Positions 1 to 64,000 of a DNA stretch of 64,000 nucleotides are shown in pieces. Location of the stretch: contig OZ001293.3 of NCBI GenBank assembly GCA_963921275.4, forward strand, positions 256,001 to 320,000, given 5' to 3'. Position 1 is the stretch's first letter. Every line of letters starts with the position of its first letter. Below the pieces are notes generated by a model. The model saw only the letters and a list, made by a program, of their open reading frames with translations. It did not search any database and had not been told where the DNA came from. A program made the position numbers and the translations under genes. Origin of the DNA: an uncultured Hormoscilla sp. Lineage in GTDB: Bacteria > Cyanobacteriota > Cyanobacteriia > Cyanobacteriales > Desertifilaceae.

Positions 1-1387
1 TTAAGTTGCAACTCGAGCAGTCGGTGTAAAACAAATAAGCAGAACATGCCGAGGAAGAGGAGTCCCAGTAACAAAGCGAATTGTAAGCGATCGAGCCCCA
101 TACTGTCCAGATAGACTTTCTGAGCAAACTGAACATCAGCAGTATATCCCCAAAGATGTTGGAGAACCCAACCCGAGTCTGGTAAAGAAGGCAAGCGGAA
201 AAAGATCCAGGCAGTAAACACCATAGCTTGAGTGAGTGCCCAAGCCAATATTACCCCAGGAAAGCTGTGCCAGAGAGAGTTCGGTCCGGAGATCGCTTCT
301 GTAATCCGATGCACTACCAAAGCCATACCGTGAAGTAGGCCCCAGACAATAAAGCCCCAAGCTGCGCCGTGCCAAATGCCCGCGATCGCCATGACGATCA
401 GTAAATTGAGGCAAGTAGAGGCCAAACCGCGCCGGGAACCGCCGAGAGGGAAATAGAGATAGTTGCGCAACCAATCCCCCAAACTCATGTGCCAGCGCCG
501 CCAGAAATCCGCAATACTGGTACTAAAGTAAGGATAGTCAAAATTTGCGGGCAAATGTAAGCCGAACAAGATGGCACTACCCCGGACAATATCTACATAG
601 CCACTAAAATCCAGATATAGTTGCAAGCCATAGGCCAAGGTAGCCAACCAGAGGTCGCCGCTACCAGCCCGGACCAGATTATCAAAGCATAAAGTGACGA
701 AAATTACTAGTCGATCGGCTACAAGAACTTTTTTGGCCGCCCCAAAGGCGATCGACCACAAAGCTTCGGCCACCAACTGAGCATTAGGAAAGCGCAAACT
801 TGCCCATTAACTAGCGAACTGATGATAGGGAGTAATGGGCCAGAAATGAGTTTAAGAAAGAATAGCTTATAGGCAGCAAAGGGGAGAAACCCCTGAGCTG
901 CCGGGGCCCCCCGATAGACATCAATTAGGTAAGCAATGGACTCAAAGCTAAAGAAACTCAGACCCAAAGGTGCGATCGGATGATCGGCGATCCAGTTTAC
1001 CATTTTTTGGGGAATGGGCGAATCTAGTAGGGGTTGAAGTGATGAGAACAGAAAGGGTAAATATTTGAAGCCCAGCAGTAGCAGCACATTCAATATAATC
1101 CCCAAGATCAGGAGTACCCAGTCCCAGTCTAACTTAGTAAAGGCTGCATTCTTTGACTCCGAAGCAGCACTCTCCCCCGATCCACGATACCCCATCAATC
1201 GTCCTAAGCCAAAATTTATGAATGCGATCGCCAGCAGCAAGGGAACATACTGTACTTGCCAAAAGGCGTAAAAGGCCAAACTAGCAATTAGGACGATCCA
1301 GAGTCGCCAGTTTGGGCGCGGCACAGACCAGTAAATTCCGCCAGCAAGCAGCAAGAACATGCCATAGGCGATCGAAGTCAAGCTCAT
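1..1387 (-). pseudogene. MBOAT family O-acyltransferase (AlgI/DltB-like), frameshifted; runs off window start
   Basis: Motifs PLGLSFFSFESIAYLIDVYRG and KLISGP; frame breaks in C and A runs near 835 and 730; downstream pieces read LQLYLDFSGYVDI and DFWRRWHMSLG in other frames. Confidence 0.85.
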
Positions 1388-1578
1388 AATCAGCAATTCA
1401 AAATTCTCTCATTCAAAATTATTGCATTGGGAAAAGCATCCTCCCCGGTTGGGGTTCGTGCCGAAATCCAACGGTCGGTTGCTGCTATGAGACCCCGCGC
1501 AGGCGGTTGCCAAGCTGTGCAGCCATGCGACAATTGCTTTGTTCATGTAGCCCCACCCTTTAGGGTGGGTGCGGCTAC

Positions 1579-1690
1579 GATGTCCTCCAAGCATCGAAGC
1601 TTTCTCCAGACATCAAGTTCCCAGGAGGCGTCGAGTTTCCCCGAGACATCAAGCTGGACCGGGAACATCGAGCGTGCTTTAGACATCGAA
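1579..1690 (-). repeat. Stack of about six 18-19 nt degenerate arms (YTYGATGT...) of the 45-nt hairpin element
   Basis: Repeated ACATCRAG/ACATCGAA on + strand with period of about 18 nt. Confidence 0.6.
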
Positions 1691-1728
1691 GCCAAAGCGC
1701 CCCTTAATGATAGATATACTCGATCGTG

Positions 1729-1853
1729 GAATAACTGAGTTATTCCTTGGGGTAACTCAGTTATTCCAAGGAATAAATGCTCAGTTCCTGAAGTAACTAT
1801 TTACTTCCTCGAGTAACTGAGTCATTCCCTGGAGCAACTGGGTCATTCCCTGG
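1729..1853. repeat. Degenerate 21-bp tandem repeat (about 6 copies, partly palindromic)
   Basis: Units such as GGAATAACTGAGTTATTCCTT, GAGTAACTGAGTCATTCCCTG, GAGCAACTGGGTCATTCCCTG. Confidence 0.7.
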
Positions 1854-1975
1854 CGGTACAATGCTTTGCTTTGACGTGAAACAATGTTACCAAGGGCGAT
1901 ACGAGTCTCAGGCCGGAACAAGTCCCTCCAAGGCCGGAGTCAAAGTCTCTGCCTTCGCTCTTATCCCAGTCGGCA

Positions 1976-2305
1976 AGCGATCGTGGTGTCCTCCGAAAAA
2001 ATATGCAGCAACTAATCCGACTGTCATCACTTCGGCATTGTTCATTTTTACTTGTGGATCTTCTTTTATATTTAACGCTTTTAGTAGCTCGTCACAAAGA
2101 ACAAAAATTGTTGTAATCATATCTTCCATCATCTACATCCCCCAGCAATTAACTATTATTTTAGTACATTATAACCTATAAACAGCCAACCCGCCGTCTA
2201 GCACAAAAAAAATATAATTTTGTATCAAAAGCTACGAAATATCCCAAATATCTGTAAAGTCTAAGTGGGTAATTCATATTTTTTTTAATAGGTCGCAACT
2301 TAGGT
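1976..2305 (-). mobile_element. Truncated IS982-family element (left end plus first ~52 codons)
   Basis: Near-identical to 35632-35961, including TIR ACCTAAGTTGCGACCTAT; identity stops at ACGATCGCT. Confidence 0.95.
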
Positions 2306-2389
2306 TAGTAATAGCTCCTTCATTCTCTTGTCATCAGAGATAATTCTTCAATTCACAATTTTTCATTCACAATTTTCCATTCACAATTT

Positions 2390-4880
2390 TCAATTCTCCT
2401 TAAGTACATGCCAAGGAATCATCGGGTCATTGGCCAGATGTTCGGAGACAGCAGCAGCGCCATAACGGTTGAGATGACTGGGGTCAGAGAAATATTTATA
2501 TTGACCGCCATCCCACAAGAGAGTTAGATCTCGGAAGATAAATTCTCTGGGCGCAGTCAGACTCTCCATATGCTGGCGAAATTTTTGCTCGTATTTTCTG
2601 CGCACGGGATCTAAATATTCGGCGGTGAGGGGCAGGTTGACGAAAACAACCGGAATATTGTTAACCTTAGTTAACTTTAGCAGAGAATTGAGAGCTTCCC
2701 CTTGGGTGCTGCCTAGATCGAAAGCTTGATAGTCCTGGTCGTATTGGCCAGGGACTCGGGGATGCTTCTGATAGTAACTATCGGGATCGAAGCGCCAGTC
2801 AAAGAGGAGAAAGCCATCTGGCTCTAAAACCCCTGGAATAGTTAATAGTTCAGGTGCTTCTGGGTCTTTTAAGATATCCCGATCGCCCCCTTTTTCCAGC
2901 ATACTAGAAGGTAGGATCTGCTGAAGCTGTTCGCCCAGAAGCAATTTCAGCCGATCGCGTTGAGGATAGAGGGCCGAGGCAGAACCCAGCATCCGATCGA
3001 ACCAGCGATCAATATCTTTGGGGTAGTGCGAGTAGCGCGTCCCCCAGAGGGGGATATCGAAAACATCTTGATAAGGATTTATCAAAGTCATAATAGTTTC
3101 TTCCGAGTCAGCATAAGTAGGGCGGACCAGAGTTCCAGCTACCAGTTGAGAGTAACCCACGGAAGAAGTAATTACTTTATAGGTCATATCTTTCCGACCG
3201 CTATTAAAAGCCCGGGTGCCATCAGCCCAGAGAATTAACTTAGGCAACTGTTCAGTAGTTAAAATCCGGCGGACGATTAAGTCTACCACTTGGGCCGTAG
3301 CACCATTGACACCAAAATTATAAATACTCACATTTTCATAGCCTTGAGACCTGAGAACTTGGCGGAGCGCCTGTGGATCTATACCCCGCAGCCCCCGGGA
3401 ACTCCCCACAATCAGGACATCAGGGGGACCTGATGCCATTAATAACTGATGATATCGTCCCAGATGTTCGTCTAGCAGCGGGTTGATAAAACTGGGGTAA
3501 GGTGAGACAATCTGAGAGGATACTAAGACGGCCTGACCCTCTTCTTCTTGACCAATTACCGCAGCTGGAAGCAGGATATTCCCCAGTACCAAATCAATTT
3601 GTAAAGTCAGCAGCAATCCCAAAGCCATCCAAACTATTGTACTTAAAAATTCGCTAATTACAATAAACAGTTGCGATCGCCTTTCTCTGGGCACGACCGT
3701 TGCCCTGGACAACTCCATTCTGGGAACAAACAAGCCCGATCGGATCAGAGATTGCTTGATTACCAGCACTAGCTTACCAGAAATGCGGTCTGAAGCCAGG
3801 GACAAATCCAAACTATCCGAGAGCAGCTCTTCTTCTACCTCCGGTGACTCCGGAATCAACTTAGAAGTAGGAGCTGGTGGCACTGGTTGGCGGCGGATAA
3901 AATCAAGGCCATAGTTCCAAGTAGGATACCTTTGACCAGACATGCGCCCATAAACCCTGACCCCAGCAATTTGCGGGATTTTCTGCATGGATGCCTTGAG
4001 GGCGCAAAGATGTCAACAGATCGGCAATCTTGTAGCTGACCAATTTTTGGTCAGGCGTTGTGGGGGCCTGACCGAACAGGTGCAGAGTTGATTCCTTACC
4101 AATCCCAGAAACTGTGACTCCTGAGGACGCTAAACTTGAATTCAGCAGTCGCGCGATCGCGGGCACATCCCCCCATCGTCCCCATGCTCGCAGCATGACT
4201 TCCGAAGGAGTCAGATCCACAATCAGGGTCCAGTTTGCGGTCGCCTCACCCCTAACCAAACTTCTGACGATCGCATCTTGAAAACCCCTTAAATTTAAGT
4301 CTCGCAACTGCCGGGCAATAGTCAGTCCCAGCAAAGACGAGTCCAGACTGTAACTAGAAAAGCAAGAGATATACAGACGCCAGTAAGACCCCGAAGTCTT
4401 GCCAATAGCCTTGCTCTGCACCTTTACCCCCACCCCTAAAGGACTGAAGGTTTCGCTCAAATAACGAGCGATCGCCTGCAGATCTCCCTGGCTGGCCAAA
4501 GTCCAGCTCCATATCAGGGCCCCCTTATCCCTTAGCGATAAATCTGCGGTTTCCCGGTCTAACTGGTCCAGGGCGATCGTCTCCGTCCATTTTGGGTAGC
4601 GCAGACCAACTTGACGACCGTAGACCCGCACCTTGTAGACCGGAGCTTGGTAGGCACTATCCAACCACGTCTCCAGATTAGTCGCGATCTCCGACTTGAG
4701 AGCAGGTAATATCGCCTCTGGATCGGGACAGATAGACGCCTCGCACAGAATATGTAAATCATTCCCCCGCCGACGCACTCTTACTCGTCCCCCCCTCAGG
4801 CCGATCATCTCAGATATCCAAGCTTGTAAGTCCAACCGACTGCCACAGGGACCCTTCTTGATTTTTAACACCATTGTCAA
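2390..4880 (-). pseudogene. DUF1574 / SGNH-like cyanobacterial protein split into two overlapping ORFs
   Basis: C-part has VLIVGSSR, YNFGVNGATAQ and FSDPSHLN motifs; N-part 3903-4880 shifts frame after PQGIHA near 3988. Confidence 0.75.
3011..3061 (-). repeat. 45-nt hairpin element variant (51 nt), in frame in DUF1574
   Basis: TTCGATATC...GCGC-TACTC-GCACTA...GATATT; removal restores in-frame YQDV|DRWF. Confidence 0.75.
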
Positions 4881-4976
4881 TTGTCAGTTGTCAGCGAGTT
4901 GACATAAGCCAAAGCCCACCGGTACGATCGTGATTAAATCTAAATCCACAGTGTCATATCAAGATCTCAGACAATC

Positions 4977-5270
4977 ATGCCAGAGCCATCAAGAACCATA
5001 GCCCAAACCCAGCCATTTACTGCCTCATCCAGCCTAGTTGCGTCCGAAATCTTATTAAGTCTCGCCCTACCGACCGTGCTTTTCAGCTTAGCCTGCGCCC
5101 GTACCCTTGAGGAAACGATCAGAAGTCTCGGCCTCGCCAGCGAAGAAATTTTCCGGGGCGTGAGCCTGCCCCTACTCACCGGCGGACAGCCTGGGAAGGA
5201 AAAACCCAGCAAAAAGTTAACAGCGAACAGACAGGAGTCGCCAACCCACTCTCTGCCCAGATCCCAATAG
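4977..5270 (+). CDS. Conserved small cyanobacterial hypothetical protein
   Basis: Hydrophobic segment followed by LGLASEEIFRG motif. Confidence 0.6.
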   Translation: MPEPSRTIAQTQPFTASSSLVASEILLSLALPTVLFSLACARTLEETIRSLGLASEEIFRGVSLPLLTGGQPGKEKPSKKLTANRQESPTHSLPRSQ

Positions 5271-5620
5271 GATCGGTAGAGGGATATTTTTAGCCAATCG
5301 CTGCCCAAAAGAAAATTATCCCATATAATCATAGATAATTGTACACTACAGAATTCCGACCTCTCCCACTCCGACTTCCGCACTGCGATCATCAAAACTC
5401 CACCGCGCTTCGTGAGGGAAAAATTACCAAACTGTCAGGACAGGAGGTAAAATATTAGCGTAAAAACTGGCAAAAGTTAAGAAAAGACCCGCAAAGCAAT
5501 TGAGAAATGGAAAAAAAGATGAAATTCGGGGCAGAACAGAAGCAGGGGAACTATGAAAAAGATTGAACAGAAGTATAGGTAATCAGATGAATATAATAGT
5601 AGGAGCAGGAAAAAAAACTT

Positions 5621-8600
5621 ATGAATTCAGCAGTCTATAATCAAGAGATTAGCACCGGCATGGAGAAAGTAGCAGCCATCAAGGACAGCGTCGCAGCTAG
5701 AGAATCGGAAGAAATGACAGGGAATTGGAAATCAGAGGTATTGCTGCGCCATCGCCTGAAAGTGGTGGAAAAATTGTGGGAGTCAGTGTTAGAGCAAGAG
5801 TGCGGTCAAAAATTGGTAAACTTGCTGGCATCAATGCGTACCATGAGTTCTCCGGAAGGACAGGCACCGACAAATTTATTCAAGGACGAGGGAAAAATAG
5901 ACTCCCAAGAGCAACATCTGATAGAAAATCTTGACTTCAACGCCGCCATCCGGGCGACGCGAAGTTTTGCCCTTTACTTCCAATTGATAAATATAGTAGA
6001 ACAGCATTACACCCAGCGAGGGCAAGAGCAACAGTATCAGGCAGAAATTGTCAAGGAACTATATAATGAAATAAACTCAGGTAATAGCAGCAAGAAAACC
6101 GGGACAACATCCGAAGGAGAAAAAGCAGGCACGAGTACCTTCGAGGCAAAGCCACTGGAAAAGAGCATATCAGATTCAGTTAGGATGAATTCGATGCACT
6201 CGGGTGAAGAGTCCCTGGGGCGCGCTAAAAGCACTACCCCCGAAACACCTCGCGCTAAAAGCACTACCCCGAATGCATCGAGGCGAGATTTACGCAATTT
6301 TCAGGCACTGTTGCCGAAATTGCAGGAGTTGAACGTGCCACCGGGTAAGATCCAGAATTTGATTGACACATTGGATATCCGGTTAGTATTCACAGCACAT
6401 CCGACAGAAATAGTCCGCCACACGATCCGGGATAAGCAGCGCCGGATCGCGAAAATTTTACAACGCTTGGATGAGTTAGAAGAAGAGACGATCGATCGAT
6501 GTCCCCCGGGTAGTGCATTTAGCGCTCCCGGGGAACAGCGAAGCCCAGATGGCCAGATAGCGGTAATGACATCGGGGAAGACTTGGGAAGCAAAAGAGCT
6601 AGTGGCACAGCTGACAGAAGAAATTCGCTTGTGGTGGCGCACAGATGAGTTACATCAGTTCAAGCCGACAGTCCTAGATGAAGTAGACTATACCCTGCAT
6701 TACTTCCAGGAAGTGCTATTTGACGTGATTCCCCAGCTATATCAAAGGTTTAAGTTGGCATTAGCGGAGACATTTCCTTACCTGGAACCCCCCAAGTATA
6801 ACTTCTGCAAATTTGGATCCTGGGTGGGGTCAGACAGAGATGGCAACCCGTCGGTGACCCCAGAAGTAACCTGGCAAACAGCATCCTATCAGCGGGAGCT
6901 AGTGCTGGACAAATATATTCAGTCCTTGCGGCAATTGATTAACATATTGAGTCTGTCCCAGCATTGGAGCGATGTGTTACCAGAACTGTTGGAGTCCTTG
7001 GAACAAGACCATCAGCGCTTGCCAGAGGTATACGAGCAACTGGCGATTCGCTATCGGCAAGAACCCTATCGCTTAAAGCTCTCTTATATCCTCAAGCGAT
7101 TGGAAAATACCCAAAAACGCAATAGGCAGAAACAGACTCGAACTAGCAGCTTGGGAAAACACACTATCGCGTCACAACCGCCGTCGGAAAAATCAGCTAG
7201 GGAAGAAATCTATAAAAATGCACAAGAGTTTCTAGCGGAGTTGCAGCTGATTGCCCGATCGCTGGGTGAGACAAAATTGAATTGTCGCCAGCTAGAGAAC
7301 CTGATCTGCCAGGTGGAAATACATGGATTCAACTTAGCCCACCTGGATATTCGTCAGGAGAGTTCGCGCCACAGTGCGACTCTGAACGAGGTAGCAGAAT
7401 ACATACAAGCTTTGCCCCGTCCCTACGAGGAACTCTCAGAACAGGAACGAGTGAATTGGTTGGTGAAGGAACTGCAAACCCTCCGACCATTAATCCCCGC
7501 CGAACTGCCTTTCTCAGAAAAAACTAGCGAAACGATAGAAACGGTGCGGATGCTGCGGCAATTGCAAAAGGAGTTTGGCAAGGAAATCTGCCAAACCTAC
7601 ATCATCAGCATGAGCAATGATGTGAGTGACATCCTGGAGGTGTTACTATTAGCGAAGGAAGCAGGCTTGTATGACCCAGCCACAGGCATCAGCAGCATCC
7701 AAGTGGTGCCCCTATTTGAAACGGTGGAAGATTTAAAGAATGCACCAGTAATCATGAGAGATCTGTTCAATCTGCCCTTCTATCTGGCGGCGATCGCAGG
7801 AGGCTATTCAGCATTAAAAGGGGAAAACTCCGTTGTGGTGCAAGAGGTGATGTTGGGCTATTCGGACAGTAATAAGGATTCCGGCTTCTTAAGCAGCAAC
7901 TGGGAAATCCATAAGGCCCAGAAAGCCCTGCAAGATGTGGCAGACGAGTACGGGGTAGCCTTACGGATATTTCACGGGCGCGGCGGTTCTGTAGGTCGGG
8001 GGGGCGGGCCAGCCTACGAGGCAATTCTAGCTCAACCGGGTCGCAGCATCTCGGGGCGGATTAAAATCACGGAACAGGGGGAAGTGTTAGCCTCAAAATA
8101 CTCCTTGCCCCAGTTGGCATTATACAACCTGGAAAATATTGCCTCGGCGGTGGTGCAAGCTAGCTTGCTGGGGAGTGGGTTCGATGATATTGGACCCTGG
8201 AACGAAATTATGGAAGAATTGGCCACAAAGGCCCGATCGCATTACCGGGCCTTGATCTACGAAGAGCCAGATTTTATCGACTTCTTCCATCACATCACGC
8301 CAATTCAAGAAATCAGCCAACTGCAAATCTCATCTCGTCCCGCCCGTCGTAGTGGGGGCGCGAAGAAGGGTTTATCGAGTCTGCGGGCGATCCCCTGGGT
8401 GTTTAGCTGGACTCAAGCCCGCTATCTGCTGCCCAGTTGGTATGGTGTGGGCACGGCCTTGCAAGACTTTTTGCAACAGTCTCCAGAGGGACATTTGAAG
8501 TTACTCAGCTGTTTCTATGATAAATGGCCATTTTTCAAAATGGCGATCTCTAAAGTGGAGATGACCTTGGCAAAGGTGGACATGCAAATTGCTGCATATT

Positions 8601-8938
8601 ACCTGCGGGAATTATCCCCACCAGCAGATTTGCCTCGCTTTGAACGGTTGTTTGAACAAATATTAGGGGAATATCATCTCACCCGAGATTTGGTGTTGAA
8701 AATTACAGGTCACGAACGGCTGTTGGATGGAGACCCCGGACTCCAGCGATCGGTGCAGTTGCGGAATGGGACGATCGTGCCCCTAGGATTATTGCAGGTT
8801 TCCCTGCTGAAGCGCCTGCGCCAGCATCAAAATACCGCCAGCAAGGGAGTGATTTCCCGTTATAGCAAGTCGGAGTTGCTGCGGGGGGCCTTGTTGACTA
8901 TTAATGGCATCGCCGCAGGGATGCGGAATACCGGTTGA
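5621..8938 (+). CDS. ppc: Phosphoenolpyruvate carboxylase
   Basis: [44 protein letters not shown]-terminal GMRNTG. Confidence 0.98.
6190..6279 (+). repeat. Two nested 45-nt hairpin elements (90 nt) in frame inside ppc
   Basis: Outer TTCGATGCAC...GAATGCATC; core CGCGCTAAAAGCACTACCCC occurs twice; encodes duplicated RAKSTTP. Confidence 0.8.
6498..6542 (-). repeat. 45-nt hairpin element in frame inside ppc
   Basis: + strand GATGTCCCCCGGGTAGTGCATTTAGCGCTCCCGGGGAACAGCGAA; removal gives GATC|GC. Confidence 0.85.
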
Positions 8939-9138
8939 CGCGATCTATTGCTGGGTTCATTGTTTATAGCTATAGTTATGAACAATGAACCATTAACCAT
9001 CGGAACGGCACCCTGTAGAGAAGCTGCGACGTGGCCGGTAGGTGGCGAAGCTCTATATCCGTTGCCCTCACCTAACCGGTACAGACCAGCAGATGAAAAC
9101 GCCCTATTATATTAAATCAGTCCATGAACTTAAATCTC

Positions 9139-10470
<1,332 letters not shown>

Positions 10471-10478
10471 GTCGGAGT

Positions 10479-11058
10479 GTGGGGCAAACTGCCAAAATCC
10501 AGTTGCAGCCAGCCCAGAATGCTGCGGGATATCCCCTGTTGCCCGATGAAAACTCGAAAGTAAGTGCGGAAGATTTCCAGGTGTTGTCAACTTCTGTAGA
10601 CATAGACCTGGATTCACTGCCGATCGTGAAAAAAGTGCTGGAAACAGGAGAACCACTCAGGGGTGTAGAGTGCGAATACGATGTCTCTCGGGTAGTGCGG
10701 TTAGCGCTCTCGGGAGACATCGAGCGACCGAGGGACACAGCCCGCCCAGGGTTTCAGGCGCTAAAATCATTACTTGTGACTCACTACCGAAAAACTGACC
10801 TTCCGACGTTCTTCTCCGAAGAATCCGGGAATTTTTGATATTTTGACCCGCAGCATGGTGATTTCCAGCGTCCGGAAATTAGCGTCAATCAGGCAAGAGA
10901 TCGATCTGCTGCTGGAACCGCCAGTCACGCAATTCGGCAGGACGCAGTTTGACGCGATGGATAAAATGATGCAAATAGGGTATGACTATGCGTATCCTTT
11001 GTTAAAGGAGTTTAAAGAGAACGATCTATGCGATGAGCGGCTCATACATTTATTCTGA
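10479..11058 (+). pseudogene. Fragments, the last resembling a patatin/NTE-like phospholipase C-terminus
   Basis: DLLLEPPVTQFGRTQFDAMDKMMQIGYDYA; broken frame; no N-terminus. Confidence 0.5.
10680..10724 (-). repeat. 45-nt hairpin element
   Basis: + strand GATGTCTCTCGGGTAGTGCGGTTAGCGCTCTCGGGAGACATCGAG. Confidence 0.85.
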
Positions 11059-11152
11059 AATCCATAAAGTTTGGCGCGTGTCTCTTTACTTTCGTCCCAG
11101 CAGCATTATTTCATAAATGTATGTCGGAATTTCAATTCCGACGTCCTGAACT

Positions 11153-11187
11153 TTGCTCGTTCCCACGCTCAGCGTGGGAACGAGCAA
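11153..11187. repeat. REP-like perfect palindrome
   Basis: TTGCTCGTTCCCACGC-TCA-GCGTGGGAACGAGCAA. Confidence 0.8.
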
Positions 11188-11194
11188 ACCGAGT

Positions 11195-11620
11195 GACGTG
11201 ATGATGCTAGAGGATATTAGCATCGAAACAGGTCTGTTGAACCATCCCAATGGAGCCATGGGATATCGCATTACCTGGGGCGGACACTCAGTTGTTTACT
11301 GCACTGATACAGAACATTACTTCGATCGCCTGGATGAAGATGTGCTACACCTGGCCCGTAACGCCGATGTCTTGATTTATGATGCCATGTACACGGATGA
11401 GGAATATCATAACCCCAAAGCTCCCAAGGTGGGATGGGGGCATTCCACTTGGCAGGAAGGGGTGAAAGTGGCCAAGGCGGCGGGGGTGAAGGAACTGGTG
11501 ATTTTCCATCACGAACCCAACCATAATGATGATATCCTCGATCGGATCGCTGCACAAGTCAAAGTGGCTTTTCCCCATGCTGTACTTGCCCGAGAAGGGA
11601 TGATTCTGCCAGTAAATTGA
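11195..11620 (+). pseudogene. MBL-fold metallo-hydrolase (RNase Z/BN-like), C-terminal half only
   Basis: LNHPNGAMGYR, YCTDTEH, LIYDAMY, GWGHST, IFHHEP; HxHxDH N-terminal half absent. Confidence 0.8.
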
Positions 11621-11746
11621 GAATTGTAAATTGAGAATTGTAAATTGAGAATTATTTATACTCCCAAAGGGATCGACTTGCGCTTAAAGGCAATTGAATG
11701 ACATTACTGCCCTCTTAACCGCAGTTTATGACCGTTTGGAGTATAT

Positions 11747-13987
11747 GTGCGATTCGTTTAGTGTAAACCACCGGCGATCCTGCTGGCGGGGGACCACTAG
11801 CAGGGTTTCATTAGCCCTGACAACTTACAGATGATGGTGGTGAAAGTCCACCCCTCCAGGTGCAGGAGTGACAGCACTTCCCCTACGGTAGAGATGGCAT
11901 CAATCCGTGAAGCGGGGATGAAAGGCGCTCTAACTGGCAGCCTACACCGGTTATCGCCGAGCAAGTAGCCATGATGAGCATAAAGCGAAGGTTTGCAGCG
12001 TCGTGACGAACAACCAGTGAAATAAGGCTGACACACTGGCCCAAAAGGGAAAGGATAATGGTCACTGGCGGATATATTCCTGACCAGTAAGCACTGACAA
12101 TAAACCCGGCGTAAGGAACCCATCTAAAGTTACAAATAATCATCGGTAGGAACGAAGTAAACCAGGTATACACTCTCTACCACCGGTCGATAGGTAAAGT
12201 AGCCACCAAAGGCGTAACCTCTGTTTTCATCAGACAGGTCATACCTGGGAAAGATTTCGTGGAGAAGCAAACGCCTGCCCGTAATGAGCAGGATACGCTG
12301 ACGCCCTCACGGTAATGTCAAATGTCAAGCGGTGAGTAGCAAATGATACGTCATAGGCACGGCACTGAGCCGATGAATGAATGGAAGGATATCCCCTGGC
12401 GAAAGCTAGAGCGGGTAGTCTTTAAGCTGCAAAAGCGGATTTACAGAGCGGCACAACGTGGCGATAAGCGAATGGTTCGCAGACTCCAGAGGTTATTGGC
12501 AAGCTCCCAGGCCGCAAAAAAGCTAGCGGTACGTCAGGTAACACAAGATAACCAGGGAAAGAAGACCGCCGGTGTGGACGGTGTGAAAGCACTGACCCCA
12601 AAGCAACGATTGGAACTGGTAGGACAAATAGGAATCTTGGGAAGGGCAAAACCCGCACGACGGGTATGGATACCTAAACCAGGAAGAACAGAAAAACGTC
12701 CATTGGGAATACCAACGATACACGACCGCGCGACACAAGGGCTGCTGAAGATAGTACTAGAGCCCGAATGGGAAGCATACTTTGAGTGCAACTCATACGG
12801 ATTCAGGCCAGGGAGAGGATGCCACGACGCGATCGAAGCAATAATCACCAGCATCAACCAAAAACCCAAATGGGTATTAGATGCGGACATTGCGAAATGC
12901 TTCGATAGAATCAACCACAGAGCGCTAATGGAAAAACTGAATACAACATCACCAATCCGTAAACAAATACGGGCATGGCTAAAAGCCGGAGTGATAGACA
13001 AAGGATACTGGCACCCCACTGATGAGGGCACCCCCCAAGGTGGAGTGATATCGCCATTACTGGCCAACATAGCCTTACACGGGCTTGAGGAAAGGATAAT
13101 GGAAATGGCAAAAACACAAAGAGAAAAGCAAAGGTTGACAGTAGTCAGATATGCAGATGACTTTGTGGTAATGCACAACGACAAGGAAAAGGTGGAAGAA
13201 GCGCAAAAGGTTGTAGCGGAGTGGTTAAAGGGGGTTGGACTAGAGCTAAAACCAGAAAAAACCCGAATAAGTCATACGCTATACGGAGAAAAACTGGGGT
13301 TCGATTTCCTGGGAATCAACGTAAGACAATATGAGGTAAGTAAAAACAGAAGCGGGAAAAATCCACACGGTAAAGCCCTAGGTTTCAAAACCTTGACAAG
13401 GCCAAGTGACAAGTCCATAAAGAAGCATAAAGAAAGGCTGTCGGAAGTGATAGCCAGCCATAAAGCGGCACCCCAAGAAGCGCTAATAGGAAAGCTCAAC
13501 CCAATAATACGGGGATGGGCGAATTACTTCAGAACGGGGGCAAGCAAGGAGACCTACTCCGAAATGGACAACTACTTATGGAACACCCTATGGCAGTGGG
13601 CAAAAAGAAGACACCCGAACAAATCCGGGAACTGGATAGCCAAAAAGTACTGGTTGAACAACCAAGCGAAAGAATGGCGATTCGGGAACGGAGAAATCAA
13701 ACTAATGAAACACACAAGTGTGAAAATAGTAAGACATGTAAAGGTGAAAGGAAAAGCGAGCCCATACGACGGGAACCTCACATACTGGAGTACCAGACTA
13801 GGCAGAAACCCAGAAATACCTAACAGAGTGGCAAAGTTGCTCAAAAGGCAAAAGGGAAAATGCCAGCAATGCGGGCTTACATTTAAGGACGGAGACAAGT
13901 GGGAAGTTGACCATGTCAAACCTCTAACACTAGGAGGCAAAGACCAATACGACAACCTACAACTACTACACAAACATTGCCACAACC
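11747..13987 (+). mobile_element. ORF-containing group II intron lacking DV/DVI (3' truncated)
   Basis: GTGCG start; putative EBS1 ATATAT (12072-77) pairs with upstream GTATAT; RT ORF follows; abrupt junction to ribokinase sequence. Confidence 0.9.
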
Positions 13988-14007
13988 GGCAGTGCTGTTA
14001 CAGTTAG
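12343..14007 (+). CDS. ltrA: Group II intron reverse transcriptase/maturase with HNH endonuclease; last residues replaced by fusion
   Basis: RPLGIPTIHDR, SYGFRPGR, GTPQGGVISPLLANI, RYADD, domain X RGWANYF, CQQC...DHV...NLQLLHKHCH. Confidence 0.95.
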   Translation: MIRHRHGTEPMNEWKDIPWRKLERVVFKLQKRIYRAAQRGDKRMVRRLQRLLASSQAAKKLAVRQVTQDNQGKKTAGVDGVKALTPKQRLELVGQIGILGRAKPARRVWIPKPGRTEKRPLGIPTIHDRATQGLLKIVLEPEWEAYFECNSYGFRPGRGCHDAIEAIITSINQKPKWVLDADIAKCFDRINHRALMEKLNTTSPIRKQIRAWLKAGVIDKGYWHPTDEGTPQGGVISPLLANIALHGLEERIMEMAKTQREKQRLTVVRYADDFVVMHNDKEKVEEAQKVVAEWLKGVGLELKPEKTRISHTLYGEKLGFDFLGINVRQYEVSKNRSGKNPHGKALGFKTLTRPSDKSIKKHKERLSEVIASHKAAPQEALIGKLNPIIRGWANYFRTGASKETYSEMDNYLWNTLWQWAKRRHPNKSGNWIAKKYWLNNQAKEWRFGNGEIKLMKHTSVKIVRHVKVKGKASPYDGNLTYWSTRLGRNPEIPNRVAKLLKRQKGKCQQCGLTFKDGDKWEVDHVKPLTLGGKDQYDNLQLLHKHCHNRQCCYS

Positions 14008-14357
14008 AAATCCCCTTGCCAGCTGTAATCTCAGCCGCCCGCTCGGCCCAAAAACGTACAGTAATTCTGGACCCCGCACCAGTGCCAGAAGATCTGCCTC
14101 CTGAACTTTATCCCTTGGTTGATATTATCACACCCAATGAAGTAGAAGCAAGTCAGTTAACGGGTTTAGCCGTGGATAGTCTCCAAACAGCTGCCGCCGC
14201 TGCCGAGGTGTTGCTGGAACGGGGGGCCAAACAGGCGATCGTCACTCTGGGTGGGGGAGGAGTCTTTTGTGCCACGGGAAAGGAAAGCTTCGCCATTCCC
14301 GCCGGGTGCATCTCACTAAGCCAAGGGTACATCTATAATACATGTGATTTAGCCCGC

Positions 14358-14413
14358 TTCGATATCTCTGCTCCTTGCTCTTGTCCCAGGGGACTCGGCA
14401 CACAGGAGACATC
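14358..14413 (+). repeat. 56-nt hairpin micro-element
   Basis: TTCGATATCTCTGCTCC...CAGGAGACATC; other copies at 46010 and 56331. Confidence 0.85.
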
Positions 14414-14452
14414 GCAGGAAGGTTGCCACGCTGCGCTCGCGAGCGACAATTG

Positions 14453-14565
14453 GGCGTTGCACATTTTGGGGATGATGCCATTGTTTGCACATAACTGAAA
14501 GTGGCTTATAGTCTATGTTTAAGACTTATGCAAAGAGACCATCATCCCGTCCGAAGTGCAACGCC
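14453..14565. mobile_element. 113-bp MITE
   Basis: TIR GGCGTTGCAC/GTGCAACGCC; 8-bp TSD GACAATTG. Confidence 0.9.
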
Positions 14566-14893
14566 GACAATTGCTTTGTTCGGTGTAGCCCCACCCCTCG
14601 TTAAGAGGCTCCCGCCTGGGAACGGGTTCCGGCGACGCCAATATGAGATGCACCCATTCCCGCCTTCTCCGTCCCAGCGGTAGATACTGTTGGCGCTGGG
14701 GATGCCTTTAATGGCGGTTTAGCAGCGGATCTGGAAGCCGATCTTACCCTTAGACAAGCAGCTTTCTGGGGTGCCGCAGCTGCTGCCCTGGCCGTATCCG
14801 ACGCCGGCCGATCGCGCTACATTTGAGGCTTTTCTCAAGCAGCAAGGCGTTGTATAAAGAACTTGTAGGCACAAGCAAAACCAGAGGTTAACC

Positions 14894-16537
14894 TTGAGCG
14901 ATATCAACTTTTACCATCCCGAAGAACGACCTTGGCCAAATCCCCGGCTTGATTATGCCAGCATTATCGGACATACAACTGCCGACAGCGTGCGTCTGTG
15001 GTTGCGGGTAGACAAACCTGGTGATTACTGGCTAGTGGTGGCGTCTAATCCGATTCCCACCCATGGTACACCAGAAATTACTTCCTCTGACGAGCAATCC
15101 TATAGCTTCTTATTATCAACAGATGCAAGGAAAACCCAAGAGATTTCTACGGAAAGAATCTATTCCCTGGAATTTGACTCTGGCTATGATATCACCAAGG
15201 TCGTAGAACTGGAGGGTCTGCAACCGGACAGTCGCTATTATTATTGTTTGTTGCAGACTAACAGCGAAAAACCTTGGATATTGGGCCATAAAGAAAAGCT
15301 ATCCGTGCAGACATTTCCCGAACATACCAATGAATTCAACTTCGGGCTTTACAGTTGCCACATGCCCTATGATGGGCGGAAATTAGTCAACATGGAAATG
15401 TGGGATCTGTTTTACCAAGAACTATCAGACGTGAAGGCCCGTTTCATTATCGACGCTGGGGATCAGATGTATGTAGATGGCAATTTACAGTTAAATGTCT
15501 GGACTTGGCTGCGGCAAGTGAAAGACCAGAGGCCCAATCGCTATGATATGCTTTCTTGGTATCGGGACCTATTCCGGGGCTACTGGGGCATGCAGCCCGT
15601 GCAGCGAGTTTTGCGCAGTTTTCCCGCTTACATGATCTGGGACAATCATGAGATTATGGATGGCTGGGGTTCCTTTACCGAGCAGGAACTGGTGGCCCAG
15701 GTGGATGCTACCTTAAAGGAGGAAGAAAGAGAATATCATCTCGCTCTTACCCGGGAGATGTTCCAAGCAGCCAAGCAAGTTTATTATGAATACGAACATT
15801 CCCACAATCCCCCTACTGATGATACTATAGGGCAATTTGACTATGAGTTTAACTGCGGATGCAGCGCTTTCTACGCGCTGGACATGAGAGGACATCGGGA
15901 TTTTAATCGGGACTCATTGCGGATCTTGGGAGAACAGCAGTGGGAACGCTTGACTCATTGGATCTCACGCCAGTATCAGGGGGACTACCGCGTTTTGTTT
16001 ATCGTCTCACCGACGCCAGTAGTTCACTTAAACAGTTTTATTATCAATCAATTTGATATTCCCTATATGGTGGTGACTGACGATATGCGGGATAATTGGG
16101 AACATGAAGCCCATTGGAAGGAGAGAAATAAACTCCTGGGCACAGTATTTCAATTTTCCCAGGAAACTCGGCGCCCAGTAATTTTTCTCAGCGGCGACGT
16201 TCACCTGGGTGCAGCTTTTAAGGTTTCCCATCCGGACTTTCCTGCCGCCCGAGTGTTCCAGCTCACTTCTAGCCCCATTACCCATGCTACCATCAAGAAA
16301 TTTGCCCGTCGCATTTTAGAAATTCTGGTAAAAGAAAGCGGTAACCTGGGCACATTACCAGGAAATGTTCCCTACCAGTTCCAGAACTTATATCTTTGTC
16401 GGCGGAATAATTTCGGCATTGTCCGGGTAAAGGAACTGATGAGGGTAAGTTATCCATCAAGTACGATCTATTCGGCGCTACTGGTAGGTGATGGGACGAT
16501 CGAGAAGAAACAGATCGATCTAAATCAAATCCCTTAA
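14894..16537 (+). CDS. Alkaline phosphatase D (PhoD-like) metallophosphatase
   Basis: YSC, GDQMYVD, MIWDNHEI, LDMRGHR, LSGDVH motifs; no obvious signal peptide; C-terminus may be frameshifted. Confidence 0.85.
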   Translation: MSDINFYHPEERPWPNPRLDYASIIGHTTADSVRLWLRVDKPGDYWLVVASNPIPTHGTPEITSSDEQSYSFLLSTDARKTQEISTERIYSLEFDSGYDITKVVELEGLQPDSRYYYCLLQTNSEKPWILGHKEKLSVQTFPEHTNEFNFGLYSCHMPYDGRKLVNMEMWDLFYQELSDVKARFIIDAGDQMYVDGNLQLNVWTWLRQVKDQRPNRYDMLSWYRDLFRGYWGMQPVQRVLRSFPAYMIWDNHEIMDGWGSFTEQELVAQVDATLKEEEREYHLALTREMFQAAKQVYYEYEHSHNPPTDDTIGQFDYEFNCGCSAFYALDMRGHRDFNRDSLRILGEQQWERLTHWISRQYQGDYRVLFIVSPTPVVHLNSFIINQFDIPYMVVTDDMRDNWEHEAHWKERNKLLGTVFQFSQETRRPVIFLSGDVHLGAAFKVSHPDFPAARVFQLTSSPITHATIKKFARRILEILVKESGNLGTLPGNVPYQFQNLYLCRRNNFGIVRVKELMRVSYPSSTIYSALLVGDGTIEKKQIDLNQIP

Positions 16538-18166
16538 CCTAAAATCTTGCGTCTTACCTGTCTTTTCAAGTATAGCAGCCACAGCCAACCGAGGGTACAT
16601 CCGATAATGTAGTAGGGAAAGTCCCACCAGACAAAGGTAATACCCAGCAGGGCCCGACCCATAAAGGTGGATCTAATGGGTGCATCTCACTTTTGCATCT
16701 GTACAGCTAACATAAGCATGAATATATGGTATGTATCGAGATTTTATCTGGTTATAATTGCGTCGTTTTTTGCTTGATATAGATTTTATGTGATCTCATT
16801 AAAAATGTAGCTATAAGCAAAGTGTATAAAAATTATGGAGCTAGAACAACTTGAACGGGAATTTGACAACATCATTAAAGAAATGACCCAAAAGTATATC
16901 CAAATTATATTTTTAAAAATACAGTCATATGACTTAAAATATTTGGAATTTTTAGAGACAACCACGCGAGAAACTCTGTTAAAAAAATTTGTCCTGAAAT
17001 GTTACAAGAACTTGTCAAATCCGTTACAGGAATTGAAACAGGTAGAGAAGGTCAACAATAGTAAGACAACTGTCAATTACAAATGAACAAGCAGAGTATT
17101 TTGAACTTAAGCCTTATATTCGATTTAGTCCGAAAATGGAGAAAAATAGCGCAGCGTTGATTTGCGCCAATGAATCGTATCGCTGAAAATGATTTAAACT
17201 CTCTCACGGGAATAAAAATTAATCATAGCACATTGCATAGATTAGTGCAAAGAAGTTGCCTACCTTAGGGGTTAAAGAAGTCACGCTAGATGGCGGAAAA
17301 GCAAGGATTAGAACAGAGGAGAAGGGTCGTCATTGTGAATATAAAGATTATAAGTCAAAATGGAAATAATTGTGGAGCTTTTTTTCAAGAAGACCATGTA
17401 TTAATTGATTGGGTAAACTGTCAAAAACTCTTGGCTCCTTTTTATTGTATAGGTGATGGACATCCAGGAATTTGGAAATTATTTAAGCAGATAGGCGAGC
17501 CTTCTTCAAGAAGAGAAATATTATACTGGTATCACCTTAAGGAGAATCTTTATAAGGTAGGGGGTTCTTTGAAGAGGATAAAACAAGCAGAAAATTTCCT
17601 ATGGTCAGGTAAAATTGATGAAACAATATCATTATTCAGACAACTAAAAAAGAAAAAAGCATTTCTGTAATTATTTGGAAAAACATCGTTTAAGAATAGT
17701 TGATTATCAGTATTATCAGTTAGAACAGGTAAGCTCTATAGGTTCAGGTTCAATAGAATCAGTGATTAAACTTATTGGGGCACGGGTAAAAATTTCAAGG
17801 GCTCAATGGAATATAGCCAACGTTCCCAAGATACTTTCCTTGCGTTGTGCTTATACGGGGTTCTTTCTGCATGATGTTTTTGCAAAAGTGAGATGCACCC
17901 GATCTAATTGCTTCTAAAAAGGGCGGGTGCCAGAGTTGGAGACATTCTAGGAAGCATGTTACCAGAAAGACGCCTAGGGAGACCCGCAGGAGTGAGGCTT
18001 TGGGCCAGAACAGCAGAATTAACAGTATCCAAAAGATTTCATAGAGGAGACCGCCAACAGAATTATTGAACCACAGGTGCCAGGGTCCTCGGTACAATTT
18101 GCTAGCAAAGCCTAAAGGAGTAATGACCAGCAAGCTAATCGCGATCGCAAGTCGATAGGTTTTCAT
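16534..18166 (-). pseudogene. DUF2809-like membrane protein interrupted by an IS
   Basis: ...LQLWHPPFLEAIRS | IS | TFMGRALLGITFVWWDFPYYIIG...; joins in frame after removing the IS and one TSD. Confidence 0.85.
16678..17900 (+). mobile_element. ISKra4-like IS with fragmented transposase
   Basis: TIR GGGTGCATCTCACTTTTGCA; 8-bp TSD GATCTAAT; fragments IGDGHPGIW, WYHLKENL, IGSGSIES. Confidence 0.9.
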
Positions 18167-18644
18167 TGATTCGTTCGTCGTTTGTAGTCAGCACAAAGAG
18201 TGCTTCCGGGCACCGTTCGTAGTCAGCACTAAGAGTGCTTCTCAGGCGGGAAGGCCTAGCAGCACTTCTTGTATTGTAGCTCTTACGGGGGCAGGGTAAG
18301 CGCAAGAATCATGCTTGGGGCATCTATTATCAAATATCATGAGAATGATTGCCTTCAAGGAGTGCGAATATAGCACAGTCCACTCGCAATTTTCGTGGCT
18401 CCATACCACATGCACAATTTTTCTTGCGCTTGGCCTGCTTACGGGGGTGTGGTCAAAAACAGTTGGTGAAAGAAAAGTTCTCTGTGCGATCGCGCGGTGG
18501 GCCAGAAACCGGGTTTCTTAATTTATACTTGCGTTGTGCGCCTGATTTGGCCACAGAAACCCGGTTTCTTGTCTGTATGACCGATCAACAAATGCATGAC
18601 CATACCCCTCTTACGGGCGCAGAAACTTAACAAGAGTAAAGAAC

Positions 18645-19360
18645 ATGAATAAAGAAAACGAAGCCATTACCCAAAAACAGCCAATTTTTCTAGTAATGCT
18701 GATATTGATAGTAATGGTCTTAGGGACGATCGCGACAGCATGGCTGACGATCGAGTTGGGAGTAATGGCGATCGGGGCTTGGTCCCTGTGGAGTTCTTAC
18801 CAGCACAGAAAGCAAAGCAAGCAAGGGTACTTGAAAGAATTATTTTATCAGTTAATTCAGGAAAACAATGGTTATATCACTGCGCTAGATTTGGCAATGA
18901 AGGCGAATATTTCTGCTCGAGAAGCAGGTGAATATCTGGAACTCCGTGCCAAAGAATTTGCGGCGGAGTTCCAGGTGAACCAACAATCCGGGATCTTGTA
19001 TTTATTTACCACGGCGAGATCGGCCAGCGCGATCAATGTTAAGGTGGTCGCCCAAGAACCTTTAGGAAAACCACTGCCCAAATCAACAGAAATTCGACGG
19101 CAGTTAAAGGATGCTCCTGCTGTATCTGTTAACATAGATGAGCCCAAAGATTCTGGTGAAGAGAGCCGGGATAAAATCAGGAAATTGCCAAGTTACCCCT
19201 GAATCAATCTCAGTTAGCAAAGCGGTTGCAGGTTCATTCCAGCACGGTCAGCAAGAGAAAACTAAATGCCAATTTTGATGAATGGAGTTTTCACCTCGTT
19301 ATCCAGAGGGAGTGGCGTGGAAATATTCTCCAGAAACGAAACGGTTTTATCCGATGACAG
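18645..19360 (+). pseudogene. Cyanobacterial membrane protein with C-terminal HTH-like segment, frameshifted near 19200
   Basis: ORF 18645-19202; continuation NQSQLAKRLQVHSSTVSKRK...VAWKYSPETKRFYP in other frames. Confidence 0.55.
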
Positions 19361-19427
19361 ATGCCCGAAAATGATGGAGAAAGATCCTAAAGGCGATCGC
19401 ATAAGAGATAATAGAGATAGCAAATTG

Positions 19428-20582
19428 TCACAGCAGTCCGAGGATGGCGATCGCCGCCCGATCGGCTACTCCCGGTGTTCCCAAAGACTGGCGCATTTGC
19501 TGATAGTCTGCTAGCATTTGCTGTCGGACTGGATTAGCTAACAAGTCCATTCCTGCCGAGAATATCGCCTCTGGAGTAGCTTCCTCTTGGAGAAACTCCG
19601 GCACAATTTGCTTCATTGCGACTAAATTTGGCGGCGACATAAAGGGAATAGAAAAATTTAGCAATTTGCGAGCAATAAAAGCTGTTATCGGACTCACGCA
19701 GTAAATCGCTACCTGGGGGACATCCAAAAGAGCAAGTTCTAAATTAACAGTACCGGACTTCGCAATTGCCAAGTCAGCTGCTGCCAATACTTCTTCAGTC
19801 TGACTGCTAATCGTAGCCTGAAGACCGTAATGGCCGATCGCTCGTTGAATGGGTTCTCGAAATTCTTCTCTAGACAGAGGAATCCAAAACTGAACATCCG
19901 TCAGTTTGGATTGAATCATTTTCGCAGCACCAAACATCACGGGCATCAAATATTTTAACTCTTGGCGGCGGGAAGCAGGAATGAGGGCGATCGCCTTTTT
20001 TCCAGGGTCAATTCCCAAAGCAGTCCGGGCCTGACTGCACCCAGGAAATGCTTGCATTCTATCTATTAAAGGATGACCCACCCAAGTCACCTTTGCCCCA
20101 TGGGCAGCAAAATAACGCGCTTCTTCTGGGAAAACAGCTAATAGCAAGTCTGTAATTTTAACAATTTGCGCAGTTTTCCGGTAGGCGTAGCCGTGTGCAG
20201 ACCATACCCAAGTCTGAGGCGCAATGTAGTAAACTATGGGTACTTGGGGCAGATAACTCCGACAGAAAGCACCAATACCGAGATTATGTCCGGGATAGTC
20301 AAGCAACACCACCAGATCGGGAGGATGTTGGCGCAGGTATTGCTTAGTTTTCCGCTGTAGCAGAAACGTCGGCAAAACATAGGGCAGAGATTCCCAAATG
20401 CCCACAGAACCAATGGCCGTCGTGTTACCTAACAGCTGGGCACCCGCAGAGGCCATGCGATCGCCTCCCAGCGCGATAATCTCCACTCTGTACTCTGCTG
20501 CCACAGCGAGTTGAAGCGCCTCTATCAACAGCGCCCCTTGCAGATCCCCGGACACCTCTCCTGTACTGATAAATATCCTCAT
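19428..20582 (-). CDS. lpxB: Lipid-A-disaccharide synthase
   Basis: STGEVSGD, YYIAPQ, VGHPL, PASRRQE, SGTVNLE; lpx operon context. Confidence 0.97.
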   Translation of the reverse strand: MRIFISTGEVSGDLQGALLIEALQLAVAAEYRVEIIALGGDRMASAGAQLLGNTTAIGSVGIWESLPYVLPTFLLQRKTKQYLRQHPPDLVVLLDYPGHNLGIGAFCRSYLPQVPIVYYIAPQTWVWSAHGYAYRKTAQIVKITDLLLAVFPEEARYFAAHGAKVTWVGHPLIDRMQAFPGCSQARTALGIDPGKKAIALIPASRRQELKYLMPVMFGAAKMIQSKLTDVQFWIPLSREEFREPIQRAIGHYGLQATISSQTEEVLAAADLAIAKSGTVNLELALLDVPQVAIYCVSPITAFIARKLLNFSIPFMSPPNLVAMKQIVPEFLQEEATPEAIFSAGMDLLANPVRQQMLADYQQMRQSLGTPGVADRAAIAILGLL

Positions 20583-20605
20583 GTTTGTAGTCAGGACTTT
20601 AGTCC

Positions 20606-21415
20606 TTATCTTTTTCCTGGAATGGGACCGCGACGGCCTACCGTTCCGGAAAAATCGGTAAGAGACAAGCGCATGAACTGGCGCAGGTGTTGTAATTGTT
20701 CGCTATCTGGTAGCAATTCTAGCTGTTCTAGGGCTTGACGCAAAGTGAGACCAGAACGATAGAGAATTCTCCAGGCTTTTTTCAGCAGGCCCAACTCTTC
20801 TGCAGTCACGCATGCCCGTTTCAGACCCACCAGATTCAGCGATCGCACCCGGGAAGGATTCCCCTCCACTAGCATATAGGGTGGCACATCCCGATCGATC
20901 CGACTCATCCCCCCCACCATTGCCATCCTGCCAATATGCACGAATTGATGAATCCCCAACATGCCACCAATCACCGCCCTGGACTCAATTGTCACGTGAC
21001 CTGCCAAGGCTACAGAATTGGCAATCACCACCTCATCGGCGATCGCGCAGTTATGGGCCACGTGGACGTAAGCCATCAGCAAATTGCCATTACCAATTAC
21101 CGTCATTTCCCCAGCCCGAGTCGCCCGGTTAATCGTCACGTATTCGCGGATGCGGTTGTGATCGCCAATTTTCACCAAGCTGAGAGACCCATCATATTTC
21201 AGGTCTTGGGATTCTAAACCAATAGCCGCCCCCGAAAATATTTTGTTACCTTCTCCAATTTCCGTCCAACCATCGATCGTTACATGGGCCCCGATCGTCG
21301 TTCCAGCCCCGATTACAGCATGTTCTCCAATCACAGCATAAGGTGCCACCTGCACCGTTGGATGCAGCTTAGCACCAGGATGGATCGCAGCAGTTGGATG
21401 AATCAGTGTGGCCAT
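20606..21415 (-). CDS. lpxA: UDP-N-acetylglucosamine acyltransferase
   Basis: Hexapeptide repeats, QDLKY, HVAHNC, IHQF. Confidence 0.97.
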   Translation of the reverse strand: MATLIHPTAAIHPGAKLHPTVQVAPYAVIGEHAVIGAGTTIGAHVTIDGWTEIGEGNKIFSGAAIGLESQDLKYDGSLSLVKIGDHNRIREYVTINRATRAGEMTVIGNGNLLMAYVHVAHNCAIADEVVIANSVALAGHVTIESRAVIGGMLGIHQFVHIGRMAMVGGMSRIDRDVPPYMLVEGNPSRVRSLNLVGLKRACVTAEELGLLKKAWRILYRSGLTLRQALEQLELLPDSEQLQHLRQFMRLSLTDFSGTVGRRGPIPGKR

Positions 21416-21501
21416 TTTCCCTTTGCTAATTGCTAATCAGAATGAACTATACAATGGAACAATTAGCAATGAACGATGGCGCTGCGCCATCGACCTATTT
21501 T

Positions 21502-22011
21502 TCAATCCACGAACGAAAACATCAATTCCCCTTCTGCCACCCGTTGACCATCTACTTGAACCCGACATTGCATTTTGCCGAAACGACGGCGCTTGACACT
21601 CAGCAATTGAGCGGTTATGACTAATTGGTCTCCAGGCACCACCGGACGCCGGAACTTAGCTTTATCGATACCAGTTAACATAGATAGTCCTCCAGGGAAA
21701 TCCGACAGCTGAGTCAGTAAGACGCCGCCTACTTGGGCCATCGCTTCGACAATCAGAACTCCCGGCATGATTGGACGTCCTGGGAAATGTCCCTGGAAAT
21801 ACGGTTCATTGCAGGTAACATTTTTAATCCCTACAGCCTTTTTGCCTGGTACATATTCAATAATCCGGTCTACTAGCAAAAAAGGATAGCGGTGGGGCAG
21901 GAGTTTCGTAATCTCTTCGAGGGTGATAACGCTTTTTTCTTTGGCATCAGGACTCTTTGGTGACCCATTATTCACAGAATCGGATGTATTAACTTCGGTT
22001 AAAGTGGACAT
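21502..22011 (-). CDS. fabZ: 3-hydroxyacyl-ACP dehydratase
   Basis: [31 protein letters not shown]. Confidence 0.98.
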
Positions 22012-22043
22012 AAGTAGATTTTGATTTGCGATGTTCCGCCTAA

Positions 22044-23000
22044 TTAATTAGACTGGCAAATTTTTTTGGCAAGTTGGACGTGCAGCTGATGGCTGGCTTT
22101 GTAGGCCAGGTAATGAGCCACGGGAATGGTGAGTAGTAAACTCATATCCCCTACTAAGTCTAATAGTTTATGACGCACTGGTTCATTGGCAAATCGCAAA
22201 GGCGGATTCAGCCACCCGTCGGCACCACAAACTAAGGCATTATCCAGAGTACCACCTTTGATTAAGCCTTGATCGCGCAGCTGCTGGATTTGATCTGCCA
22301 AACCAAAAGTCCTCGCCGGTGCAATTTCGGTAGCAAAGTCCTCTGAGACTGGTTCCCAGCTGTGCCACTGATTGCCAATGGCTGGCGGTGAGAAGTCAAT
22401 TCCATAGGTGAAACGAGTTTTGCTAGCTGGTATGGCACAGACAAAGGCGTCACCCCGCTGCACCCAAACTGGTTCTGTGATTTTGGTAATGGAACGATTT
22501 GGTTCTCCTTCCCGATGTACTCTGCACGCGCTATATCTGCGCACGCTCCGGGAACCCTCCGCTGCACATCGGTCACACATATCTGCCTGGGAACGTACTT
22601 TTGCCTTGCCCGCGCGCAGCGTGCGCGCAGCGCATAGCGCCTCTACCCATTCAGCTGCGGAACCATCCAGTAGGGGCAGTTCTGGGCCGTCAATCTCAAT
22701 TCGGGCATCATGCACGCCCAGGGCTACCAGTGCAGCTAAGAGATGTTCGACCGTCCGCACGCGCGCATCTTTCCATCCCAGTTCAGTAGACAGGCTTGTG
22801 GAAACTACTGCCTCTACCCGGGCAGGTATTACCGGTGCTCCAGGCAGGTCAACCCGCACAAAATAGCGCCCCTCTCCTACTGCTGCTGGTAGCACCTTGA
22901 CCTTAGTGAGGACGCCAGTATGCAGTCCCACTCCCGACTTTTCCATCATCATTGCTAATTGCTCATAGTTAAAGGAGAATAGCAATCGACTATTCACCAT
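22044..23000 (-). CDS. lpxC: UDP-3-O-acyl-GlcNAc deacetylase with in-frame repeat insertions (start uncertain)
   Basis: [39 protein letters not shown]. Confidence 0.96.
22511..22570 (+). repeat. 45-nt-family variant (60 nt) in frame in lpxC
   Basis: CCCGATGTAC...GCACATC then G; removal keeps the frame (CD|QGEP). Confidence 0.6.
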
Positions 23001-23049
23001 TAACAATTCTCCCAACAACTAACCACTGACAACTAACCACTGACCACGC

Positions 23050-23137
23050 GATGTGCGATTAATGTGCTCCGCGCAGTGCGAATAGCACGCGCAGAGCACA
23101 TTAAGCAGTGCGAATAGCACGTGCAGAGCACATCGCT
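23050..23137 (-). repeat. Nested pair of 45-nt-family variants (intergenic)
   Basis: Core CAGTGCGAATAGCAC twice; inner unit 23061-23105 is 45 nt with arms AATGTGCTC/GAGCACATT. Confidence 0.75.
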
Positions 23138-23178
23138 TGACAACTGACAACACGGCTGGCGCCCCCAGCGTAGCGCCA

Positions 23179-25224
23179 TCAGAATCTTTCTCCGATGCCA
23201 AAGTGGAGGCGGTTACCCCCGTCGGTACTGAAGCCAAAGTCTACCCGAATTGGTCCTAAAGGAGACTGAATGCGCACCCCGAGACCGATGCCAGCACCAG
23301 TACCTGGCAGGTCTCGAATCTCTGATGGTTCCCCCGGAACGTTACCGCCAGAGCCCAGGTTGCTGCCCACATCCAAGAATAGGGCCCCACCGACGACGGA
23401 GAAGATGGGAAAGCGATATTCGGCTGTGCCTTGGATAAAATAGCGACCGCTGCCTAAATCCCCTTCTGCAAAGCCTCGCACGGAATTACTACCCCCCAGA
23501 ACAAAGGCTTCGTAGGGGGGTAAATCCCCGATGACGGCTCCAGCTTGGAAGTTAAAAGCTAGGGCTTGGGGTCCTTCGGAGAAGTTGGTAAACTTAACGG
23601 GGATGTAGTAGCTATGGCTAGCCCGGAGGCGATTGAGAAAGATATTGCCCAAGCCTATCGGGACCGATTGTTCCATGCTCAACCTGGTCAGAGAACCGCT
23701 AGTGGGCTGAATATTGTCATTGCGCCGATCGCGCACCACCCCCAATTGCAGCAGCACCAGGTCATCCTTGCCATCCTCGCTGAAGGATAAGAGTTCCCCG
23801 TCTTCGCTTTCGGGCTCTAGATCGCCGTCCCGATCGCGAATGGAAACCCGTTGATACTGCAACCCTAAGGATCCGCGCCACTCAGAGTTAAGGGGATCGG
23901 GACCCAGGGGACGGGTAAAGCTGATTCCTCCTCCTAACCGCAGCACTCGGGGGCGATCGCCATTATCCAGTTCGATCTCATTTTTCTCTCCATCAAACAC
24001 CAGGGATATGGACTGGCGTCGGAACAGATTTGCCGTATAAGAGGTGCGATTCTTGTCTCCTGCGATCCAGGGGTCTGTAAAGCTGAGGTCGAACAGCAAC
24101 TCCCGGGTGCCTACCTGGGCCTCGGCCCGCAAGTTCTGGTTATTTCCCCCCAGGTTGTTCTCCTGATAGCTGACCGAACCAAACAACCCGCTAGCAGAAC
24201 TAATCCCTGCACCTGCCGCGATCGATCCTGTATTCCCCTCCTGCACGTTTAGCACCACCACTACCTTGGAGGGGTCAACTCCGGGATTTAATTCGATCAA
24301 CACATCTTCAAAAATCCCTAAACCAAACACCCGCTGTAAATCCGCCTCCACCCGATCGCTATTAAACAGTTTTCCCGGCTCTAGTTGCAACTCCCGAGTG
24401 ATAATAAATTCCCGCGTCTTGCCCGCGATCGGTTGGCCCTCTTCATCAGTAGCTTCTCCATCTTGGTTCAGGAAACGGATTTGGATATCTTCTATCACCC
24501 CTTCTGTTACGATCAGGGTGACCGTACCATCAGCTGCCACCTGGGGAGAGCCAATTACCTGAGCCAAAACATAACCCTGGTCTTGATATCTTTGGTTTAA
24601 GCTTTCGATCCCTTCCTGTAGCTGTCCCAGATTCAATATCGAACCGTATTGAGAGCTAAAAATCTCCTCAACTACCTCTGGTCCCAGCACCGACGGCACT
24701 TCACCTTGATTTGCGGCCACTCGCACTTGTCTGAGCACGGGGTTAGGTTGCACTACAAAAGTCACCTGCACACCCAAGGGGGTATCTTTTGGTATTGCTT
24801 GCACCTTGGCAAAAAATCCTGTAGCAAAGATAACGTTAATATCTGCTTGTAGCTGGCTGCGGGTGGTGGTCCGTCCCGGTCGAGTGCTAATTACCTGGTA
24901 TACTTCATCTTCCAGTTCCCCTTGTACCCCCCGTACTGCTAATTCTGCCACTAGGACTCGCGGTTCTGCTTGTCCTTCAGCAGGTCTTTGCCCCACTTTC
25001 CCGTCTGGGAACGACAACAATGCTGTGGCCTCGATGTCTCCGGAGTAGTGCGAGTAGCGCTCTCCGAAGACATCGAAACGGTCGGAAGCACTAAAGTGCT
25101 TACTACGAACCTTGACAGTTAAATCCTGCTCGGGGGTTTGTCCCCAGGCGTCGGAGTTTACGCCACCGTACCCTACTGTAGCTGAGGCAGTAACTATTGC
25201 TAATAATAAGGGAGAAAAGCGCAT
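23179..25224 (-). CDS. bamA: BamA/Omp85 outer membrane assembly factor
   Basis: POTRA-like N-terminus, SVRGF motif, C-terminal HFGIGERF. Confidence 0.95.
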   Translation of the reverse strand: MRFSPLLLAIVTASATVGYGGVNSDAWGQTPEQDLTVKVRSKHFSASDRFDVFGERYSHYSGDIEATALLSFPDGKVGQRPAEGQAEPRVLVAELAVRGVQGELEDEVYQVISTRPGRTTTRSQLQADINVIFATGFFAKVQAIPKDTPLGVQVTFVVQPNPVLRQVRVAANQGEVPSVLGPEVVEEIFSSQYGSILNLGQLQEGIESLNQRYQDQGYVLAQVIGSPQVAADGTVTLIVTEGVIEDIQIRFLNQDGEATDEEGQPIAGKTREFIITRELQLEPGKLFNSDRVEADLQRVFGLGIFEDVLIELNPGVDPSKVVVVLNVQEGNTGSIAAGAGISSASGLFGSVSYQENNLGGNNQNLRAEAQVGTRELLFDLSFTDPWIAGDKNRTSYTANLFRRQSISLVFDGEKNEIELDNGDRPRVLRLGGGISFTRPLGPDPLNSEWRGSLGLQYQRVSIRDRDGDLEPESEDGELLSFSEDGKDDLVLLQLGVVRDRRNDNIQPTSGSLTRLSMEQSVPIGLGNIFLNRLRASHSYYIPVKFTNFSEGPQALAFNFQAGAVIGDLPPYEAFVLGGSNSVRGFAEGDLGSGRYFIQGTAEYRFPIFSVVGGALFLDVGSNLGSGGNVPGEPSEIRDLPGTGAGIGLGVRIQSPLGPIRVDFGFSTDGGNRLHFGIGERF
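25033..25077 (-). repeat. 45-nt hairpin element in frame in bamA
   Basis: TTCGATGTCTTCGGAGAGCGCTACTCGCACTACTCCGGAGACATC encodes FDVFGERYSHYSGDI. Confidence 0.9.
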
Positions 25225-25286
25225 TGTTTTCACGTTTATACCCACACCGCATTTGATAGTCTGACAACTCAAGTCATTTTACTGCC

Positions 25287-26051
25287 TCACTTTACTCCAG
25301 CATCTCCCTCGATCGGGGCAGCGCAGCGTGTGGTAGCCAAAACTCTTTGGAGAACCTGCTGATATGCTGCCTCTACATTTGGCAAATCCTGGCGGAACCG
25401 GTCTTTATCCATTACTCGCTGGTTCGGGTCTGTGGTGCTATTATCCCACAAACGACAGGTGTCAGGGCTGATTTCATCTGCCAACAGCAATTGCTGCTGT
25501 TTATCTAGACCAAATTCTAGTTTGAAGTCTACTAGAGTTAGACCGCACGAGGCGAAAAATTTTGACAGGTATGAATTGATCTGCAATGATAACCGACGGA
25601 TCTCCTCTAATTGATCTGGTGTTGCCAGTTCCAGCAATAATAGCCGATCACGCGTCAACAACGGGTCTCCCAGAGCATCGTTTTTATAGCAGTATTCTAC
25701 CAGGGGCTGGTCAAGCTTCATCCCCAAAGGCAATCCTGTCTGCTTGCAGAGGCTGCCAGCTGCTATGTTGCGCAGGATCACTTCTACTGGCAGGATCTGC
25801 AAGGCGCGGATGCGCATTGAGTTGGGGGTCGGCCTGTCTAGATAATGAGTCTGGATGCCTTGGGCTGCTAGCAGACTAAATAGCTGGCTGGAAATGCCGC
25901 AGTTGATTTCTCCTTTACCGGCGATCGTCCCCCGCTTTTGGGCGTTAAAGGCGGTAGCGTCGTCCTTAAAGTAGGCCAGGAGAATCCTTGGATCCTCGGT
26001 CCTATATAGGATCTTGGCTTTGCCTTCATACAGCTGTTGACTGTCAGTCAT
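25287..26051 (-). CDS. purC: SAICAR synthetase
   Basis: LYEGKAK, FKDDATAFN, DFKLEFG, ADEISPDTCRLWD, DKDRFR. Confidence 0.98.
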   Translation of the reverse strand: MTDSQQLYEGKAKILYRTEDPRILLAYFKDDATAFNAQKRGTIAGKGEINCGISSQLFSLLAAQGIQTHYLDRPTPNSMRIRALQILPVEVILRNIAAGSLCKQTGLPLGMKLDQPLVEYCYKNDALGDPLLTRDRLLLLELATPDQLEEIRRLSLQINSYLSKFFASCGLTLVDFKLEFGLDKQQQLLLADEISPDTCRLWDNSTTDPNQRVMDKDRFRQDLPNVEAAYQQVLQRVLATTRCAAPIEGDAGVK

Positions 26052-26120
26052 GGTTGGTGGGTATGAGTGAGGTTCTCCCTTATTTTGCTACAATTATTAG
26101 CTGCCACAAAATTAAGAGTC

Positions 26121-26165
26121 GATGTCCCCCGGGTAGTGCGAGTAGAGCTCCCGGGGGACATCGAA
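26121..26165 (-). repeat. 45-nt hairpin element in the ilvC 5' region
   Basis: Arms GATGTCCCCCGGG/CCCGGGGGACATC around TAGTGCGAGTAGAGCT. Confidence 0.9.
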
Positions 26166-26189
26166 AGTCAAATCTCAGGAGATGGACCT

Positions 26190-27185
26190 ATGGCTCGTAT
26201 GTACTATGATGCTGATGCTAACTTGGACTTGTTAGCTAAGAAAAAAATTGCCATAATTGGTTATGGTTCCCAAGGACATGCCCATGCCCTGAATCTGAAA
26301 GACAGTGGGATGGATGTTATGGTGGGACTATATCCGGGTAGTAAATCTCAGGCCAAGGCGGAAGCAGCAGGCTTAAAAGTCCTGGCAGTGGCCGAGGCGG
26401 CGGCAGCAGCTGACTTGATGACGATCCTGTTGCCCGATGAGGTGCAAAAGAAAGTCTATACTAACGAAATTTCCCCCCATCTGACGGCAGGTAAGACCCT
26501 GGCCTTTGCCCACGGGTTTAATATTCATTTTGGTCAGGTGGTTCCCCCACCCGAGGTGGATGTAATCATGGTGGCACCGAAGGGCCCCGGTCATCTGGTG
26601 CGCCGCACCTACGAACAGGGTGAAGGGGTTCCCTGTCTGTTTGCTGTCTATCAGGATGCCACGGGACAAGCACGGGATATGGCTATGGCCTATGCTAAGG
26701 GCATCGGCGGCACTCGCGGCGGCATCCTGGAAACGACTTTCCGCGAAGAAACGGAAACAGATTTGTTTGGGGAACAGGCGGTCCTTTGCGGCGGCTTGAG
26801 TGCTTTAATCAAGGCAGGCTTTGAAACCCTAGTGACCGCTGGCTATCAGCCGGAGTTGGCCTATTTTGAATGTCTCCATGAGGTGAAGCTGATTGTGGAT
26901 TTGGTCGTGGAAGGGGGATTGGCCAAGATGCGCGATAGTATCTCTAATACGGCTGAGTATGGAGATTACACTCGCGGCCCCCGCATCGTTACTGATGAAA
27001 CTCGCGCGGAAATGCACAAGATTCTCTCGGAAATTCAATCTGGCCAGTTCGCCCGGGAGTTCGTTCTGGAAAATCAAGCTGGAAAACCCGGTTTTACCTC
27101 TATGCGCCGTCAGGAAGCGGAACACCTTATAGAAGAGGTGGGTAAGGACTTGCGGGCCATGTTTAGCTGGTTGAAGAAGGCTTAG
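26190..27185 (+). CDS. ilvC: Ketol-acid reductoisomerase
   Basis: [41 protein letters not shown] upstream. Confidence 0.98.
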
Positions 27186-27331
27186 TTAGGGTCCGATTTT
27201 TCCGGAACGGTTCTCCAGAATGAATTAAGAAACCAGGTTTTTTCTATACGCGGCGCGCGACGCAGGGGCGCTAAAAACCTGGTTTCTGGGCAAAAGAGTG
27301 AATATGGCCGCAGCTTTATTAGGGTTAAAAC

Positions 27332-27660
27332 CATAAATTTGCCGGGAAAAAACCTCGCCATTCAGGTTTTAGACATGAATTTACCGGGAAAAAACCTCGC
27401 CATTCAGGTTTTAGACATGAATTTACCGGGAAAAAACCTCGCCATTCAGGTTTTAGACATAAATTTGCCGGGAAAAAACCTCGCCATTCAGGTTTTAGAC
27501 ATGAATTTATCGGGGAAAAACCTCGCCATTCAGGTTTTAGACATGAATTTATCGGGGAAAAACCTCGCCATTCAGGTTTTAGACATGAATTTGTCGGGAA
27601 AAAACCTCGCCATTCAGGTTTTAGACATGAATTTGTCGGGGAAAAACCTCGCCATTCAGG
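27332..27660. repeat. 42-bp tandem repeat (about 7.8 copies), followed by 13-bp CGCCCCACACCGC repeats to ~27710
   Basis: Unit CATGAATTTRYCGGGRAAAAACCTCGCCATTCAGGTTTTAGA. Confidence 0.95.
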
Positions 27661-27723
27661 CGCCCCCACACCGCCGCCCCACACCGCCGCCCCACACCGC
27701 CGCCCCACCCTAAAGGGATGGGG

Positions 27724-27975
27724 CTACATTACAAAGTCCGCCTGGGCGGGCTTTCCATCAGTTTTCACCCCGGAAGCACTAAAGTGCTTACTACGAACGG
27801 GTTGGATTTTTGGCCTCCAGTCGGGAATTAGTTCCATCATCGCTTCGTTTAAGCTAGTGCGCGTCTTCAGGCTTGCTGGTCCTAGGGGTTCGGGTAGGAA
27901 GCGATCGCCCAAAAACACGAACAGTAAGAACAGGATTGTCAGTACTGCCGCCCCTGATGTGATAGCGTGTTTCAT
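27724..27975 (-). CDS. Small membrane-anchored hypothetical protein with a repeat-derived C-terminus
   Basis: TM segment then GDRFLPEPLG; VRSKHFSAS peptide also found in bamA. Confidence 0.6.
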   Translation of the reverse strand: MKHAITSGAAVLTILFLLFVFLGDRFLPEPLGPASLKTRTSLNEAMMELIPDWRPKIQPVRSKHFSASGVKTDGKPAQADFVM

Positions 27976-28176
27976 GGTTGCGTGAGTCTATCTGACGAAT
28001 AAACTATATCTATATTGCCCAAACTGAAACCGAGATTGCGCTGCGCGCACGCTACGCGATCGCACAAGCAGAATTGACATCGACGGATAGATTCTTGATA
28101 TAATTGGATTTTAGTCGGTTAAACTCAGATTGTCCCCATCCCGATCTCGGGATGCAAAATGGGAGCATGTCAACTT

Positions 28177-28315
28177 GATATGTCTCCGCGATGTGCATCG
28201 CACATCGGGAGCAGTGCGAGTATGATGTCTTGGGGTTAGTGCGCCTATCGCGTAGCGTGGCGCAGCCATGGGCGTCCCCCTCTGGGAGGACATCAAGCTC
28301 TCCGGAGACATCGAA
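28177..28315 (-). repeat. Multiply nested 45-nt-family / small dispersed repeat composite
   Basis: Outer TTCGATGTCTCCGGAGAG, inner CTTGATGTC...AAGACATC carrying a GCGTAGCGTGGCGCAGCCA repeat. Confidence 0.65.
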
Positions 28316-28420
28316 AGCTTTGACGATTTTGCGCGAAATGCGCGATCGGGGTGTAGTCTGAGATGGAGGGGCATCGGACGATTATGCTTACTTGGTAACC
28401 ACAGACCCGAAAGATTCTCC

Positions 28421-28533
28421 GGCGTTGCACAATCACGGGATGATGGGTCTCTTTGCATAAGTCTTAAACGTATACTATAAGCCACTTTTAGTTATGTGCA
28501 AACAATGGCATCATCCCCAAAATGTGCAACGCA
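28421..28533. mobile_element. 113-bp MITE
   Basis: TIR GGCGTTGCAC; TSD GATTCTCC. Confidence 0.9.
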
Positions 28534-29093
28534 GATTCTCCTTTGAGTTAGAAGACTCTGGGGAAAAGGAAGAGGATGATGATGATTTCGAGGATGATAT
28601 TTCTCTGGCAGAACAGGTGGCAAGAGAATGGGGTTTAGAGGTGATTGAACCCTGAAATTGCTCATCCATACCCTTGATATCAAATTCGGGTAATTGCACA
28701 TACTTCCCGATCCCCCCCAGCCCCCCGTGGCAATTGGGGGGGAGATCGAAACTCCCCCCCCCAACTTAGCGCTTACCATTACTCACATAATTCAAAACAA
28801 TCTTGAAAGCCTTATGGTGCAAGGGTTTCGATGCTTAACATTGGCTTGGGGATTGACGAATTTGCCCCTCTCTTTCTTGATAAATCCTTCAATTTATTGA
28901 GAATTACTCACCAGGAAATAATCAGGGAAACCCTATCAATTTGTTATATTTGTGAATAGATGTATAAAGATAGCCAAGAGCGATTGTCTATTGTGACATT
29001 CTCCCCCCCTCTGGGGGCTCCCCCACTTCATTAACCACTCCCCCCCCAGAGGGGGCTCCCCCACTCCCTGACAAATGTTAAGAAATATGTGAG

Positions 29094-29214
29094 GGCGTTG
29101 CACTTCGGACAGGATGATGGGTCTCTTTGCATAAGTCTTAAACATAGACTATAAGCCAATTTCAGTAGCGTAGCTTGTGTAAACAATGGCATCATCCCCA
29201 AAATGTGCAACGCC
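29094..29214. mobile_element. 113-bp MITE family copy carrying an 8-nt insertion
   Basis: TIR GGCGTTGCAC/GTGCAACGCC; TSD TATGTGAG. Confidence 0.9.
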
Positions 29215-29329
29215 TATGTGAGTAAGGCATAGCAACTTACGGGGGGCTGGGGGGATCCCTTTTTACTGTGGTCGCTCAAACGGATCTGATATGATTAGAT
29301 GAGCAAGCAAGTAAAGACTTTAGTCTTTA

Positions 29330-30733
29330 CTACAAACCCCTTTGCGAACTTGGGCGATCGGGCCAAGGTTGAGCAGCTTCAATTTGGGCTGCCAAAGAGA
29401 TCAGAGTAGTTTCCGCAGCGGTGCGTCCCACTAATTGGACTCCAATGGGTAAACCATTGGAGTCCAAGCCAACGGGAATAGTGATAGCAGGTTGTCCAGT
29501 AGCATTAAAGGGAGGACAGGGGGCGATCCAATTAATTACCCGTTGGATAATTTCTTCGGGACTGAAGGCCCCCCACTCGCCAATTTTCATTGGCCCATGC
29601 AGATACACGGGTAAAACCAACACATCCACATCTGAGAAAAAAGCTACGATCGATCGGGCGACAGACTGCATCTTCGATACAGCCTGTAGGTACTCTCCAG
29701 CATCACAAGTTTGCTCCAACAGCCAACAATTAACCGGATCGTTTAGCAATTCCTCGGGAATACTGGCAGCAGCAATCCCGGACTGCCAAACCCTAGTAAA
29801 AGGAGCAATCAATTCACTAAAATCAGGACAACCAGGTGTAACCGCGTGACCCAGATCTGCCAGCAGTCTGGCAGTTGACAAGACTGCCTGGGAGTAGTCA
29901 CTAGATGCCTCGCCGATGGGTGGTATAGTAGTGCTAAAGGCAATGCGCAAAGATCCTACGGTCGAACGGGCCGCTTCGGCGAAAGCAATTTCCGGATCGG
30001 GTAACCAATAGGGGTCCCCAGTCATGTAGCCCGCGATCGTATCTAGCATCGCCGCCGCATCAGCAACAGTGCGGGCGATCGGACCGGCGATGGCAATACC
30101 GCTGAGTCTATCCCCCACAGGTGCATGAGAAACCCGACCGCGAGAGGGTTTCAAACCTACTAAACCACAGCAAGCAGCGGGAATGCGAAGAGAACCACCG
30201 CCATCAGAACCATGGGCGATCGGGCAAAGTCCAGCGGCCACTGCCGTCCCTGACCCACCACTGGAGCCACCGGAAGTATAATCAGCATGCCAGGGATTGC
30301 GAGTCGGAGGGAAGCCTGGGGGTTCAGTAAAAGGTAGGGTCCCCAGTTGAGAAGTCGCCGTTTTCCCCAGAATAATAAATCCCGCTTGACGCAGGCGCGT
30401 GACTATTCCCCAATCGTAGCTTGCTGGCTTTTCTTCCATTAATGCTCGTACCCCGTAGCTGCAAGGCACGCCTGCAACCGGTATCAAATCTTTAATCCCG
30501 ATCGGCACCCCAAAGAAAGGTGGCAGTTCGGAGGAGTTTTGAGTTACAATCTCACTTTTAGCGCGAGCATCCGCGATCGCCTGTTCTGCCATTACAGTCA
30601 CATATGCACCCAGCTGGCCATCCAGCTGCTGGATGCGTTGCAAGTAAAGTTCCACCAAATCCACTGGCGACACTTCTTTTGTGCGAACTAGACGCGCTTG
30701 TTCTAAAGCTGGGGTAAAAGCTAAATCTGTCAT
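29330..30733 (-). CDS. Amidase signature family protein
   Basis: [27 protein letters not shown]. Confidence 0.95.
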
Positions 30734-30787
30734 TTGTTAATTGTTAGTAGCGTAGCTTGTAGGGCGGGCGGATCGCCTGCCCAGAGG

Positions 30788-31648
30788 TTACCAGTCATCA
30801 GTCACGGCTTCACCAGTCCCCACTGGGGAGCGATCAGTCAAGATATCACAGCCATCAGCCGTCACTAACACGGTATGTTCAAATTGAGCGGACAACTTAT
30901 TATCCATAGTTTCCACAGTCCAGCGGTCTGGCAAAACCCGAGTAAACTTAGAACCAGCATTGACAATAGGTTCGATCGCCAGAGTCATGCCCGGTCGGAG
31001 TTTAACATTAGGTAGGGCGCGGGTGCGGAAATGAAATACAGCCGGTTCTTCATGGAGATTGCGACCCACACCATGACCCGTGAAATTTTCTACCACAGAA
31101 AAGCTATGAGCTCGGACATAGTCCTCGATCGCGCCAGCGATATCCAGCAAATGATTACCTGCTTTTACCTGTTCAATGCCCTGTGAGAGGGCTTCTTGGG
31201 CCACCCGCATCAGTTTAAGCGCTGCTGGTTTGACCTTACCCACAGCAATAGTAATACAGGAATCTCCGTGAAAGCCTTGATAGCAAGCACCCATATCTAC
31301 CTTTAACAGGTCTCCAGAACGCAGAACCTTCTTAGGAGAAGGGATACCATGGACCACTTGATTGTTCACGCAGACGCAGATGGAAGCCGGGAAACCGTGG
31401 TAACCTTTAAAGCTAGGGGTAGCACCCATTTCCCTGATGCGCTTTTCCCCATAGGCATCCAAGTCAGCGGTAGTCATTCCTGGTCTGGCAATTTCCGAGA
31501 TTTCCTGGAGTACCGTTGCTACAATCTTCCCGCTAGTGCGCATGATGGCGATTTCCGAGGGTGACTTGGTCTCAATTCTACGCCCTTTTGTGCTCAAGCG
31601 CGTCTCCCCAGAGGCTCTCGAAAACAGATTGGCAAAAATATTTTTCAT
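30788..31648 (-). CDS. map: Type I methionine aminopeptidase
   Basis: VVHGIP, HGD, GHGVG, LHEEP, AIEP, SAQFEHT. Confidence 0.97.
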
Positions 31649-31828
31649 CCGGTCAGGCTTACGTTAAGTTATATTGAATATTGTAAACTTATAATTAGAA
31701 GGATACCCCAGATCTGCCCTCACCCAGTCCCATGACAGCTGATGTTGCCTGTCGGACCCGGCGAAAATATACCTTGACAGGAGTGGTACAATATCTTAAC
31801 TCTGTGTCAAAGGATATTTTGAAGCGCT

Positions 31829-31965
31829 AAGGGACTTCCAAATAAAAAAATCACCAATCTCTGAGCAGAGAGCAGGGAGCAGAGAGCAGGGAGTAGGGAG
31901 CAGGAGGAGTAAAAAAAAGCAGGTCAACTCCTTAAATTGGAGAATTTATTTTTTGCAGTTCCCTA
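31829..31965. mobile_element. MITE with internal heptamer repeats
   Basis: Imperfect TIR AGGGACTTCCAAATAAAAAA / TTTATTTTTTGCAGTTCCCT; flanking AAGCGCT on both sides. Confidence 0.7.
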
Positions 31966-32000
31966 AAGCGCTGACTACAAACCAATCACCGAAAGCAAGT

Positions 32001-33767
32001 ATGAATAAATTTGACTGGCAATTATGGAAGAAGTTTTTGGCGATCGCCAAACCATACTGGTTTTCAGAGGAAAAATGGGGTGCGCGGGGTATACTAGCGC
32101 TGTTGCTGCTGCTGTCCTTATCAGTCAGCGGACTGAACGTGTTAATTAGCTTCGTCGGTCGCATATTCCAAAATGCCCTAGTGGAGAAAAACTCAGAAGA
32201 ATTTTGGAAATATTTGTTTATCTATGCTGGAGTGTTCGTAGTCGGCACTCCCCTCGTGGTAATTTACCGCTATACCAGAGACAAGCTAGGGCTATACTGG
32301 CGAGAATGGCTGACGAAAAGTTTCCTGAACAAATACCTGCAAAATAGAGCCTATTATGAAATTAATGCCACTAAGATCATTGACAACCCAGACCAGCGCA
32401 TATCTCAGGATATAAGATCCTTTACGGTCACGAGTCTGGGATTTTTATTGGTAATTCTGAGTTCCCTCATAGATATGATTTCCTTTACTGGCATTCTCTG
32501 GTCCATTTCTATTCCCCTGACTGTAGTCCTGGTGGGTTATTCTATCTTGGGCACGGTAGTAACGGTTTTGTTTGGTCGCAGACTGATCGGCCTAAACTTC
32601 AATCAGCTGCGCAGAGAAGCAGACTTTCGCTATGGGTTAGTTCACGTGCGCGATCATGCAGAGGCGATCGCCTTCTATCAGGGAGAAGAACAGGAAGGAA
32701 TGCAGTTGAAGTCGAAATTTAAAGAAGTAATCAGCAACTTTAACGCCCTGATCGGTTGGCAGCGAAATCTAGATTTTTTCACCACAGCCTACGGCTATTT
32801 TATCATCATATTACCATCAGTAGTAGTAGCCCCGATGTACTTTGCCGGGGAAATAGATTTTGGGGCCATAAGTCAAGCAGGTTTTGCCTTCTATCAGGTG
32901 TTAGGGGCCCTATCGATCGTAGTCAATCAGTTTGAACAAATAAGTGCCTTTGCTGCCGGGATAAATCGGTTATCAGTGTTTACAGATACCCTGGAAGCAC
33001 AAACAGCACGGAAGCAGATAGAGAGGACAATAGACCTGCAAGAATATTCTCAGTTGTCCCTGGAACATATAACCCTAGAAACGCCGAACCACAAAACTCT
33101 AGTTGCAGACCTGTCGGTGGAGGTGCCAGAGGGCACGGGGATGTTGATTGTCGGTCACAGTGGTGTCGGTAAGAGTTCCTTGCTGCGGGCGATCGCGGGT
33201 TTATGGAACAGTGGGACGGGACGGTTAGTGCGACCCCCCTTAGATGAAATCCTATTTTTGCCCCAGCGCCCTTACATGATCTTAGGAACTCTGCGGGACC
33301 AACTGCTTTACCCTCAAACCGATCGCCATGTCAGCCAGCAGCAATTATGGTGGTTTGTCACGCCCTTAAACCAACTGCTTTACCCTCAAACCGATCGCCA
33401 TGTCACGGACGCGAAACTACAAGCAGTGTTAGAACGAGTGAACTTAGCAGACTTAGCAGAAAGATTGGGAGGATTTGATACTGAGTTAGACTGGGATGAC
33501 GTACTTTCCTTGGGGGAACAACAGCGCCTGGCCTTCGCACGACTGCTGCTGACCAAGGCCCCCTATGCTATTTTGGATGAAGCGACTAGTGCTCTGGATT
33601 TGCAAAACGAAGCCTCACTATACCAGCAGCTGCAAGAGTCGGCCACAACATATATTAGTGTCGGTCACCGTGCTAGCTTGTTAAAGTATCATCAGCTAGT
33701 CCTGGAACTAGAGGGCGATCGGGGATGGCGGGTGATGTCAGCGGCAGAATACGATCCGGGTTCGTAG
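32001..33767 (+). CDS. ABC transporter, fused permease/ATPase (ABCD/YddA-like)
   Basis: DNPDQRI, EADFRYG, GHSGVGKS, LSLGEQQR, ILDEATSALD. Confidence 0.95.
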   Translation: MNKFDWQLWKKFLAIAKPYWFSEEKWGARGILALLLLLSLSVSGLNVLISFVGRIFQNALVEKNSEEFWKYLFIYAGVFVVGTPLVVIYRYTRDKLGLYWREWLTKSFLNKYLQNRAYYEINATKIIDNPDQRISQDIRSFTVTSLGFLLVILSSLIDMISFTGILWSISIPLTVVLVGYSILGTVVTVLFGRRLIGLNFNQLRREADFRYGLVHVRDHAEAIAFYQGEEQEGMQLKSKFKEVISNFNALIGWQRNLDFFTTAYGYFIIILPSVVVAPMYFAGEIDFGAISQAGFAFYQVLGALSIVVNQFEQISAFAAGINRLSVFTDTLEAQTARKQIERTIDLQEYSQLSLEHITLETPNHKTLVADLSVEVPEGTGMLIVGHSGVGKSSLLRAIAGLWNSGTGRLVRPPLDEILFLPQRPYMILGTLRDQLLYPQTDRHVSQQQLWWFVTPLNQLLYPQTDRHVTDAKLQAVLERVNLADLAERLGGFDTELDWDDVLSLGEQQRLAFARLLLTKAPYAILDEATSALDLQNEASLYQQLQESATTYISVGHRASLLKYHQLVLELEGDRGWRVMSAAEYDPGS

Positions 33768-33918
33768 TAAGCACGAAGCGTGCTTCGGAGTTCTGGAGGG
33801 CGATCGCCCCTCCAACCCAAGCTAGACAAATAGGTTATTTCCGATTAATCGTTGTGGACATTTCCTCAAGGTTGGTTGATATCAGTGTAATTCCCAAAAG
33901 ATAAGGTAGAGACAAACC

Positions 33919-34359
33919 GTGGCAGCAAAGGATACTTTTCATGAAACAGTAAAATTAGCCTTGGAGAAAGAAGGATGGAGTATCACCAACGATCCTCTTT
34001 ACATTAATTTTGCTGAAGTTTAATTTTACATCGATTTGGGTGCAGAAATACTCCTGGCAGCAGAGAAAAACAAAGAAAAAATTGCCGTTGAAATAAAAAG
34101 TTTTCTTAATCCTTCCAGAATCTCTGAATTCCACACAGTCCTGGGACAGTACCTTAACTATCCCTTGGCCCTCAAAGCAGTAAATCCAGAGAGAGTCTTG
34201 TATTTAGCTATTCCTCTTGAAATTTACGATACCTTCTTTGCGCGTCGTTAGCGTAGCAGCGTAGCAGCGTAGCGTGTGCAAATGGTTATCCAAGAGTATC
34301 AAGTAAAATTGATTGTATTCGCTCCAGTCAATGAGGAAATTGTGCAATGGCAAAACTAG
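33919..34359 (+). pseudogene. xisH: XisH-family protein with two in-frame stops
   Basis: AKDTFHETVKLALEKEGW, IAVEIKSF, LGQYLNY; TAA at 34021 and TAG at 34249. Confidence 0.9.
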
Positions 34360-34672
34360 ATGAAGATCGGGAGATGATCCTAGAGATACTCACCGAATAT
34401 AGCAGTCACAAACCTGCCTATGGTGACGTAGAGGTAGAACTCATATTATATCCAGAAAGAGACCGCTATCTGCTTGTTCATGCAGGATGGAGTAATCGCC
34501 GTCGTATTTATGGTTGCACTATTCACATCGATCTTAAAGGTGATAAGATTTGGATTCAGAATGATGGTACAGAGGTGGTATTGCCAACGTCTTAGTCGAA
34601 CGTACCTCCGCAAGATATTGTTATTGCCTATAATGCACCCTATCTCAGGAAGTTTACAGATTTTGCTGTAGG
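34347..34672 (+). pseudogene. xisI: XisI-family protein, frameshifted near the C-terminus
   Basis: GW...RIYGCTIHIDLKGDKIWIQNDGTE, then frame lost. Confidence 0.85.
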
Positions 34673-34762
34673 TTAGGGAATTGTGAATTGAAAATTGTGA
34701 AAGGTAGATTGATTTATTCATGTCCTTTCCCTATTTTCGTCCCAGGCGCCAATCGCGCCTGG

Positions 34763-34850
34763 GAAGCACGCTTCGTGCTTACTACGAACCCCGAAGCACG
34801 CTTCGTGCTTACTACGAACCCCGAAGCACGCTTCGTGCTTACTACAAACG
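34763..34850. repeat. Three tandem copies (period 30) of the GAAGCAC..GTGCTTACTACRAAC small dispersed repeat
   Basis: Same family at ~18180, 18215, 20582, 25086, 27773, 29310, 33760, 38249. Confidence 0.9.
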
Positions 34851-35612
34851 GAAATCAGCTATCCACCCCCGTTGCACAAACAATGGTAACAAAGAACCCA
34901 CATCAACTAGACTGGCCAGTTTTTCACAGACCACTTCAAATGCATAATTTTCTTGAAAAGCTTTCAGCAACTCCCATTCCTGTTCATTTGGTAAATCAAT
35001 GCGCATATCATAACCCTTTCGCCACAGAAATATTTTTATCCCACCCGACTCTAAACTCACCACCTCATCACCTTGATAATCAGATTGATTAACTTGCCAA
35101 ATACGATGGATAGGATAAGCTGACTCGATCAGCACCGCATTTTTCGGTAAATAGAAAATTAACTCTCCCCATTTTTCCTGGGGAACTTCACCCAATCTCT
35201 GGAAATCTAACTCCCTTGTATCCTCACCACAAAAAACTCGATGCCAATGCCACTCTAAACGGGCCACATCTGGCAGATAGGGTAAATCTGCTACCGGTTC
35301 AAAGTTAGCTAGAAAATCGGGAAACTGTTCCCCATAATCTCCTAAGTCTGGTGACAAGCAAGGAAACCGATCGATAAATTTGACTGCCGTGGCCTCAAAA
35401 AACTTTTCCCCCACCAACTGACGGCAAACTGGGTAAGTTGACATTAATGTTTTACTCAGATTACCAATCACATTACCTCGGTAAACTGCTAAACTTTCTA
35501 CAGCTGTTAAATTCTGGGGTGCTTTGATATGTTTGCTTAATTCCTCTATGCTAGCCGCATCTCTTTGGCATACAGCCCGGTAAAATAAATTTTGCAGCCC
35601 GATCGCATCCAT
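34842..35612 (-). CDS. DUF2063 (BufC/HvfC-type) MNIO partner protein
   Basis: LAVYRGN, YPVCRQLVGEKFF, LGDYGEQFPDFL, PYLPDVARLEW; adjacent to DUF692. Confidence 0.9.
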   Translation of the reverse strand: MDAIGLQNLFYRAVCQRDAASIEELSKHIKAPQNLTAVESLAVYRGNVIGNLSKTLMSTYPVCRQLVGEKFFEATAVKFIDRFPCLSPDLGDYGEQFPDFLANFEPVADLPYLPDVARLEWHWHRVFCGEDTRELDFQRLGEVPQEKWGELIFYLPKNAVLIESAYPIHRIWQVNQSDYQGDEVVSLESGGIKIFLWRKGYDMRIDLPNEQEWELLKAFQENYAFEVVCEKLASLVDVGSLLPLFVQRGWIADFRL

Positions 35613-35631
35613 TACCCCACCTCTTTTAATA

Positions 35632-36643
35632 ACCTAAGTTGCGACCTATTAAAAAAAATATGAATTACCCACTTAGACTTTACAGATATTTAAGATATTT
35701 CGTAGCTTTTGATACAAAATTATATTTTTTTTGTGCTAGACGGCGGGTTGGCTGTTTATAGGTTATAATGTACTAAAATAATAGTTAATTGCTGGGGGAT
35801 GTAGATGATGGAAGATATGATTACAACAATTTTTGTTCTTTGTGACGAGCTACTAAAAGCGTTAAATATAAAAGAAGATCCACAAGTAAAAATGAACAAT
35901 GCCGAAGTGATGACAGTCGGATTAGTTGCTGCATATTTTTTCGGAGGACACCACGATCGCTCTTGTCAATTTATGGTCGAACACAAGTATATAAAAAATC
36001 TGTTAAGTAAAAGTAGGTTCAATCGTCGATTACACAATATTGAGGAACCAATTTGGATGTTTTTCTTCCAAGTTATAGCTCAAACATTTAAAGAGCTCAA
36101 TCCGGGTCAAGAATATATTCTTGATAGTTTCCCGGTGCCAGTATGTGATAATATTAGGATTGATAGATGCCAAATTTATAACAAGGAAGAATATCGAGAA
36201 TATATTGCCAGTAAAAAACGTTATTTTTATGGATTAAGAGTTCATATGTTGGTAAACAAAAATGGAAAGCCAATAGAATTTTATCTAGATCCTGGTAGTT
36301 ATAATGATGTTAAAGTTTTGCAATCTTTTGGCTTTGACTTACCATCAAATTCAATAGTTTATGGAGATAAAGCTTATAATGATTATCAATTAGAGGATTT
36401 ACTAAAAGAGTCGTCAAGTATAATGTTAAAACCTTTGCGAAAAAAGAACTCAAAAAGAAAAGAATATTCTTGTTTTGAATATATACAAAAAGTAACAAGA
36501 AAACAAGTTGAAACCTGTTTTAGTCGAATCACCAATTTGTTTCCCAAGTCAATTCATGCTGTTACATCTAAGGGATTAGAGTTAAAAATAATTCTCTTTA
36601 TCATAGCTTTTTGTATCCAATTTTTATAGGTCGCAACTTGAGT
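35632..36643 (+). mobile_element. IS982-family element, apparently intact
   Basis: TIR ACCTAAGTTGCGACCTAT / ATAGGTCGCAACTTGAGT; 7-bp TSD TTTAATA; AT-rich. Confidence 0.93.
35805..36629 (+). CDS. IS982-family DDE transposase
   Basis: SRFNRR, ILDSFPVPVC, YFYGLRVH, YGDKAY, RKQVETCFS. Confidence 0.93.
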   Translation: MMEDMITTIFVLCDELLKALNIKEDPQVKMNNAEVMTVGLVAAYFFGGHHDRSCQFMVEHKYIKNLLSKSRFNRRLHNIEEPIWMFFFQVIAQTFKELNPGQEYILDSFPVPVCDNIRIDRCQIYNKEEYREYIASKKRYFYGLRVHMLVNKNGKPIEFYLDPGSYNDVKVLQSFGFDLPSNSIVYGDKAYNDYQLEDLLKESSSIMLKPLRKKNSKRKEYSCFEYIQKVTRKQVETCFSRITNLFPKSIHAVTSKGLELKIILFIIAFCIQFL

Positions 36644-37494
36644 TTTAATAACTTCTCCGCCTTAAAAGCTTCGGCCATTAATACTTCCCAACTGGGAATA
36701 TCAGCATCCCACTCGATCAAAGTCGCTACAGCACCAAACCTTGCTAATGCAGCTTGATATAATTCCCAAACTGGCGGATGCACGGGATAACCGTGAGTAT
36801 CCAATAGATAATTTTCCCGTTCCTCGTAACCCGCTAAGTGCATCTCTTTCACTCGGGCTTTTGGGATATTATCCAGATACTTAAGGAGGTCAAATCCATT
36901 ATTTATTGCATTTACATAAACATTATTAATATATAGCAGCAAGTAACAGTCAGCTTTTTTAACTAATCCCTGGATAAACTCCCATTCTGGCATAGTTGCA
37001 TCTGTAAAACTTAGATAGGGAGAAGGATTTTCAATCAATATTTGCCTCCCTAAAAATTCCTGGACCTGCAAGATGCGATCGGCCACATGTTCCATTACCT
37101 TTTCTGTATAAATCAGAGGAATCAAATCATTCATGTAGTGACCGTTAACCGATATCCAAGATAGATGATCGGAAATCAAATCTGGTTCAACTCTTGCTGC
37201 TAATTTTTTTAAGCGAGTTAAATAATCGAAATTCAATGGGTCTGTTGAACCCAGAGACATTCCTACCCCATGTAAGCTAATGGGATAGTCCTGGCGAATC
37301 TTTTCTAAATAGAATAATGGCAAACCACCTGCACAGAAATAGTTATCTGATATCACCTCAAACCAATTTACTTCTGGTTTCTTCGTAATGATATCTTGAT
37401 AATGGCGTGATCGTAAACCAATTCCAGCACCTTTAATTGCTGTTGGTAGTTGCCCCTTTTGGCATACTTCTAAGGATTGCATGTCAGTTTTCAT
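36601..37494 (-). CDS. DUF692 multinuclear non-heme iron oxidase (MNIO, BufB-type); C-terminus altered by IS982
   Basis: GIGLR, WFEV..DNY, SLHGVGMSLG, SDHLSW, LIENP, EMHLAG, DTHG, LIEWD. Confidence 0.93.
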   Translation of the reverse strand: MKTDMQSLEVCQKGQLPTAIKGAGIGLRSRHYQDIITKKPEVNWFEVISDNYFCAGGLPLFYLEKIRQDYPISLHGVGMSLGSTDPLNFDYLTRLKKLAARVEPDLISDHLSWISVNGHYMNDLIPLIYTEKVMEHVADRILQVQEFLGRQILIENPSPYLSFTDATMPEWEFIQGLVKKADCYLLLYINNVYVNAINNGFDLLKYLDNIPKARVKEMHLAGYEERENYLLDTHGYPVHPPVWELYQAALARFGAVATLIEWDADIPSWEVLMAEAFKAEKLLKLKLRPIKIGYKKL

Positions 37495-37719
37495 CTATCA
37501 TGGAAAATATTTATAGCATTAGTGAAGAAGGATCTGACGATCTTGATTATCCTCAAATCCTTCTTACACGCTACGCTATTTTTTACTTAATTTTTGCTGC
37601 ACAATGGGATGATAGGAATAGTTGGCAGTCGTTTTCAACTTAGACTACAAGCCATTTTCAGCTATGTGCCCAAAATATCCCCCAACGCCAATTTTCGATC
37701 CGGGGATCTGGTAATCTGA

Positions 37720-37992
37720 TTACCTGAGGACTCTTCCACCTACAATCTTAGCGCAAGTGCCTCGCGGAAGCTCAATCCACTCGTTAGGATCGCCACTTGT
37801 TGTAGCCATACCTGCGCAGTCATGGCCATTCGCCCCACAATCATTCTTGCCAGCTAGAACGATACCACCACATTTTTCATACCCTCGCTTGAGAGCCTGG
37901 GCTTCCTGATTATTAGCTACAGCAGCAATCCCAACAGCTAGTACACCTGTTAATGCAGTAGCCACTACTGCTTTGGGAGTTACATTTTTCAT
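37720..37992 (-). CDS. DUF2282 (BufA1-type) secreted RiPP precursor
   Basis: Signal peptide, then [15 protein letters not shown]6-CAG...W...GTC.KI.GG four-Cys pattern. Confidence 0.9.
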
Positions 37993-38418
37993 CGTCTTCT
38001 CTGCTCCAGTTCAATTTTGTTCCATCCACAGTTTTGATGATCTCTAATCAATATGAAGATTGGCTTTGCTCAATCTGAGAATAACCTGAGAAACCCGTAA
38101 AAAATCGGTAAAGCTTTAATTTATATACCGGTAGTGGCCGATCCCCCCCCAACCCCCTTTTTGACTCCGGCTGAGACTATTTTCACCGGATGACAATTTA
38201 GCGGGTAGCTACCGGCGCTCTGAGTCTGTCTGTACCTTATCCGGAGGCAAGCACTAAACTGCGTACTACGAACAGCGCCGGGGATAATCAAGAGCACCGC
38301 CGGCAAGACACACTTTACGGCTTACTACAAACAAAATTTTTCCTTAATGCCTAAAAACAGTTTACATGAGAGTGTAGGATGTTACAATTATAAATTGTGA
38401 GTTTTGAGGCCAGAACAG

Positions 38419-38781
38419 ATGCACGCACAAGAGGCGATCCGCTTCCTAGAAGCGGAACAGATGAAGGAAAAGTTGCCCCAGATATACATAGGGGACACCG
38501 TCAGAGTAGGGGTGCGGATCCGGGAAGGAGGTAAAGAAAGAACCCAACCCTATGAAGGAACGGTGATCGCTAAGCGTAATGCCGGCATAAACGAGACCAT
38601 TACAGTGCGCCGCATATTCCAAGGTGTCGGTGTAGAACGGGTGTTCTTGCTGCATTCTCCCCGGATAAAAAGCATCAAAGTGGTGCGTCGCGGCAAGGCC
38701 CGCCGGGCCAAACTGTACTATTTGCGCTCGCGGGTAGGCAAGGGAACCCGCCTGAAGCAACGGTTTGACCGCCCTTTGTAA
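38419..38781 (+). CDS. rplS: 50S ribosomal protein L19
   Basis: [29 protein letters not shown]. Confidence 0.99.
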
Positions 38782-38807
38782 AATGGTGAAAAAAATCCCA
38801 AAAAAAG

Positions 38808-38837
38808 TTGACATTGCTCGTGCGTCCGATATAGAAT
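38808..38837 (+). promoter_or_regulatory. Sigma70-type promoter upstream of tRNA-Trp
   Basis: TTGACA-18 nt-TAGAAT. Confidence 0.6.
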
Positions 38838-38873
38838 AGCTCAAGAGAGCTACAACGCTTCAATTTCACCTTG

Positions 38874-38946
38874 GCGCTCTTAGTTCAGCTGGTAGAACGC
38901 AGGTCTCCAAAACCTGATGTCGGGGGTTCAAATCCTCCAGGGCGCG
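38874..38946 (+). tRNA. trnW: tRNA-Trp (CCA)
   Basis: Acceptor GCGCTCT/AGGGCGC, anticodon arm CAGGT-CTCCAAA-ACCTG, T loop GTTCAAATC; usual position before secE. Confidence 0.97.
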
Positions 38947-38957
38947 CTGAATCATGC

Positions 38958-39002
38958 TTCGGTATCTCCTGGGAGCGCATATCGCACTACCCAGGAGACA
39001 CC
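38958..39002 (+). repeat. 45-nt hairpin element
   Basis: TTCGGTATCTCCTGGGAGCGCATATCGCACTACCCAGGAGACACC. Confidence 0.85.
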
Positions 39003-39199
39003 GCCCAAGTTGTGCTGGTTTCCCGGATAGCCAATAGCCCGGTATGACAGGGAACCGGCGCTGGCAGGTGGTACAGATCGATGGTCTCGGGTAGACTTGA
39101 GAAGATGAGACCGTGCATCAAGTTAAGACCGGCGGAAACGAGCGGAGAGATAAACTTGCCGCTCGGGCAACTGTGTAGCGTGAAAAGGGGAAGGTAGCT

Positions 39200-39418
39200 G
39201 TGGCGAAAAACAAAGCAGTGCCAGAAAAAACAGAAGGCTTTAACCCAGTCAAGTTTTTTCAAGGCACTAAAGAAGAATTAGAGAAAGTAGTTTGGCCCAG
39301 TCGGCAACAGCTGATTAGCGAATCAGTGGCTGTGATGTCGATGGTAGCTCTTTCAGCACTGCTGATCTATGCAGTGGATAATTTGTTTGGTTGGTTAGCA
39401 GGGCAGGTGTTTGGATGA
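39200..39418 (+). CDS. secE: Preprotein translocase SecE
   Basis: ELEKVVWPSRQQL plus one TM segment; context. Confidence 0.97.
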   Translation: MAKNKAVPEKTEGFNPVKFFQGTKEELEKVVWPSRQQLISESVAVMSMVALSALLIYAVDNLFGWLAGQVFG

Positions 39419-40071
39419 ATTTGGGATCGTCAGAGGAAGACCGCCGTTCCACGGAAACGGAAGATATGGCAGAACTCCTGAATGAACTCCCAGAGTTGGA
39501 AGTCGGCCAGGAAAAATCTTGTTGGTATGCAGTGCAGGTAGCCTCAGGCTGCGAAAAGCGGGTGAAGGCCAACCTGGAACAGCGGGTGCAAACCCTAAAT
39601 GTGGCCAACAGGATATTGCAAGTGGCGATTCCCGAAAAATCATCCCTCCAGTTCCGCAGGGGAGGAAAACCGCAGCAAACGACGGAAAAGGTATTTCCAG
39701 GGTATGTTCTGATCCGAATGTCGATGGACGATGAAACCTGGCTAGTGGTAAAGAGCACTCCCCACGTGATTAACTTTGTCGGGGCGGAGCAAAAACGCCG
39801 CTATGGTAGGGGACGAGGACATGTTAAGCCATTGCCTCTGAGTAAGAATGAGGTAGAAAGGATCTTCAGACAAACAGAGTCAGAACAGCCGGAGGTCAAA
39901 ATCGACATGGCAGTCGGGGATAAAATCCTGGTGCTGTCAGGCCCCTTCAAAGATTTTGAAGGGGAAGTCATAGAAGTAAGTCCGGAACGCAGCAAGCTGA
40001 AGGCCCTACTTTCGATCTTTGGACGGGATACCCCCGTAGAATTGGAGTTTGGCCAGATACGAAAACAGTAA
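39415..40071 (+). CDS. nusG: Transcription termination/antitermination factor NusG
   Basis: WYAVQVASGCE, FPGYV, SGPFKDFEG, IFGRDTPVEL. Confidence 0.98.
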   Translation: MNLGSSEEDRRSTETEDMAELLNELPELEVGQEKSCWYAVQVASGCEKRVKANLEQRVQTLNVANRILQVAIPEKSSLQFRRGGKPQQTTEKVFPGYVLIRMSMDDETWLVVKSTPHVINFVGAEQKRRYGRGRGHVKPLPLSKNEVERIFRQTESEQPEVKIDMAVGDKILVLSGPFKDFEGEVIEVSPERSKLKALLSIFGRDTPVELEFGQIRKQ

Positions 40072-40082
40072 CTCACAGATAG

Positions 40083-40508
40083 ATGGCGAAAAAAGCAGTG
40101 GCGATGATCAAGTTGGCTTTGCCAGCAGGCAAGGCTAACCCGGCACCACCGGTGGGCCCAGCGTTGGGTCAGCATGGGGTGAATATCATGATGTTCTGCA
40201 AGGAATATAATGCCAAAACGGCAGACCAGGCAGGCATGGTGATTCCAGTAGAAATTTCGGTCTATGAAGACCGTAGCTTTACCTTTGTACTCAAAACCCC
40301 GCCAGCATCGGTATTAATTCGCAAGGCGGCGGGCCTTGAAAAGGGTTCGGCAGAACCAAACAGAAAGAAAGTGGGCTCCTTAACTAAGGCGCAATTGCAA
40401 GAAATTGCCCAGAGGAAAATGCCAGACCTGAATGCTAATGATATTGGGGCAGCAATGAAAATGGTGGCAGGAACAGCTCAGAATATGGGCGTGAAAATAG
40501 AAGAGTAA
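40083..40508 (+). CDS. rplK: 50S ribosomal protein L11
   Basis: [18 protein letters not shown]. Confidence 0.99.
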
Positions 40509-40537
40509 TCAGAAAAATATTAGGGGCAGAGAAAAAG

Positions 40538-41254
40538 ATGCCGAAAAAGCGATCGCGCCGGATGCGAGAACTGGAGAAAAAAGTAGAAGAACGCCTCTAC
40601 GAACCGCTAGAGGCCCTACAGCTGTTAAAAGAAACAGCAACAGCGAAATTTGCCGAATCAGTAGAAGTTCACGTGCGCTTGGGAATAGACCCCAAGTACA
40701 CGGACCAGCAGCTGCGGACAACGGTGGCGCTGCCGAATGGAACTGGTCAAACGGTCAGGGTAGCGGTGATTGCTAAAGGTGAAAAGGTGACGGAAGCATC
40801 GGCAGCAGGCGCGGATGTGGTAGGATCGGAAGAGCTGATTGAGGAAATCCAAAAAGGTCGGATGGACTTCGAGCGGGTGATTGCCACACCGGATATGATG
40901 AAGGAGGTGGCAAAACTGGGGCGGATTCTGGGCCCCCGTGGCTTGATGCCATCGCCTAAAGGCGGTACGGTAACTTTTGACGTGGCAAATGCGATTACGG
41001 AAGTAAAAGCTGGTAAACTGGAGTTTCGGGCCGATCGCACGGGCATTGTCCATATCCAGTTTGGCAAAGCATCGTTTTCCGCTGATGATTTGCTAGTAAA
41101 TCTGAAAGCCTTGCAGGAAACTATCGAACGCAATAAGCCTGCAGGTGCAAAGGGACGCTACTGGCGGACAATGTATGTAGCGGCGACCATGGGCCCCTCT
41201 ATTCAGATGGATATCAACGCCTTGCGGGATCTGAAAATAGCCGAAGCAGCATAA
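40538..41254 (+). CDS. rplA: 50S ribosomal protein L1
   Basis: [21 protein letters not shown]. Confidence 0.99.
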
Positions 41255-41255
41255 T

Positions 41256-41351
41256 TGTTAGTGGTTAGTGGTTAGTGGTTGGTGGTTAGTGGACAACGAA
41301 CAACTGACAACGAACAACTGACAACAAACAACTGACAACGAATAACTGACA
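41256..41351. repeat. Heptamer short tandem repeats (TTAGTGG; ACAACTG/ACAACGA)
   Basis: Direct inspection; similar tracts at ~2352, 11615, 23015, 60225. Confidence 0.85.
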
Positions 41352-41377
41352 AGGTGGGTGATGCCCACCCTACAAAC

Positions 41378-41502
41378 TCAACCAGAGACAGCAGGTGCTA
41401 ACAGCTTAATATCCTGCCGAGGTTGACTTCGGAAAACGGTTCCTGGTAAAAGGAACTATGGCTTTCCGATGTTACCCCGGCATGAAATGTCGGGGTTTTT
41501 CA
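41378..41502 (+). promoter_or_regulatory. Ribosomal protein L10 leader with terminator-like hairpin
   Basis: AGACAGCAGG...TTAA..CCTGCCGAGG upstream of rplJ; ACCCCGGCA-TGAAA-TGTCGGGGT followed by a T run. Confidence 0.8.
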
Positions 41503-41537
41503 GTTTGGAAGCATACCCCTTTAAGGAGGTGAGAGAT

Positions 41538-42104
41538 ATGGGTAGAACCTTGGCAGATAAACAAGCCATTGTGGCTGACCTTAAGCAAAACTTGAGGGAG
41601 TCTCAAATGGCGATCGTCATAGATTATCAGGGGTTGTCTGTGACCGAAATTACTGATTTACGGCGGCAACTGCGCCCGACGGGTACGGTTTGTAAGGTCG
41701 CTAAGAATACCCTGATGGGACGTGCAGTCAAAGGGGATCCTACCTGGGAACCGATGCAGGACTTCCTGTCAGAATCATCGGCATTCTTGTTGATCAAGGA
41801 TGACATGGGTGCTGCGATTAAGGCTTACCAAGCATTCCAAAAAGCTACCAAGAAGACGGAATTTCGCGGTGGCGTCATGCAAGGTAGGGCCTTGAATGAG
41901 GTGGAGGTGAAGGCGATCGCCGACTTGCCTTCTAAGGAGGAATTGATCGCCCAAATCGCTGGTGCCATTAACAGCATCTCTACTAAGCTTGCTGTTGGCA
42001 TTAATGAGGTGCCTGCTTCCCTGGGTCGCAGCATTAATGAGGTGCCTGCTTCCTTGGGTCGCTGCCTGGCCGCGATCGCTGCTAAGGAAGAAGGGGAAGG
42101 CTAG
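41538..42104 (+). CDS. rplJ: 50S ribosomal protein L10
   Basis: DYQGLSV, VAKNTL, LPSKEELIAQ; AGGAGG RBS. Confidence 0.98.
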   Translation: MGRTLADKQAIVADLKQNLRESQMAIVIDYQGLSVTEITDLRRQLRPTGTVCKVAKNTLMGRAVKGDPTWEPMQDFLSESSAFLLIKDDMGAAIKAYQAFQKATKKTEFRGGVMQGRALNEVEVKAIADLPSKEELIAQIAGAINSISTKLAVGINEVPASLGRSINEVPASLGRCLAAIAAKEEGEG

Positions 42105-42217
42105 ACACCTCCACCCGAGGCGATGGTGGGCGGTGCCCACCCTACGGAACGAAGTCCGCCTGCGCGGGCCGAGCGACGCTCGTGATACCACAACATTCAT
42201 TTGAAAGGAGTTAATCA

Positions 42218-42622
42218 ATGTCTGCTGCAACTGAAGAAATTCTGGAAAAACTCAAGGGCTTAAGCTTGCTGGAAGCTTCTGAATTGGTCAAGCAAATTGA
42301 GGAAGCTTTTGGCGTCAGCGCCGCCGCACCTGCTGGTGGTGGCATGATGATGATGGCTCCTGGTGCTGCTAGTGCTGCTGCTGCTCCCGCTGAGGAAGTG
42401 GAAGAGCAAACCGAGTTTGATGTGGTGCTCGAAGAATTCACAGCTGATAAGAAGATTGCCGTCCTGAAGGTGGTACGGGCCCTCACCGGTCTGGGTCTGA
42501 AGGAAGCTAAGGATTTGGTAGAGGGAGCACCGAAGGCCATTAAGGAGGCGATCGCGAAGGATGCGGCTGAGGATGCTAAGAAGCAACTGGAATCGGCTGG
42601 TGCTAAGGTCAGCGTGAAGTAA
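42218..42622 (+). CDS. rplL: 50S ribosomal protein L7/L12
   Basis: [29 protein letters not shown]. Confidence 0.99.
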
Positions 42623-42874
42623 CACGCCTTCTGCTGACTGGTGAACGCTTGCTATCAACTGACAACTCTCTAAGGCGGGACAAGTCCTACCTTAGGGACT
42701 CGCGGTTTCATAGTACCAATGATTTCGCTACTCCTTCGAGAAATTGATGGTATGGCCAGTACTCTATTGGGGCGCAAGTCTCCTACCACAGCTTCCAGAC
42801 CCCAGCCCCGGAGAATTTGACTCGGTAACAGGGGACTGTGGGCCATCGCCTGGCCCTGCAAATTATCCTTCCTC

Positions 42875-42919
42875 AATGTCTCCGGAGTAGTGCGAGTAGC
42901 GCTCTCCGGAGACATCGAA
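42875..42919 (-). repeat. 45-nt hairpin element
   Basis: Arms TGTCTCCGGAG/CTCCGGAGACA around TAGTGCGAGTAGCGCT. Confidence 0.9.
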
Positions 42920-43422
42920 TCCCCGAAAATGATAGCTTATGTCAGTGCCATTCAATCCTACAACCGGCGGGACCCAGGTCCGTCAAGACTTTCCCGTCAA
43001 AATGGCTTACCACCCCTCAAAATTATGCGATAATTCCGAAAAGTACAAAAAGTTGTACAATTAGGGGATAAGATGGATTGTTGATGAGAAAGCGTTTCAA
43101 CAAATGCCTATATATGACAACAATTAGCTAAATTAGCCAAACAGGTAGTATCTCATGACGCGGAGCCCGCAGAAATACTAACCATCCACATGCATTAATA
43201 TACAACAGAAAAAAACAGTTTTATTTGCAAGATGGAATCAGGTGGACTTCATAAAATTTGTCAGGATCTATTAGCAGATATCGAACAGAGGAATACAGGT
43301 CTGAGCAAACCTAGGCGATTGGGTTTGGCCAACTTGGTCGGTTGCATGTTGTCAGAGAGGACTGCTAATCTAATGGTATTGGCAGCAGCACTACCTCGGA
43401 CAATTAAGCTTTCGGAAAAACG

Positions 43423-44625
43423 GGCACTGGTTCCGGTAAATGTAGTGAGCAGAAGTATTGCTATATAGGGATTAAAGGCGATAATATATTTCAAAGATGA
43501 TATGTCAAAGTGCCAGACCCATGAAAGCGCTCTTAACCCAAAGATGTCCTTGTTGCGAGAGGGAAGAAGTTCATGCTCACCACCAGTATATAACTAAAAA
43601 TAACGGCTCACGAACCATTTACTATTGCCTGGAGTGCGACATCTATTTCAGTGAGACATTTGCAACCCCCCTAGCAGGACTTCCGACACCATTAAGTCGG
43701 GTCATAGAGATTCATCCAGCCAGAAGTGAAGGGATGAGCCTCAAGGGAACAGCGCGTACCTTCTTAGTCTCAAAGAAAAGTATAATTGACTGGGAAAGCC
43801 CCTTGGGGAACATCAAACCAACGAGGATGCTCTATAGCCTACTCCATCAATTTATTGAACTTGAGATTGAAGGAGATAAACTGTATACCAAAGTTGAAAA
43901 AACCAGCTCCCTAGTCTCAGTGAAGGGTGGACGATAGTGCTCATGGAGCGAGCCAGTCGATTATGCACGGAATTGCACTGTGGTCGTAAAGACCAGCAGA
44001 TGGAGAGAGAAAGCTCTCAATTGGTAGAGGTGATTGCCCAAAGGGACAATCTCACCTTGTTCACAGATGGAGAAAGACGTTATTCTTATGGACTCTTTGG
44101 CATCTGTCATGAGGTGATCCGTAACGGCAAACCCGGTCGTCCCTCCAAGGGCTTACCCAAAGAGATACGAGTGGGTTTGAAAAATAAAGGTTCGCTCCTT
44201 AATCGGGGTCGAAAACGCAAAAAGTTTGAAGCTCCCGTTGGTGAGCATCCTCAAACAGACTCATTGATTCCATCCGCTCAGATTCATGCCAATCACGTGG
44301 CGATGCGCGAGGGGTAGTGCGAGTAGAGCGCTCCCCGAGTGCATCGACGAGGCATTTAATGCTTCCCCTCCTCGACGCAACAGTGCTTTTCGGCGCCGAA
44401 CGAGTACCTATGCAAAATCTTGCAAACATCTACAGAGAACCCTGGATGTATTCTGGGTCATCCACAATAAGTTACGAGTGCATTTCACGACAAAAGCTGT
44501 GATGGCTGTGAAGTTAGGCATTTTTGAAGCCAGTCTATCTTGGTCTCAAGTCTTTAGGATTCGATCTGCTTTATAATCCCCTATATATAAGAGATACATC
44601 CCTCACAGGCAACGGAACCAGTACC
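43423..44625 (+). mobile_element. Degenerate IS1-family element
   Basis: TIR GGCACTGGTTCCG/CGGAACCAGTACC; TSD GAAAAACG; Zn-ribbon plus HTH, IEGDKLYT, FTDGERRY, RRRNSAFRRR. Confidence 0.88.
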
Positions 44626-45102
44626 GAAAAACGCTATCAATATATCAGTAGGTTTCTCACCAGTGACGACGTGGATGTTGTGGAGGTAATGACTTCTTAT
44701 GAACGGGAGTTAAGTGAGAAGCTGACTGCTTGTGGAGAGCAGTTAATACTAATCTTAGGCCAAAGCAAGGTGGGAAATGCCTTTGAAATGTTGATGGTGA
44801 GTATCAGCATGGTCCGGAGCTCTTTGCCATTGCTTTGGCATGTTCAAAAAACCAAGAGTCCATAGGTTTCTCAGAACAAAAGCAATTACTCTCAAAAGTA
44901 TACCAGATGCTGTCTGAGAAGTTTTCCATCTTGTTGATGCCTGACAGGTTCTCTGGTACCCCTTCATTAGTAGAATGATGTCAAAATCATCAATGGAGCT
45001 ACCGAATTCGTCTGAAGGGCAACCTAATTTTCCAACGGAGGAGAAATTACGCTGTAAGATGCCGCAGCATTGGGCGTAAAAATATTGAACGGAGCTTGCT
45101 TT

Positions 45103-46916
45103 GGGTATCAACTTAAGCCGGGAAAAGAAAAAAAGGATTTTGGGTATAAAAAAGCACAGAAAAATCAAAAACTCTGTGGTAGACCACAGAGTGCTATATT
45201 GTATCCTTGTAGAGATTTGAACAAGGATACAATGAACTTTAATATAAGAGAACGTCGCCAAAAAGTCGCGCAATGCATGCAAGATAAAGGTAAGCAGACT
45301 CTTGAGTTGATAGGGCAAGCCACCTTGATGTCCAAAAGTAGCGTGGCTCGCCATCACAAGGCTATTGCCCAACGCAATCGATATCCAGAATCTCCTTTGT
45401 GGGAGACGTGGTAGGGAGTGGTTAAAGTTGTGCGCAGTTGTGTAATATTTCGGGATCAAGCAAGGGGTGGGAGCAGAGAGCCTAGTCGTGAATTTTTGAT
45501 CCTCAGTGCATTTAGAGGGCCATGTGGCGGTGTCAGCCAGTGCGCTACGGAGTGTCAAACAGCGCCTGAGCGAGCAGATTAAAGCCTATGGAGATGAACA
45601 AAAGTCCAAGTGTTGCCAGAAGGAAGGGAGTGAGATTGGGGGCAGATGAGACAAACTTTTCCCAGCCGATATTGCTTCTGATGGAGTTAGGGAGCGGGTA
45701 TTTGTTGGTGGAAACGGAAAAGGAAGAGCGCACCTAGGATAAGTTGGACAGAAGAACTCGACAAATGTGGAGTGCTCTGGGACTGGCAGATTCAGGGTTT
45801 GGTCAGGGATGGGGCACGAGCGCTGATGGGGGTTAGGGTCAGAGAAACTCCGATCTGTCCATGCACCCGATTTATTTCATGCCTTGAGGGCCTTAGCTCA
45901 ACCCTTGGGACAGAGTATTGGGGGTCAGCTGAGTTCTGTCCATCAGGAACTCCAAAAGTTGCAGCAGCGCCAAGACAAAACACCCAACCCCACTCAACAA
46001 CAAGCCTTTTTCGATATCTCTGCTCCTTGCTCTTGTCCGGTGGTGACATGGCTGCGCTCCCGCAAGGGATACGGCACACAGGAGACATCGAGGCCTCAAA
46101 GTATCACCAGCAACAGCGGTTCTCTACCCTCCAACAACCCCCGACTTACCACCAGGCTCTGTGTGCCATCACCAAGGCCCTGCATCCCTTTGATGACTCT
46201 ACGGGAGAGTGGCAGTTATGGCAGGCAATCGAACACCCTCTGATGGTTCCTTTGAGAGAGTTAGAACAACTCACCTGACCAATTGAACCTGGTTAAAGGT
46301 CTGGAGGCAGTGGAGACATTCCGCAGGTCAAATCTCTACTTTCCCACTTAGGCTTGCATATTTGGTGGCAAGGGGTTATCCAGGAGTTGAGCCAGCTTGG
46401 AAATGATGAAACTCTCCAGCAATGGCTACAACTTCGTCCTTTTGCCCTGGGTCTATTGGCAAGAACAAGCTGATAAAACTCGACATCCTTCCTTGCAATC
46501 TGACTATCGACAAGGGGCGAGGGCAGGCGATGGCACCTCTGACAGCACACCCATTTTCTGCCCACCTCGCTCCTCAAGAGTGGCAATTTTTGCTCTTGTG
46601 GTCTCAAGGCCAGTGTGACCGCAGGAGAGGGTACTTCCTCTGCCGTTGAAGGCAGAAACAGCTATCTCTCTGGTCTTCACCAAGCTAGAGGAGAGTTCTC
46701 TCCCCAATCTTTAGCCCCTCTGACTATTATTCACAATTTCGACTTACGACCCGCGGATGGTTCCACTGCTGCGGAACGTCTCTTTGAGCAATCTTTTCCC
46801 TTGGTGTTTGATTGGCTTATGGCGAGGATGGGTGATCTCCCTTGACCCGGCGGTCAAAAAAGCACATCACCCACAAGCCTTATCTACTCTAGCTTTCCTG
46901 GCTTAAGTTGATACCC
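45103..46916 (+). mobile_element. Degenerate IS encoding a DUF6399-like protein
   Basis: TIR GGGTATCAACTTAAGCC; TSD CTTGCTTT; RNRYPESPLWET, GADETNF, SSAVEGRNSYLS, DGSTAAERLF. Confidence 0.85.
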
Positions 46917-47467
46917 CTTGCTTTAACACCAAAGAAGTGAAAACCAATATTGGCATCCTTCAGGATCCTGGCTATGAAGAACCTTGGATCGTAGCGGCAG
47001 GATTGTCCCGCCTCTGAGCACAAAACACTAGATTATGGGATTCGCTGGGGAATTGAACCCATGTTTTCTGATTTCAAAAGCAGAGGTTTTGGGATCACTG
47101 AGACTCAAAAAGAGCATGCAGATCGTCTTGAGCGTTTGATTTTGGTTATGGCACTAGCCATGTATTGGTCCACATCTGCTGGTATGAGTGATGAAACGCC
47201 TTTACCCAAGTCACAAAAAAACGCTTCCGTTCTTGGTGTTCTCTGTTTACCACTGGACTTCGTCTGATTATTAGAGCGATTCTTCATGGACTACCGGTCC
47301 CTCCTCTATGGGATCGCTGGAAAACTGAGGGGTGGTAAGGTCAAAATGGAGTCAAATCTTCTCGATGGAGTCAAATCGGGGTAAAGATATAACTCCCCCC
47401 TTCGCCCTTAGCTGTGGCCCAGCAGCAGCAGCTAGCTACGAATCCTCGACGCCACCAAGCTTAATTC

Positions 47468-47580
47468 TGCGTTGCACTTCGGACGGGATGATAGACATAG
47501 TTGCAATAGTTTTAAACCTAGACTACAAGCGACTTTCAGTTATGTGCAAAAAGAGTATCATCCCCAAAATGTGCAACGCC
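47468..47580. mobile_element. 113-bp MITE (diverged copy)
   Basis: TIR GCGTTGCAC/GTGCAACGC; TSD CTTAATTC. Confidence 0.88.
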
Positions 47581-47587
47581 CTTAATT

Positions 47588-48235
47588 CTATTGGCGCTTT
47601 AACATCTTGCGCTTTAATATCTCACCTGCACCAACAGCACCAAGGGCTAATAAACCAACAGCTTCAGCTGGTTCAGGCACTGAAACTGGTGTCGGACCAA
47701 AGGTAAAGTCATCTATGACAATCCATCCAACATTATTAATCTCAAATCGAGCGATCCCAGGACCAGATATGGATAAAGTCTGTGCTGCTTCCGCTGTAAA
47801 AGTGTCAGAAGCAACAAGGTTGTCAAATTCATTGAACCCTAGAAGAGTTACAGTATCTATCTCCTCCCATAAGGGGTTTTCAGCATCACCTGCAAAGACT
47901 GAAATAAAATCGACTGTTTCCGTCAAAAAACCGCTGATATCTCCTCCAAAAAATAAACTACCGGGATTTGCTGCTACGTTTGGTGGAGATTGAGGCAATG
48001 CGCCGTCCATCTCCCCGTAAATCCTTAAGGAGTTGTCAAAAACTACACCTAAATCCATGAAGGTATCGCCAGCAATAGTTTCATCGTAGCTAAATTCATC
48101 AAAATCAATGGTTACGAGGGCCTGGGCTGAGTTAGTTGGCATTAAAACAGCTAAAACCGTCGCCGCAGCTAAACTTTTTCCGGTCTACGACCGGAAAAAG
48201 TTTAGTGATTTTTTTGTGTGTGCTTGATAGCTCAT
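47588..48235 (-). pseudogene. PEP-CTERM sorting-domain protein with an in-frame TAG in the signal peptide
   Basis: C-terminal VPEP-TM-KRK; ATG 48235 with GGGAGA RBS is in frame but TAG at codon 17; ORF from 48142 is open. Confidence 0.75.
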
Positions 48236-48539
48236 ATTAGTCTCCCAAACTCAATGTTTTTTGACAGCTCTGCCGAGCGCCGGTGATTTTCCTGGCGCTC
48301 GCACTATCAGCTAGAGGGACGCTAATCCAGGGTAATCGCAGCTAAATCTGCCTCTTTTAATACCCAGATTTCAGAGTCATTCAGCATTATCAAAACATGA
48401 TGGGTGCCTGAAAACAGGATGAATTCTGCCAGAAAAACTAGCTATTGCTCTAGTTATATGTGAACTCATAGGTTTGATAATAATTTGGGACTTGATATTT
48501 TTTTATGTTGACAATAGTAATTCCACAGATTTTATGCAG

Positions 48540-49790
48540 CCTCATGTCCCAAGAGAACTTTAAGCGCATAGTCATTATCTAGTGCAGCGTATGAGGGTTT
48601 CATTGCAATACTCTGTTTTGAAGGTTGCAAGCTTCGAGTAAATTGATACATAATCGCCGCCATTGTCCCATATTCTGAGGACCATTTCCGGTTCTAATCT
48701 GCGTCGAGTCTTCTTTAAACGTTACATCTAAGATCCAATGAAGACTATTTTCAACCCCCCAATGAGAGCGAATCGCTTTCGCCAAAACAGTGGCATCTGC
48801 TTGTAGACTCGTGATGTAGAAACATATTTCGGTGGTTCGCTTATTCCACAGTTGACCTTGCCGTTTTACCATTACCACCGTAGCCAAACCCTTCCATTTC
48901 GACTGTTAAATTCAGTATTTTGTCTATGGATACCGCCCATACAAACGCGATGTTCAATACGATGATGTCCCTGTAGTCTCACTATAACTATAGTCAACCC
49001 CTTGCCAAGGTTTGCACCTGTTGAAAAAATGCCGACACTTCTTTGTAGAGATTCTCTTGATTGCCCTTGAGGGCAAGAATATATTCCCCCTTTTGGTCAA
49101 TTATTTGGGCGGCAATTTTTCTTGGTGTTCCCATAGCATCTAGGGTGATGATCGCTCCAGTTATATCTATTAGCTGCAGCAACTCGGAAATAGCTATAAT
49201 TTCATTCGATTTCTTTGCGACAATTTGTTGAGCTAACACAGCTGTGTCCCCCGGGTAGTGCGAGTAGCGCCCTGGGTCTCCTGGGTAGTGCTTTTAGCGC
49301 TCCCAGGAGACCCAGCACCGGGGGACACAGCGGCCCAGGCACTAACGGTATGCAAGGCTTTCAATCCCTTCTCCCGGTCATAAGAACCCCGTGCAGTTTT
49401 ACCATCGATACTGATCACATTGATATCGAGTTTGGAACTCAAATGCTTGCTCCAAGCCAAAAAACACTCGTGCAATTGCTGCGGGTCTCCCATGGCCAAG
49501 ACCCTGGAAAAGGTATCGTGAGAAGGGATACCGTGAGGCAACTCGCGCAAAGGTCTCTAACCCTCCTGGGAAGCGTTTGCCATAGGTCTCTATCGCCACC
49601 ATGTTGTCAGCGCCACATAAAATTGCCAGTATCGCTCCGGGTCACTATATCAATCAGTAAATGCTCGGCGTTTAACTCTGGGGTCATCTAATGCTTCAAA
49701 CTCTTTTAGTACGCTCTTTTTTAAATTTTTTAGCTTGTTAAAAGGAAGGGGTTTACTAACATATCCAAATCCTTTTGACATAATTTTTGA
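48540..49790 (-). mobile_element. ISAs1-family transposase pseudogene
   Basis: GIPSHDTFSRV, ISIDGKT, KSNEI, LDAMG, LALKGNQ, RSHWGVENSLHWILDV. Confidence 0.93.
49243..49332 (-). repeat. Two nested 45-nt hairpin elements (90 nt) inside ISAs1
   Basis: Outer arms TGTGTCCCCCGG/CCGGGGGACACA, inner arms TGGGTCTCCTGGG/CCCAGGAGACCCA. Confidence 0.88.
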
Positions 49791-49953
49791 CTTTACTCAA
49801 GTGTCCCTACTCTGCTCGACATCAGTTGACAAGGGGTGTGGTCAAAAGTAGTTGATAGAGTAGAGGAGAAAAGCTGTCCCCTTGGGTCAATTATGATAAT
49901 CATTATCATTCTCTTTTACCAAGGAGAACTTTGGTTCACAATCCATGCATGTA

Positions 49954-50082
49954 AGCAGGTGGGCGTAAATCAACTGGCCTCTGTTAAGAAATGTCTTATC
50001 GCGCCCATCTACTTCTGGAAGAAGCTTGAGCGCCAACTTAACAAAACTTTACTGCCGTTGAGTTGACTTATGCACACCTACT
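49954..50082. mobile_element. Small MITE flanked by TA
   Basis: Imperfect TIR AGCAGGTGGGCGTAAATCAACT / AGTTGACTTATGCACACCTACT. Confidence 0.65.
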
Positions 50083-50666
50083 TATCAATAGTATATAATG
50101 TGGTCTTGTGGGATTTTTTTGTAATATCTGTACAAGCATTCTGGGCAATTTATAACCTATAAGTTGCTAGGGCCGCACGTCGCGAATGCGCTCGTGCGGC
50201 TCCGGACGACTGCATGGCGACTACCCCTGGAGCTGCACTGGCCCTTACTGCGCTGGGATCTTCTGTACTCTTAAATAATCACACTCCAGCAGCATATTTC
50301 AAGCCAAGTCGTAGTCTTGAAGCAGTCAAACTTCTTAACAGGAAGGTATGGTTATTACTACCCTGGTATTTTTGCTCGGAGGGTCTCAAGTTGCCAAAAA
50401 TCCGACCAGCAATTATTAGCTTGTAGAATGAGTAGCCCTAACATCGGATTAATATTATCAGGATGCCAAGTCACGCCGGGAATCTTTAACCTTTTTTGTG
50501 GTATATAGCGATGAGCACTTTCAATTTCTCCTGAACCGATGGGTAAACCTAAGGAGAGCAACCGGTGATAATTAATACAATCAGAAAAGCCTTGCAGATA
50601 CTTACACAAACGGGATAAACGCTCTTGATTTTTTGCGGTGAGCAATGCCTTCCTGCTTCCGAGACA

Positions 50667-51489
50667 GGTAGTGATAAACATGTAGTGATGGCACAACTAA
50701 CCCGACAAGAATTTGTTGTAATCATGCACAAAATACCAAATCGCGTGATTTTCTTCTTAGAGAATGATAATGTTTTCCGAACCAAGCGACTAATTCTTTG
50801 CCTCGTTGTTTAACCTTTCAATATGATTAGTTTTTCCAGTTTCTTTACCTACCGCAATAGTAACGCTTTTTCGGTATTGTTATATGCTTCCCAAAAAGTA
50901 AAAAACCGCGTCGATAAACAGGAGGTAAATATTTCCACAATTTTTTTGCTGAGACTGCGATCGCCCAACTCCTACAATTTGTTTTTGTATCAAGTGCCAA
51001 TGTTTGTTTTCTTTATTCCCAAGACCACATTTCATCACAGTCAATAGTCGATTTTCCTTTGGGCTTGTCTGAAACCTTTAGATCACCGCAGATTTTTTAT
51101 TAACGTTTGTGAAACCTTTACTCGACGCTATTCTTTCAAGTAATAGCTCATCTATATTCTTTTTCTTTTCGGACGATACCTGCTGTCGGGTTTTCAATTT
51201 ATTGCCGATTTTTTACATATTTTTGCTTTTTATTATGAGTACTACCATTTTTTACTGTTCGCTCACAATTACAATAAGGGCAATTGGGTCGCGACGATGA
51301 TGATGTGTTCATAAGTCTATACTCGCTTTTGACTAATAACATAAGAGCATTTTTCTGATGAGCTATACATGAGAATATTTTATCATTGCTATCAATTTGG
51401 CTAAGATAAAGAGCTGTTATATCATTCCTAAGAAAAGTAAGGATTAATAGAGGGATGGAATGTTCTATCACTACATATTTATCACTACC
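50667..51489 (-). mobile_element. Degenerate IS1-family element
   Basis: TIR GGTAGTGATAAA; TSD CCGAGACA; CPYCNC..VKNG and LVRKTLSFSKK. Confidence 0.9.
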
Positions 51490-52826
51490 CCGAGACATTT
51501 TTGAAAATTTGTCAACAGTTGCTGTACTTTCCCTGCATCAATTTTCGATAGTTCTTCATTTACCAAATCTTGTTTTTCGCTTCCCTCCAGCCCCAGAGCT
51601 AGCGCGTCGCGCACTGCGTATCAGCGGTTTCATAAAGATGTTGTTTGAGATAACAACGCTCCAGGATAAATTGCAAGTTGTTAAATTGTAAGTTGTCAAA
51701 TTGCTCCTGGAGTTCTGAGGGTAGCCCATTACCACCATCTCCGACTGCATAGACGTGACGCGCGTAGTGACATCCCTTGATCTATTGCTGCACTTACCAA
51801 TTGATTTACAAGGATAGGATACTTGCTCATTTATGCTAGAAAATTGCGCTTTTCTTTGTTTTAAACTGGACTTTTCTTACCAACTCTGACTGCTCGCCAC
51901 TAGTTCGCTCTTTTTTCGGCAGTTGCCGTTTTTTTGTTAACTGCTGGGTTTGAGCTGATTGGAAAATGCCAGTACTCAGATGACTACCATCAAGTTCCAC
52001 CAAAATTTGATCAACTCCAGGTCTGACATCGAGGGGTTTATGATATTCTGCTCTTGAACGTTCTAGTCGTTGGGAAACATATTCCTCTGCCTGGGGAGCA
52101 ATTTTGACTACCGCTCTTCTGAGGAGATAAGGATCAATACTCCATCCATAGTGTTGTTCAAATTGTTTAGCTGCTTGTTGATAAGATTGACTGATTCCCA
52201 AAGATACCAATCGCGCATCGCGTAGCGTGGCGCAGCCATAGCTTTTTATAAGGCTGGAGAACGCCCAACATCAGTAATGCCTAATTGGTTTTGACTGGAC
52301 GAGTCCCCTGGAAAAGTCTTGCGGTTCCATAGATAGGGTGATTCTACCTCTATCGGACCAAAAAGCACTCCATATTTTACTCGTATTTGACGGTGAACCT
52401 GATATCCTTTTTCCAAGTCATCTGTTGTCAGTTGAGAACTTAAGTAGCTCAAAATCATCAACATTAGTTGCAAGCCAATTAAGCGTAATAGCTTGAAAAT
52501 TTATCCTCTGAACGGATCTGTACCTTATTCGTGCTCAGAAGATTCTTGGGAGCGAATGGCATTAAACAACGATTGACAAACTTCCGTATCGGACATCTGT
52601 ATAATCTTCATGCATGGCAGTGTTGATAATTGATTTCATCAGGATTATCAATACTGTCATATTTCTTCCCAGAATGCAAGTACGGATATGAAGAAAACGT
52701 CGCACAATCCCGGAAATTATATACTATTCATACATGTATGTCAAGTGATACTTGGTTTTCCTTGCTAAAAGAGAATGATAATCATTATCATTCATTAAGG
52801 GCAAAATTTATCCTATGCTCTATCAA

Positions 52827-53990
52827 CTACTTTTGACCCCGGATGCCTTCTTTCTCCCAAAATGGCTCGGTGCAGTGAAACCCAACCTTTGTTGCGGGAC
52901 AGTAGACAATGTTGTGAATTGATGCCAGCTTCTGCTCGTCAAATCCACTCAGCTCAATTTTTTTGAGGATGGAAAAGGGAATAGTGCACAGGACATAGTC
53001 GCAACTACGAGTTTGTAATTGCCCGTTTTCTAACCAAGAGACTTCTACAGAATCTTCCTGTACGCCCAAGGCTACTACTTCTCGGTGGCATTGAATCGGA
53101 GCTTTAATCGCAGCCGCTAGACGCTCTATCAGCTGATATATGCCCCCTTCTAATTGCCATAAATCGTGGCTAGTCTCTGCCAATATATCGCCGAGAAACA
53201 TGTCGAGGGCTTTGCTACAACTATCGCGGAAATCGAGGTGAGATTTGAGAAAACCTTGAAGGTCAATGGTAGAACCATCCTCACTGAAGAATGGTTCTAG
53301 ATATAACCTCTCTAGCTCATCTAGCAAATGGGACTTCAAGTCTTGCTCGAAACTGGCACGGAGAGCGCCAGGAGCGATCGCATCAACGATGGTTTTCAGC
53401 CAGGCAGTAAAGAGACGAGTCTTTTCGCTATAGGCTGAGAAAATTCCTCGATCCTGTTGATCGAAGATCCTGGGAGCATCTTTCATCCGGCAAATTTGGC
53501 CTCAGATATTCATCAGAGCATTTTGCTCCTCGAATACCGTGATCAATTTGCGGAGTTTATGTCCCAGTCCCATCTCATAGATATAATGTAGGGTATGTTG
53601 GTGTTTCTTGGGGATGCGCATTGCGCCAAGTTCGACCTGGGGGGCACCAGGCCCGTCCCCAAATCGGTGTGTCCAGACCCGACCGCCGATGCGCGGGCTA
53701 CCTTCAATGATATCGACATGGTGACCTAGGCGTTCGAGTTCGTAGGCCGCCACCAGCCCCCAGGATAGTTACCTGCTTGCCTGGTTGTCGATTGGCATTT
53801 CTGCAGTTTTGTATTGTTGTTTTGATGTCCATTTTTCAACAAATCCGTTGTGTTCAACATGTGGTGATGCACAAATAACCCGATAAACATTATTAACCAG
53901 ATCAATAGCCAACTGTCTCCCATATAGCTTGGTGGTAGATGGAGGCATAGGTTCTCGGGAATAGCTCAAATTGGGTAAATCTGAGTTGAT
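52827..53990 (-). pseudogene. Flavin monoamine / amino-acid oxidase, fragmented and 3'-truncated
   Basis: GLVAAYEL, EGSPRIGGR, ELGAMRIP, DYVLCTIPF; ends inside the TIR at 52827. Confidence 0.85.
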
Positions 53991-54150
53991 TCAATTACTC
54001 TGTTGGGGTGAGAAATCCTTTGCTGTATGTCAGAGTAGCTATGTCACTTTCCCCTACCTAATCTTGACTACATCCAATTATCTCGGCATTCCGCATGTTA
54101 GTTCGGGTAAAACGCATCTAAATCAGCCTTTCCCAGTAAGCATTCTGTAA

Positions 54151-56826
54151 CTGGACAGTGCTTATTTATTTAGACGTATTCCATTAGAAATATAAAGATA
54201 AAAAGGAACAGAGGTAGGACAAAAAAACATTCCCGCAGGCGACGCCGCAGGAATGCTCTATACTGGTATAATTATTGATAATCAACCAGTATAAATTGAT
54301 TATGTCTATTCTATATCTCGTAGAGCAAATATTAAGCGAGCTACGAAAGCGTCTTTAGTAGGCAAGCGGCAAATGAGATGGTTCGTGCTGCTGATGTGGG
54401 GTGTTTTACTATGTTCAATGGCTCCAGCCGTGACAAGTTATTTGAACGCTGTCGGCCTGAGTGAATACTACTACCATCAAGCCAAACAGCTGGTTTCACT
54501 CACAGGCGTGGAGCGTGGTAAAGTTATCACAGACTTGGCAACAATGCTTGAGCAAGCATCCCAATTTACATCGGCTAAAGGGGAAACCAGTGTATGTGGG
54601 AGATGGCATCAAAATCAACAAGGAAGGACGGAAGATGCCAGCAGTTAAAACGCTGCACCAAGAGTCAGACAATACAAACAAAGCCGACTGGATTCGAGGC
54701 AGTGCGATTCGTTCCGGCATAAGCCAGTAGGTGAAAGTCGGGTCTGGCTCTATCAGCCAGATAACTCTGGTTATCATGGGGGTTAAATTCCCTTTCCCCA
54801 GGTACGGGGGTCGAGGGTACTACCGGTCGGAGGTGCTACGGAGCCACATCGCCGTGGTGCCTCCCGAGGACTTAAATGTAGGATAACTGGCAGCCTAAGC
54901 CGGTGACGCCGCTAGGAAAGATGCTAATGGTTAGAACAAGCGAACCTATGTAAACCTCGTTAACCAGAACCAGCGGAAGAAGGCTTATGCGCTTGCCCAA
55001 AAAGGGAAATGGTAGTTAGTATTAGCTCTTGCCTCTGGCTAATAACGTACTCAAAGAACTCCCGGGGTATAGTAGGAACCTAAAAGCATCGTGAAATGAT
55101 ACTAGGGAACGAAGTAACCTCTCGTGAGCTGTCCCCATTTGGACAAGTTAGATGTAAAGCGCAAGCCACGAAGAAGAAGGATGTCCTAAGAAGCTAACGC
55201 CCAGGGTAATGCCTGTGGATATGCAGACGTAGGACGGATATGGTAAGACACCCTTGGGAAAAGTAACCTTAATGTCACAGAACTAGGGAGAAATTCCGAA
55301 AGTACGAATTTTGGATTCAAATCTTAGCCAGGTAAAGTTCAGAGCCCTTACGAAAAGCGGAAAGCAGAATGGGGAAGATGTTAGTAAAGAGCGGCGAGTA
55401 TGGTTTGCTGAACTATCCTCCGCGAACCTTCCGCAGCTCAGTACTTAAACGGTCCAATAGGATTGACCATAAGGGGTAAAATTTCAAAGGGTAAGGGACA
55501 ACGGGGGTAACCCCCAGTAATCCTACTGATGACAACAGCTTACCAACCAGTAGCCGTGTGCGGTTCCAGTCGCTCTTCAGGTTTCGCTCTTGGAGGGTTG
55601 GGGAGTGATTCCCAGCTCGACCCCGACCATTACGAAGGGATGCTTATCTCTCCTATTGGGAGCGGCTGATGCTTTGGAAGCTGTGCCCATAGTTTTACGA
55701 ATCCATTCCGGGATTACAGCAGCACGAAGCACGAAGCACAGACAATTACCCTCGTAGATCGGATGGCCGCCAGTGCGCTTAGCCACCGAAGGTAGCTACG
55801 TTGTACTGGATGCGTTCTTTGCTGCCGGGAGCTTGATTGCCAAGTTCCGTGAAAACCAGTTACACCTGATTAGTCGTGTGCGGATCGCTTGCCGTTGGTA
55901 AACAGCCCTTGCCACCTCCTCCACCCAAGCGAGGACGCGGGAAACCACGCATATGGGGAGAGCTCCTACAGTTACGAAATCTGTTTACTGATACCTCGGA
56001 CTTTATCAGTTCCACAGTAGCACTCTACGGAAAGCAAGTAACAGTGAGCTACCGCAAAGCGTGACTTACATTATCGAAGTCCACAGCATTTAGTGCGGTT
56101 TGTATAGACTGTGCTACCCTGTGGTAAGCAAATGATTCTTCGATGTGCTCGAAGAGCGTGCTCCTAGCGCGAGCACATCGAATGTCAAAAGATATCACTC
56201 TATCCGGCATGGCTGCGCCCCCAGCGCAGCGCTATCGGAAGTTATTGAAGCTTATGGATGGCGGTTCTTTCTTGAGGTAACTTTCCGTACACTCCCAAAC
56301 GTTATTATGGGGTTTCAGCTATCGTTTCTGTTCGATATCTTTGCTCCTTGCTCTTGTCCCAGGGGACTCGGCACACAGGAGACATCGATGAAAAGTTTTC
56401 CCCCTACTCCACGGTGGCCTAAAAATATTATCCTCGATCAGTTCCCTGTAGAGGAGCGCCCACTTCTCAATCGTAAGATTGTCGCTATGGAGCGTTTTGT
56501 GAACCTTAACGCTGTGGGCTATGGCTGCGCCACGCTGCGCGATGGGAATTTGACAATTGCTAAGTGTGGAAATGTCAGTAGACAGAGGCGCGAGGTTTTC
56601 CCCATTGGTGGAGCACTCTGCCCAAACATGGCAACCCCACAGCAACTTATTGTCCGTCTTACTCTTCAAGATAGAGCTCGACATATTGAGCGTGAAATGT
56701 AGACCCGGCTTACTTTTGACTAAATTCATTTCTCTGCGGCCCCGACGAGTAGCAAAGCCTTTAACAGAGAGGATTGTCTGTTAACTTTCCTCGGCGCAAT
56801 CTCAGCTAGAACTTTTGACTGTCCAG
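54151..56826 (+). mobile_element. Degenerate IS (IS4/IS701-like DDE) interrupted by a group II intron
   Basis: Short TIR CTGGACAGT/ACTGTCCAG; VGDGIK..KEGRKMPAVKTLHQES, YVVLDAFF, IEAYGWRFFLEVTFR. Confidence 0.7.
54702..55627 (+). mobile_element. ORF-less group II intron with degenerate DV
   Basis: GTGCG start, ...GACCCCGAC end; DI homologous to 9385-9900; putative EBS1 TGCCTC pairs with upstream GAGGCA. Confidence 0.88.
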
Positions 56827-56990
56827 TTCGGTTATAATCGTTATGTTATTTCCGCCGTGCCCCGGCCAGATGAAAATGCAACTGATTTGTGCCCTGACCA
56901 CATGCTATAGACCTGTTGTCGGGATGGGAGCAGCCCATCTGACTAGATTGGCGATAAACTAAAAGGGGCGTGATGCAAGGCAGAGATTTT

Positions 56991-58502
56991 ATGGCAGTCC
57001 ACTCACAAAATCCAATCGAATTCGGCACCGATGGCTGGCGAGGCGTAATTGCCGCAGATTTCACATTCGATCGGGTAGCATTAGTCGCGCCCATAGCCGC
57101 TCAAGTGCTAGCCCAAGTTTATGGTGACACCGTCCCTAACAACACCGTTATCGTCGGTCACGACCGGCGCTTCATGGCCGAAGACTTTGCTCGCACGGCA
57201 GCTGAGGCAATTGCAGCGGCGGGGTTTGATGTCCTATTGACTGAGACCTATGCCCCCACGCCGGCTTTTAGCTGGGCCGCTAAGGAAAATAATGCCTTGG
57301 GGGCGATCGTCATCACGGCTTCTCACAATCCTGGAACATATTTGGGCTTAAAAGTCAAGGGGGCTTTTGGCGGATCGGTTCCCCCAGAAGTAACTAAACA
57401 GATTGAAGCTCGGTTGCACGAAGAACCACCAGTAGTTGCTCGACCTGGAACGATCGCCAAGTTCAATCCCTGGTCCAGTTACTGCGAAGTGCTAAAGTCA
57501 AAAGTAGACATTGGATTGCTCGAATCTGCCATTACGGAGGGGAAACTAACGGTGTTTGCGGATGTGATGCATGGTGCAGCTGCCGGTGGGCTAAGCCAGA
57601 TAATCGGGGCGCCAATTCGGGAAATAAATAGCGATCGGGATCCGCTGTTCGGTGGCGGTGCGCCGGAACCTCTACCCCGTTACCTGTCTGGGTTGTTTAG
57701 CTTGATGCAAAATCACGAGCGTGCGGTGTCTCCTGGGAGCGCTGCATGCGCTGCGCGCACGCAGCGCGATCGCACTACCCAGGAGACACCGCACGGAGAC
57801 TTAGTAGTAGGATTAGTATTTGATGGAGATTGCGATCGCATCGCTGCTGTAGATGGGCAAGGAAACTTTCTCAGTTCCCAGTTTTTAATCCCTATCCTCA
57901 TCGGACACCTAGCAGCAAGAAGGAGATTTACCGGGGAAGTAATCAAAACTATCAGCGGTTCTGACTTGATTCCCCGGGTAGCGAGTCTCTACGATCTGCC
58001 AGTACATGAGACAGCAATTGGTTTCAAATATATCGCCGATCGCATGTTATCAACCCAAGTCTTAATTGGCGGTGAAGAGTCTGGGGGCATAGGCTATAGC
58101 ACTCATATTCCCGAACGAGACGCCCTGTTGTCGGCCCTGTATGTGCTAGAAGCAGTCGGACAATCGGGTGAAGATTTGAGCGCTCTTTATCGCCAATTGC
58201 AGCAGGAAACGGGTTATACTTCCGCCTATGACCGGATTGACTTGCCTCTGGCCAGTATGGAAGTGCGATCGCGCATCTTTGCCCAACTGCAAGCCAACCC
58301 CTTAACGGAAATTGCAGGTAAATCTGTGGTAGATTGTAACGGAGTGGATGGCTACAAATTTCGCTTAGTAGATGGCAGCTGGCTGCTAGTACGCTTCAGT
58401 GGCACCGAACCCTTGCTGCGGTTATACTGTGAAGCAGCTACCCTCCCACAGGTACACCAAACTTTAGAATGGGCAAAAGTGTGGGTAAATTCGATCGGAT
58501 AA
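56991..58502 (+). CDS. Phosphoglucomutase/phosphomannomutase family protein
   Basis: FGTDGWRG, TASHNP, FDGDCDR, GGEESGG, RFSGTEP. Confidence 0.96.
   Translation: MAVHSQNPIEFGTDGWRGVIAADFTFDRVALVAPIAAQVLAQVYGDTVPNNTVIVGHDRRFMAEDFARTAAEAIAAAGFDVLLTETYAPTPAFSWAAKENNALGAIVITASHNPGTYLGLKVKGAFGGSVPPEVTKQIEARLHEEPPVVARPGTIAKFNPWSSYCEVLKSKVDIGLLESAITEGKLTVFADVMHGAAAGGLSQIIGAPIREINSDRDPLFGGGAPEPLPRYLSGLFSLMQNHERAVSPGSAACAARTQRDRTTQETPHGDLVVGLVFDGDCDRIAAVDGQGNFLSSQFLIPILIGHLAARRRFTGEVIKTISGSDLIPRVASLYDLPVHETAIGFKYIADRMLSTQVLIGGEESGGIGYSTHIPERDALLSALYVLEAVGQSGEDLSALYRQLQQETGYTSAYDRIDLPLASMEVRSRIFAQLQANPLTEIAGKSVVDCNGVDGYKFRLVDGSWLLVRFSGTEPLLRLYCEAATLPQVHQTLEWAKVWVNSIG
57722..57790 (+). repeat. 45-nt hairpin element with a 24-nt repeat in its loop (69 nt), in frame in the PGM/PMM gene
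   Basis: Arms GGTGTCTCCTGGG/CCCAGGAGACACC; removal gives in-frame HER|HGDL. Confidence 0.85.
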
Positions 58503-58515
58503 AAACAGTATAGTT

Positions 58516-59130
58516 ATGAGTGCCAAACCAGAGATTGACAGACTCACAAAAGTTTTGCTAATAGAGTGGCGATCGCTGCCCAATGCAGGGGGCATCTACC
58601 TAGCAATTGATGGAGCAGAACGAGTATGGTATGTAGAACAAGCTGCTGACATTCAGGAGCGATTTCAGTATCGCGATCGCCTGTTGCAGTTTCAGGATAA
58701 TGGCGTGACTCATATAAAGTGGAAAGAGTGCGAAGATGTCTGGGAACGCCAGCAGGTAGAGCAAGAGTTGATCGCCTACTACAATCCCCCATTAAACGAC
58801 GAACATCACCCCAACCGACTGCCAACAATTAACCTGGGGCTAACAGCAAGAAATCGATCGTTATGTGGAAATCAAGCAAATGCTGACAATGCTGAATAGG
58901 GAAATGAATGAGTTGAAGTATAACATTGTCTCGCGACTAGAATAACACGATGGCAAGCTGGAAACAGCAGCAGCAAAAATATCTCTGCAACGACGAAAAT
59001 ATTGGCAGTATTCTCCCGCCGTAGAGGAACTAAAGCAGCAACTCGCAGAACTCAAGAAACGAGAGGAGAAAGACGGGAAGACGATCTGCTCCCACGATAG
59101 CTTGTATCCAGTTGTACGGTTGTTATGATT
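58516..59130 (+). pseudogene. GIY-YIG-like nuclease domain protein, degraded
   Basis: LPNAGGIY...WYV..A.DIQER...E..LI.YYNPPLN; broken downstream frame. Confidence 0.6.
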
Positions 59131-59166
59131 GATGTAAAATCGCTCAACTGGAAGCAAACCTTTTAA

Positions 59167-60179
59167 CCCACATTCCGCAGTCAGTGGAGCGAGGCTTTAG
59201 GTTTATGAAAGATACGATGTTTTTTACAGATAGTGTTTTTATAAAATCTCCCAAGCGGATTGAAGCTTTGGGTTTGATTATGGCTTTATCTTTGTTAGTA
59301 TATACAGTCGCTCAACAGCAAGTGAGGTTAAAACGGACGAATGAAGTTGTCAAAAATAAGTTAGGTAGTCCTACTTCTAGGCCAACTTTACGTTTTATAT
59401 TTCAATGTTTTCAGTCTATTCATATCTATAAACCACAGCGTTAAACGGATTTCAAATATTAATGAAGAGCGTTTACACTTGTTAAAATTCTTTCCTCCGG
59501 CATGTCAGCGGTACTATTTACTTATGTAAACCCTGTAAAAAAATGTTCAATAATAAGTCTTACTCAGGGTAATTTTACCTCTGAGTAGCTCTCTTATGAG
59601 CAATAAGAGGGCTTGAGGATCATAATTTTATATCAAGTAGGTTTGCTGTTGTTGATGGGTGTGGTCAAAAGTAGTTGATATCCTGGCCAAAAGGATTGCG
59701 CTGCGCGCACACGCTTCGCGTAGCGATCGACGCTGGCAGATTACATTGTAGCGCCCGTAATACTAAATTTTCGTGTTACGTGTAATCATAAATAATACAA
59801 AGCCAAGGGAGAGCCTTGATGATAGATTACATAGTAGCGCCCGTAATACTAACCTTTAGTGTTACGTGTAATCATAAATAATACAAAGCCAAGGGAGAGC
59901 CTTGATGATAGATTACATAGTAGCGCCCGTAATACTAACCTTTAGTGTTACGTGTAATCATAAATAATACAAAGCCAAGGGGGAGCCGCTTATCAACCGG
60001 TGAAATCGTCATAATTTTACTTTTTCTTTACCAACTGGTTTTGACCACACCCGTTGTTGATGGATATAAGTTTTTGGGTATTTTAAGGGACACAGTCGCG
60101 AGATTTTAATATATTAGTGAGTGTGTAAGAGTTGAGCATATGTATTATTATGTAGTACTATTGTCGTGCGGAATATGGG
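59167..60179 (+). mobile_element. Internally deleted IS1634-family element
   Basis: TIR CCCACATTCCGCA/TGCGGAATATGGG; TSD TTTTAA; VERGFRFMKD...SPKRIEAL...RPTLR. Confidence 0.88.
59657..60052. mobile_element. 396-bp MITE carrying three 86-bp tandem units
   Basis: TIR GGGTGTGGTCAAAA (shared with 49834); 9-bp TSD GTTGTTGAT; units start at 59739, 59825 and 59911. Confidence 0.88.
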
Positions 60180-60281
60180 TTTTAATGGCAGCTTGGCGAA
60201 TTGCTAATATTAATGAAAGATCGAGTCACAATTAACCATTCACAATTAACCATTCACAATTAACCATTCACAAAATCTCAA

Positions 60282-60857
60282 ATGACAGTATTAGTAGTTG
60301 CTACCGGCAATCCAGGTAAAGTCAAGGAAATGCAGGCATATTTGGCTGATTTGGGCTACAAATTGCAGCTCAAACCAAAGGATTTGGAAATAGAAGAGAC
60401 GGGCGATACCTTTATGGCCAATGCTTGCCTGAAAGCCTCTGGGGTAGCAAAGGCGACTGGCCAATGGGCGATCGCCGATGACTCGGGTTTAGCAGTAGAA
60501 GCCCTGAAGGGAGCTCCTGGCATTTATTCTGCCCGTTATGGTAGCACCGATGACGAGCGGATTAGCAGGTTGCTAAAGGAATTGTCAGATGCTACCAATC
60601 GTCGAGCCCAGTTTGTCTGCGCGATCGCGATCGCCCGTCCGGACGGTAAAATTGCCCTGCAATCTGAGGGCGTCTGTGATGGAGAAATTCTCCACCTTGG
60701 GCGTGGGACTAGCGGTTTCGGCTACGACCCAATTTTTTACCTGAAAGAGCAGCAGCTCACCTTTGCCGAAATGACCACTTCACAGAAGCAGCGCTACTCT
60801 CATCGCGGGAAAGCCTTGTCGGCGCTGCGGTCAAAGCTGCCGCTTTTAGATTACTAA
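60282..60857 (+). CDS. rdgB: Non-canonical purine NTP pyrophosphatase (RdgB/HAM1)
   Basis: ATGNPGK, ADDSGL, PGIYSARY, GFGYDPIF, SHRGKA. Confidence 0.97.
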   Translation: MTVLVVATGNPGKVKEMQAYLADLGYKLQLKPKDLEIEETGDTFMANACLKASGVAKATGQWAIADDSGLAVEALKGAPGIYSARYGSTDDERISRLLKELSDATNRRAQFVCAIAIARPDGKIALQSEGVCDGEILHLGRGTSGFGYDPIFYLKEQQLTFAEMTTSQKQRYSHRGKALSALRSKLPLLDY

Positions 60858-60879
60858 GTCAGGGTCCCATCTGGAATCC

Positions 60880-61230
<351 letters not shown>

Positions 61231-61352
61231 TCAACTCAAACTTGTCCTGTAACTTTTTTTAGCATGGTGTTATTACCATCACTAGTCACTGACATTTATT
61301 CTCGTTCGCGTAGCGTGCGCGCAGCGCAATCCGTTACCAAAATTCCAATTCT

Positions 61353-61844
61353 TTAGCGCCGTTCTAAGAGGGGGCGGACAATCAAAAAGCTTGCAGCAAA
61401 GGCAAAGATGGCAATTAAAAAGATCGCGACAGCTAACCATATGCCACTCACCTCTGTTGCCCGGGAAGGCGGTTCCGGGCGACGATACCGACCCTCTTCC
61501 TGTTCGGCCAACAGAATTTTGTCCTTTGGTGCGGACGCTTCAGAGGGAACCGGTGCCACCACCGGTTCCCTTTTGAGTGCTATTGGCGGGCTAGTAACTG
61601 GTTCAAAGGAGTTAGCTACCTGTTGTAGGTAGATAACTGATTCGACAAGCTTTTGAATTTCCTGTCGCAACTGCTGATTTTGTCTGATTAACTGCTGATT
61701 TTCGGCTTTGAGTAACTCCACCGTTGTCTGGCTAGCTTGCATTTCTGTGGCTAACTCTCGGTAGACTGAAATCGGCACCGAAGGAGCGTAGTCAGCCGAT
61801 AGGTTTGGCGTTATTTGACTAGGTGCAGTCAGATTGTTGGACAT
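61353..61844 (-). CDS. Conserved coiled-coil protein with C-terminal TM segment
   Basis: YAPSVPISVYRELA motif, Q-rich coiled coil, hydrophobic tail. Confidence 0.75.
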   Translation of the reverse strand: MSNNLTAPSQITPNLSADYAPSVPISVYRELATEMQASQTTVELLKAENQQLIRQNQQLRQEIQKLVESVIYLQQVANSFEPVTSPPIALKREPVVAPVPSEASAPKDKILLAEQEEGRYRRPEPPSRATEVSGIWLAVAIFLIAIFAFAASFLIVRPLLERR

Positions 61845-61970
61845 ATGCTGCTTACATAGTAAGGGATTGTTTATGGGACTCGATAATTTTTCTAGCACAA
61901 TTTTTGCAGTAGACGACCCATGGATCGCAATATTGAATTAAAGCATCTATTATCCCATCGCAACAGTGCC

Positions 61971-62429
61971 ATGAATAGCCCGACCAGACCGATAGATTCA
62001 GATCTCCAGGGCGATGCTGCTGCGCAGCAGCTGCGCGATCGCACCCTGGAGATAAAGTATGGCGAGCGCCAGATAGCCGCAGTCAAGTTGATTACCTTCG
62101 ACAATCCTCGCATCGGACGCCGCTATGATATCCACATTACCTTGCCAGAGTTTACTTGTAAATGTCCGTTTTCTGGCTATCCTGACTTTGCCACGATTTA
62201 TCTCACCTATGTGCCGGACGAGCTGGTGGTGGAGCTGAAGGCTCTGAAGCTCTATATTAACGGCTTTCGTGATCGCCACATCTCCCACGAAGAGGCAGTC
62301 AATCTGATCCTGGATGAATTCGTCGCGGCCTGCGACCCCCTAGAAGCCACCGTCAAGGCCGATTTTAACCCCCGGGGCAATGTTCATACGGTGATTGAGG
62401 TCCATCACAGTAAATCTACTGAGGACTAG
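61971..62429 (+). CDS. queF: PreQ0 reductase
   Basis: [33 protein letters not shown]. Confidence 0.97.
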
Positions 62430-63835
62430 CACTGTCTGGAGGATCCCTCGTTCCCTGGCTGCTCTCCTCTGCGGGATGCGCTGCCTGGGAACGCAAGCTG
62501 GTCCAAAATGGACATCAGTTCGCCCTCGAAGGCGACTTGGGCGCGGTTGGTTCTGCCACCCACGTAAAAGCGATCGCCCTGTTGCAGGGCCCAAACCTGG
62601 GAGTGAGAGACATAGCTCATCAGCACCCCCAGCATCAGCAGACCAAAGCCAGTATAAACGATCGGGATGCCCGGATCTGCTTTAATTTGCAAGCCAGTGC
62701 TGCCAATCACATCGATAATTTTCAGGGTAACGCCGTTGACTTCTAGAGACATGCCATTGCGGACCGTATTTAGCAGTTGACCAGCGTTATCATAAACCAG
62801 CATGGTTCCTTGTAAGTCTGCTGTCAACAGGACGACGCCAGCAGTTAACTCTGGTTTAGTGGGAATCCAAGTACCCCAGAGACGACCAACGCCTGAAGTA
62901 TCCAGCCGGGCCATCGGTAGTTGCAAGATGGGGCTGTTGTTGACTTGGATTTGGACAGCTGCAATTCCCCAATCTGCTTGATACAGTGTAACTCCCCGAT
63001 AACGCAGGGGCTTGTTAACGTGAATTGTCCTGTGTTCGACTTCCTCTCCCTGGGAGTCCAAGACTGACAGGTCCGAGTAAAATTGGTCGATCGCCCCTTC
63101 GGTAGTATAGTCAATCCAGAAGCGATTTACCCGCACTGACCAATCTTGGGGAATTTGCGATGGGGCCAAAGGACCGGCATCGACAATATGATCGATCTCA
63201 AAGGTTTCGCCACTGGGTATCATTTCCTGGGCCACAAAGCCTGTCATCTGGCCGACGATCGCCCCTGCTAGAATTATCAGCATACTAGCATGGACGATAA
63301 TGGGACCAATCTTGCCGACGATGCCTTTGCGGGCATAGAGGGAATCTTCTTCTCGGAAGATCCGATAACGAAGCTGTTGCAATAATGCTTCTAGGTCATC
63401 AAGGCGTACTGGATCTAATGACCTACTCAGGGCTAATTTTTCAAACTGGCTGGGTTTGTTGTAATATTTCCACCGTCGCGCTACTTTTAATGCGGGAAAT
63501 TGGCGGGTGAAGGTGCAGGCCGTCAGACTGCTGCCAAACAGAATGAGAAGGGATAAAAACCACCAGGTCCGATAGACATGGTCTAGTCCCAGCAAGAGGA
63601 TTACTTTCCAAGTTAGGAAGCCAAATAGGGCCGGATTTTCTGGATAGTTTTGCTGGTAAAATCCTAAGCTTTCCCCCTGTTCTATCACCGTCCCCGAAAT
63701 GCTGAATATGGCGATCGCCAGCAACAGGACGATCGCCAGTCGCAAGTCAGCCAGGACTGGCAATAACTCTTGCTTCAACCACTTCCGGGGTATTTCCCAC
63801 CATCTTTCATCTCTGGGCAAGTTTTCTGAAGTCAT
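62426..63835 (-). CDS. ccs1: Cytochrome c biogenesis protein Ccs1/ResB
   Basis: [44 protein letters not shown]. Confidence 0.95.
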
Positions 63836-63841
63836 TTGCTA

Positions 63842-64000
63842 ATTGTTCATTGAGAATTGTTCATCGATCTGTAGGGTGGGCATTGCCCACCTTATCGCTT
63901 TTTTTCCTATATTGAGAATTGTTCATCGATCCGTAGAGTAAGCATTGCCCGCCTTACTGTTCATCGATCCGTAGGGTGGGCATTGCCGACCTTACCGCTT
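63842..64000. repeat. Tandem REP-like hairpin repeats (about 3 copies)
   Basis: TGTTCATCGATCYGTAGGGTGGGCATTGCCCACCTTA units; related hairpins at 41352 and 42126. Confidence 0.8.

Follow-up and report, generated by a model that had tools for sequence, protein, structure and literature searches.

A mobile family of 45-base DNA hairpins in genomes of the sponge-associated cyanobacterium Hormoscilla

Introduction

The small dispersed repeats SDR1-8 of the Nostocaceae, reportedly described by Elhai et al. in 2008, are said to be 21-27 nt long, dispersed and self-nesting, to carry compensatory changes and to move by an unexplained mechanism. How repeats spread that are too small to encode, or obviously to recruit, a transposase is an open question for these cyanobacterial elements. 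IS200/IS605 elements have two structured ends, a contiguous target of 4-5 nt and exact junctions, and they prefer the lagging strand. According to the passages on SDRs in PMC5861425, these repeats are absent outside the Nostocaceae, and SDR5 is placed between bases 3 and 4 of HIP1 in the corresponding passage of PMC4390886. The palindromic elements of Rickettsia are given as about 105-146 nt in the part of PMC3184786 that deals with them.

Here, we describe a family of 45-base DNA hairpins in an uncultured Hormoscilla, a sponge-associated cyanobacterium, starting from a stretch of 64,000 nucleotides (the window). The family was confirmed to be real and mobile, with insertions of recent date. 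It behaves like the Nostoc SDRs as reported, but is longer and belongs to another lineage.

Results

Family size, host range and folding strand

The genome contains about 300 intact copies, which are found between genes, within genes and within copies of the family itself; about one third lie in ORFs. Genome-wide, 184 of 318 core matches had at least 10 of 13 flanking pairs, whereas none of 47 matches in block-shuffled DNA had even 7 or more, and the hairpins are therefore not chance occurrences. Core lengths peak at 43 and 40, and a 42-nt sister family has the same arms as the 45-nt hairpin. The family is present in all four other Hormoscilla genomes (congeners G001-G004). Elsewhere in the phylum, matches in 400 genomes did not exceed chance level, and 120 other genomes of the order were without a covariance-model match. 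In a pattern search, Hormoscilla titles stood on 70 of the 74 matches listed; the other four lacked the stem and were rejected as members. Rfam gave no match at the hairpin sites in the window, only sub-threshold hairpin families on eight loci. A non-autonomous, genus-restricted selfish element is the best explanation of these observations.

The 45-nt unit consists of a 43-nt core and two 3' bases, with G-N-A as the typical end. The core has a 13-bp stem, a bulged T, a 5-bp stem that includes a T·G pair and a 5-nt loop with a G·A or T-A closing pair. The initial annotation had taken as the folding strand the one with AGCGC…GCACT, in which an A is bulged, but this strand has a C·A mismatch at a position where 262 of 268 unique copies have a T·G pair on the opposite strand. 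The opposite strand, in which a GTAG motif spans the internal bulge within the stem, also has the lower folding energy in 93% (DNA parameters) or 96% (RNA parameters) of 163 copies. Only this strand folds well, and the folding strand is thus the one opposite to the strand first proposed. The covariation of the stems was borne out: in 37 distinct copies, 76 cells had two-sided changes compared with 22.1 ± 4.5 after shuffling (0/500), and the number of covarying pairs gave a weaker signal (11 vs 8.2; 22/500).

Folded as a circle, the unit becomes a complete dumbbell with a closing loop of 3 nt. A G occupies position 43 in 95% of the copies, and the G-N-A end occurs in 99 of 163 (61%). Five other mini-element families of this genome were examined, and G-N-A triloops recur in four of them (180, 66, 86 and 14 copies), whereas family 42a (29 copies) is without them. 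Loops of this type are described as far more stable in DNA than in RNA and as nuclease-resistant in the relevant part of PMC13037366.

Copies in the window

The initial annotation had assigned 14 loci in the window to one architecture. Hairpin sequence is indeed present at all of them, and 12 fit a covariance model (E ≤ 0.0015) that was built from 40 copies, seven of which are from the window and match by construction. The two others are an outer-arm shell that lies in the linker between the lpxC domains and holds other mini-elements (22511..22572, no match) and a decayed composite of several mini-elements (28177..28320, only weak matches with E 0.39-0.5).

All six copies of exactly 45 nt were recovered. 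They lie in ppc (6498..6542, +, 60.8 bits), in a gene fragment as the inner member of a decayed nest, in the loop of the outer copy (10680..10724, +), in a minus-strand gene of the Omp85/BamA family, within its variable N-terminal region (25033..25077, +), upstream of ilvC (26121..26165, +), 11 nt downstream of a tRNA gene at 38874-38946 (38958..39002, −) and in the intergenic region downstream of ORF 42218-42622 (42875..42919, +). The two 90-nt nests, each a copy within a copy, are also as described, one in ppc (6190..6279, −) and one in an ISAs1 transposase fragment (49243..49332, +, inner copy 49273-49317). The remaining loci have other lengths: 51 nt with extra right-arm bases, in frame inside ORF 2390-3988 on the minus strand (3011..3061, +, E 5e-4); an intergenic 88-nt nest of a variant subfamily (23049..23135, +); 47 nt with mismatched arms and two extra bases (44302..44348, +); and an in-frame insert of 69 nt in the phosphohexomutase gene, a 45-nt copy whose loop is occupied by a 24-nt mini-element from a different family (57722..57790, −). 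In addition to these loci, the window has a shortened member (56140..56181, E 0.012) and an outer-arm shell with other content (14359..14415, E 0.076).

The in-frame copies reported for ppc, the Omp85/BamA-family gene, lpxC and phosphohexomutase were found, but lpxC does not hold a clean copy: the site carries different inserts in each congener and is a hotspot of mixed mini-elements. In comparison with the solved structures, the lpxC insert falls within the 109-148 gap of LpxC and the phosphohexomutase insert within the 234-275 gap of 1tuo. Copies that persist in genes have a total length divisible by three and mostly use one Ser/Thr/Pro-rich frame. The suggested enrichment of such lengths in genes was confirmed for composites other than 42 or 45 nt, with 24 of 28 cases in long ORFs but only 31 of 109 intergenic cases; the frame is therefore kept by purifying selection, and the length of the unit, 45 nt, is coincidental.

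Insertion sites and junctions

Of 66 orthologous pairs of empty and filled sites, 43 differ by a net gain of exactly 45 nt, in agreement with the earlier view of a unit longer than SDRs, and none of these 43 has a target duplication, as had been stated. Exactness does not hold for the other 23 pairs, which deviate by 1–2 nt (+43, +44, +46 or +47).

The most distant congener is empty at four window sites. The site at 3011 is empty in G001 and occupied in G002 and G004. In ppc, the nest at 6190 is filled in G002 and empty in G001, G003 and G004, with a clean difference of −90 in G004; the site at 6498 is empty in G001, and G002-G004 have differing additional mini-inserts there. The insert at 25033 is missing from G003 and G004, and the G002 site is filled and further nested. 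Among the five congeners only this genome has the insert at 26121, where G001-G004 are empty. Contigs from two sequencing runs of the same strain keep the inserts at 22511 and 26121 unchanged, and two related runs (X5, X7) skip exactly 45 nt at 26121.

These empty sites, together with nests and strain-specific copies, bear out the claim of a mobile, self-nesting unit. The hairpins could also be immobile, either as conserved regulatory structures or as palindromes made by local template switching of the polymerase, a process that perfects inverted repeats and could account for the 13 junctions described below in which a base is changed toward pairing. We regard this as highly improbable, since one core is common to hundreds of unrelated sites, subfamilies whose arms mismatch are passed on intact, orthologues are empty and copies are nested and strain-specific. 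As the main source of the hairpins, an immobile origin is already refuted.

The target has an AT at −10/−9 in 81 of 163 independent sites compared with 6.7% expected (p ~1e-50). The signal is sharp in register and one-sided, with no mirror image to the right of the insert. The usual joint lies on one defined strand, after a C (−1) 8 nt downstream of the AT and before a G (the following base is G in 56%), as exemplified by the sequence upstream of the ilvC copy (26111..26120, +), with AT at −10/−9 and C at −1. The 42-nt sister family has the same signal (A−10 90%, T−9 75%; n=20). This target logo differs from HIP1; one HIP1 target was noticed, cut after base 2. No covariation of the hairpin with distal target positions was seen. 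Pairing of the hairpin to the distal target as a guide was rejected, as the shuffled maximum was exceeded at position −2 only.

Two junction bases mix donor and target sequence. In the 66 pairs, the target dinucleotide is kept on the left in 16 and on the right in 7, one base is changed toward pairing with the 3' end in 13, and 7 are of other kinds, the remaining 23 being those without +45. Such outcomes might arise if a serine (IS607) or IS110 recombinase acted on an extruded cruciform and carried out a double-strand exchange over an overlap of 2 bp: two target bases give way to 47 donor bases, and target-left, target-right and donor-both outcomes look like heteroduplex products. Five near-identical IS607-like serine recombinase/TnpB elements and four IS110 matches are present. 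We nevertheless give this route little credence, as the target signal lies on one side only, good folding is confined to a single strand and the IS607 left end inspected is unlike the hairpin; moreover, a duplex circle of 45 bp is physically implausible.

Candidate enzymes

The initial annotation had called for a trans-acting enzyme, a claim that is supported although the gene itself was not found, and had suggested a search for co-occurring HUH/RAYT, reverse transcriptase or recombinase genes. Y1, intron reverse transcriptase, IS607 and IS110 genes do co-occur, but the Y1 genes examined lack hairpin flanks. Two Y1 genes were rejected as cognate mobilisers since they are flanked by their own repeats; a third (subclass-2.1-like) survives only as a fragment. 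No ends in common with an autonomous IS were found among the IS607 left end and the Y1 flanks inspected. Tyrosine recombinase, telomere resolvase (ResT/TelK), Ku and Cas1 were not found in this genome, which is 96.7% complete.

The GTAG motif, the bulged hairpin, the lack of duplication and the Y1 genes in all five congeners would fit a REP/REPIN family mobilised by a resident RAYT. That the hairpin is such a family is nonetheless improbable: GTAG lies inside the stem and not at its foot, the joint is C|G instead of the C|T or C|A given in the part of PMC8266576 concerned, hairpin flanks are missing from the examined Y1 genes (2/2 in this genome, 4 of 18 congener matches), and Y1 genes are equally common in sister genera without the hairpin.

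Target-primed reverse transcription by a group II intron reverse transcriptase deserves more attention, but we still think it rather unlikely. In this scheme a nick ending in C would pair with the 3' G of an AGCGC-strand RNA, which would be copied into the well-folded cDNA hairpin. The genome has 93 RVT_1 matches, and exact intron D5 motifs number 288 here, 36-41 in three congeners and 0-2 in sister genera. Template switching fits the ragged ends and the overlap of 1-2 nt, and of 60 coding copies, 45 have the AGCGC strand as sense. The element core also contains GTGCGA, the intron 5' letters, and 3 of 442 intron starts come directly after a core, but this resemblance was noticed after the fact. 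Against reverse transcription, the target logos of introns and hairpin differ, G001 (a fragmented assembly) has 21 element cores but only two D5 matches, orientation between co-directional genes is unbiased (29 vs 20, p 0.25) and DNA-type triloops recur in several families. Descent of the hairpin from a group II intron (D5/D6, EBS-IBS pairing) was rejected, with no Rfam match and no distal covariation of element and target.

Discussion

Our favoured model, in which we have moderate confidence, is that a folded single-stranded DNA unit is joined into the target by a trans-acting nicking enzyme with a fixed geometry. In transit the hairpin would be a folded single strand of DNA. This would probably be closed into a dumbbell, with the 3' G-N-A joined to the first G and forming a triloop. 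The putative nicking and joining enzyme, possibly with HUH-like transesterase chemistry, would bind the AT, cut at a fixed distance from it and join the unit in. A short overlap of donor and target would decide two bases at the joint, and the ends would be mixed for this reason.

We counted for the ssDNA model the empty sites, the one-sided AT signal, which the sister family shares, and the single folding strand, as well as the circular dumbbell fold, the G-N-A triloops across families and the lack of duplication. Counted against it were junctions less exact than in classical HUH transposition, the failure to find a mobilising gene, the presence of G-N-A at only 61% of the ends and the lack of a skew-linked strand bias. 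As to the last point, no bias of copies relative to GC skew was seen, in a genome whose skew is nearly flat and whose origin was not located. Also against the model, circle joints and tandem dimers did not occur in the genome or the fetched loci beyond short, chance-like matches, and a free form of the unit was not seen.

It is tempting to speculate further, though only tentatively, that the hairpins are footprints of undescribed minimal ssDNA dumbbell circles of 15-45 nt with DNA-type G-N-A caps, whose enzyme recognises the distal AT, makes its cut at a constant distance from it and performs the exchange over an overlap of two bases. If true, the Nostoc SDRs, which have been puzzling since 2008, would be explained by this chemistry too. 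Much of what a test of the spread of such repeats requires is at hand in this family: its ends and folding strand are defined, the target motif is quantified, 66 pairs of filled and empty sites and insertions specific to single strains are available, and a circle joint is predicted that sequencing could detect. Any enzyme able to place a 45-nt hairpin without duplication, whatever its stem sequence, would also be of interest as a possible tool for making short insertions in frame. The hairpins are also a case of selfish DNA that would give short linkers to housekeeping enzymes in a sponge-associated cyanobacterium.

How does the hairpin compare with known elements? MITEs, as far as the sections on them in PMC3733652 and PMC3184786 go, likewise have inverted arms and are non-coding and non-autonomous, but the hairpin makes no target duplication, is shorter than 70 nt and has arms that covary instead of being conserved. 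The Rickettsia palindromic elements, in the part of PMC3184786 mentioned above, are likewise palindromic repeats that keep the frame of the housekeeping proteins into which they insert, again in a host-associated bacterium; the hairpin is one third of their size, self-nesting and has a defined target motif. With REP/REPIN-RAYT systems, as characterised in the pertinent sections of PMC3116915, PMC8266576, PMC6006769 and PMC3733652, it shares a folded, bulged single strand, a GTAG motif, strand specificity and the lack of duplication. It differs from them in an internal GTAG (at the 5' foot in REP), the C|G cut, the distal target signal, the third of copies in ORFs and the lack of a tnpA flanked by the hairpin. 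IS200/IS605 elements and their non-autonomous derivatives, in the portion of PMC6006769 on them, resemble it in lacking duplication, in a target signal 5' of the joint and in a plausible ssDNA circle, but the hairpin is single, has no contiguous 4-5 nt target, sometimes has inexact junctions and, at a nearly flat GC skew, showed no replication-strand bias. Closest are the SDRs, which are reported as cyanobacterial insertions that are equally tiny and dispersed, self-nest and show compensatory changes. The hairpin measures 45 nt (42 nt in the sister family) against the reported 21-27 nt, occurs in Hormoscilla, outside the Nostocaceae to which SDRs are said to be confined, and uses AT-N7-C|G as target where SDR5 uses a HIP1 position; this separation is based on the description of SDR1-8. 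The same genome also has elements of SDR size (22-24 nt), some of them in HIP1-like sites.

Results

Hairpin copies are real and abundant. Every one of the 14 loci to which the initial annotation gave a single architecture exists, and 12 of them fit a covariance model; the other two, at window positions 22511 and 28177, are shells (outer arms with whatever is nested inside) or decayed composites. On contig C1, whose positions 256,001-320,000 form the window, 306 copies keep 10 or more of their 14 flanking pairs, and 268 copies among these are unique. A separate scan gave 318 core matches, of which 184 had 10 or more of 13 pairs, whereas none of 47 in shuffled DNA reached 7. Covariation of the stem sequences was indeed confirmed in the copies; the invariant inner core of alignment A1 is partly due to the choice of 33 of its 40 rows by core pattern. 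The folding strand is the one reading GTAGTGCG, which bears a T·G pair in 262 of the 268 unique copies and has the lower folding energy in more than 92% of 163 copies. The bulge base is T in 247 and C in 21 of the unique copies; of 163 independent copies, 135 close the loop with G·A and 19 with T-A. The same subfamilies with mismatched arms are met again and again across many sites, which argues that the arms are inherited and not re-copied at each insertion.

The source genome was compared with about 2 Mb of two congeners (less than one-third of G004 and less than one-fifth of G002) and, at a small number of loci, with G001 and G003. Indel lengths peaked at 15, 18, 21-24 and 45 nt. The inserts at 3011, 6190, 6498 and 26121 are gains, since the most distant congener is empty there; polarity was fixed at these four sites only. 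Among 66 filled/empty pairs, clustered automatically and including self-nests and paralogous hosts, 43 differed by a net +45 nt, and none of the 43 showed a target duplication, as first noted from the window. The target dinucleotide was retained at the left in 16 and at the right in 7; its first base was altered to pair with the 3' end of the element in 13, and 7 had another outcome. The target base was C in 32 of the 43. The other 23 pairs differed by +43 (11 pairs, largely one composite family), +44, +46 or +47.

At 163 independent non-nested sites, AT stood at −10/−9 in 81 (6.7% expected), in a sharp register and on a single side, with C at −1 in 96% and G after the joint in 56%. A 42-nt sister family with identical arms has this target signal in common with the 45-nt element. 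One class of self-nesting is explained by the presence of this signal in the left arm of the element itself. Mini-insertions of 15, 22 and 24 nt (66-184 copies each) are hairpins with G-N-A triloops that follow a contiguous CGA-type target; the distal signal is absent.

Home-made gene calls, which cover 64% of the contig, place 60 of the 163 independent copies inside ORFs. Whole shells were divisible by three in 57 of 61 cases in long ORFs and in 119 of 197 intergenic ones; excluding exact 42- and 45-mers the figures were 24/28 and 31/109. A single Ser/Thr/Pro-rich frame was used by 31 of the 60 ORF copies, where target and stop codons would predict 13 (p 1e-7). The lpxC and phosphohexomutase inserts coincide with gaps when aligned to solved structures, and those in ppc occupy segments variable among relatives. 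Judged from sequence, copies in genes read as tolerance filtered by selection.

The inter-domain linker of lpxC (window 22490-22640; loci L017, L018, L019 and L021) holds a different nested mini-element stack in each congener, in frame wherever the protein was translated. At window position 22611, sequencing runs X1 and X2 have 11 nt more than the window. In the ppc gene of G002 (L001), the frame is disrupted at the 6498 site by a nested insert of 23 nt, which may be an assembly error; its G003 counterpart is 24 nt.

In a scan of 185,579 genomes, 70 of the 74 core matches listed were titled Hormoscilla and the remaining 4 lacked the stem. The exact core is present in all four congeners (21-57 copies each) and in none of 36 other relatives. 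With a looser core, the source genome had 255 copies and each of 400 others from the phylum had 0-1, similar to the control. The covariance model matched none of 120 genomes from elsewhere in the order, under strict filters with 50 candidates scored per genome. Related DNA occurs in sponge metagenomes. PMC6520454 describes Hormoscilla as living in symbiosis with sponges; the words transposase, intron, pseudogene and mobile are absent from its main text.

The source genome (7.03 Mb) is rich in the cyanobacterial octamer HIP1, and its 31-kb contig C3, at 17.6% GC, contrasts with the remainder of the assembly. Group II introns are greatly expanded, with 331 domain 5 (D5) and 93 reverse transcriptase (RT) matches; exact D5 motifs number 288, compared with 2-41 in congeners. 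Two families of about 850 nt that apparently lack ORFs have 159 and 92 starts with clear IBS logos. Within the window the expansion is seen at 9137-10218 and 11746-14007. Two Y1 genes (L123, L124), one subclass 1.2-like and the other subclass 2.8-like and apparently frameshifted, are each bordered by arrays of their own repeat. Five near-identical IS607-like elements (L125-L129) each combine a serine recombinase and a TnpB-like gene. Tyrosine recombinase (PF00589) was not found in this genome but is present in 14 of 14 control genomes.

Discussion

The mini-element is real, has been active recently and is restricted to one genus. A unit with a G-N-A end would, on folding, give a closed dumbbell whose loop is 3 nt long. 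Of five other mini-element families that were examined, four also have G-N-A loops; according to PMC13037366, the stability of such loops is much greater in DNA than in RNA. Because of this dumbbell, the recurrent DNA-stable loops and the fixed spacing from AT, we favour, with roughly even confidence, a model in which the element would move as folded single-stranded DNA on which a nicking and joining protein would act. None of the candidates examined in the source genome and congeners (Y1, recombinase, IS607-like, IS110 and others) was tied to the element, and no transposition intermediate was seen. The ragged, mixed junctions together with the heavy group II intron load keep alive an RT-primed route, which we consider rather unlikely next to the folded-DNA model.

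The open-access main texts searched contained no description of the 45-nt family, on whose novelty the supplements of Elhai et al. may bear. The mechanism is testable yet unproven, and the element is a variant of the small dispersed repeat (SDR) kind of cyanobacteria (Elhai et al. 2008).
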